DNA from: a virus | Lineage: Duplodnaviria; Heunggongvirae; Uroviricota; Caudoviricetes | Virus record (IMG/VR): IMGVR_UViG_2854558644_000001 | Reading direction: 5' to 3' (one strand) | Length of the DNA: 30,784 nt | In this document: positions 1-30,784 of the stretch, piece by piece | How positions within the stretch are numbered: the stretch's first letter is position 1 | Layout: each line of letters starts with the position of its first letter | Translations under genes and position numbers: made by a program | Notes under the pieces: model-generated | What the model saw: the letters and a program-made list of their open reading frames with translations, nothing else | Told to the model about the DNA's origin: nothing | The model's database searches: none

Positions 1-675
1 ATGAGATACTTATGCGAGAATATTCAGGGCTGTGTTCTTGGTTACACGCAGTCAGATGAGATTACACTTATTCTTGTTGATTATAAGAAACTTACATCTT
101 CAGCATGGTTTGATTATGAAGTTCAGAAGATTTGTAGTATTGCAGCAAGTATGGCTACTATGGCATTTAATAGGGCTTTTGCTAATAATGTAGGAGATTA
201 TTGTACATATACTTACGAATGTATGGATAATACTCATGAAAACTATGAACATATTTTATCTTTAGCAGTTGATAAAGGTGCAATGTTCGATGCTCGTTGT
301 TTCAATATTCCAAAAGAAGAAGTAACAAATCTCGTATATTGGCGACAACTTGATGCTTCTCGTAATTCAATTCAGATGGTAGGTCAAGCCAATTTCTCAC
401 ACAAGGAATTACAGAATAAGTCATGTAATGATATTCAGGATATGCTTATGACTCAGAAAGGCATCAACTGGAATGATTTGCCGACTTATCAAAAGCGTGG
501 AAGTTGCTGTGTAAGAAATAAGATTATTATTGAATCTGATGGTGTCATGGCAACTGCACATTTAAGAGATTTTTCTAAATCAGAAAATGAGTGGATTATT
601 GATACAGATATTCCTATTTTCAAGGGTGAAGGTAGAGAATATATTGATAGATTGGTATTTATTGGTGAAGAGTAA
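1..675 (+). CDS. tRNA-His guanylyltransferase Thg1-like protein (3'-5' polymerase family), 5'-truncated by window edge
   Basis: Thg1 motifs GYTQSDEITLIL, KICSIAASMAT, FDARCF, YWRQLDASRNSI; the N-terminal catalytic DG motif is missing, so the gene likely starts upstream. Confidence 0.9.
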   Translation: MRYLCENIQGCVLGYTQSDEITLILVDYKKLTSSAWFDYEVQKICSIAASMATMAFNRAFANNVGDYCTYTYECMDNTHENYEHILSLAVDKGAMFDARCFNIPKEEVTNLVYWRQLDASRNSIQMVGQANFSHKELQNKSCNDIQDMLMTQKGINWNDLPTYQKRGSCCVRNKIIIESDGVMATAHLRDFSKSENEWIIDTDIPIFKGEGREYIDRLVFIGEE

Positions 676-680
676 ATAAC

Positions 681-728
681 ATACCATATATAGTGAGCGT
701 AAAGCATAACAAACACTATATATGGTAT
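681..728. promoter_or_regulatory. Two NrdR-box-like sites 32 bp apart, forming a perfect 16-bp inverted repeat (680-695/714-729)
   Basis: ataccatatatagtga (681-696) and acactatatatggtat (713-728) resemble the NrdR consensus acaCwAtATaTwGtgt; spacing fits tandem NrdR boxes. Confidence 0.55.
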
Positions 729-743
729 GAAAATCAAGACCGA

Positions 744-763
744 ATGAAACTGACATTTCTTGG
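744..763. repeat. Junction palindrome copy 1
   Basis: atgaaa-ctgaca-tttctt-gg, intergenic between the Thg1 gene and ORF 789. Confidence 0.6.
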
Positions 764-788
764 TGCAATTTTAAAGGAGAATTATAGA

Positions 789-959
789 ATGAGCGATATT
801 TGTAAAGACAGAGAAGTTTTAAGACCTAAATACGAACAGTTTGTTCAGACCGAGAGAGGTAAAGAGTGGAAACATTTTTGGCAGAGTCAAACAGGTTCAG
901 AAAGAAGTGGAGATTTTGGTGATTATTTGTATGACTTTTATCCAGAAATGTTGCAGTAA
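789..959 (+). CDS. Small phage hypothetical protein (56 aa)
   Basis: SD aaggaga at 774-780 before ATG 789; the track extension to 693 crosses the regulatory repeats. Confidence 0.7.
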   Translation: MSDICKDREVLRPKYEQFVQTERGKEWKHFWQSQTGSERSGDFGDYLYDFYPEMLQ

Positions 960-970
960 GGAGAAAATAA

Positions 971-1219
971 ATGGCGAAAAAAGAAGGTTTTGGTGTAAGT
1001 CCAATAACAAATACAATCTACTATGGAACACAGGATACAGAAAAACATATGTGGATTGGACAGAAAATAGATGTTACAGATGATGTGATAGCTGCTGTAT
1101 ATGCATGGTTTATGGGCAATATGGAAGACTCAGAAGGCAAGAAAGAAGAATATCAGATTTCATATCCTAGCACAGAGTTTGAATTAGTAATGAGAAGAAA
1201 GAAAACAGAGAATATATAG
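971..1219 (+). CDS. Phage hypothetical protein
   Basis: SD aaggag, ATG, operon packing. Confidence 0.8.
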   Translation: MAKKEGFGVSPITNTIYYGTQDTEKHMWIGQKIDVTDDVIAAVYAWFMGNMEDSEGKKEEYQISYPSTEFELVMRRKKTENI

Positions 1220-1233
1220 TTAGGGGTGAGGAT

Positions 1234-1539
1234 GTGAGTATAGTGAATTTAAATTTACACACAATTGTATTGATTGTGTTGTGTCATTTAATTGGTGATT
1301 ATGTGTTGCAATGTGATTTTATTGCACAGACAAAAGGAAAGAATTGGTATCATTTATTTGTACATTGTGCATTATATTGTGTTCCATTCTTAATAGCATT
1401 CGGTTGGACATGGCAGTTGGCAGTAATCTTTATTTCACATCTGATTATTGATCCGTTGAAAGCAAGATGGAATAAGATTACATATACTACAGACCAGACA
1501 TTACATTATATAATCGGAATGCTTTATCTTATTGGTTAA
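1234..1539 (+). CDS. DUF3307-like membrane protein
   Basis: HLIGDYVLQ, HCALY and SHLIIDPLK motifs in a hydrophobic protein; exact start uncertain. Confidence 0.75.
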   Translation: MSIVNLNLHTIVLIVLCHLIGDYVLQCDFIAQTKGKNWYHLFVHCALYCVPFLIAFGWTWQLAVIFISHLIIDPLKARWNKITYTTDQTLHYIIGMLYLIG

Positions 1540-1602
1540 TCAACCAAACAATTTCCAATAAAAATGAAAATCGAATAGAGAATAAACATATAGGAGAGTC
1601 TT

Positions 1603-1800
1603 ATGTGGATTAACAGAACAAAATATGAAGTAGAAAAACTGAAATATAGACAGAGAATATCTTATTTAGAGAATCTTATCTGTCCATGTGAGTCACATGA
1701 TTATGTTGAAATAGATTACGAAATTATAGACGAACATAGTACAGTAAAACACATTTTCAGATGTAAGAAATGTGGAAAATTACACGATGAATTAAGTTGA
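1603..1800 (+). CDS. Small Cys/His (zinc-ribbon-like) phage protein
   Basis: SD aggag; CPCESH ... CKKCG. Confidence 0.75.
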   Translation: MWINRTKYEVEKLKYRQRISYLENLICPCESHDYVEIDYEIIDEHSTVKHIFRCKKCGKLHDELS

Positions 1801-1801
1801 T

Positions 1802-1823
1802 TGTAAATCACTGTTTCATTTGG
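1802..1823. repeat. Junction palindrome copy 2
   Basis: tgtaaa-tcactg-tttcat-ttgg, 1 nt after the stop at 1800. Confidence 0.6.
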
Positions 1824-1843
1824 AATTTTGAGGAGGTGAGAAT

Positions 1844-2338
1844 ATGGAAGTAAGAGTTAGATTATCGGATGCACATAATACAATTAAAGAATATGAAAAC
1901 TTGGGATACAGATTTATCGGATCAAGACAAGATATTGAATATGTAAACCTTTTCTTTGAACCAAAAGAGAATAATGTAACAGATATAAAATTTAACATCG
2001 GAGATTTCATAGAAAATAGAGATGGAAGAATTGGTTACATTTCAGATATATGTCATTGCGATGAATGTAAAAAGCGTGGGTTCTTTGAACCAACAATTCA
2101 GTATTCAGATGGTACAAGCGATTACATATCAAATTATTCTGTAAAATACGTTTCCAAAGACTATAAACAGATTGGTACTCAGAAGTTCGATAATGACTAT
2201 TATGAGAAAGAAATTGAAAGATTGAAACATCAATTAGAGATGGAGAAAAGTAAAAGTGCTTATTGGAAGATGAAAGCCAATGGTGAAGAACCTGTTTTAA
2301 TGGGTACAAGAGAAAGAATGATTCACATTCTTCGATAG
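1844..2338 (+). CDS. Phage hypothetical protein, possibly a fusion of two modules
   Basis: SD gaggaggtga; internal AGAGAATA at 1966. Confidence 0.8.
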   Translation: MEVRVRLSDAHNTIKEYENLGYRFIGSRQDIEYVNLFFEPKENNVTDIKFNIGDFIENRDGRIGYISDICHCDECKKRGFFEPTIQYSDGTSDYISNYSVKYVSKDYKQIGTQKFDNDYYEKEIERLKHQLEMEKSKSAYWKMKANGEEPVLMGTRERMIHILR

Positions 2339-2369
2339 TAACAGAGAATATACAAGTGAGGTGATATGT

Positions 2370-2672
2370 ATAGAAGTAATTGAAACAAATCTAATCATTG
2401 ATGAAAATAATTTCATTCGAGATCATCAATCAAGAGTAGTCGAAGCAGACAGTTGGGACGAATATTGTAAAGCACATAAGAATTATGATGGTAAAGCAGT
2501 TTTGTTCAAATCAAAAGTTATGAAAGGTAACAGCATCCAATCTAATTGTAAAATTTCAAATCTGAAATATGATGAAATGCATTTGTCTTGTAATATCACA
2601 AAATTAAAAGATAATGGAGAAGAAATCTTTACAGATAAAAGATTAGCATATCGAATAGTTGATCCGACTTAA
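2370..2672 (+). CDS. Phage hypothetical protein (proposed ATA start 2370; track GTG 2361)
   Basis: The GTG lies inside the SD AGGTGA (2359-2364); in-frame ATA is 5 nt downstream. Confidence 0.7.
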   Translation: MEVIETNLIIDENNFIRDHQSRVVEADSWDEYCKAHKNYDGKAVLFKSKVMKGNSIQSNCKISNLKYDEMHLSCNITKLKDNGEEIFTDKRLAYRIVDPT

Positions 2673-2720
2673 TCAAGTCAAAAAAAATTCCAAAACAAAT
2701 AACTGAATAGTGAATATATG

Positions 2721-2830
2721 AATGGGTGGAAGAACAGCATACCCTTGGGCTTTTGCGCTCAAAAATCACTGTTGAAGATAGATTTTCACATAAATTTATT
2801 TTCTGTGTTCCAGTCGTAAGACTGTTCAAA
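2721..2830 (+). other. Candidate structured leader RNA upstream of the replication operon
   Basis: Successive hairpins gggt/accc, ttgggc/gctcaa, tgaaga/ttttca, cagtc-GTAA-gactg; gaacag 2732 can pair with ctgttc 2822. Confidence 0.4.
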
Positions 2831-2878
2831 TATAGTTATCAAAAAATTTTATTACATATTATAAGGAGGATTCATTTA

Positions 2879-4090
2879 ATGAATTTTGAAATGACAGGAA
2901 AGTTAAGTATTCCAAAGGAGACAGAGAAGTTTCATCCTGATACCGAAAAAACTTATGAGTCTGGTTGGGTGCGTAAACAGTTAATGTTTAATGTAACTTG
3001 CGGAGACAACAGACACATGATGACTGCTACATCGGGTGCTTTTGCGGATGGTCATGGTGATGTGCACACATTTTCTAAGAATGGTGTAGATGAAAATGGT
3101 AATAAGGTTAAGGGTGAATTATTAAAGATTCCATTTAAGGAGAGACTTACATCATCAAAGTTAGCAGAAGTTGCAGAGTTCAAGAAGTTTATCTTTGATC
3201 TTGAAAAGCCAGGTCGTAGATATAAACTTGAAAAGGCTGCGGAAAAGGTTAAGGAAGGAACAAACCTTACTGATGAAGAGTTAAAAGAGATTGGTATTGA
3301 GAATGAAGCAGATGTAAATGCGGAGCTTGAAAAGAGTAACAAAAGAAGACATGAATTTATTTCAGAATGGGATTTCATCGACTTTATTAAGAAGGTTATT
3401 GATAGTGGAAAGTATTCTGATGAGAAGTTCTTCATTCGTGGAAATGGCGAGTATCGGTATTCAGACAAAAATCAGAGAGTTTATGAATCATATGTTCCTA
3501 ATCGTATTTATCTCGCAGCAGACGATGCAGAAGAGAGTTCAACAGCTACAATTAATGTCTTATTTAACTCAGAGAGTTTAGATGATATGAGTGTAGAAGA
3601 GAAGGGTAAGTATTATGTAAATGGATACATGATGGAATATGACAATAATCGTAAGGGTAATATTGCTGTGCCAGTTACAATTACAATTCCAGTTCCTTCA
3701 GACGATGCTGATGAAAAGGCTAAGAAGAGAGCAGAGTCAATCAAGCATAAATTTATTGTTGATGATGATACGTTCAAGGAATATGGTGCGGTCGTTAATA
3801 TGCTTAATGGTGCTCAGAAGACAGAGATTACAGAGGACATGCTTACTGATGAACAGAAGGATGACTTAGAGTGTGGTCTTATTACTATGGATGATATTCG
3901 TGCAGAACTTGGTGGAAGTGTATATGGTGAAAGAATTAGAGAGTATCAGTTCTTAAAGCCAGCAAAGGGATTCACTAAGGGCAGACAGGACACGGTATAT
4001 ACAGAAGATGATATGGTAATTAAGCCACTTGAAGAGGAGCTTCCAGAAGGAACAGAAGACCTCTTTGAAGATGACGATGATGAACTTTAA
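2879..4090 (+). CDS. Putative phage ssDNA-binding protein (SPbeta YorF position)
   Basis: SD aaggagga then ATG 2879; acidic tail DLFEDDDDEL; first gene of the replication module. Confidence 0.6.
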   Translation: MNFEMTGKLSIPKETEKFHPDTEKTYESGWVRKQLMFNVTCGDNRHMMTATSGAFADGHGDVHTFSKNGVDENGNKVKGELLKIPFKERLTSSKLAEVAEFKKFIFDLEKPGRRYKLEKAAEKVKEGTNLTDEELKEIGIENEADVNAELEKSNKRRHEFISEWDFIDFIKKVIDSGKYSDEKFFIRGNGEYRYSDKNQRVYESYVPNRIYLAADDAEESSTATINVLFNSESLDDMSVEEKGKYYVNGYMMEYDNNRKGNIAVPVTITIPVPSDDADEKAKKRAESIKHKFIVDDDTFKEYGAVVNMLNGAQKTEITEDMLTDEQKDDLECGLITMDDIRAELGGSVYGERIREYQFLKPAKGFTKGRQDTVYTEDDMVIKPLEEELPEGTEDLFEDDDDEL

Positions 4091-4163
4091 AAGAGATGAG
4101 GGCAAATGCCCTTCTCTCGATAATAACAAATAAAAATATGATTATTTAAAAGGAGATATACAT

Positions 4164-5309
4164 ATGGCATTTCAGAAACCAACAATTAATGTAATTAAAC
4201 CAGATATTAAGAACTTATCAATCTATCTTAGGAGTACAAAGAAATTCGGCAAGTCAACATTATTTAGAGATGTAATTCTTGAAAAGTATGGAGATCCATC
4301 AAGAGGTTTGCTTGTAGGTTGTGGAAATGAGAAAGGTTATAAGATGCTTGATAATCTGAATGCTACTCAGGTTAAGACATATAAGGATTTACAGGAATTA
4401 GCTGATTGGTTAATTAACGAGAAGGGTAAGGAACACAATATTGAAATGGTAGCTTTTGATACTGGTGATGAGCTTGCACTTATTGCAGATACAGAAACTA
4501 TTCGTCAAAGCAATGTTGAAAATCCTAACAAGAAGTGTAAGTCAATTAAGGCTGCATTTGGTGGATATACAGCAGGAGAGAAGTATTCTGCAAATGATAT
4601 TATTAAGCCTTATATGACAAAGCTTGAAGATGCAGGTTTTGGTGTATGGGTAATTGCACATACTAAATTTAAGACAATTAAGGAAAAGGGTGGTCTTGAA
4701 GAGGATGGATATATGCAGTTATCTTCAAATATGGGAGCAGATTATGAAGCTGCTTTTGGTGACATTTTTGATGTAACTCTTACAGGTGTTATTGATCGTG
4801 ACCTTGAAGAAAAGAAGGTTGGGGATAAAGTAAAGAAGTATGCAACAGATACAGTTCGTAAACTTTATTTTAGAGGAACAACACTTATTGATGCAGGTGG
4901 ACGTTTTGCAGATGGTGCAGTGCCAGAATATATGGTATTTGATAAGCCTAATATGGCGGCTGATTTTATTAGAGTAGTCGAGGAAGGTATGGAAAAGTCA
5001 AAGTCTACTATCGGTAAGAAGTCTACCCCTAAGAAGACAACGCCAGTTAAGGAAGAAAAGGTTACTGAACCTGATCCTATTGAGGAAGACGATATTGATG
5101 ATATCGACACACCAGTAGAGGATACAATTGAAGAGACAACAGAAACTTCTGCATATCCAGATGATTTAGATGCTGTTATTCGTAAGATGTATAAGGAGTG
5201 CAAAGATGCAGAACTCAAGGCTTCTGTTAAGAATGTAATTGCTGAGTATGGTAAGCTTAATGATGTCGATGAGGACGGATTAAAGAGAATCTATGACATG
5301 ATGAACTAA
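4164..5309 (+). CDS. AAA_24/Sak4-like P-loop ATPase (YorG-like recombination protein)
   Basis: Walker A variant STKKFGKST, Walker B AFDT, acidic low-complexity linker near the C-terminus. Confidence 0.75.
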   Translation: MAFQKPTINVIKPDIKNLSIYLRSTKKFGKSTLFRDVILEKYGDPSRGLLVGCGNEKGYKMLDNLNATQVKTYKDLQELADWLINEKGKEHNIEMVAFDTGDELALIADTETIRQSNVENPNKKCKSIKAAFGGYTAGEKYSANDIIKPYMTKLEDAGFGVWVIAHTKFKTIKEKGGLEEDGYMQLSSNMGADYEAAFGDIFDVTLTGVIDRDLEEKKVGDKVKKYATDTVRKLYFRGTTLIDAGGRFADGAVPEYMVFDKPNMAADFIRVVEEGMEKSKSTIGKKSTPKKTTPVKEEKVTEPDPIEEDDIDDIDTPVEDTIEETTETSAYPDDLDAVIRKMYKECKDAELKASVKNVIAEYGKLNDVDEDGLKRIYDMMN

Positions 5310-5321
5310 AAGGAGTAACAC

Positions 5322-5801
5322 ATGCTGGTTAAATGCAGACTGTGTGGTACTAAAGTAGATAGAAATGAAGCATTCAAAGTAGTAGTAGGTGGTAAGAACA
5401 CCTACTATTGCAATGAAGCTGAATATCAGAAAGTATTGCACGAAAAGGAAATAAAAGACAATACATACGAATGTATTAATCAGATATTTGGATATAAAGT
5501 TTTGAATTCTGCTTTGTTCAAAGAGATAAATCTTTTATTGGATGTGTATTCTTATGAATATATTTTGGCATATCTAACAGAGAATAAAGAATATATAACA
5601 AAGATTCTTGAAAAGGATTTTGTAAGTGAATATGCAAAAATTCGGTATTTCGCTGCGATACTTAAAAATAATTTGGCTGACTTTAGAATGAAAGAGCCTG
5701 AAAAACCGAGAAAAGTTGAAGTTGATATGCCAATTATGAATTATAAGAGAAGAAATAAACGTAGAAGTTTATCTGAAATTGAAGAAAGCGTAGGTGATTA
5801 A
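5322..5801 (+). CDS. Zn-finger protein (YorH position), possible helicase loader/initiator
   Basis: CRLCG...YYC; located between the ATPase and the helicase. Confidence 0.65.
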   Translation: MLVKCRLCGTKVDRNEAFKVVVGGKNTYYCNEAEYQKVLHEKEIKDNTYECINQIFGYKVLNSALFKEINLLLDVYSYEYILAYLTENKEYITKILEKDFVSEYAKIRYFAAILKNNLADFRMKEPEKPRKVEVDMPIMNYKRRNKRRSLSEIEESVGD

Positions 5802-7353
5802 CATAAGTGAATTTATTACAGGTGTAAAAGAGAAATATCCTGCTCAATTGTTAAAAGGTAGAATTGAGTACGAAGGTAATGTTATCAGTTGTTTTTTCAA
5901 GGATATGCTTCTGCTTGATGATACAACATTTGAACAAAAAGATTTTATTACAGCAGATGGTCTTTTTTATTTTTCATTGTTGAAAAATCTGAGAAAGAAA
6001 GGTTTTTATTCCTTAGATGAAATAACTATCTTATCAAATATGAACGAAGAAGTTATTGAGAAATTTGAGGATAAGGGTGGTTGGGATACAATTCAACACC
6101 AAATTGATATTATCAATACTCAGAATTTTGATACATATATAGATATTCTTTATAGAGAGAATATTATGTTGAACATGTATAAGGATGGTTTCAATCTTTT
6201 GCAGGAAATAACTGTAGGAGATAAAAAGGTAATACCTTTGAAATTGTTCAGAAAGATGACTGCCGAAGAAGTAACAGATTGGTATGAAGCTCGTATATCT
6301 AGTTATGGAACTGGTTATAGCAGTAAAATACTTGAAGAGGAAGAAATTGATTTTGATGATGAATTCATAGAGTCTTGTAAAGATGGCGAAGAAAATGGTG
6401 TACCATTTGATATTGCTGGCTATGATAAAAATGGTGAAGAGATGAACTGTTTTCCGTTTTTATCACGACAGATTATGGGATTGCTTGAAGGAACACTTAC
6501 AATGATGGGTGGATTCTCAAGTGCAGGTAAATCTACTTGGTGGATTACAATTCTTATGGCACTTCTGCATTATGATCGAAAAATTCTTATTATCTCCAAT
6601 GAGGAGAATATCAAAAAATTCAAGATTAAATTCATGGTTTGGTTGCTTGGAAAACGTAATAGATATTTTAAACTCACAAAAAAGAAAATGGCATCTGGCG
6701 ATATTAATGCTGAAAGCAGAGAACAGTTAACAGATGTACAGAAATTTTGGAGAGAGAATTATAAGGGCAGAGTTAAATTTATTTCCATTAACGATGCTGA
6801 CATGCGAGTTGTAAAGAAAAAAATTCGTGAGAATGTATTGAGATATGGGTATGACACTGTATTATATGACACATTTAAGATACAAGAAGGAGATTTTTCA
6901 TCTGCAAGACAAGACTTATCTCTCGTAAGAGATAGTCGTGAATTAGACAAATTAGCAAAGAAATACAATTTGATTATGCTTGCTTCTGTACAGTTAGCAG
7001 AGTATATGAAAGGAAAGTTATTCTTGGATGCAAGCTGTTTGAGTAATGCTAAACAGATTAAGGAAATATTGGAAAATCTATTCCTAATGAGAACTGTATA
7101 CGCAGAGGAATTGGATGAAAAGAGTAAGTTTTATTGTCGTCCATTCCGATTGAAAAAGGTCAATGATAAATGGATAGAAGAAGAGTATAAACCCGATCCT
7201 AATGCCGTATGGCGTATGGTTTTTGTTGAAAAAACAAGAAATGGCAACAATTCCAGTGATACAGGTGTTGCTTATCTTTTGAAGTTTTCAGGCGACCATT
7301 GCATTTTCAGAGAGACTTGTCAGTGTAGACCTCGACATGGAGAAATAAAATAA
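5794..7353 (+). CDS. DnaB-like replicative helicase (YorI-like); start possibly ATA 5803
   Basis: Walker A GGFSSAGKS, Walker B YDTF, ASVQL, VEKTRNG. Confidence 0.88.
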   Translation: MINISEFITGVKEKYPAQLLKGRIEYEGNVISCFFKDMLLLDDTTFEQKDFITADGLFYFSLLKNLRKKGFYSLDEITILSNMNEEVIEKFEDKGGWDTIQHQIDIINTQNFDTYIDILYRENIMLNMYKDGFNLLQEITVGDKKVIPLKLFRKMTAEEVTDWYEARISSYGTGYSSKILEEEEIDFDDEFIESCKDGEENGVPFDIAGYDKNGEEMNCFPFLSRQIMGLLEGTLTMMGGFSSAGKSTWWITILMALLHYDRKILIISNEENIKKFKIKFMVWLLGKRNRYFKLTKKKMASGDINAESREQLTDVQKFWRENYKGRVKFISINDADMRVVKKKIRENVLRYGYDTVLYDTFKIQEGDFSSARQDLSLVRDSRELDKLAKKYNLIMLASVQLAEYMKGKLFLDASCLSNAKQIKEILENLFLMRTVYAEELDEKSKFYCRPFRLKKVNDKWIEEEYKPDPNAVWRMVFVEKTRNGNNSSDTGVAYLLKFSGDHCIFRETCQCRPRHGEIK

Positions 7354-7371
7354 TAACTTTTGGAGTGATAT

Positions 7372-8400
7372 ATGTTAGCAGATATTAAGAAAGAATTGAT
7401 AAATCACCCAGATAAGCTTAAAGATGTGTTAGAACATTTTGGCTATTGTAACATAGTAATTCGTCCTAAATATATATCTTTTGGACGAGATGAAAAGTCA
7501 TCAAAGAAAAGTATAGTAATCAATCTTGAAAATAACGAGTATTTGTACACCATTGATTATGCGAGAAATATAAGAAAAGATATTTTTTCATATATCATTG
7601 AGCAAAGAAAGGTCGAATTTATAGATGTCCTTAATGAAGTAAGACATGCATTAGGAATTACAGATTATTATGATTTCTTTGATAGTAAAGGAATTTTTGG
7701 AGGATTTTATGAAAAGATTAGAAAGCGAAGAACTAATAAAGTCAATATATACGATGATTCCATCTTAGATTGCTATGTTAATTGTGGGAATACAAGGTTT
7801 CTTGCTGATAATATATCACTTCTTTCACAAAAATTTTTTAACATAAAGTACGATGTAGAATCACAAGGAATTGTTATTCCCATAAGAAATCAATTTGGAC
7901 AGTTAATGGGTGTTAAGGAACGATTCAATTATGATGTTCCTGATGGTGAAATGAAATATTTTTATGCTGTTCCTTGCAGCATGAGCCAAACATTATTTGG
8001 ATATTCTCAGAACTATGAATTTTTAGTAGATAATACTATCTATATCTTTGAAGCTGAGAAGAGTTGTATGCAGTGCTATTCATACGGAATAAGAAATTGT
8101 ATATCTCTTGGAAGCGGATCTATTTCTATTCAACAAGTCAAAATGCTTCTTGAATTAAATCCCAAACGAATAATCTTCCTACATGATGTAGGATATGGAC
8201 TTGAAAATATTATGAGAAATATTGATATGGTCAAAAATTATTCCAGGTTCACAGAAGTTGAACTTGGATATTGGAGTTATTTTGGTCGAGGATATAAAAA
8301 TAAAGTTTCGCCATCTGATTTAGGAAAAGAGTGTTTAGAAAATATTTTACAAAATGAGATAACAATGATTGGAGATGAGGATGACGAAGACGAATTATAA
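7372..8400 (+). CDS. TOPRIM DNA primase (YorJ-like)
   Basis: IVIPIRN...GVKER, YIFEAEKS, ISLG, FLHD; directly after the helicase. Confidence 0.8.
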   Translation: MLADIKKELINHPDKLKDVLEHFGYCNIVIRPKYISFGRDEKSSKKSIVINLENNEYLYTIDYARNIRKDIFSYIIEQRKVEFIDVLNEVRHALGITDYYDFFDSKGIFGGFYEKIRKRRTNKVNIYDDSILDCYVNCGNTRFLADNISLLSQKFFNIKYDVESQGIVIPIRNQFGQLMGVKERFNYDVPDGEMKYFYAVPCSMSQTLFGYSQNYEFLVDNTIYIFEAEKSCMQCYSYGIRNCISLGSGSISIQQVKMLLELNPKRIIFLHDVGYGLENIMRNIDMVKNYSRFTEVELGYWSYFGRGYKNKVSPSDLGKECLENILQNEITMIGDEDDEDEL

Positions 8401-9985
8401 AATATTAAACGATTGTCGTGGAATGTATGAAGATGAAGTATTTGATACGATTCTTAATCAAAGAGGGGTTGAAAATGTTGAACATTTCTTAAATCCAACA
8501 GAAGAAGATTTATTACCATTAGATTCATTATTTCGTATAGATGAAGCATATCAAAGAGTAGACTCTGCAATTACAAACAATGAATGTATAGGAATTTTGT
8601 TTGATACTGATTTAGATGGTATTACGTCTGGAACAGAAATGACAAGATATCTAAGGCATTTTACTATAAACATTAAGACCTATATAGATGAAGGTAAGAT
8701 GCATGGTTTGATAGGACAAGATTTAGCTCAGTTCAATGGGATTGATTTGCTGATTATTGTAGATAGCTTAGATAAAGATGTCTCTCAGTATAGAAAACTA
8801 AAAGAGATAGGGGTAGATATAATTATCCTTGATCATCATGCAATCAAAGAGAATGAACCATATGATGAAGTTTCAATTTTAGTATCTTCACAAAGAAATT
8901 ATGAGAATCCACAGTTATCAGGAGCAGGTGTTGTATGGAAGTTTTGCAAATATCTTGATGAGCAATATATTACAGATTATGCAGACGAACTTATTGATTT
9001 AGCAGCTTGTGGAATCGTTGGAGATATGATGGATATGACTGTTATGGAGAATAGATATATTGTCTCTAAGGGATTGGAGAAAATATATAATCCAGCAGTT
9101 AAGAAGATAGTTGGTGGATTTGAATTTAACAGTACAGCTATTGCTTTTAGTGTCGCTCCTATTGTAAATGCAAGCAACCGTATGGGTAAGAATGATGTGG
9201 CTATGAAAGCTTTTTTGGAAGATGAAAATAAGCAGGTATTGGCTTATATAAAAGAGTTAAAAAAATGTAAAGAAGATCAGAATGTTGAGGTTGATAGATT
9301 ATTGCCAAATGTGTTGGAACAATGCAGCTCACAATCAGATAAAAAAATGATTATTACATATATAGATACTCCATATGGTATCAGTGGTTTGTTGGGTAAC
9401 AAATTACTAGAAAAGTATCAGAAGCCAATCCTTGTATTAAAAGATACAGGAGAAAATTATTCTGGTTCTATGAGGGCTGTAGGAGTGGATGACTTTAGAG
9501 AAATATGTAATAAGAGTGGTTTAGCAAAATGTGATGGTCATGAACTTGCGGCAGGAATCACAATCGAAAAATCTAATATAGATAGATTTACATTATATAT
9601 AGAAGAAACTCTTCCAGAATTAAATACTGATGTTTCAGTGGATATTGATATTCGATTAGATGTTTCTGATATTACTCGTAAGTTAGTAGAGAATATAAAG
9701 AAGATAGATAGAATATCTGGAACAAATTTCAAACCAGTAAAGGTGTTTATCAATGGAATAAATGAATATGAAATTGGACAAATGAGTGATTATAAACACT
9801 TGGTTGTAAAACCTAATGATTATTTGCAGATTATCAAGTGGAATTTTGATGGTTCATTTGATGAAATGGAAGATCATAGCATGATGAATGATGAATTAGA
9901 AGTTATATGTACTCTTGATAGTGGCTTTTTTGGCAGGAAATTTGTCCTAAAAGCGGTATGTGACGAGATTAAGGAGGTGGCTTGA
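8381..9985 (+). CDS. recJ: RecJ-like ssDNA exonuclease (DHH/DHHA1)
   Basis: DTDLDG, IIVDS, ILDHH, SGAGV, GSMR, GHELAAG. Confidence 0.92.
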   Translation: MTKTNYKILNDCRGMYEDEVFDTILNQRGVENVEHFLNPTEEDLLPLDSLFRIDEAYQRVDSAITNNECIGILFDTDLDGITSGTEMTRYLRHFTINIKTYIDEGKMHGLIGQDLAQFNGIDLLIIVDSLDKDVSQYRKLKEIGVDIIILDHHAIKENEPYDEVSILVSSQRNYENPQLSGAGVVWKFCKYLDEQYITDYADELIDLAACGIVGDMMDMTVMENRYIVSKGLEKIYNPAVKKIVGGFEFNSTAIAFSVAPIVNASNRMGKNDVAMKAFLEDENKQVLAYIKELKKCKEDQNVEVDRLLPNVLEQCSSQSDKKMIITYIDTPYGISGLLGNKLLEKYQKPILVLKDTGENYSGSMRAVGVDDFREICNKSGLAKCDGHELAAGITIEKSNIDRFTLYIEETLPELNTDVSVDIDIRLDVSDITRKLVENIKKIDRISGTNFKPVKVFINGINEYEIGQMSDYKHLVVKPNDYLQIIKWNFDGSFDEMEDHSMMNDELEVICTLDSGFFGRKFVLKAVCDEIKEVA

Positions 9986-9986
9986 T

Positions 9987-12900
9987 ATTTCAGACATTGA
10001 ATTAATAAAAAAAATAATTCCTACTCTTACATTTAAGTTTCCATATTCACCAAAAGAATATGAAAAGAATTTATATCTTGAAAATTATCATTGTCATAAA
10101 GATTTTAGCAATACATCTACACCAGATTGTGCTGAATCTATTAATGTCTATGCAGAAAGAATTCATGAATTTGGCACAAAATGTTTGTATTCTGGTGAAC
10201 ATGGTTCGCAAGGTAATCAGTTTCAAGTCTATAAGGTCGCAGAGAGTGAACATCTGAAATATATTCATTCTTCTGAAGTTTATTGGGTAAAAGATAGAAA
10301 AGAAAAAGATAGAGCAAATTGTCATATGATTATTGCAGCTAAAAATGCTGAAGGTCGTGGAGATATTAATTTTGCTTTATCAATGGCTAATATTGATGGA
10401 TATTATTATAAGCCACGTATTGATTTAGAATTATTATTTAATATTCCAAAAGACAATGTGATTATAACGTCAGCTTGCGTGGCAGGTTGGAATTATGAAG
10501 ATGCAGAAGATATATGGCTTAAAATACATAAATATTTTGGAGATAATTTCTTTTTAGAAGTTCAGTATCATAACACTGATAAACAGAAAGAACTTAATAA
10601 AAAGATTTTAAGAATTGCAAAAGAACATAATATCCAGATTATATGTGGTCTTGATAGCCATTATGTTAAAGAAGAAAATGCAGTTAAACGTGACCAGATT
10701 CTGAAATATAAAAACATTAATTATCCAGATGAGGAAGGTTGGTATCTTGATTATCCTGACACTCAAACCGTAATTAAAAGATTTGAAGAACAAGGTGTTT
10801 TAAACAGAGAAGAAATATATAGAGCAATTATGAATACAAATGTTTTTGTGACAGAATGTGAAGAAATTGTTCTTGATAGAAAATTTAAGATTCCGAGTGT
10901 TTACAAAGGAAAAACCTATAAAGAAAAATGTAAAATTTACAAAGATGTTCTTAATAAAGCTTATGCAAAAGAAAAAGAAAAATCAAAAGAAAAAGCCGAT
11001 GGTATTCGATATGAAGCAAAGCAAGTTATGGAAGCTGGTGTTGTGGATTATTTCTTAACAAGTAAGGCTATTGTAGATGACGCAATAAAAAATGAAGGTG
11101 GTATTTTAACAACTACTTCAAGAGGTAGTGCTGCATCATTTATAACAAATAAACTTTTAGGACTTACAACTGTTGATAGATTCAATGCTGATATTCCTAT
11201 TTATCCTGAACGATTCTTGACTAAGGAACGTGTATTAGCTGGTCAGATGCCAGATATTGATTTGAATGTTGCTACACAAGAACCATTTGTTAAAGCAGCA
11301 AGAAAATTATTAGGGGAACATGGCTGTTACCCATTGATGGCAATAGAAAAACTTAAAGAAAAGGCAGCTTGGCAGTTATATGCAGGTGCAAACGAAGTTA
11401 AACCAGAGGATGCGAATCAGATTTCAAAGTATCTTGATGAATATAATAAGGCATTAAAATATGCGGATGAAGATGAAAAGGATGATATTCATGTAGAAGA
11501 TTATATCCCAAAAGAGTATACAGAGTTATTCAAACAGAGTAGTGAATACCAAGGGATCACAATCAATTTGAAAGTACATGCTTGTGGTCATTTTATCTTT
11601 GATGGTGATATTCGTAGAGAAGTAGGATTAATAAGTGCTGTTTCTGGATCAACTGGCAAAAGAACAGTATGTGCAGCTATTGAAGGTGGTTATCTTGATG
11701 AATTCGGATATGTAAAAGAGGATTTTCTTATTGTAGATAGTGTTTATCTTACATATAAATTCTTTCATAGCATTGGTATGGAAGTTCCGACATTTGATGA
11801 ACTAAGACATATGATTGATGGTGATAAAAAAACATGGGATATTTATGCAAATGGTATTACATGTTGTATTAATCAGTGTGAGAAAGAGGCGACTACTAAT
11901 CGAGTGAAGAAGTATAAACCGCAAAATTTAGCGGAGTTAAGTAGCTTCATTGCAGCAATTCGACCAGGTTTTGCGTCATTACTTAGTACATTCTTGAATC
12001 GTGAACCATATACTACAGGCGAAAAAAAGATTGATGATTTATTATCTGATACTGCGCATTTTATGATTTATCAGGAATCTATTATGAAAGTATTATCATT
12101 CTTGGAATTGAAAATGGCAGAAACATATGGAGTTATTAAAAATATTTCAAAAAAGAAATATAAATTACATCCTGAAATGTTAAAAGAATTACAGGAACGA
12201 TTAATAGAAGGTTGGAAAGCAGAAATCGGTAAGACAGATAATTTTAATAATGTTTGGAATGTAATAGAGTCTTCTGGATCATACGCATTTAATTCTCCAC
12301 ATGCTTATTCAATGGGTGGAGATTCTGCCTATCAAGCATGGTTTAAAGCACATCATACTAAAACATTTTATGAAGTAGCAATCAATCATTATCAAGAAAA
12401 GAATAAAAAGGATAAGATAGATGCTCTTGTTAAAGAAGCAATTAAATTTTGGGGATATAAACTAGGCGATTATGAATTTGGTGCAGATAACAGAAAAGTG
12501 ACAATTAATGAAGAGAATAAATTAATATATCCAAATTTATCAAGTGTAAAAGGCTTTGGTGAAGGGGTTGTTGATACTCTTTATGAATTAGGACAGTCGA
12601 AATATAAAACATTTACTGATGTATTAACTGCACTATTTTCAAATTCAATTAATAAGACCATTGTAAATAAACTTATTAGAATCAATTATTTTAAGAAATA
12701 TGGTGATGTAAATACTTTACTTGAGATTACAAGACTATATGATTTGTTAAATGGTGCGAAGCAGATCTCCAAAGATAAAGCTGAAAAGAATAATATTCCA
12801 TTTGATATACTTGTAAAACATGGAAATGAGACAGCTAAACAATTCAATAAACTTGACTCAGAACAAATTATTAAGGAATTGATTTCTAATATTCCTTATA

Positions 12901-13289
12901 GAGAATTAACTTTAAAGGAAAGGCTTGATAATCAGAGAGAAGTTCTTGGTATTGTCAGTGACTCGGATTCAAAAGTAAGCAAACGTCTATATTATGTTTC
13001 TGAACTTGATATTAAAAAATCTATTGTAAATGTTCATCTTTTTGAAATCTATAGTGGTAAAACACGAGAAGTAAAAATGTGGACAAGTCAGTATAATCGA
13101 AATCCATTTGATCTAGGTGCAATTCTATATATTATTTCCCTTGAAAAGAAGAATAAAAAAGAGCCAACTGGTGAAATAAATCCAGTTACAGGTAAGAAAA
13201 TTTATAAAGAAGTACCTAATAAATTTGAATTTTGGTTAAGCAAATTTGTAATAAAAAATGATATTGAGGAGGACGAAGACGATTTTTAA
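9987..13289 (+). CDS. dnaE: DNA polymerase III alpha subunit, phage DnaE-type (proposed ATT start; track GTG 9960)
   Basis: PHP motifs YHCH, EH, EVY, DSHY; RGSAA, PERF, PDID, HACG, KEDFL, RPG, YQE, FNSPHAYS. Confidence 0.95.
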   Translation: MSDIELIKKIIPTLTFKFPYSPKEYEKNLYLENYHCHKDFSNTSTPDCAESINVYAERIHEFGTKCLYSGEHGSQGNQFQVYKVAESEHLKYIHSSEVYWVKDRKEKDRANCHMIIAAKNAEGRGDINFALSMANIDGYYYKPRIDLELLFNIPKDNVIITSACVAGWNYEDAEDIWLKIHKYFGDNFFLEVQYHNTDKQKELNKKILRIAKEHNIQIICGLDSHYVKEENAVKRDQILKYKNINYPDEEGWYLDYPDTQTVIKRFEEQGVLNREEIYRAIMNTNVFVTECEEIVLDRKFKIPSVYKGKTYKEKCKIYKDVLNKAYAKEKEKSKEKADGIRYEAKQVMEAGVVDYFLTSKAIVDDAIKNEGGILTTTSRGSAASFITNKLLGLTTVDRFNADIPIYPERFLTKERVLAGQMPDIDLNVATQEPFVKAARKLLGEHGCYPLMAIEKLKEKAAWQLYAGANEVKPEDANQISKYLDEYNKALKYADEDEKDDIHVEDYIPKEYTELFKQSSEYQGITINLKVHACGHFIFDGDIRREVGLISAVSGSTGKRTVCAAIEGGYLDEFGYVKEDFLIVDSVYLTYKFFHSIGMEVPTFDELRHMIDGDKKTWDIYANGITCCINQCEKEATTNRVKKYKPQNLAELSSFIAAIRPGFASLLSTFLNREPYTTGEKKIDDLLSDTAHFMIYQESIMKVLSFLELKMAETYGVIKNISKKKYKLHPEMLKELQERLIEGWKAEIGKTDNFNNVWNVIESSGSYAFNSPHAYSMGGDSAYQAWFKAHHTKTFYEVAINHYQEKNKKDKIDALVKEAIKFWGYKLGDYEFGADNRKVTINEENKLIYPNLSSVKGFGEGVVDTLYELGQSKYKTFTDVLTALFSNSINKTIVNKLIRINYFKKYGDVNTLLEITRLYDLLNGAKQISKDKAEKNNIPFDILVKHGNETAKQFNKLDSEQIIKELISNIPYRELTLKERLDNQREVLGIVSDSDSKVSKRLYYVSELDIKKSIVNVHLFEIYSGKTREVKMWTSQYNRNPFDLGAILYIISLEKKNKKEPTGEINPVTGKKIYKEVPNKFEFWLSKFVIKNDIEEDEDDF

Positions 13290-13812
13290 CAAATATAAGT
13301 ATACAGATAAGGAAATGGAAGAGTTAATATCTTCCATTACAATCCTTATTGACACAAGGGAGAAAGTCAATTCCCACATTACAGATTACTTTGATCGAAA
13401 AGGAATTTCATATAAAAAGAAAGCACTCGGTTATGGAGATTATTCGTTCATGATTCCTGCAAATGAGAAGTTATCCATACCTCGTGATTTGTATTTTAAT
13501 ACAACATGTGTCATTGAGAGAAAAGCTAGTCTTGAAGAAATAAGCAATAATTTGACAAAAGAGCGTGACAGATTTGAAAAAGAATTATGTCTTGCACCAA
13601 AAACTAAAGTGTTACTAATTGAAAATGCTTCTTATGAGGATATTGCAACAGGGAATTATGATACAAAGTATAATCGAAAATCTTTTATTGCATCAATCCA
13701 TAGCTTTTGGTTCAAATATAACATTCCAGTTATGTTTATGCCAAACAATCAATATTCAGGACTGTTTATCAGAGAGTATTTTGAATATTTCTTAAAGAAT
13801 TATCTTCGATAG
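13282..13812 (+). CDS. ERCC4/XPF-family nuclease, possible resolvase (proposed ATT start; track ATG 13258)
   Basis: IDTREK, GDYSF, IERKAS. Confidence 0.85.
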   Translation: MFNKYKYTDKEMEELISSITILIDTREKVNSHITDYFDRKGISYKKKALGYGDYSFMIPANEKLSIPRDLYFNTTCVIERKASLEEISNNLTKERDRFEKELCLAPKTKVLLIENASYEDIATGNYDTKYNRKSFIASIHSFWFKYNIPVMFMPNNQYSGLFIREYFEYFLKNYLR

Positions 13813-13841
13813 AGAGAATAATACAGTAGGAGGTAAAAGTC

Positions 13842-14102
13842 GTGAATTATGAAACTCAGTATTATAAAAATATCCCTCTAAATTTGGTTTCAAGAAAATA
13901 TAAAAATATGAAAGCAAAGAGATTTGTGATTAATCATACAAATCAAAATGTATGGATTCCCAATAAACATCTTGAAAAAGATGGAACTATTAAAGGTACA
14001 GAAAATATTGATTATGTATTTAGAAAGTCTATAAGACAATTAGAGTTAGCTGGTATCACACAACCAATAATAGGAATTAAAAGAAAGAGTAATGTTATAT
14101 GA
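13842..14102 (+). CDS. Phage hypothetical protein
   Basis: SD aggaggt, GTG start. Confidence 0.75.
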   Translation: MNYETQYYKNIPLNLVSRKYKNMKAKRFVINHTNQNVWIPNKHLEKDGTIKGTENIDYVFRKSIRQLELAGITQPIIGIKRKSNVI

Positions 14103-14314
14103 AAATTTTAACACGATTATTTACGAAAAATCTTACTAAAGTTCCTCTGTTGTGGATTACATTCAATTGGAAGCTGTTTAAAAAGAATGGTGTAAAAGGT
14201 TCTTGTATGTGTAATATTCATCCTTCCCTAAAGGATGATGAACACATCAAGACCATAATGCAAGAGTTATGTAACTATATAAGAGAGAATTATGATATGG
14301 AGGAGATTATATGA
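14099..14314 (+). CDS. Phage hypothetical protein
   Basis: ATGA overlaps at both ends. Confidence 0.7.
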   Translation: MKILTRLFTKNLTKVPLLWITFNWKLFKKNGVKGSCMCNIHPSLKDDEHIKTIMQELCNYIRENYDMEEII

Positions 14315-14685
14315 GTGATTACAGATATATGAGAGTTATTCGATGCAAAGTCGATTTGAATAAAATATCAGTATCTTCATTGTGGGACTTAGAAGATAAA
14401 TTCACTGATTTATTTGATATGAATCTACCAAGATATTTTGAAAAAGCTGTTGCAGAGAACGATGAGTATTTAGATTATGTTCTTGAATCAAAAATTGACG
14501 ACAATGGTGGCGAATGGGGAAAATCACGATACCTTACTGAGAATGAAGCGAATAAATATCTATTATTATTTAGTGAGATATATCCAGATGTGAAAAGAGA
14601 CGATTTAAGAGCCGTAGAGTTTTGTTGGTATGATTGCAGCGAAGCTCCTTTATATTATGATGTAGACGAAGAAGAGTGGTTATAA
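14311..14685 (+). CDS. Phage hypothetical protein
   Basis: SD ggagga, ATGA overlap. Confidence 0.8.
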   Translation: MSDYRYMRVIRCKVDLNKISVSSLWDLEDKFTDLFDMNLPRYFEKAVAENDEYLDYVLESKIDDNGGEWGKSRYLTENEANKYLLLFSEIYPDVKRDDLRAVEFCWYDCSEAPLYYDVDEEEWL

Positions 14686-14688
14686 AAG

Positions 14689-14709
14689 CCAAGGAAAGAC
14701 GGATTTTAT
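14689..14709. repeat. Junction palindrome copy 3 (reverse orientation)
   Basis: cca-aggaaa-gacgga-ttttat; reverse complement ataaaa-tccgtc-tttcct-tgg; 3 nt after the stop at 14685. Confidence 0.6.
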
Positions 14710-14741
14710 GTCTGTCCTTTATATGAAAGAGAGGTACAAAT

Positions 14742-15296
14742 ATGGTTTATGGAGTATTTGGTGGTTGTTATAGTGACTGGTATGTAGTCGGATATTTCAA
14801 CAATCGTCAAGATGCAGAAAAATATTGCTGTTTATGTGGGGATGGTGACTATGTAAAGCCATTAAAAGATTTAACTAATGAAAAAGATTTATCAAAAGTA
14901 TCATTAAAATACTGTCATGAAGTTTTATTTGATTGTAAAGATGATGAAAACAGATGGGTTATGAGAGAAGAACCTGAAAGGTATAATTGCTATATTGATA
15001 ATGATTTAAGATGTAATAGCGTAAGACAAGGTACGTTACTTAAAAATAACTGGGTATGCTTTATTGTCAATATTGATCATGATGATAGGAGATTAGCAGA
15101 AAAAATTGCTCAAGATTATTTAGCTGAACTTCGTTCTTATGGAGATGGGAAAATTTACGAAAAGAATATTGAATTGATGAATGATAAATTCGTAGCACCA
15201 TTCAAAGAAAAAGAGAGAATAAGAAAAGAAGAAGAAATTAAACAAAAAGAACTTGCAGAATTAGAAAGATTAAAAGCTAAATACGAAACAAAATAA
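14742..15296 (+). CDS. Phage hypothetical protein with C-terminal coiled coil
   Basis: SD gagaggt; KE-rich tail. Confidence 0.8.
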   Translation: MVYGVFGGCYSDWYVVGYFNNRQDAEKYCCLCGDGDYVKPLKDLTNEKDLSKVSLKYCHEVLFDCKDDENRWVMREEPERYNCYIDNDLRCNSVRQGTLLKNNWVCFIVNIDHDDRRLAEKIAQDYLAELRSYGDGKIYEKNIELMNDKFVAPFKEKERIRKEEEIKQKELAELERLKAKYETK

Positions 15297-15309
15297 ACGA
15301 CAGTTTCAT
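15292..15309. repeat. Junction palindrome copy 4
   Basis: aataaa-cgacag-tttcat overlapping the stop at 15294-15296. Confidence 0.6.
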
Positions 15310-15347
15310 CTAAGAATGCCAGAAGATGTAAACATTCTTAGACGAAA
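15304..15347. terminator. Hairpin between convergent genes
   Basis: tctaagaatg (15309-15318) / cattcttaga (15333-15342), extended by tttc/gaaa. Confidence 0.5.
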
Positions 15348-15368
15348 TATAATAGACTATTTGTTTTA

Positions 15369-16265
15369 TTATGGTTTTGAATTTTCCATGATATCGTGTC
15401 TTACATACATAAATCCGAGTTCAGATTCAATTAAATGACGATATGATGGAATTATATTGTTAGTTAGTAGATTTTTAAAATATTCTATTTTTCCTGGATC
15501 ATCATCTTCCACAAACGTTGTTCCGTATGTAGAGATAACTAAATATCCAACGCATAATATTGTTTCGTTTTTCATAAATGTCATTTTATAACTTGCAATA
15601 GAGCCAAGTGTTGAATAGCGTTTATCATTTTCACTTATCCAATAATGTCCTTCTTTAACGAGATTTTCTTTATTATTTTCAAAATGAGATGAAAGATTAT
15701 TGGTTATTATATAGTTAAAATATGAGTGGAAATTATCATCCATAATAAAATTATTTAAGTCGTTATTTATTGTACTATTTTTTCTTGTTATCCATTGCCA
15801 GTTTGAATTGTTCTCTGGATATTGATATATAAATGAAACAGAAAATGAGCTTAATGCAATTTCGGTAATATTGGATATTAATAATTTAATGTTTGAACAA
15901 ATTTGTTCTACAAATTCATGAGGGTTATATAATAGTACGTCCTTTTTATAATCAGGGAGGATGTCTACTTTTAATAAATTTCTTTTAATCTTTTCTACCT
16001 CTATGGTACTATTAAGAATTTTTTGAGACATTTGGTATTTTTGATAATTGTCTAAATCTTCATGTAGCTTTTGATTATTTCTTTCTTCTTTTAAAGATAA
16101 AGTAACTACTTGATAAATGATAAAAATAATGGCAATTATAATAAAAACTATCTTAGAAGTTTCATTAAACACTGCTAAATTGTCAATTAAAGGAAAAATA
16201 GTTGCTGGAACAACTGTAAAGAAAATGTTTTTGATTACCAATTTATGATTTTTTAATTTATTCAT
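15369..16265 (-). CDS. Inverted moron: two N-terminal TM helices, coiled coil, possible GAF-like domain
   Basis: Only long antisense gene in the prophage; SD aaggggga then ATG 16265; hydrophobic N-terminus; visibly AT-rich. Confidence 0.8.
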   Translation of the reverse strand: MNKLKNHKLVIKNIFFTVVPATIFPLIDNLAVFNETSKIVFIIIAIIFIIYQVVTLSLKEERNNQKLHEDLDNYQKYQMSQKILNSTIEVEKIKRNLLKVDILPDYKKDVLLYNPHEFVEQICSNIKLLISNITEIALSSFSVSFIYQYPENNSNWQWITRKNSTINNDLNNFIMDDNFHSYFNYIITNNLSSHFENNKENLVKEGHYWISENDKRYSTLGSIASYKMTFMKNETILCVGYLVISTYGTTFVEDDDPGKIEYFKNLLTNNIIPSYRHLIESELGFMYVRHDIMENSKP

Positions 16266-16286
16266 ATGTATATCCCCCTTATGTGA

Positions 16287-16315
16287 AATATAAAACATAT
16301 ATAAAAAGATTGCAA
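16287..16315 (-). promoter_or_regulatory. SigA-type promoter of the moron
   Basis: TTGCAA-17 nt-TATATT on the minus strand. Confidence 0.6.
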
Positions 16316-16346
16316 GCAGAAGATTTATTTAATATAAAATCCTTAA

Positions 16347-16364
16347 ATGAAATTTTAAGTTCCA
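16347..16364. repeat. Junction palindrome copy 5 (degenerate)
   Basis: atgaaa-ttttaa-gttcca, on the far side of the moron promoter. Confidence 0.45.
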
Positions 16365-16459
16365 CAGATTCCAATTGCTTTTTAATATGGTGTTAGATTA
16401 TATCTATTATCCGTTGGCAATTTACATGTTATTGAAGTAACAAGAAAGGAGAACAAAAA

Positions 16460-16996
16460 ATGGACACAATTGTTATAAATTTATTTGGAGAACCATCAGC
16501 AGGTAAGAGTACCTGTGCAATGGATATTACAGCACAATTAAAAAGACACGGTATCAATGCTGAATATGTTTCAGAGTTTGCCAAGGATAAGGTATATGAA
16601 AATAATGGTGAAGTATTTAAACACCAGGAATATTTATTTGGCAAACAATCATTCAAGATGGGTAGAGTTAAGAATAAAGTGCAGGTTATGGTTGTTGATT
16701 CACCATTAATCTTATGTGCCGTATATAACACTGACGAAGTGTTGGGAGAAGACTTTAATAAGACTGTACTGAATGTGTTTAATTCATACAATAATAGAAA
16801 TTATTTGCTCACAAGACACCATTCTTATGAAAACGAAGGAAGATTCCAGAATGAAGACGAAGCAAAAGAAGTGAGAAAAGAAATTATTGATAAGTTAAAT
16901 CAGTACAATATTAAATATGAAGAGATTGCTTCTACAGACTCAAATTGTGAATACATAGTAGAAGAAATTATGGAGGAAATTAAAAATGAACAGTAA
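16460..16996 (+). CDS. AAA_28/NadR-type P-loop NTPase, possible nucleotide kinase
   Basis: GEPSAGKST, EYVSEFAKD, VVDSPL. Confidence 0.75.
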   Translation: MDTIVINLFGEPSAGKSTCAMDITAQLKRHGINAEYVSEFAKDKVYENNGEVFKHQEYLFGKQSFKMGRVKNKVQVMVVDSPLILCAVYNTDEVLGEDFNKTVLNVFNSYNNRNYLLTRHHSYENEGRFQNEDEAKEVRKEIIDKLNQYNIKYEEIASTDSNCEYIVEEIMEEIKNEQ

Positions 16997-17147
16997 AGGA
17001 CATTTATTTATTAGTTTAGGAAAATCAGCAATTAGAGTAATTGGTGGAATTGTAACATTAGTGAATGGTTCGATTATTCCATTAGCAGTAGGAATTATTG
17101 TTGCTGAAATTGGTGGTGTGTTAGAAGAATTGGTTGATGAGAGATAA
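16986..17147 (+). CDS. Small hydrophobic protein (53 aa), absent from the ORF track
   Basis: SD ggagga; MNSKGHFIISLGKSAIRVIGGIVTLVNGSIIPLAVGIIVAEIGGVLEELVDER. Confidence 0.7.
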   Translation: MNSKGHLFISLGKSAIRVIGGIVTLVNGSIIPLAVGIIVAEIGGVLEELVDER

Positions 17148-17148
17148 C

Positions 17149-17169
17149 AAGAAACCATTATTTCTTTGG
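17149..17169. repeat. Junction palindrome copy 6
   Basis: aagaaa-ccatta-tttctt-tgg, 1 nt after the stop at 17147. Confidence 0.6.
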
Positions 17170-17185
17170 AAGAAAGGTGATTGAA

Positions 17186-17374
17186 ATGAAGAAAATATTA
17201 AAATCAATAATGCTTACATTGTTATGGTTTCTGTTAGCTACAATGGTTTGTATTGCTGTTAGAGGAATTGTTTACATACTCGGCTTATTAATTGGAGAAA
17301 CAATGGCAGTGTTATTGATAACTATATTGTTACTAATATTCATAGCAATATTTATTTATAAAGAATTTTTATAG
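17186..17374 (+). CDS. Small two-TM membrane protein
   Basis: AGGTGA-5 nt-ATG; two hydrophobic segments. Confidence 0.75.
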   Translation: MKKILKSIMLTLLWFLLATMVCIAVRGIVYILGLLIGETMAVLLITILLLIFIAIFIYKEFL

Positions 17375-17383
17375 GAGGAATAA

Positions 17384-18064
17384 ATGGGAACAATTACAAT
17401 TTTACCAGAAACAACAAAGAATCCTATTACACTAATGGGAATGAGGGCTGGCACATGTTGGAATGCCAATATAACAGATAATGAGAAGAATTATAAACGT
17501 GGTCTTGACTGTATCAAGTCTGGACATGGACGTGTTATGGAATTTGTAAATGTAGAAATGATCATTGATGGATATTCTGCGAAAATTTTGAGAGAGTATT
17601 ACACACATATCGGTGGTTCACCTTCACGTTTGCAAGCAAGCACAAGATATATTGATTATTCTAAGGGTAATGGATTTGACTATGTAACACCACAATCAAT
17701 CAGCAAAGATGAAGATGTTGCTGCGACATGGCATAGTGTTATGAGATATGTCAACACTAATATTCAACATCTAATTAATAATGGAGTTCCAATTGAAGAT
17801 GCGACAATGTTACTTCCGTTAGCATACTCTTCAAAAATGGTGGACAAACGTAATCTTAGGAGTCTTGTTGATATGAGCAGAGTAAGAACATGTAGCAGAG
17901 CATATCACGAGTACAGAAAAATGTTCAATGACATTTGTAATGCTTTAAGAGAATATTCAGATGAATGGAAGTGGATTGTAGATAATCTTTTCCATGCAAA
18001 ATGTGAAGAAGTTGGATATTGTACGGAAAGTAAATCTTGTGGCAGAAGACCAAAGAGACAGTAA
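17384..18064 (+). CDS. thyX: FAD-dependent thymidylate synthase, divergent motif
   Basis: GHGRVMEF, QASTRY, LPLAY, NLRSL, RTCSRA; RHR-X7-S replaced by THI-X9-S. Confidence 0.85.
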   Translation: MGTITILPETTKNPITLMGMRAGTCWNANITDNEKNYKRGLDCIKSGHGRVMEFVNVEMIIDGYSAKILREYYTHIGGSPSRLQASTRYIDYSKGNGFDYVTPQSISKDEDVAATWHSVMRYVNTNIQHLINNGVPIEDATMLLPLAYSSKMVDKRNLRSLVDMSRVRTCSRAYHEYRKMFNDICNALREYSDEWKWIVDNLFHAKCEEVGYCTESKSCGRRPKRQ

Positions 18065-18080
18065 ATGTCTATTTTGTAGG
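18060..18080. repeat. Junction palindrome copy 7
   Basis: agtaaa-tgtcta-ttttgt-agg overlapping the thyX stop. Confidence 0.45.
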
Positions 18081-18094
18081 AAAGGAGGATATAG

Positions 18095-20074
18095 ATGGAT
18101 AAGTTAGAAAGAATAAAACAACTTATCAAAGATTTAAATAATGCTTCATATGCTTATTATAATCAAGTTCCAATTATGCCTGATTATGAATGGGATAAAA
18201 TGTATGATGAATTAATAAATCTTGAAGAAGAGACTGGTATTGTATTATTTAATAGTCCAACACATAATGTTGGTTATTCAATTTCAGATGAACTAAAAGA
18301 AGTAAAGCATAATCATCCAATGCTTTCTCTTGATAAAACAAAATCTGTTGATGAATTAATTGAGTTTCTTGGAGATAAAAATGGCTTTTTATCTGTAAAG
18401 TGTGATGGTTTAACCACCTCACTTCATTATATTAATGGTAAGTTAATCGGTGCAGAAACTAGAGGTAATGGAGTGAAAGGTACTGAATGCCTTCAGAATG
18501 TATTAACAATGAAGAACGTACCAAGGGAAATTCCATATAAAGATGAACTTATTATTGATGGCGAAACAATTATTGGATGGGATACTTTCAGAGAGATTAA
18601 TGATAAATTACCAGAAGATAAGAAGTATAAACATCCAAGGAATCTCGTATCTGGTTCATTACAGTTGCTTAATAGCAAAGAAGCTGCAAGTAGAAATATG
18701 AGGTTTGTGGCTTGGAGAGTAATTAAGGGATTTGAGCATAAGTCAGTTTTCTTTGATTTAAAAAGAGCAGAAAGTAATGGATTTGAAATTGTCCCAATGT
18801 GGAGTTATTCAAATAATTCTTCAGACAAAGAAAATCTCTCAAAAATGCTTGAAGATTTAAGATATGAAGCTGATTTTCATAATATACCTTATGATGGAGC
18901 TGTTATGGCAGTTGATGATTATAAAATTGCTGAATCTATGGGAAGAACGGATAAATATTTTAGACATTCTAAGGCTTATAAGTATGAAGATGAATTATTT
19001 GAAACAGTACTTACAGATATTGAATGGAATACCTCTAAGACAGGATTAATAAATCCCGTGGCAATCTTCGAGCCAGTAGACTTAAATGGAGCAATTACAA
19101 CAAGGGCAACACTTCATAACGTTACATATATTAAAGATATGATGCTTGGTATTGGAGATAGAATTAGAGTTTATCGTTCAAATATGGTCATTCCTAAAGT
19201 ACATGATAGCATTGATAAGAGTGGTAATTTTAATATTCCAGATAAATGTCCTATATGTGGTCAACCTACAAGAATTATTAAAGAGAACGACTCTGAGGTA
19301 CTTATATGTGAGAATCCAGATTGTAAAGGTAAACTTTTAGGTAGACTTGTTCATGCAGCAAGTCGAAATGCGTTGGACATAGAAAATCTTTCAGAATCTA
19401 CAATTGAAAAATTCATCAATCTTGGTTGGTTAAATTCAATTCAGGACATGTATCACTTATCAGATCATGAAAACGAAATGAAAACCCTAGATGGATTTGG
19501 TAAGAAATCAGTAGAAAAACTTCTTAACTCTATTGAGAAATCTCGTAAAACAACTCTTGATCGTTTTCTTTTTAGTTTATCCGTTCCTTTACTCGGCAAA
19601 TCAGCAAGTCAGGATATTGCTGAAAATTGTACAATAGAGAATACCTCAAGTATAGGTAATTTTATGCAAATTATGATTACTGATGGCGCAGAACATTTTA
19701 GAAGTATATCAGGAATAGGAGATAGCCTTATAAATTCTTTAAATTCGTATTTTAATATACATTGTTCAGAAATATTTGAACTATCAAAAGAGTTTAAATT
19801 TGAATCACCTAATATAGTCTTAGATGAAATCCCAAATACATTACAAGGTAAAACATTCGTTGTAACTGGCTCAGTACATCATTATAAAAATCGTGACGAA
19901 TTGAAAGCCGATATAGTTACTCATGGCGGTACAGTCGTAGGTTCTGTAAGTTCTAAAACATCTTATCTTATAAATAATGATATCAACTCAGCAAGTTCTA
20001 AAAATCAGAAAGCAAAATCGCTTAATATCCCAATTATTTCAGAAGAAGAATTTTTACAAATGATTATTAAGTAA
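18095..20074 (+). CDS. ligA: NAD-dependent DNA ligase
   Basis: HPMLSLDK, KCDG, TRGNG, DGET, HPRN, DGAV, Zn finger CPICG/CENPDC, C-terminal BRCT (GKTFVVTG). Confidence 0.96.
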   Translation: MDKLERIKQLIKDLNNASYAYYNQVPIMPDYEWDKMYDELINLEEETGIVLFNSPTHNVGYSISDELKEVKHNHPMLSLDKTKSVDELIEFLGDKNGFLSVKCDGLTTSLHYINGKLIGAETRGNGVKGTECLQNVLTMKNVPREIPYKDELIIDGETIIGWDTFREINDKLPEDKKYKHPRNLVSGSLQLLNSKEAASRNMRFVAWRVIKGFEHKSVFFDLKRAESNGFEIVPMWSYSNNSSDKENLSKMLEDLRYEADFHNIPYDGAVMAVDDYKIAESMGRTDKYFRHSKAYKYEDELFETVLTDIEWNTSKTGLINPVAIFEPVDLNGAITTRATLHNVTYIKDMMLGIGDRIRVYRSNMVIPKVHDSIDKSGNFNIPDKCPICGQPTRIIKENDSEVLICENPDCKGKLLGRLVHAASRNALDIENLSESTIEKFINLGWLNSIQDMYHLSDHENEMKTLDGFGKKSVEKLLNSIEKSRKTTLDRFLFSLSVPLLGKSASQDIAENCTIENTSSIGNFMQIMITDGAEHFRSISGIGDSLINSLNSYFNIHCSEIFELSKEFKFESPNIVLDEIPNTLQGKTFVVTGSVHHYKNRDELKADIVTHGGTVVGSVSSKTSYLINNDINSASSKNQKAKSLNIPIISEEEFLQMIIK

Positions 20075-20125
20075 TTCAGAGAATATTTTATTGAGATTAA
20101 TCAATCTCACACTAAAAGAAAGCAG

Positions 20126-20842
20126 GTGATAAAGATAAGTAAGGTAAGAAGATTAGTAGCAGGATCGCTATTAACTGCTTCAGCTTTAACTTGTATAGTC
20201 CCCTTATGGGGACAAAATAATATACAAACTGCTAAAGCAGCACAGGAAGGTCAGTACATATATTCAAGAGTATTTACTGACCTAAAAAAGAATTTTGAAA
20301 AAGAAAAGACTCAAAAAGAGTTAGAAGAAAAAGAAGCTATGGAACAAATTATCGCTAGGGAATATGAGAGTTTAGAGAGCGAAATTGAAGAATATTTGGA
20401 AAAGTATACAGATTATCCTGTTCCAGAAAATAAGCCTTTTAAATCCTATATGGACGCAGATACTATTAGGGATAAAAGCTCAAAGCAATATGCTATGAAA
20501 TCAACATTTCTTCTTGATTATAACACGGGAATATATATGATTGGTAATAGATATGCTTGCGCTTTAGGCTCATTTTATTCAACTGATATAGGAACTGAGT
20601 TCGATATTGTGCTTGAAAATGGAGAAGTTATTCCATGTATCTTAGCTGATGTTAAAGATGATGAACATACAGATTCTCTTAACCAGTATACAGTTGCAAA
20701 TGGTTCAATTGTTGAGTTTGTAGTACATACAAACACACTCATTCCTAATATCTCAAATCGTTGGGGTAATACAGGAGATGTATCTAAGATAGATGGATTT
20801 GAAGGTGAAATAGCTTATATAAGAATTTATGAAAGGGAGTAA
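20126..20842 (+). CDS. Exported protein, possible 3D/RlpA-like cell-wall hydrolase (start possibly ATA 20135)
   Basis: Signal-like N-terminus, coiled coil, C-terminal domain with RYACALGS, CILADVK, IVEFVV; the fold call is inference. Confidence 0.5.
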   Translation: MIKISKVRRLVAGSLLTASALTCIVPLWGQNNIQTAKAAQEGQYIYSRVFTDLKKNFEKEKTQKELEEKEAMEQIIAREYESLESEIEEYLEKYTDYPVPENKPFKSYMDADTIRDKSSKQYAMKSTFLLDYNTGIYMIGNRYACALGSFYSTDIGTEFDIVLENGEVIPCILADVKDDEHTDSLNQYTVANGSIVEFVVHTNTLIPNISNRWGNTGDVSKIDGFEGEIAYIRIYERE

Positions 20843-20844
20843 CT

Positions 20845-21090
20845 ATGTTAGAGACAACGGCGGTTATTACTTTAGATACGATTCAACGAGTTAAGAATTT
20901 TGTTGAAGTGGTTACGAAGTATGATGAAGAAATAACAATTAAGTCACACAGGTATGAAGTCAATGCAAAATCAATCATGGCAATATTTTCGTTAAACTTA
21001 CTTGAACCAATTAACGTGTGTCTATATTGCGATGATTCATCTGTAGTAAAAAGATTTGTTGATGATATGAAAGGATTTGAAAAAATATGA
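20845..21090 (+). CDS. HPr-family protein lacking the His15 motif
   Basis: VNAKSIMAIFSL (Ser46 motif) present; GIHARP absent. Confidence 0.85.
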   Translation: MLETTAVITLDTIQRVKNFVEVVTKYDEEITIKSHRYEVNAKSIMAIFSLNLLEPINVCLYCDDSSVVKRFVDDMKGFEKI

Positions 21091-21644
21091 TTATATTGGT
21101 AGGTAAATCTTGTTCAGGAAAAGATACGGTGGTTAAGGAATTAGCGAAGATGGGTTACAACAAGATTGTAACTTGTACTACACGACCACCAAGACCAGGT
21201 GAGATTGATGGAAGAGAATATCATTTCTTAGATAAGATGAATTTCTTAACCAAGATTAATTGTGGTAGTTTTGCAGAGTACAGAATATATAAAACCGTCT
21301 CAGGAGTTTGGTATTATGGTTCATTACTTGAAGATTATAAGACATCTCATTCAGTTATTATTCTTACACCTGATGCTTTAAATAAAGTAAGGAATAAGAT
21401 TAATGATAATGTAACGGTTATTTATATTAAAGTGTCCAATAAAGAAATTAAGCGAAGAATGCTGAATAGAGATGTTGATAAAACTGAATCTAAAAGAAGG
21501 TATAAGGCTGACAAAAAGGACTTTAGACATATATCTAAGAAAGTTGATTATATTGTACATAACGAAAATAGAACAGCTTTTGAGACAGCCTTAATATGTA
21601 AGGAGTTAGATGAAATCAAAGAAAAGAATAACAGAGAAAAATAA
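21087..21644 (+). CDS. gmk: Guanylate kinase
   Basis: GKSCSGKDT, TTRPPRPGEIDGREYHF, WYYG. Confidence 0.9.
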   Translation: MIILVGKSCSGKDTVVKELAKMGYNKIVTCTTRPPRPGEIDGREYHFLDKMNFLTKINCGSFAEYRIYKTVSGVWYYGSLLEDYKTSHSVIILTPDALNKVRNKINDNVTVIYIKVSNKEIKRRMLNRDVDKTESKRRYKADKKDFRHISKKVDYIVHNENRTAFETALICKELDEIKEKNNREK

Positions 21645-21789
21645 GATCTATTGCAGTAATAGGACTTGTCCTTATATGGAATGTGTAAGGTATTACAAGA
21701 ATATTCCATATAATGTGTTAATTCTAAGAGAAAATTATAAATTGGACAAGAATAATAAATGTCCAAACATATTATTAGATTGGGAGTGA
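21610..21789 (+). CDS. Small Cys-containing phage protein (59 aa), absent from the track
   Basis: SD aggag; MKSKKRITEKNKIYCSNRTCPYMECVRY...CPNILLDWE. Confidence 0.65.
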   Translation: MKSKKRITEKNKIYCSNRTCPYMECVRYYKNIPYNVLILRENYKLDKNNKCPNILLDWE

Positions 21790-21795
21790 TGATGT

Positions 21796-22356
21796 ATAAA
21801 ACTTTATTGTGATTTTGACGGAGTTATCGTAGATACAATCGCTGCAATATGTGATTTGTATAATGAAGATTTCAAATATTATAGTGATTATAAATATATT
21901 CTTCCAGAACAGGTTAAGACTTGGGATTTTGAAGAACTTGACTGTGCAAGTAGAGAATATATAAATACATATTTTAATCAGCAGCGATTCTTTGATAGGT
22001 TAAAGTTCATGCCACAAGCCTATGAAACTTTAAGAAAATTCGCCTTAAAAGGTGAAGTTATTATTGTCTCTTCTGGTTACAGCCCAAATCTTAGAGCAAA
22101 AGAAGAGTGGTGTAAAGAACATCTTCCGTTTTGTCAGTTTATAGGAGTTAATCTTAAAAAATATAAAGATAAATCTCATATAAATATGAATGGTGACTTA
22201 TTTATTGATGATTCTGCACATAATCTTAAGACTTCTAACGCAGAGACAAAGATTTGCTTTGGTGAAATTTATCCTTGGAATAAGGAATGGAATGGCAAGC
22301 ATTGTTGGGATTGGAATATGATTCATCAGATATATAAAGCAGAATTGGAGGATTAA
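21796..22356 (+). CDS. 5'(3')-deoxyribonucleotidase (HAD/NT5C); needs ATA start or a +1 frameshift
   Basis: In-frame IKLYCDFDGVIVDT upstream of the track TTG 21856; in-frame TGA at 21790; motifs IIVSS, KSH, FIDD. Confidence 0.85.
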   Translation: MKLYCDFDGVIVDTIAAICDLYNEDFKYYSDYKYILPEQVKTWDFEELDCASREYINTYFNQQRFFDRLKFMPQAYETLRKFALKGEVIIVSSGYSPNLRAKEEWCKEHLPFCQFIGVNLKKYKDKSHINMNGDLFIDDSAHNLKTSNAETKICFGEIYPWNKEWNGKHCWDWNMIHQIYKAELED

Positions 22357-22358
22357 AT

Positions 22359-22487
22359 ATGTTAAGAGAGACTACAGAAATTAACATGGATAGTATTACT
22401 ACTGGTGATTGCATTGAATTGTTTGAATGCAAGAATACAAGAGTCGTTATTAATGATGGTAATGTTATTGGATTTGAGGAGGAATAA
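22359..22487 (+). CDS. Small phage protein (42 aa), absent from the track
   Basis: SD ggagga; MLRETTEINMDSITTGDCIELF...GFEEE fills the gap before nrdD. Confidence 0.7.
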   Translation: MLRETTEINMDSITTGDCIELFECKNTRVVINDGNVIGFEEE

Positions 22488-22490
22488 ATA

Positions 22491-24686
22491 TTGAAAGTAA
22501 TTAAAAGAGATGGTCGAAAGGTTGATTTTGATAAATCAAAAATATCATCCGCAATTCTTAAAGCTATGAAAAATGGTTCGGGTATTGTAAAACCAAAGAT
22601 TGCGAAAGACATTGCAAATGAGATTGAAGAAGAGTGTAAAGGTAAAGACGAAGTAAGTATTTCTGATATTGAATCAATGGTTTATGATAAATTGATTACA
22701 AAGAAACAGAGACTTACTGCAAAAGCATATGAAGGATATAGAAGTATTCGTGAATTTCAGAGAGAAAATGAGAATACAATTGATACAGAAATCACAGAAT
22801 TGTTGAGTGGAGAAAGTGACTATTGGAATAACGAAAACTCTAATAAAAACCCAAGACTTAATACAACGCAGAGAGATTATTTAGCAGGAATTGTAAGTAA
22901 GGATGCATCAAGAAGGTATATCCTACCACCTGAGATAGTACAAGCTCATGATGATGGATTGATTCATGTACACGATCTTGATTATCTTATTCAGTATATG
23001 AACAACTGCTGTCTTATTAATCTTGAGGATATGTTACAAAACGGTACAGTAATTAGCGAAACATTGATTGAAAAACCACATAGTTTTTCTACAGCATGTA
23101 CAGTTGCAACACAAATTATTGCACAGGTCGCTTCAAGTCAGTATGGTGGACAGAGTATATCTTTAGCACATCTTGCTCCATTCGTAGATATTTCAAGACA
23201 GAAAATTAAAAAAGAAGTAGAACATGAGTTATGTGACATTGCTAATACTTTTTTAGAAGGAAAAGAATTAGAGAACGTAATAAATAAAATTGCGGAAGAA
23301 CGCTTGAAAAAAGAGATTGAAAAAGGTATTCAGACAATTCAGTATCAAATCACAACGCTCATGACAACTAACGGGCAAGCTCCATTTATTACATTATTTA
23401 TGTATCTCAATGAAGCGCATAATCAGAGAGAAAAAGATGATTTAGCCATGTTAATTGAAGAGGAACTTCGCCAAAGTTATCTTGGTGTAAAGAATGAAGA
23501 AGGTGTCTATATTACACCTGCATTTCCAAAAGTTATTTATGTTCTTCAGGAGGACAATATTCATGAAGAAGATAAGTATTGGTATCTTACTGAGATGGCA
23601 GCTAAATGTTCTATGAAAAGATTAACTCCTGATTATATCTCAGAAAAAATTATGAAAGAGATGAAAGATGGTAACTGTTATCCTGTAATGGGATGTAGAA
23701 GTGCTTTAACAGTATGGCATGATGAAAATGGTAAACCAAAATTCTATGGACGTTTCAATTCTGGTGTTGTAACTGTATCATTACCAGATATTGCATTATC
23801 ATCAGGTGGAGATTTCAATGAATTTTGGCGTATATTTGATGAACGTACAGAGTTATGTCATAAAGCGTTAAAGATTAGACATCAGAGATTACGTGGAACA
23901 AAGTCAGATGTAGCTCCTATTCTTTGGCAACACGGAGCATTTGCAAGACTTAAAAAGGGTGAACCCATTGATAAACTACTTTTTGGTGGTTATTCAACTT
24001 TATCCCTTGGTTATGCAGGACTTGCTGAATGCGTTAAGTATATGACTGGACATTATCATTGTGATGAGGGTGTTGGAGAAAAATTCGGTCTTGAAGTAAT
24101 GCAAGCATTGAATGATAAATGCTCTCAATGGAAAAAGGATGAAAATATTGACTACAGCTTATATGGCACTCCATTAGAGGCAACCACAGAAAAGTTTGCC
24201 AAAAAGCTTAAAGAAAGATTTGGTGTTATTGAAGGAGTTACAGATCGTACATACATCACAAATTCTTATCATATCCCAGTATTTATACATATTGATGCAT
24301 TTGCAAAGCTTCGTATTGAAGCTAAATTCCAAAGATTAAGTCCAGGTGGAAGTATTTCATATATTGAGTGTCCAAATATGGAGAATAATATCCCTGCTAT
24401 ACTTGAAGTAATGAAATTCATTTATAACAATAATATGTATGCTGAATTAAATACTAAGAGTGATTATTGTCAGAAATGTGGATGGAGTAAAGAAATCAAA
24501 CTTATTGATGAAGGTGGTAAGTTGATTTGGGAGTGTCCTAATTGTGGTAATAGAGATGTAAGAACTATGGATATTACTCGTAGAACTTGTGGATACAAAG
24601 GTACGGCACGTAATGGATGGAATCAAGGTAGACTTGGTGATATTCATGATAGAGTACCACATCTTGACGACATTGAGGAGGAATAA
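22491..24686 (+). CDS. nrdD: Anaerobic (class III) ribonucleotide reductase with ATP cone
   Basis: VIKRDGR ATP cone, IHVHDLD, MGCRS, GRFNSG, TPLE, CQKC/CPNC, RRTCGY glycyl motif; TTG start with SD gaggagg. Confidence 0.96.
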   Translation: MKVIKRDGRKVDFDKSKISSAILKAMKNGSGIVKPKIAKDIANEIEEECKGKDEVSISDIESMVYDKLITKKQRLTAKAYEGYRSIREFQRENENTIDTEITELLSGESDYWNNENSNKNPRLNTTQRDYLAGIVSKDASRRYILPPEIVQAHDDGLIHVHDLDYLIQYMNNCCLINLEDMLQNGTVISETLIEKPHSFSTACTVATQIIAQVASSQYGGQSISLAHLAPFVDISRQKIKKEVEHELCDIANTFLEGKELENVINKIAEERLKKEIEKGIQTIQYQITTLMTTNGQAPFITLFMYLNEAHNQREKDDLAMLIEEELRQSYLGVKNEEGVYITPAFPKVIYVLQEDNIHEEDKYWYLTEMAAKCSMKRLTPDYISEKIMKEMKDGNCYPVMGCRSALTVWHDENGKPKFYGRFNSGVVTVSLPDIALSSGGDFNEFWRIFDERTELCHKALKIRHQRLRGTKSDVAPILWQHGAFARLKKGEPIDKLLFGGYSTLSLGYAGLAECVKYMTGHYHCDEGVGEKFGLEVMQALNDKCSQWKKDENIDYSLYGTPLEATTEKFAKKLKERFGVIEGVTDRTYITNSYHIPVFIHIDAFAKLRIEAKFQRLSPGGSISYIECPNMENNIPAILEVMKFIYNNNMYAELNTKSDYCQKCGWSKEIKLIDEGGKLIWECPNCGNRDVRTMDITRRTCGYKGTARNGWNQGRLGDIHDRVPHLDDIEEE

Positions 24687-24687
24687 T

Positions 24688-25239
24688 ATGAGATATTCAA
24701 GTATGCGTAACCTTGATATTTCTAATGGAGAGGGAGTAGGAGTCTCCCTCTTCGTTCAAGGTTGCCCATTTCACTGTTTTGGTTGTTTTAATTCTGATAC
24801 ATGGGACTTTAATGGCGGTAAGGAATGGACAGAAAAAGCAAAAGACAAATTCATAAAACTTATTAATAGACCATATATTAAGCGAATATCTTTCCTTGGT
24901 GGTGAGTGTTTAGCTGAACAGAATCTAGATGAAATCTTATCTCTAATCAAACTAATCCGTAATTCCTTTCCTGAGAAAACTATCTGGTTGTATACAGGAT
25001 ATAATTTTGATCTTTTAAATTCCAAATATAATGAATATAAATATACTCCATTTGCAGCAAATGCAGATGAGTGGCTTACACGATGGGAGATAATTTCCAA
25101 TGTAGATGTACTTGTTGATGGAGAATATATAGATGAGCAGAAAGACCTATCATTAAAATTCAGAGGTTCAAAAAACCAACGAGTGATTGATGTAAAACAG
25201 TCTCTCGCTCAGAATAAAATGGTTTTATATTGTGATTAA
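24688..25239 (+). CDS. nrdG: Anaerobic RNR activase (radical SAM)
   Basis: CPFHCFGC, GGE, WLYTGY, DVLVDG, FRGSKNQRVID; ATG 24688 with SD. Confidence 0.95.
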   Translation: MRYSSMRNLDISNGEGVGVSLFVQGCPFHCFGCFNSDTWDFNGGKEWTEKAKDKFIKLINRPYIKRISFLGGECLAEQNLDEILSLIKLIRNSFPEKTIWLYTGYNFDLLNSKYNEYKYTPFAANADEWLTRWEIISNVDVLVDGEYIDEQKDLSLKFRGSKNQRVIDVKQSLAQNKMVLYCD

Positions 25240-25264
25240 TTTAAGGAGTAATTAAAGAATAATT

Positions 25265-25612
25265 ATGAATGATAAAGAAGCGTTAGAAAAATTAAAAGCA
25301 TATCTTAAATGCCAGAAAAGACAGGTTAAGGGTGTTCATGAAGATTGTAATAATAAGAAGTGTGACAACTGCGATTTATGTTATATGCAGGGAACTACAG
25401 GTGAACATATTGAAGCTATTGAATCAGCAATACAGTCACTCGAAAGCCATAAAAGGGTTATTGAAAGATTAAAAAAAGAGTTAAAGCTTGCTGAAGATGT
25501 AGAGGAAAGAACTGTTAAAGAAAATCCTTTGCAGTTTGATCGTGTTAAAGGATATGCGGTAGGTATTTATAATGCATTAGAATTTGTAAAAAATGGTGGT
25601 AAGGAAAAATAA
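25265..25612 (+). CDS. Phage hypothetical protein with Cys cluster
   Basis: CQ...CNNKKCDNCDLC. Confidence 0.75.
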   Translation: MNDKEALEKLKAYLKCQKRQVKGVHEDCNNKKCDNCDLCYMQGTTGEHIEAIESAIQSLESHKRVIERLKKELKLAEDVEERTVKENPLQFDRVKGYAVGIYNALEFVKNGGKEK

Positions 25613-25887
25613 TGAACAAAACAGATATTCAAAAAGGTAAAATGGTCTATTATGCTCGGATGCTTAAGCCAGTAGGAATATATGAAGTATGTGACCTATA
25701 TGTAAGGACAGTTAGAGATGATTACTTCGTTGGAACAGATAAGCGTGATAAACATGCTTATCTATTTTCTTACAATAAGCTAGATAAGACAATATTTAAG
25801 ACAAGACAAGAGTGTTTAGATACTGTCTTAGAAGCTGAGAAAAATGCACCTAAAATAAGTGATGAACAAGAATATGAAGAGTATTAA
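25612..25887 (+). CDS. Phage hypothetical protein
   Basis: TAATG overlap. Confidence 0.8.
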   Translation: MNKTDIQKGKMVYYARMLKPVGIYEVCDLYVRTVRDDYFVGTDKRDKHAYLFSYNKLDKTIFKTRQECLDTVLEAEKNAPKISDEQEYEEY

Positions 25888-25905
25888 TAAGAGAGGTGAA
25901 CAACT

Positions 25906-26538
25906 ATAGGATATTTATATGATAGGTTTAAAGGAAAATATAGAATCTTGTGTCCTGTAAATAAAGATACAAACGATTTTAATCGTAAGCTCAATGGCAC
26001 ATTAGAAGATATTGATTGTTATATATCTTGTCAATATGGCAACAAGGTATTCTATTATGGACATAATACTTTACAAACATATATTCCTTCTTTAATAAGA
26101 GGACATAATATTATTAAAATAATTCAGCAATATGATCCGTCTCTTATATTTGACATTGAAGAAACGGATTCTGAAATTCTATTTAAGTTCAAATATGTCA
26201 ATTCAGACAAGGTTATTCCTTTACTAAAACCAAGAACATCAGGCTCTCAAATAAGTCCTTTTTCATCCAAAAATCTCCCAAAATCTAATTTTAAAATCCC
26301 AGATGATAAATTGACACAGTACAAAGAAATCGTGTCTAAAATTCCTCCTGAGAAGCTTTTAACCCTAAGTAGAATGACACATTCTTATTTACAAACTTTG
26401 GTTACAAAGAAAAACAATTGGGAGAATATTAAAGCAGATATGAGACTCAAATGTGTCAAGGGTAAGGAATATATCTACATGATTGGCAAATGGGACGAAT
26501 ATCTCAAATATCTTAAGAATGAAATTAAGGAGATGTAA
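25906..26538 (+). CDS. Phage hypothetical protein (proposed ATA start; track TTG 25948)
   Basis: Frame open from 25900 (IGYLYDRFKGKYRILCP); SD AGGTGA 25894-25899. Confidence 0.7.
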   Translation: MGYLYDRFKGKYRILCPVNKDTNDFNRKLNGTLEDIDCYISCQYGNKVFYYGHNTLQTYIPSLIRGHNIIKIIQQYDPSLIFDIEETDSEILFKFKYVNSDKVIPLLKPRTSGSQISPFSSKNLPKSNFKIPDDKLTQYKEIVSKIPPEKLLTLSRMTHSYLQTLVTKKNNWENIKADMRLKCVKGKEYIYMIGKWDEYLKYLKNEIKEM

Positions 26539-26867
26539 TGATGGGTGAAGTAAGAAGAATTAAAGTGAATAAATCTGTAACCAAAAATAAGTTGCTTGAT
26601 TACGGATTTAGATATAAGGAAAATGGTGATTATAGATTATATGTTCCTATATATAAATGGAACGATAAAACAACCATATATGCGTATTTTTATATAAATA
26701 TGGAAGAGAATATTTTTACTTATGATATTCAATCAGAAGGTTCTACATATTATCCATACTATAATGAAACAAATAGTGAAGTGAATAGGATAATAACAGA
26801 GAATATCAATACAGAAATAATAAAACTAATCAAGAAAGGAATTTTAAAAACGTATGAAAATAATTAA
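26538..26867 (+). CDS. Phage hypothetical protein
   Basis: SD aaggag, TAATG overlap. Confidence 0.8.
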   Translation: MMGEVRRIKVNKSVTKNKLLDYGFRYKENGDYRLYVPIYKWNDKTTIYAYFYINMEENIFTYDIQSEGSTYYPYYNETNSEVNRIITENINTEIIKLIKKGILKTYENN

Positions 26868-27303
26868 TATTAAGAAAACAGATAAGAATGCAAAGATCCC
26901 TACATATGGTAGTGAATTTGCAGCAGGTGCAGACTTATATGCAGTAATACATAATGAAGAAAATAGAGTGGAGATTCTTCCTGGCGAAACAGCTTTTATT
27001 GACACAGGAATTGTGATGGAAATACCTAATGGATATGTCGGTCTTGTTTATGCTAGAAGTGGTTTATCTTGCAAGCAGGGATTAGCTCCTGCCAATAAGG
27101 TCGGGGTGATTGATTCAGACTATCGAGGTAATATTATGGTTGCACTATATAATCAGAGTAATGAAGTAAGAACGGTATCTGAAGGTGATAGAATCGCACA
27201 GATTATTATTCAGCCAATAGAACAGTTTGGATTTAAGGTAACGGAAAATCTTAGTAATACAGTTAGAGGAAATGGTGGCTTTGGTAGTTCGGGAAAGGCA
27301 TAA
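26854..27303 (+). CDS. dut: Trimeric dUTPase
   Basis: AGADL, ARSG, GVIDSDYRG, RIAQ, RGNGGFGSSG. Confidence 0.96.
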   Translation: MKIINIKKTDKNAKIPTYGSEFAAGADLYAVIHNEENRVEILPGETAFIDTGIVMEIPNGYVGLVYARSGLSCKQGLAPANKVGVIDSDYRGNIMVALYNQSNEVRTVSEGDRIAQIIIQPIEQFGFKVTENLSNTVRGNGGFGSSGKA

Positions 27304-27305
27304 AT

Positions 27306-27491
27306 ATGGAAAATAAGGTTTTAAGCCAAAAAGATTTATATGACATTCTTCCTTTTGGAAAAACTAAGATAAAACAACTAATAAAATCAGGAGAACTTCC
27401 CCTAATGAAAATTGGTAATGATTATATAACAACATTTTCCATATTGGAAGAATGGATCAAAGAACATATCAATGAAGAAATATATTATTAA
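27306..27491 (+). CDS. Excisionase-like winged HTH protein
   Basis: LSQKDLYDILPFGKTKIKQLIKSGELPLMKIG; adjacent to the integrase. Confidence 0.8.
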   Translation: MENKVLSQKDLYDILPFGKTKIKQLIKSGELPLMKIGNDYITTFSILEEWIKEHINEEIYY

Positions 27492-27494
27492 TCA

Positions 27495-27545
27495 TTGAAA
27501 AAACAGGGCAGACATATTATGATTAAGTCATAATTGTACTGCCCT
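27495..27545 (+). promoter_or_regulatory. Integrase promoter overlapped by an imperfect palindrome
   Basis: TTGAAA(27495)-17-TATGAT(27518); agggcag-aca-t-attatga / tcataat-tgt-a-ctgccct (27505-27545). Confidence 0.6.
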
Positions 27546-27567
27546 TATATTGATGTAAAAGAAAGGT

Positions 27568-28764
27568 GTGATAATTATAAATAGTATCAATATATCGGCA
27601 ACTATTAATAATATGAATATAATGCAACGAAAAGATGATAGGTTTGAGGCTAAAATTACAATCAATGGTATTAGAAAAAGCTTTTATGGTAATACAAAAG
27701 TAGAAGTAAAAAATAAGGTTAAATCCTATCTTCAAAAAATTAATAATGGGTTTAAAGAAACAAAAAAAATCAAGCTGAATGATTATGTAGAATATTGGCT
27801 AAGTAATTATAAATTTGGAACAATTGAAGGCTCTAGTTACACTAGGTTATACAGTGTTTATCAACATCAAATTAAACCTTATATCGGCAATAAATATATC
27901 TGTGATATTACATCTCAAGATATAGATGTCTTTATTAAGGAATTTGCCAATCCTCCATTAAAATCAGGGAAAAAACCATTAGCTTTATCTGGATTAAAAA
28001 AAATCATACAATTATTAAACCCATGTTTTGAAACAGCAATTAAAGAAAAAATTATATTTAATAATCCATGTAGTGATATTAAGCTACCAACAGAAAGTTA
28101 TCTTATTGTTAAAACTAAAGAACAATTTTCATTAACAGATAAGCAGTTAGAGCAATTTAAAAAAGAAGCTGTATCTAAATACAAAACGATAGATGAATAT
28201 AAAGGAAGAGACTTCTTAGTTTTAATTATTATGTTGAATCTAGGGTTGCGAACAGGCGAGGTACTTGCATTAACATGGGATGATTTTAATTTTAAGAATA
28301 ATATAGTTAAAATTAATAAAACAATACAGACAAAAGTTGCATTAGATTCACAATGTAAAAAACAGAGTTTAGCTTTAAAAAATTCCACAAAAACTGTCGC
28401 AGGTGAAAGATATCTAAAACTTAACGAAAATACTTTACATTATATTCAAGAACTAAAACAATACGACATAAGAAACAACATAAATAGTGATTATTTTTGT
28501 TGTTGTAAAAATAATACAAGACAATGTGCAAGAAATCTTCAACGTAGTCTTGATAGATTAACACGAAATATTAAATCGGACGAACATATAACATTACACA
28601 CTTTAAGACACACATTTGGTTCAACATTATTAAGAAATGGTGTAGGAATTGAAGTTGTAAGTAAGCTATTAGGACATGCTAATATAACCATCACATATAA
28701 TAAGTATATTCATGTAATTAAAGAGCAAGAAGCAATAGCAATGAATATGGTAAAAGTTTGCTAA
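27568..28764 (+). CDS. int: Tyrosine integrase, catalytic residues intact
   Basis: QRKDDRFEAKI arm-binding N-terminus, GLRTGE, HTLRHTF, LLGH, TYNKY; start codon ambiguous. Confidence 0.95.
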   Translation: MIIINSINISATINNMNIMQRKDDRFEAKITINGIRKSFYGNTKVEVKNKVKSYLQKINNGFKETKKIKLNDYVEYWLSNYKFGTIEGSSYTRLYSVYQHQIKPYIGNKYICDITSQDIDVFIKEFANPPLKSGKKPLALSGLKKIIQLLNPCFETAIKEKIIFNNPCSDIKLPTESYLIVKTKEQFSLTDKQLEQFKKEAVSKYKTIDEYKGRDFLVLIIMLNLGLRTGEVLALTWDDFNFKNNIVKINKTIQTKVALDSQCKKQSLALKNSTKTVAGERYLKLNENTLHYIQELKQYDIRNNINSDYFCCCKNNTRQCARNLQRSLDRLTRNIKSDEHITLHTLRHTFGSTLLRNGVGIEVVSKLLGHANITITYNKYIHVIKEQEAIAMNMVKVC

Positions 28765-28766
28765 AT

Positions 28767-28788
28767 AGTGTCGTCAAAGTGTCGTCAA
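28767..28788 (+). repeat. Tandem 11-bp direct repeat, probable integrase arm-type sites
   Basis: agtgtcgtcaa twice, between the int stop and the att core. Confidence 0.7.
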
Positions 28789-28845
28789 AACAAAATAACA
28801 CATTGGGAAGCCAGTAAAATCAAGGGGTATAAGAGTTTGACGAAA

Positions 28846-28867
28846 GGTTCGACTCCCCTCTGGTCCA
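28846..28867 (+). other. att core: displaced tmRNA (ssrA) 3' end
   Basis: ggttcgactcccctctggtcca = T-loop, T-stem, acceptor 3' strand with U70 and discriminator A. Confidence 0.85.
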
Positions 28868-28928
28868 TAGGGAAAAGGGAGTGAGGAAGCGTGAGCTTCT
28901 TCGCTCCCTTTTTCCTATGGACCAGAGG
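28857..28928 (+). repeat. 34-bp hairpin with GTGA tetraloop containing an inverted att-core copy
   Basis: Arms 28857-28890 and 28895-28928; the three mismatches are all G-U pairs on the + strand. Confidence 0.85.
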
Positions 28929-28944
28929 AAGTCTTATTAATGGA

Positions 28945-29051
28945 TAAAACATGGCGTAGCCGGGTTTTTGGACAGGGGCGCACGAGGTCCGGTGGACCTC
29001 GGCTTTGCGCCGACCGGAGCGGAGCGAAGAATTCGACTCCCCTCTGGTCCA
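28945..29051 (+). pseudogene. Second, longer tmRNA 3' fragment interrupted at the T-arm
   Basis: ggcgtag...ttttggacagggg, a 53-nt insert, then ttcgactcccctctggtcca (identical to 28848-28867). Confidence 0.75.
28979..29031. repeat. GC-rich REP-like palindromic insert
   Basis: cgaggtcc-ggt-ggacctcg hairpin closed by gcgca/tgcgc, followed by gaccggagcggagcg. Confidence 0.65.
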
Positions 29052-29060
29052 TTTTTGATG

Positions 29061-29091
29061 CAAAATCCGAACTCTTTGAGTTCGGATTTTG
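29061..29091. terminator. Perfect 14-bp hairpin after the tmRNA fragment
   Basis: caaaatccgaactc-ttt-gagttcggattttg. Confidence 0.7.
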
Positions 29092-29138
29092 TGCGTTAAG
29101 CATCTTATTAATTAATAATTCAGATGTTCTTTTATTAA

Positions 29139-29357
29139 TATCCATATCCGTACAGATTTTTTGAAGTGGATGACCTTATATGTAACACGCTTGGTGGAAT
29201 GTTAGGATTTGTTATGACACCTGTATTCGTATTCATGCTTCCTAAGCATGAGAGAATGGATGAGATTGCATATAAAAGAGGGCAGGTCGTTTCGGAATTC
29301 AGAAGAGCGGTTGCGTGGATTATTGACATTGTGGTTATAATATTTGATGGAGAGTGA
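29139..29357 (+). pseudogene. Internal fragment of a VanZ/RDD-family membrane protein gene
   Basis: YPYPYRFFEVDDLICNTLGGMLG (VanZ C-terminus) and RRAVAWIID (RDD start); no start, stops on both sides. Confidence 0.7.
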
Positions 29358-29519
29358 TGTAATTGCTTTTATAATGTCTGGAAAAATGCCATTCATGCCT
29401 TCCCAGAATTCATTTTCAATATTTGTCATAGTAATCCCCTTTGATTAGCTAATTAAAAGTTACGAACAAAAACTACATTAATTATAACTCAGTATACGGG
29501 CAAAAGTATACAAAAATAA

Positions 29520-29548
29520 TTGTATTAAAAACATGAATATTATACAAT
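29520..29548 (+). promoter_or_regulatory. SigA-type promoter of the HD-GYP gene
   Basis: TTGTAT-17-TACAAT. Confidence 0.55.
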
Positions 29549-29590
29549 CATTATAGCAATAGTAAAGATAAATTTACAGGGGAACGTGGA

Positions 29591-30784
29591 ATGAGATTAT
29601 TATCGGATATAGTGGAGTCAATCAGGCAGGTATGCAGATATGAGAAAACTGTCAGAGTAGATACCAAGGCACTTCAAAGTGTCATGATGATATTTGTATT
29701 AGTTATGTTGCTGATTGACATAGAGAATTTTAAGCTTGGTAAATATATTATCGGTGGTGTGACACTGGCAGTTGCAGTTATGAGTATAGTGCTTGTAATT
29801 GTATTAAAATACATTAAAAATGTATACAGGATATGTCAGGCTGCTGTTGTAGTATTTTTTATATTGGCAGTTATTATATCAATTGAAGGAACTAATGATG
29901 GCTTTTCACTATTATGGTTTTTATTACTGCCAGTCATAACACTTGTGCTTTTAGGCATGCCATTTGGTGCACCGGTGTGTATATTTTTTGGTTTGTATAT
30001 TACGGTGTTATTCTGGACTCCTCTTAATAATATGCTTATATATAATTACACAAGGGATTATTTATTCTATTATCCGATTTTTTACTGGGGTTTCTGTCTT
30101 CTTGTAGTTGCCATGGATATTTTCTATAAGCTGTATCAGATAAGACAGGCGGACAATGAGAAAAATCTTGAAGCAGAAGTACTTGAAGCTGTAGAGGGGA
30201 CTAAGAAACTTATGATTGATGCTGTTACAGCAATAAGCCAGATGCTTGATGAAAAGGATGTATATACACAGGAACATTCAAAGAGGGCTGCAGAGTATTC
30301 CAAGCTTATCGCAAAGAACCTGAAGGCGCATGAATTCACAGACGAAGAGATTTCACTGATATATAGAAGTGCCTTTCTGCATGATATTGGCAAGATTGCA
30401 GTTCCAGATGCGGTACTTAACAAACCTGCAAAGCTTACAGATGAGGAGTATGGAATAATGAAGAATCATACAGTCTGGGGCGGTCAGATATTATCTGGTC
30501 TGGAATTTCTTCCACAGGCAGATATGGGGGCTGTGTACCATCATGAAAGATATGATGGTAAGGGCTATCCATATGGAATTAAGGGAGAAGAACTTCCATG
30601 GATGGTAAGAATAATCAGTGCAGCAGATTCACTTGATGCGATGAATTCTAACAGATGTTACAGAAAGCATTGTGATAAGGATTATATTATTGGTGAATTT
30701 GAGAAGGGCGCTGGAACACAGTTTGATAAATCTGTTGCAGAAACTGTAATTACATTGATTGAGGAAGGCAGGATAGTAATATAG
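29591..30784 (+). CDS. Host membrane-anchored HD-GYP domain protein (cyclic dinucleotide phosphodiesterase)
   Basis: Multiple N-terminal TM helices; YTQEHS, LHDIGK, HHERYDGKGYP, ADSLDAM. Confidence 0.92.
   Translation: MRLLSDIVESIRQVCRYEKTVRVDTKALQSVMMIFVLVMLLIDIENFKLGKYIIGGVTLAVAVMSIVLVIVLKYIKNVYRICQAAVVVFFILAVIISIEGTNDGFSLLWFLLLPVITLVLLGMPFGAPVCIFFGLYITVLFWTPLNNMLIYNYTRDYLFYYPIFYWGFCLLVVAMDIFYKLYQIRQADNEKNLEAEVLEAVEGTKKLMIDAVTAISQMLDEKDVYTQEHSKRAAEYSKLIAKNLKAHEFTDEEISLIYRSAFLHDIGKIAVPDAVLNKPAKLTDEEYGIMKNHTVWGGQILSGLEFLPQADMGAVYHHERYDGKGYPYGIKGEELPWMVRIISAADSLDAMNSNRCYRKHCDKDYIIGEFEKGAGTQFDKSVAETVITLIEEGRIVI

Follow-up and report, generated by a model that had tools for sequence, protein, structure and literature searches.

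Does a short palindrome that recurs at gene borders mark the joints at which a prophage exchanges its genes and, if so, by which kind of recombination? The question arises from a stretch of 30,784 nucleotides (hereafter the window), the right arm of a temperate prophage of ~160 kb whose host is a gut Firmicute resembling Lachnospira; the relative G001 stops at about 28944 (window coordinates). Comparison with G001 revealed a mosaic, in which blocks of 100%, 97%, 77% and 93% identity are separated by unrelated DNA. The small accessory genes of this prophage family are situated in hyperplastic regions, and for the hyperplastic 13.8-18.1 kb interval 77 different gene orders were observed among 81 related loci. 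The relevant genes and blocks are:

971..1831, + strand: three-gene block (971-1219, 1234-1539, 1603-1800) with its 3′ junction; G001 is without the block
4164..5309, + strand: Sak4-like single-strand annealing protein (SSAP) gene (Pfam AAA_24; phrog_124, E = 1.6e-19)
14742..15296, + strand: 184-aa hypothetical gene (family 8), a cassette with 99.7% identity to G001
15308..16347, − strand: inserted block (the moron), in which a 309-aa gene runs antisense (15369-16298), with a hairpin at about 15310-15341
16348..16447, + strand: what the insertion has left of a 144-aa gene (family 20), its 3′ end
16460..17147, + strand: AAA_28 / thymidylate-kinase-like gene with an overlapping 53-aa gene, a cassette
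17177..18064, + strand: small membrane-protein gene and thyX, a cassette
27568..28764, + strand: prophage integrase (tyrosine recombinase), at the right prophage end

Form, frequency and conservation of the palindrome

An earlier, sequence-only reading had listed seven copies of WWDAAA-N6-TTTYWT. Enrichment of this pattern in the window was not borne out: 5 sites (9 strand hits) were found versus 4.72±2.83 in shuffles, and 85 hits versus 78±12 when one mismatch was allowed, hence the pattern as stated is not above chance there. The exact matches are those at 744, 15292 and 17149, together with two unlisted ones at 18375 and 20495, both within genes. Six of the seven listed copies proved genuine (744, 1802, 14692, 15292, 17149 and 18060), and no match exists at 16347. 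Those at 1802 and 14692 (listed as 14689) carry one mismatch each to the stated pattern, and that at 18060 carries two. We consider the six genuine because the copies at 14692, 15292, 17149 and 18060 are, when relatives are compared, orthologous to the recurrent types GACGGA, CGACAG, CCATTA and TGTTCA, respectively, and those at 744 and 1802 agree with a sharpened motif, CCAAGAAA-N6-TTTCTTGG (ideal form, a 22-mer). The "(N)GG" that had been noticed after the motif is the outer end of its right arm, TTTCTTGG. The matches in the window are:

742..763, + strand: junction palindrome, spacer CTGACA, 13/16 match, followed by a linker, a Shine-Dalgarno (SD) sequence and a 56-aa gene (789-959)
1800..1821, + strand: junction palindrome of the GTAAA class, spacer TCACTG
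14690..14711, + strand: junction palindrome of type GACGGA, degenerate (TTTT for TTTC)
15290..15311, + strand: junction palindrome of type CGACAG, with the stop codon 15294-15296 within its left arm
17147..17168, + strand: junction palindrome of type CCATTA, the window's best copy (14/16 match)
18058..18079, + strand: degenerate junction copy of type TGTTCA (TGTCTA...TTTT)
20493..20514, + strand: 12/16 match within gene 20126-20842, conserved in G001 and probably no junction

All copies have the arms in common (8 bp at most), while the 6-nt spacer is specific to each locus. From centre to centre, about 10 bp separate the inner half-sites, GAAA and TTTC, and the left arm is frequently reduced to AAA plus the stop codon. 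The sharpened motif was 3-8 times over-represented in five complete relatives. Each of these genomes had 22-37 copies of GAAA-N6-TTTC where about 9 were expected; no excess was seen with N5 or N7, and with N4 or N8 it was smaller and only occasional. The 22-mer was matched at 12/16 or better by 23 sites in G001 (2.7 expected), 24 in G002 (4.2 expected) and 14 in G006 (4.1 expected). The density of the motif is about 8 times higher in the phage (69 per Mb) than in the host MAG G007 (8 per Mb).

The motif is usually placed directly 3′ of a stop codon and 14-30 nt upstream of the next start, so that the element reads stop codon, palindrome, short TKGRA-type linker, SD, start codon. In G001, 21 of 36 sites were intergenic, although intergenic DNA makes up 11% of that genome (p = 8e-12). 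As the sequence-only reading had claimed, five sites of the window are at stop codons (1802, 14692, 15292, 17149 and 18060); the site at 744 lies 66 nt past the previous stop. The palindrome at 1800..1821 begins 1-2 nt past a stop (1800), and 22 nt separate its end from the start at 1844. The palindrome at 17147..17168 shares its first base with the end of a stop codon, and an ATG follows at 17186. The copy at 18058..18079 overlaps the thyX stop, and the ligase start is 15 nt beyond its end.

The cores, which include the spacer, are conserved. They were compared with four genomes that can be aligned with only 9-23% of G001: 17 of the 23 G001 cores recurred without change in one or more of these, whereas 5.3 were expected from GC-matched intergenic 13-mers (p = 3e-7), and all 12 cores common to G001 and G006 were collinear. 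In most recurring pairs the 30-nt flanks were unrelated on both sides. Spacers differ among loci, but partner cores of different genomes have the same spacer, and per-locus conservation across genomes exceeded that of other intergenic 13-mers about three times. The view that we are dealing with chance matches in AT-rich DNA, devoid of biological meaning, could draw on the lack of enrichment of the original pattern in the window and on the one spurious site in the list. Against it stand the N6-specific excess in five genomes, the mostly intergenic location and the conservation of the cores, and we give it almost no probability; as the origin of the sharpened motif, chance is refuted by the N6-specific enrichment and the core conservation.

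Blocks of the mosaic meet at the cores

The cores are points where mosaic blocks meet. Edges of blocks shared by the window and G001 lie on palindromes at 741, 14684, 15307, 17165 and 18057, and the division into cassette-like units proposed by the sequence-only reading was upheld, since blocks of 97-100% identity to G001 stop at the motif (741, 14684, 15307 and 17165). Similarity to G001 begins at 741, 3 nt left of the 18-nt motif at 744, and the DNA upstream is unrelated. The palindrome at 14690..14711, overlapped by a second hairpin (14698-14716), is the left border of the 184-aa cassette, and a block common to the window, G001 and about 20 other loci begins at 14683-14684. Despite its 99.7% identity, the neighbours of this cassette are unrelated to those in G001. 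The AAA_28 / thymidylate-kinase-like gene and the 53-aa gene are adjacent in every relative that has them, and identity to G001 stops at 17165, inside the palindrome at 17147..17168. At the site of the 971..1831 block the flanking sequences of G001 are 4 nt apart; the left edge of the block falls right after a stop codon, and the right edge right before the SD of gene 1844-2338.

The claim that the five copies at 14.7-18.1 kb bracket four blocks fails at the right edge of the moron. The moron stands in place of genes that relatives have there. On its left, it cuts the right side of the palindrome at 15290..15311 after GTTTC. On its right, positions 16348-16447 are the end (~100 nt) of the 144-aa gene, which is intact in relatives, and hence this edge is an illegitimate break within a gene.

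The use of the sites as joints was also evident from the relatives, where a single core is linked to many different genes on both sides. The 13-nt CGACAG core (spacer included) adjoined 10 upstream and 13 downstream gene families (at least 12 different genes came after it in relatives), and in contigs of run X4 it was attached to a different upstream gene; the CCATTA core adjoined 11 upstream and 14 downstream families, and five further types behaved similarly. The cores rank among the intergenic 12-mers with the most different families on both sides, as do a terminator composite and the AGAGAATA box. One and the same downstream gene was found both with and without the palindrome, which indicates that the element is part of the joint and not of the gene. 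The smallest unit common to unrelated contexts was the palindrome itself.

It had also been anticipated that breakpoints between related prophages would coincide with the motif. Block edges do lie on palindromes, but many joints have none: about 65% of the variable junction types are without a palindrome. The palindrome was present in 0 of 11 always-adjacent gene pairs, most of whose gaps are too short to contain it, and in 42 of 120 variable pairs (p = 0.016). Across G001, 46% of palindromic intergenic regions and 41% of palindrome-free ones of similar size held alignment breakpoints (p = 0.8), a test that is weak because very divergent genomes were used. Identity edges were dispersed over about 20-30 nt per side, outside the core and not fixed at the spacer, hence the crossover point cannot be read from them. 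Cassettes also shift between slots, taking their upstream junction along. Selection for intact genes alone would put surviving breakpoints at gene borders.

Possible roles in folding, protein binding and site-specific recombination

An element that acts as RNA between stop and SD, either as a small hairpin or through arms that look like the 3′ tail of 16S (UUUCUU) and the complement of that tail (AAGAAA), would occupy the fixed position that is observed, past one gene's stop codon and ahead of the next gene's SD, and a shared host ribosome would give identical arms in all genomes. In some folds the right arm is indeed paired with the SD region. However, 8 of 10 junctions were predicted to fold no more stably than shuffled sequence (z-scores about 0), the stem is disrupted in the GTAAA class, no Rfam family matched the junction element, and the arms are conserved as sequence, with neither compensating changes nor consistent covariation. 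A separate GC hairpin is present, among the junctions, only at the GACGGA-type border. Nor would such an element explain that spacers are conserved or that it can be missing ahead of a gene that has it elsewhere. We therefore regard an RNA-level element as very unlikely, and a role in tuning re-initiation, shielding the SD or marking a processing site is just as improbable.

The sites could be purely regulatory, i.e., operators for a dimeric phage protein at many borders, as stoperators or SPBRE sites are. The sequence conservation of the arms, the distance of about 10 bp between the inner half-sites, the strict N6, the phage-specific density in a temperate phage, and the positions beside stop codons in co-directional gene rows would all fit. 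The overlap with mosaic joints would then arise only since both occur at gene borders, for which the genome-wide result speaks, palindromic intergenic regions being no richer in breakpoints. Such an operator is possible for the arms but leaves unexplained why spacers are conserved by locus across divergent genomes, which a protein that reads only the arms would not need. The palindrome may be present or absent before one and the same gene, and a promoter scan revealed no excess (105 found versus 108 expected), most sites being without a sigma-70-type promoter (-35/-10 pair). Stoperators, which Brown and colleagues reportedly described in 1997, are sites of the L5 gp71 repressor in Cluster A mycobacteriophages. 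They share with our sites the temperate phage and the 20-30 short copies in short gaps near stops within co-directional rows, but are asymmetric, orientation-dependent 13-mers with a single consensus and a known repressor, whereas ours are palindromes with locus-specific spacers. In the Bacillus prophage SPbeta, MrpR (YopR), a protein of the recombinase fold acting as a repressor, binds SPBRE sites (PMC10516654). Here too the phage is large, temperate and from Firmicutes, carries an intergenic element in repeated copies and encodes, in every genome, recombinase-fold proteins besides the integrase. SPBRE is, however, a 15-bp motif with 9 peaks in promoter regions, whereas 20-37 sites lie here between cistrons. 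MrpR has lost most catalytic residues, while the proteins of our phages retain theirs and differ strongly between genomes, unlike a shared repressor. For stoperators and SPBRE alike, uncontacted bases would be free to vary, yet the spacers are conserved within a locus. We hold a purely regulatory site to be unlikely, and so too a merely positional overlap with the joints.

A dedicated site-specific recombination system, with 8-bp arms, a 6-bp overlap and incompatible locus-specific spacers, would let like-numbered sites swap segments. The segment would be exchanged between two related genomes with neither being scrambled, a natural form of recombinase-mediated cassette exchange. The inverted arms around a strict 6-bp spacer have this architecture; the arms are universal, each locus has a spacer of its own that is kept from genome to genome in collinear order, and the palindrome is the minimal unit common to unrelated contexts. 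The extra tyrosine recombinases sought elsewhere in the prophage were found: each genome carries two additional Phage_integrase-family ORFs (at 47 kb and 85 kb in G001), in which the catalytic R, HxxR, H/W and Y are retained. Several observations count against such a system. The early-region recombinase class comprises two unalignable architectures and the structural-region class three subtypes, yet the arms are identical in all genomes. The left arm is frequently a mere AAA plus stop codon. The arms of lox, FRT and dif, at 11-13 bp, are longer than those found here, with overlaps of 6-8 bp. No dif-like best match was found in the host genome. Furthermore, identity edges are dispersed rather than fixed, cassettes change slots along with the upstream junction, and many joints have no site. 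Engineered heterospecific lox and FRT sites resemble ours in that inverted arms are common to all while spacers differ and are incompatible, and they allow a segment bounded by two unlike sites to be exchanged, but they have 13-bp arms, 8-bp spacers and a known enzyme. We judge a dedicated recombination system to be quite unlikely, and assign a similarly small probability to natural cassette exchange by a recombinase.

The integron-like mechanism of the sequence-only reading is not supported. Integrons do share promoterless small genes, an imperfect inverted repeat near each stop and variable cassette content, but the array here has no adjacent IntI, attI or Pc, and its site order is fixed. 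Apart from the prophage integrase, which is 9.5 kb from the array, the window has no recombinase gene, and none flanks the array. Sites of attC type measure about 57-141 bp and form a bulged hairpin with R''/L''-L'/R' boxes (R''/R' consensus RYYYAAC/GTTRRRY); ours are 18-22 bp with CCAAGAAA/TTTCTTGG arms, and RYYYAAC/GTTRRRY is absent. The short sites, the lack of a stable fold and of a flanking recombinase, the divergent recombinases, the dispersed edges, the many joints of the region without a palindrome and the one illegitimate edge of the moron all count against an integron-like tyrosine-recombinase mechanism.

Proposed exchange through short homology

Our best explanation, which in our estimate has about an even chance of being right, is that the palindromes are conserved intercistronic boundary elements serving as joints for cassette exchange by short-homology recombination. 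Core sequence and order are kept across the phage family while the genes between cores are replaced. Co-infecting or resident relatives would swap cassettes via short-homology ("relaxed") recombination within conserved patches of 13-40 nt, with either the Sak4-like annealing protein of the phage itself or the host RecA as the probable enzyme. SSAPs recombine short, diverged homologies (PMC5499656; PMC8093625). The elements most likely persist through an additional role in expression or binding, and the common arms, about 10 bp apart from centre to centre, suggest a dimeric protein. With a minimum of 13-16 nt, the shared core offers little length for homologous recombination to work efficiently, which weighs against exchange of this kind, and pure homology leaves the shared palindromic arms at fixed spacing unexplained.

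Short conserved border sequences with unrelated alleles beside them, taken as crossover points between modules, are known from lambdoid phages as boundary or linker sequences (Botstein's modular theory; HK620/HK97). The lambdoid linkers are not known to have a common palindromic architecture and are far fewer per genome.

Exchange at the palindromes would operate as it does at the promoter-early stem-loops (PeSLs) of T4-type phages (Arbiol et al. 2010, PMC2839356; Comeau et al. 2014, PMC4122927), of which our element would then be a compact variant. PeSLs are repeated intergenic elements bordering indels and replacements (PMC2839356). Both kinds of element come after a stop codon and before the SD and start of the next gene. 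They cluster in hyperplastic regions, where small genes without assigned function follow them, coincide with the edges of sequences inserted, deleted or replaced between relatives (edges that are not exclusive to the palindrome here), and are regarded as homology patches for modular shuffling. Recombination between PeSLs yields mini-circles; in the low-coverage contigs of public runs that were available here, no such joints were seen. PeSLs are, however, about 100 bp long with a strong sigma-70 promoter and a genuine terminator hairpin, whereas the element here spans 22-40 nt and has no recognisable promoter and no stable hairpin. PeSL copies are alike, while here locus-specific spacers are kept in sequence and order across genomes, and the PeSL phages are virulent and T4-like, ours temperate phages of Firmicutes. 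Related phages of this family may well have swapped genes on both sides of the palindromes, and gene shuffling at palindromic marks, a kind known from T4-like phages, would then be met here in a gut prophage family.

Mosaic blocks and the hyperplastic region

The window has a G+C content of ~31%, and its coding sequence lies almost wholly on the + strand. The left end carries a Thg1-like enzyme and then a row of small genes. The other features relevant here are:

4164-5309, Sak4-like annealing protein gene, part of the replication module (left to right: Sak4-like annealing protein, DnaB-like helicase, primase, DHH phosphoesterase and DNA polymerase III alpha)
13258-13812, ERCC4-type nuclease gene, bordering the hyperplastic region directly on the left
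13.8-18.1 kb, small-gene stretch, of which thyX is the last gene
right of thyX, NAD-dependent ligase, guanylate kinase and NrdD/NrdG
27568-28764, tyrosine integrase, then a host HD-GYP gene

Of the IMG/VR records compared, G001 is the nearest; this genome of 159,485 bp, rated 99% complete, stops near window position 28944, which makes the window the right arm of a ~160-kb prophage. In MAGs labelled Clostridiales, Eubacterium and Lachnospira, the gene in the host flank shows 87-100% identity. A Megablast search of GenBank phages with the window returned nothing useful, the sole match being 160 nt of thyX, and the comparison set consisted of G001 and 81 related loci.

Blocks of the window shared with G001
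741-972, 91% identical
1832-2877, 95% identical
14684-15307, 99.7% identical
16438-17165, 97% identical
17384-18057, 77% identical
19247-28944, 93% identical

The stretches that separate the blocks are unrelated. At base resolution, palindromes coincide with the edges at 741, 15307 and 17165, and two more lie just to the right of 14684 and 18057. The 81 related loci (two IMG/VR scans) display 77 gene orders between the ERCC4 nuclease and the ligase, drawn from a pool of small gene families, and in window 13.8-18.1 kb the alignment ends of IMG/VR loci accumulate at almost all gene borders.

Many relatives also lose and regain similarity inside the NAD-ligase gene (18095-20074), at 18331-18366 and 19217-19247, and only its C-terminal part, from ~19247, is 93% identical to G001. 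This pattern suggests domain-level mosaicism within an essential ligase gene.

A palindrome past the stop codon

The sequence-only reading had listed seven copies of WWDAAA-N6-TTTYWT at gene boundaries. In the window this pattern is not recurrent beyond chance (5 sites with 9 strand matches, 4.7±2.8 expected; with one mismatch allowed, 85 against 78 expected). Exact matches were found at 744, 15292 and 17149, whereas 1802 and 14692 carry one mismatch, 18060 two, and 16347 does not match. The last position had been taken as the right edge of the moron, an antisense block with a 309-aa gene (15308-16347), but this edge is no site: window 16348-16447 holds the final ~100 nt of a 144-aa gene found intact in relatives. 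The window by itself does not make the case statistically sound; the addition of relatives does.

In G001, GAAA-N6-TTTC occurs at 36 sites (~9 expected), with no excess for N4, N5 or N7 and a marginal one for N8. Four further complete genomes of the phage family carry 22-37 sites each; there, the counts for N5 and N7 are never above expectation, and N4 is modestly raised in two. Alignment of the copies extends the arms to the ideal form CCAAGAAA-N6-TTTCTTGG, and at 12 or more of 16 matches to it 23 sites were counted in G001, 24 in G002 and 14 in G006 (2.7, 4.2 and 4.1 expected, respectively). Chance, as the source of this sharper motif, is hardly credible. The "(N)GG" noted after the sites makes up the end of the right arm of this palindrome.

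Intergenic DNA, 11% of the G001 genome, holds 21 of the 36 sites (p = 8e-12). Most sites lie 0-8 nt past a stop codon and 14-29 nt ahead of the next start, and most belong to the early/middle region on the + strand (74-131 kb and 145-147 kb). With ≤3 mismatches allowed, a host MAG of 1.7 Mb contains 14 sites, a density of 8 per Mb; the phage has 69 per Mb. The host MAG contains neither a near-perfect palindrome copy nor a dif-like best match. A likeness of the right arm and its linker to the XerC arm of Bacillus dif was rejected, as it requires an indel. LexA (Cheo) and CodY boxes, ECF sigma -35 elements, N4-type hairpin promoters and Type I / XmnI-like restriction targets were discarded on the basis of their consensus sequences rather than by computation.

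Conserved cores joined to many genes

The middle of the palindrome, AAA-N6-TTTC with its spacer, is here termed the core, and core types are named by the 6-nt spacer. The 184-aa gene at 14742-15296 is present in ~20 relatives with at least 10 different genes downstream, and all of them retain the junction TAAACGACAGTTTC, which is followed by a TTTGGAAGATTGGAGG-type linker. The CGACAG core is joined to 10 upstream and 13 downstream gene families and the CCATTA core to 11 and 14; the TTGGAC, CTAAAC, TGTTCA, GGTTGA, CCGTTC and GACGGA cores are likewise joined to multiple families. The left edge of the moron comes directly after the GTTTC of a CGACAG core, and in contigs of another sample this core plus moron is joined to a further, different upstream gene. 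When intergenic 12-mers were ranked by family diversity on both sides, the cores were among the top entries, together with a terminator-plus-palindrome composite and the AGAGAATA box. These gene neighbourhoods, as compared across genomes, show the cores to be joints of cassette exchange.

Alignments of the four further complete genomes cover only 9-23% of G001. Nevertheless, 17 of 23 G001 cores, spacer included, were found exactly in at least one of them, against 5.3 predicted from GC-matched intergenic 13-mers (p = 3e-7). This control, applied per 13-mer, replaced an "any 13-mer island" control that gave no information, because AT-rich intergenic regions nearly always hold some matching 13-mer. 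The 12 cores common to G001 and G006 are in strictly the same order. For most shared-core pairs the 30 nt on either side are at background identity, and AAATTTAACTTTC is present in five genomes, where its left flank takes four different forms and the gene downstream four or five. From exact recurrence and collinearity amid unrelated flanks it can be deduced that each locus keeps its own spacer, the arms being shared by all.

The palindrome is present in none of 11 always-adjacent gene pairs and in 42 of 120 variable pairs (p = 0.016), although the gaps of the fixed pairs are mostly too short to hold it. About two thirds of the variable junction types lack a palindrome, and many of these are a bare stop-SD-start or carry other conserved elements. 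One and the same gene is found with and without an upstream palindrome, and cassettes sometimes shift position along with their upstream junction (gene family 22, for example, stands ahead of the 14-15 pair in some loci and behind it in others). In the whole of G001, alignment breakpoints were observed in 46% of palindromic and 41% of similar-sized other intergenic regions, hence not more often in the former (p = 0.8); 203 of 298 breakpoints lie at gene borders generally. This negative genome-wide test is evidence against the palindromes being the exclusive joints. In the sparse contigs of four sequencing runs no joints were seen, and a few loose ends fall at known borders.

What the arms may do, and neighbouring elements

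An element acting at the RNA level is improbable: in 8 of ten junctions folded, stability was no better than that of shuffles, with no consistent structure, the frequent GTAAA variant disrupts the stem, and a search of Rfam returned no family. Conservation of the arms is at the sequence level, and about one helical turn separates the inner half-sites, which fits a dimeric DNA-binding protein. We consider it possible, but doubtful, that the site is purely regulatory and its link to the joints incidental. A protein reading the arms alone would not need conserved spacers, and a sigma-70 and terminator scan revealed no excess and nothing tied to the sites, most of which have no sigma-70-type promoter nearby. 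MrpR of SPbeta, a repressor with a recombinase fold that acts on a repeated intergenic element, has lost its catalytic residues and has nine promoter sites only (PMC10516654).

Common arms and conserved spacers would be neatly accounted for by a dedicated site-specific system, in which one protein reads the shared arms and at least 20 locus-specific, collinear and mutually incompatible spacers restrict exchange to like-numbered sites of two related genomes; the palindromes would then be natural "heterospecific" recombination sites. If this were true, and spacers set the choice of partner, it would constitute a novel type of natural recombination system. Besides the integrase, each genome encodes two further Phage_integrase-family proteins, one in the early and one in the structural region, which keep R, HxxR, H/W and Y. 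In G001, with counterparts in G002-G006 at conserved relative positions, their genes are:

84891-85922 (+), tyrosine-recombinase-family gene
47055-48089 (-), tyrosine-recombinase-family gene

Their apparent absence from relatives in tblastn with G001 queries was a sensitivity artefact, as the Pfam HMM detects them. Between genomes the subtypes are unalignable or very divergent: across the complete relatives, the early-region protein has two architectures and the structural-region protein three subtypes. Such divergence fits poorly with arms that are identical everywhere. No conserved enzyme accompanies the arms, nor do the identity edges around the core, scattered over positions -20 to +3 on the left side and 13 to 42 on the right, indicate a fixed crossover point. 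We therefore regard a dedicated system as unlikely, and give no better prospects to its consequence, a natural recombinase-mediated cassette exchange that swaps cassettes between related phages and neither deletes nor scrambles the resident genome. A MazF-like endoribonuclease gene (G001 86363-86728; L014:6363-6728) lies ~440 nt downstream of the early-region recombinase-family gene.

The mechanism that we rate most economical is recombination within the short conserved core patches, between related phages or prophages. It could be catalyzed by host RecA or by the phage's own Sak4-like protein, the latter because SSAPs act on short and diverged homologies (PMC5499656, PMC8093625). The same logic was proposed for PeSLs, the promoter-early stem-loops of T4-type phages, which are repeated intergenic elements between stop codon and SD at indel borders in hyperplastic regions (PMC2839356). 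Unlike PeSLs, the elements described here are much smaller, have neither promoter nor terminator, and belong to temperate Firmicute phages; the chief difference is that their spacers are locus-specific, conserved and collinear.

Little is known about large temperate phages of abundant gut Firmicutes. The accessory genes of such phages, with roles in defence, counter-defence and host takeover, turn over fast. Turnover in this family takes an orderly form, in that fixed, collinear palindromic landmarks stay and the genes lying between are swapped. Should the landmarks promote exchange, that would explain how a shared gene pool is sampled without breaking genes. The cores also offer a simple handle with which the cassette pool could be catalogued in metagenomes and the phages engineered.

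Other repeated elements were observed near the junctions. The AGAGAATA box has ~90 copies in G001, almost always on the transcribed strand (in the window at 1207, 1577, 2343, 13813, 20078 and others), often directly past a stop codon and 7-10 nt ahead of the SD; it may serve as a promoter or leader element specific to the phage. Its longer form, AGAGAATAATACAGTAG, is a junction element in its own right, with many genes on both sides. A ~90-nt composite at the left border of the variable region (L009:4770-4890; G001 144.77-144.89 kb; partly window 14686-14741) consists of the AGAGAATA box, a GC hairpin (GCCC-ATAAATA-GGGC), GTTTC and the GACGGA palindrome; a TCCGTC further downstream pairs with the spacer of this palindrome. 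Among intergenic elements the composite has the most family combinations, 8-13 upstream and 8-10 downstream. Long AT-rich, NrdR-box-like palindromes, ACACTATATATAGTGT, precede some small genes, sometimes directly ahead of the junction palindrome (window 680-729; G001 ~129.29 kb; upstream of gene family 11 in many loci). The early region also carries two phage tRNA genes, Gln (TTG) and Lys (TTT), at L014:11816-11966 (G001 91.8-92.0 kb), and the short conserved patches around them are present again in relatives.

Follow-up and report, generated by a model that had tools for sequence, protein, structure and literature searches.

The DNA analyzed here, a window of 30,784 nucleotides, is a segment of a large prophage from a gut Lachnospiraceae bacterium. 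Its G+C content is 31%, that of the host 35–36%, and its nearest complete relative is the phage genome G001. The phage is temperate and 155 kb in size, within a family of Lachnospiraceae phages that ranges from 150 to 200 kb. Eight genes in the window carry a Shine-Dalgarno (SD) sequence followed at short distance by an in-frame ATA or ATT codon, and a further gene with ATG in this place provides an internal control:

2358..2672, + strand: small gene (100 aa) with no Pfam match; SD GAGGTGAT at 2358–2365, probable start ATA 2370, spacing 8
5792..7353, + strand: DnaB-like helicase; SD AGGTGAT at 5792–5798, ATA 5803, aligned spacing 8
9971..13289, + strand: DnaE (Pol III alpha); SD AAGGAGGTG at 9971–9979, ATT 9987
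13266..13812, + strand: ERCC4-type nuclease; SD GAGGAGG at 13266–13272, ATT 13282
17175..17374, + strand: internal control gene; AGGTGA at 17175–17180, 5 nucleotides, ATG 17186
20117..20842, + strand: signal-peptide-like protein; SD AGAAAGCAGGTGAT at 20117–20130, probable start ATA 20135, spacing 8
21783..22356, + strand: NT5C-type 5'-deoxynucleotidase; SD GGAGTGA at 21783–21789, ATA 21796
25893..26538, + strand: gene without annotated function (210 aa); SD GAGGTGA at 25893–25899, ATA 25906
27560..28764, + strand: tyrosine integrase; SD AGAAAGGTG at 27560–27568, probable start ATT 27574 or ATA 27577

Throughout, ATG, GTG and TTG are treated as canonical starts and ATA and ATT, joined in relatives by ATC and ACG, as near-cognate; a near-cognate codon is called forced when a stop lies upstream in its frame and no canonical alternative exists. 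The coordinates and motifs of all eight sites and of the ATG control were re-checked and agree with those of the original prediction, which held that translation of these genes begins at ATA or ATT. The 16S rRNA of E. segne, a host of this phage family, ends in GGATCACCTCCTT, and the SDs of the near-cognate starts are complementary to this 3' end, matching up to 13 of the 15 bases of AGAAAGGAGGTGATC, typically in the 3'-shifted form AGGTGAT. The start codon typically follows 5–6 nucleotides after the SD (aligned spacing 8–9); most near-cognate starts lie at an aligned spacing of 8–9, and ATG starts peak at 6–9. At the same gene positions, the SD averages 6.1 nucleotides before near-cognate codons and 4.7 before ATG (Mann-Whitney p = 7e-4), the compared contexts sharing phylogeny and hence not being independent. 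An in-frame upstream GTG or ATG is present at six of the eight sites. Four of these codons, the GTGs at 2361, 5794, 20126 and 27568, fall within the SD or at its 3' edge, at an aligned spacing of at most 1 and with no SD of their own. At 21796 and 25906 no upstream start is possible, because the TGA of the SD is itself in frame.

We regard as secure the predicted ATA or ATT starts of five genes, namely the helicase (5803), DnaE (9987), the ERCC4 nuclease (13282), NT5C (21796) and the gene at 25906. In all five families, the very codon aligned with the start is ATG, GTG or TTG in some relatives, and ATG itself was found there in each family. Forced near-cognate contexts number 9, 6, 8, 7 and 13, respectively (43 unique contexts, which likewise share phylogeny and are not independent), and the gene trees require a minimum of 4 + 3 + 5 + 1 + 3 = 16 switches between weak and strong codons. 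The helicase, recognized by a Pfam DnaB_C match, has its ATA one nucleotide past the TAA (5799–5801) of the upstream gene; among the unique contexts of its relatives, 15 have ATA at the aligned codon, 4 have ATG, 3 ATC and 2 ATT, with at least four switches on the tree and an in-frame stop forcing the nine near-cognate contexts. DnaE (Pfam PHP, DNA_pol3_alpha and finger domains) begins at an ATT one nucleotide past the TGA (9983–9985) of a RecJ-like gene and is followed by 40 codons devoid of any canonical codon. Its relatives carry ATT (11), ATA (5), ATG (13) or GTG (3) at this position, with at least three switches; one of them (L103) combines ATG at the aligned codon with a TAA two codons upstream, and near-cognate starts are forced in L151, L141, L110, L136 and L104. 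The ERCC4 nuclease (Pfam ERCC4), whose ATT overlaps the end of dnaE (TAA 13287–13289), shows the widest interchange, since ATT, ATA, ATC, ATG, GTG and TTG all occur at the same aligned codon, with at least five switches and eight forced ATA contexts. Canonical codons do lie in frame upstream of the latter two starts in the window, GTG 9960 for DnaE and ATG 13258 for the nuclease, the ATG being replaced by ACG in L091 and L090. The SD-encoded extensions that such upstream starts would add, MTRLRRWLD and MILRRTKT, are not conserved among homologs, because in-frame stops fall inside them in relatives of DnaE (L103, L104, L151) and of the nuclease (L141, L110, L138, L157).

The remaining two secure starts are forced in the window itself. 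For NT5C, with an in-frame TGA at 21790, the open frame begins at 21793, and TTG 21856, its first canonical codon, comes only after the catalytic DFDGV motif; the Pfam NT5C match begins at residue 3, corresponding to profile position 4. Relatives retain ATA down to 47% identity, and two (L068, L122) have ATG. In the gene at 25906, an in-frame TGA at 25897 is followed by no canonical codon until TTG 25948, which is codon 15 and comes after the conserved peptide YLYDKFKGKYR. The aligned codon in relatives is ATA, ACG, ATG or TTG, followed by S-Y-L, with at least three weak/strong changes and seven codon changes on the tree, and some homologs contain more than 80 codons with no canonical codon at all. 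ACG appears to serve as the start codon of this gene in some relatives.

At 2370, 20135 and the integrase (27574 or 27577), near-cognate starts are probable but not forced, and here the original prediction holds less firmly than for the five genes above. The integrase (Pfam Phage_integrase and SAM_3) has a GTG at 27568 that overlaps the SD; one relative (L065) has GGAGGTGA followed by ATA and no canonical alternative, and in another (L053) an SD-spaced ATG aligns with 27577. With only five unique relatives, the site is graded as probable rather than secure. The SD at 20135, AGAAAGCAGGTGAT, matches 13 of 15 bases of the full anti-SD complement, and at equal spacing relatives with 50–54% identity carry ATT; the start is nevertheless not forced, because GTG 20126 is in frame in every relative. 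The site at 2370 is ambiguous: GTG 2361 corresponds to ATG in two relatives (L155, L116), and two others start one codon before the ATA equivalent (ATG in L122, GTG in L124). At neither 2370 nor 20135 does any relative exclude the GTG. Conversely, the control gene, with ATG at 17186, has ATA at that codon in one relative (L090), behind GGTGGTGAT. An ATA at 25259, picked by the blind scan, was not counted, since relatives place AAGGA close to the ATG two codons downstream (25265), making that ATG the likelier start. AAG or ACG at spacing 5–6, chosen automatically beside the ATA or ATT of the ERCC4 nuclease and of 20135, was ignored as an artefact of tie-breaking.

GGTGA-N5-ATA occurs 4 times in the window against 1.25 expected, a count reached or exceeded in 7 of 100 shuffles, and GTGA-N6-ATA occurs 7 times against 7.4; raw counts are within chance and therefore were not used as evidence. 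The signal comes instead from the placement of the motif at gene starts and from comparison with relatives. In a blind scan, 8 of 37 window ORFs had a near-cognate codon with an SD and no canonical alternative, versus 5 of 373 in a 400 kb stretch of the E. segne chromosome (Fisher p = 2e-6), where the only convincing case was infC, starting at ATT. A blind SD-anchored scan across the phage family (143 sequences, 2.3 Mb) found ATA after an otherwise unused SD in 61 of 134 gene-start contexts and in 4 of 926 intragenic ones (p = 4e-56); ACG was found 8 times at gene starts and twice internally (p = 2e-6), ATT 27 and 81 times (p = 1.5e-4), and ATA begins about 27 of 58 peptide clusters. In G001, ATT alone is not enriched (2/27, versus 22/264 or 8% of internal contexts), so that the case for the ATT sites is made by the homologs. 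Weak starts in G001 cluster in a module at 128–159 kb (5 of 38 genes versus 4 of 165 elsewhere, p = 0.013). A megablast search of GenBank phages with the replication module as query returned no matches, and an integrase-anchored scan returned only copies 98–99% identical, which added nothing.

Could the genes nonetheless start at canonical codons? The ATA and ATT codons would then be plain isoleucine codons that happen to come after an SD-like run of purines, with translation beginning at GTG 2361, 5794, 9960, 20126 or 27568, ATG 13258, or TTG 21856 or 25948. The upstream codons at six sites, the ATG found in two relatives at 2361, the GTG shared by all relatives at 20126 and the chance frequency of ATT after an SD all speak for this reading. 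Yet the GTGs embedded in the SD lack an SD of their own, and stops in relatives of the helicase, DnaE, the ERCC4 nuclease and the integrase remove the upstream codon while the near-cognate codon is kept. Starting at TTG 21856 would cost NT5C its catalytic motif, and some homologs of the 25906 gene have the long stretches lacking canonical codons. We judge canonical initiation to be very unlikely. A frameshift or sequencing error, suggested by out-of-frame ATGs at 2365 and 21792, was rejected, as the ATG is not conserved and the ATA is: in G001 and other relatives ATGATGT becomes ACAACAT or ATGACAT, with ATA at the same spacing. The near-cognate sites are found again in tens of assemblies obtained independently. 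It is hardly credible that AUG is restored on the RNA (AUA edited to AUI, ACG to AUG) or that the codons are read by a phage initiator tRNA or an IF3-like factor. Deamination could make ATA and ACG resemble AUG, but it cannot do so for the ATT and ATC found at the same positions. tRNAs are common in large phages, and seven are present in G001 (Ser twice, Glu, Tyr, Lys twice, Gln); since none is an initiator or Ile tRNA and the tRNA search of the window found none, the explanation by phage tRNAs was dropped. A phage initiation factor is not supported by a search of G001 for the IF3_C domain, which gave no match, and in S. aureus ordinary ribosomes initiate at such codons when an extended SD precedes them (PMC13009471).

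Weak starts may also be real and of no adaptive value, having arisen by AT-biased mutation of ATG to ATA and persisting as nearly neutral changes, since expression stays sufficient behind a strong SD. The low G+C content of the phage, the frequent codon switching on trees and the fact that one transition turns ATG into either of the two commonest alternatives, ATA or ACG, are consistent with this account. We consider it rather unlikely, however: the host, at 35–36% G+C, has almost no weak starts, relatives of the helicase and NT5C keep ATA down to 47–55% protein identity, weak codons are exchanged for other weak ones (ATA, ACG, ATT, ATC) inside one gene family, the sites in G001 are clustered, and SDs before weak codons are longer.

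We propose that translation of these phage genes very probably starts at near-cognate codons placed in the ribosomal P site by an extended SD. The positions of the starts, the geometry of the SDs and the interchange with ATG, GTG and TTG are apparent from the compared genomes. According to this model, base-pairing of the extended SD to the 3' tail of host 16S rRNA would position ATA or ATT in the P site, where initiator fMet-tRNA would most likely read it with one mismatch. By analogy with S. aureus reporters, such reading may yield a fraction of the protein obtained per mRNA from ATG, and initiation would be expected to be sensitive to IF3. The selective benefit may lie, for example, in low levels of replication, nucleotide-pool and integration enzymes in a temperate phage. 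That down-tuning is the purpose is suggested by the S. aureus reporter data (PMC13009471), and the presumed expression level and IF3 sensitivity of the phage genes are carried over from other species. It is conceivable, though on balance doubtful, that the whole IF3-sensitive set (AUA, AUU, AUC and ACG) forms a selected control layer in this phage family, tying the dosage of these enzymes to the translational state of the host. If so, a bacterial system would have ACG as a start codon conserved in nature; the reports on ACG starts that we found concern eukaryotes, their viruses or organelles, with no bacterial case among them. In 1996, Sussman reportedly observed that use of AUA, AUU, AUC and ACG rises when IF3 is impaired.

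What is the relevance of these starts for genome annotation? As originally predicted, gene callers limited to ATG, GTG and TTG misplace the N-termini: a plain ORF list gives truncated starts at 21856 and 25948, so that NT5C loses its catalytic motif and the 25906 gene its conserved N-terminus, and extended ones at 5794, 9960 and 13258, where the helicase, DnaE and ERCC4 nuclease acquire false SD-encoded residues. In relatives with no canonical codon for 80 codons, genes would be missed outright. The mis-annotation touches a widespread group of human-gut phages. Because weak starts are dense and retained in the family, many natural swaps among ATA, ATT, ATC, ACG and ATG occur at one position, with which the strength of start codons and their dependence on IF3 could be measured in Clostridia.

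A search of the literature brought up no relevant work on phages with densely placed near-cognate starts; the closest known systems are bacterial. In S. aureus, ribosome profiling with retapamulin and luciferase reporters identified infC (AUA), ccpN (AUA), cvfC1 (AUU) and citZ (AUA) as starting behind extended SDs at 10–30% of AUG, the AUA start of ccpN being common to S. aureus and B. subtilis (Nat Commun 2026, PMC13009471). The phage resembles this system in its low-GC Firmicutes host phylum, its AUA and AUU codons, the extended SD at fixed short spacing and the conservation of the weak codon among relatives, and a similar attenuation, to roughly 10–30% of AUG, may be expected for its genes by analogy. 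In contrast to four genes of about 2,800 in S. aureus, the prophage segment has five secure and three probable cases in about 37 genes, and dozens of gene families are involved across the phage group, among them replication, nucleotide-metabolism and integration genes; its relatives also use ACG and ATC. While weak starts are thus rare on bacterial chromosomes (these four genes, and one convincing case in 400 kb of host DNA), a phage can use them for about one-fifth of a module's genes and retain them even across deep divergence.

In E. coli, AUA, AUC and AUU support 1–2% of AUG levels, and an ACG start yields N-terminal Met (10.1101/063800); lower output or IF3 sensitivity of near-cognate starts is documented for S. 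aureus and E. coli (PMC13009471, PMC2268962, 10.1101/063800). As far as secondary accounts convey, E. coli infC and pcnB start at AUU and IF3 discriminates against near-cognate codons (Sacerdot 1996, Sussman 1996, Binns & Masters 2002, via PMC5499595, PMC13009471). As in infC and pcnB, the weak codon would limit output of the phage genes. The ATT start of infC in the host of this phage family is the one local hint at a possible link to IF3. Unlike the autoregulated infC of E. coli, the phage genes encode a helicase, DnaE, an ERCC4 nuclease, NT5C, an integrase and others, and because none of them is IF3 and G001 lacks an IF3_C domain, an infC-type autoregulatory loop does not apply. A weak start behind a strong SD is an already known route to low protein output, of which this phage is a dense new example.

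Comparison with more than 140 related loci, collected from 150–200 kb gut phages, argues for near-cognate translation starts (ATA or ATT) behind strong Shine–Dalgarno (SD) sequences in five genes of the window. The original prediction had proposed such starts; its motifs and coordinates are all correct on re-check, and ATG, sought at the aligned positions in relatives, is present for each of the five.

Codons aligned with the five start sites (unique contexts among relatives)
5803, ATA, helicase: ATA 15, ATG 4, ATC 3, ATT 2
9987, ATT, DnaE: ATT 11, ATA 5, ATG 13, GTG 3
13282, ATT, ERCC4 nuclease: ATA, ATT, ATC, ATG, GTG and TTG all found
21796, ATA, NT5C nucleotidase: ATA 10, ATT 3, ATG 2
25906, ATA, gene 25906–26538: ATA 7, ACG 8, ATG 3, TTG 2, GTG 1

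On the trees of the five families, changes between weak (ATA, ATT, ATC, ACG) and canonical (ATG, GTG, TTG) codons number at least 4, 3, 5, 1 and 3. Initiation further upstream would add N-terminal extensions such as MTRLRRWLD and MILRRTKT; conservation of these would have spoken for it, and in relatives the extensions are interrupted by stops. For the helicase, nine near-cognate contexts combine an upstream in-frame stop with the absence of any canonical codon. The near-cognate start of DnaE is forced, that is, left without a canonical codon in frame, in L151, L141, L110, L136 and L104, and another relative, L103, carries ATG precisely where the window has ATT, and has TAA two codons 5′ of it. 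ERCC4 has eight forced ATA contexts, and its upstream ATG in the window (13258) is ACG in two relatives, L091 and L090. NT5C is forced in the window itself: its DFDGV motif lies 5′ of TTG 21856, and the Pfam match runs from residue 3, at profile position 4. A frameshift or sequencing error at 21796 is ruled out by G001, the nearest complete relative, which lacks the out-of-frame ATGs adjacent to the site and keeps ATA at equal spacing. In L090 (L090:14213), the gene that served the original prediction as an ATG control (17186) carries ATA instead at that codon, behind GGTGGTGAT.

For gene 25906, N-terminal peptides across relatives align as (M/ATA/ACG)-S-Y-L-I-D-K-F-K-G, with ACG standing behind an SD in L074, L079, L042, L073 and other homologs. 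In several homologs with ACG or ATA, L074, L079 and L042 among them, the stretch between the upstream stop and a point more than 80 codons downstream is free of canonical codons, and the frame of L073 begins exactly at ACG. Among the papers listed in a literature search, none described ACG as a start codon occurring naturally in bacteria or phages.

The window (G+C 29–34%) carries nearly all its genes on the + strand. It encodes an AAA_24 ATPase, a DnaB-like helicase, a DHH/RecJ-like protein, DnaE, the ERCC4 nuclease and an NAD-dependent ligase; further genes encode a nucleotide kinase, the NT5C nucleotidase, NrdD/NrdG, a dUTPase and a tyrosine integrase. G001 (159,485 bp, the nearest IMG/VR record found) ends at 28944 of the window, a 72-nt inverted match lies at 28857–28928, and one gene is of host type:

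29591–30784, MASE6 plus HD-GYP (HD_5) signalling protein

The end of G001, together with this gene, identifies the window as a prophage's right end and its host flank, with the junction probably within 28800–30784. Relatives of its DnaE are carried on prophages of two Lachnospiraceae, Eubacterium segne BX4 (at 98% identity) and Konateibacter massiliensis (at 80%). The whole replication module (2877–14684) has no DNA similarity to G001 and its flanks are 93–97% identical, which points to exchange of the module between close phages. The matches to dnaE in L140, L157 and L163 are about 1.1 kb longer, as are those to nrdD in L056–L059, which indicates inserts; that in the L140 dnaE (L140:9799–10614) holds a GIY-YIG/NUMOD3 endonuclease ORF with an ATT start behind AAAGGAGG. 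The nrdD of the window starts with TTG at 22491, with a GAGGAGG SD upstream (22474–22493) and a Pfam ATP-cone match from residue 1.

What does the SD arrangement itself contribute? Both patterns noted originally, GTG or TGA inside the SD, follow from the spacer: 5 nt after AGGTGA necessarily place the SD-internal GTG in frame, and 6 nt place its TGA in frame. In the window, the raw numbers of GGTGA-N5-ATA and GTGA-N6-ATA show no excess over chance. Taken by itself, therefore, the pattern is no proof; its location at gene starts is. At homologous gene positions, the SD is longer before near-cognate codons, with a mean length of 6.1 nt versus 4.7 nt before ATG (p = 7e-4, from contexts that are not phylogenetically independent), with tighter spacing before the near-cognate starts. 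One host of the phage family is E. segne; its 16S rRNA terminates with GGATCACCTCCTT, so that AGGTGAT would pair with AUCACCU there and set the codon 5–6 nt downstream in the P site.

Location was assessed in a blind scan that placed all exact matches of at least 5–6 nt to AAAGGAGGTGAT in one common register and scored the in-frame codon 7–9 nt past the GGAGG position, only where no ATG, GTG or TTG stood at spacing 3–12; ATG starts of the phage peak at 6–9. In G001, ATA occupied 5/27 gene-start contexts versus 3/264 intragenic ones, and ATT was not enriched (2/27 versus 22/264). Across the family (143 sequences, 2.3 Mb; 134 gene-start and 926 intragenic unique contexts), enrichment at gene starts was found for ATA (61/134 versus 4/926, p = 4e-56), ACG (8/134 versus 2/926, p = 2e-6) and ATT (27/134 versus 81/926, p = 1.5e-4), and for no other codon. 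The contexts form 58 peptide clusters, about 27 of them with an ATA start. The window gave matches in 8 of 37 ORFs versus 5 of 373 in a 400-kb portion of the E. segne chromosome (p = 2e-6), where the sole convincing match was infC (L170), which serves also as positive control. In both E. segne and K. massiliensis (L169), infC has GGAGGTG, 7 nt and ATT followed by S-E-L-M-I-N; judged by sequence, the IF3 gene of the hosts thus begins at ATT. Matches in G001 cluster in a module at 128–159 kb (5/38 genes versus 4/165, p = 0.013), and further candidates lie outside the window-homologous region.

Further ATA/ATT start candidates in G001
51940, − strand, metallophosphoesterase
128134, + strand, 10-nt SD AGGAGGTGAT
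53448, − strand
28017, − strand

ATA 25259 (25259–25267) lies 9 nt, aligned, past AAGGAG and two codons 5′ of ATG 25265; the ATG is the likelier start, as relatives place AAGGA nearer to it.

At the integrase, gene 20135 and gene 2370, a near-cognate start is in each case fairly probable. The SD-embedded GTG at all three has a spacing of at most 1 and no SD of its own. For the integrase (ATT 27574 or ATA 27577), L065 has GGAGGTGA then ATA and no alternative start, and an SD-spaced ATG in L053 aligns with ATA 27577; the comparison covers five distinct relatives, a second scan having given near-identical copies only. At gene 20135, a 13/15 match to the full anti-SD complement precedes ATA, distant relatives have ATT at equal spacing, and GTG 20126 is in frame in all. 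For gene 2370, ATG stands in place of GTG 2361 in two relatives, and two others begin one codon 5′ of the ATA equivalent.

The mechanism itself is already known. In Staphylococcus aureus, extended SDs precede infC (AUA), ccpN (AUA), cvfC1 (AUU) and citZ (AUA), whose weak starts reach about 10% of the output of AUG and as much as 30% in rich medium (PMC13009471). In E. coli, AUA, AUC and AUU yield 1–2% of AUG, and ACG gives Met-initiated protein (10.1101/063800). Excess IF3 suppresses non-canonical starts (PMC2268962). Most likely, a weak codon behind an extended SD would act as a start in the phage as in S. aureus, and by analogy we infer lowered output, sensitivity to IF3 and an adaptive value. 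Searches of G001 gave neither an IF3_C domain nor an initiator or Ile tRNA. ATA 5803 and ATT 9987 lie 1 nt 3′ of an upstream stop and ATT 13282 overlaps the dnaE stop, so these codons may also act in restart, although equally tight packing is common among ATG genes here.

What is new is the density of weak starts in one prophage segment, the gene classes concerned (replicative helicase, DnaE, nuclease, nucleotidase and integrase), the many natural exchanges among ATA, ATT, ATC, ACG and ATG at one position, and the use of ACG among relatives. A recent preprint describes bacterial ATA starts as "a small number of examples" (10.64898/2026.10.01.756105). The phage shares with S. aureus the layout of SD plus weak codon, experimentally demonstrated there, and differs in density: five secure and three probable starts among about 37 genes, compared with four among about 2,800 in S. 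aureus.
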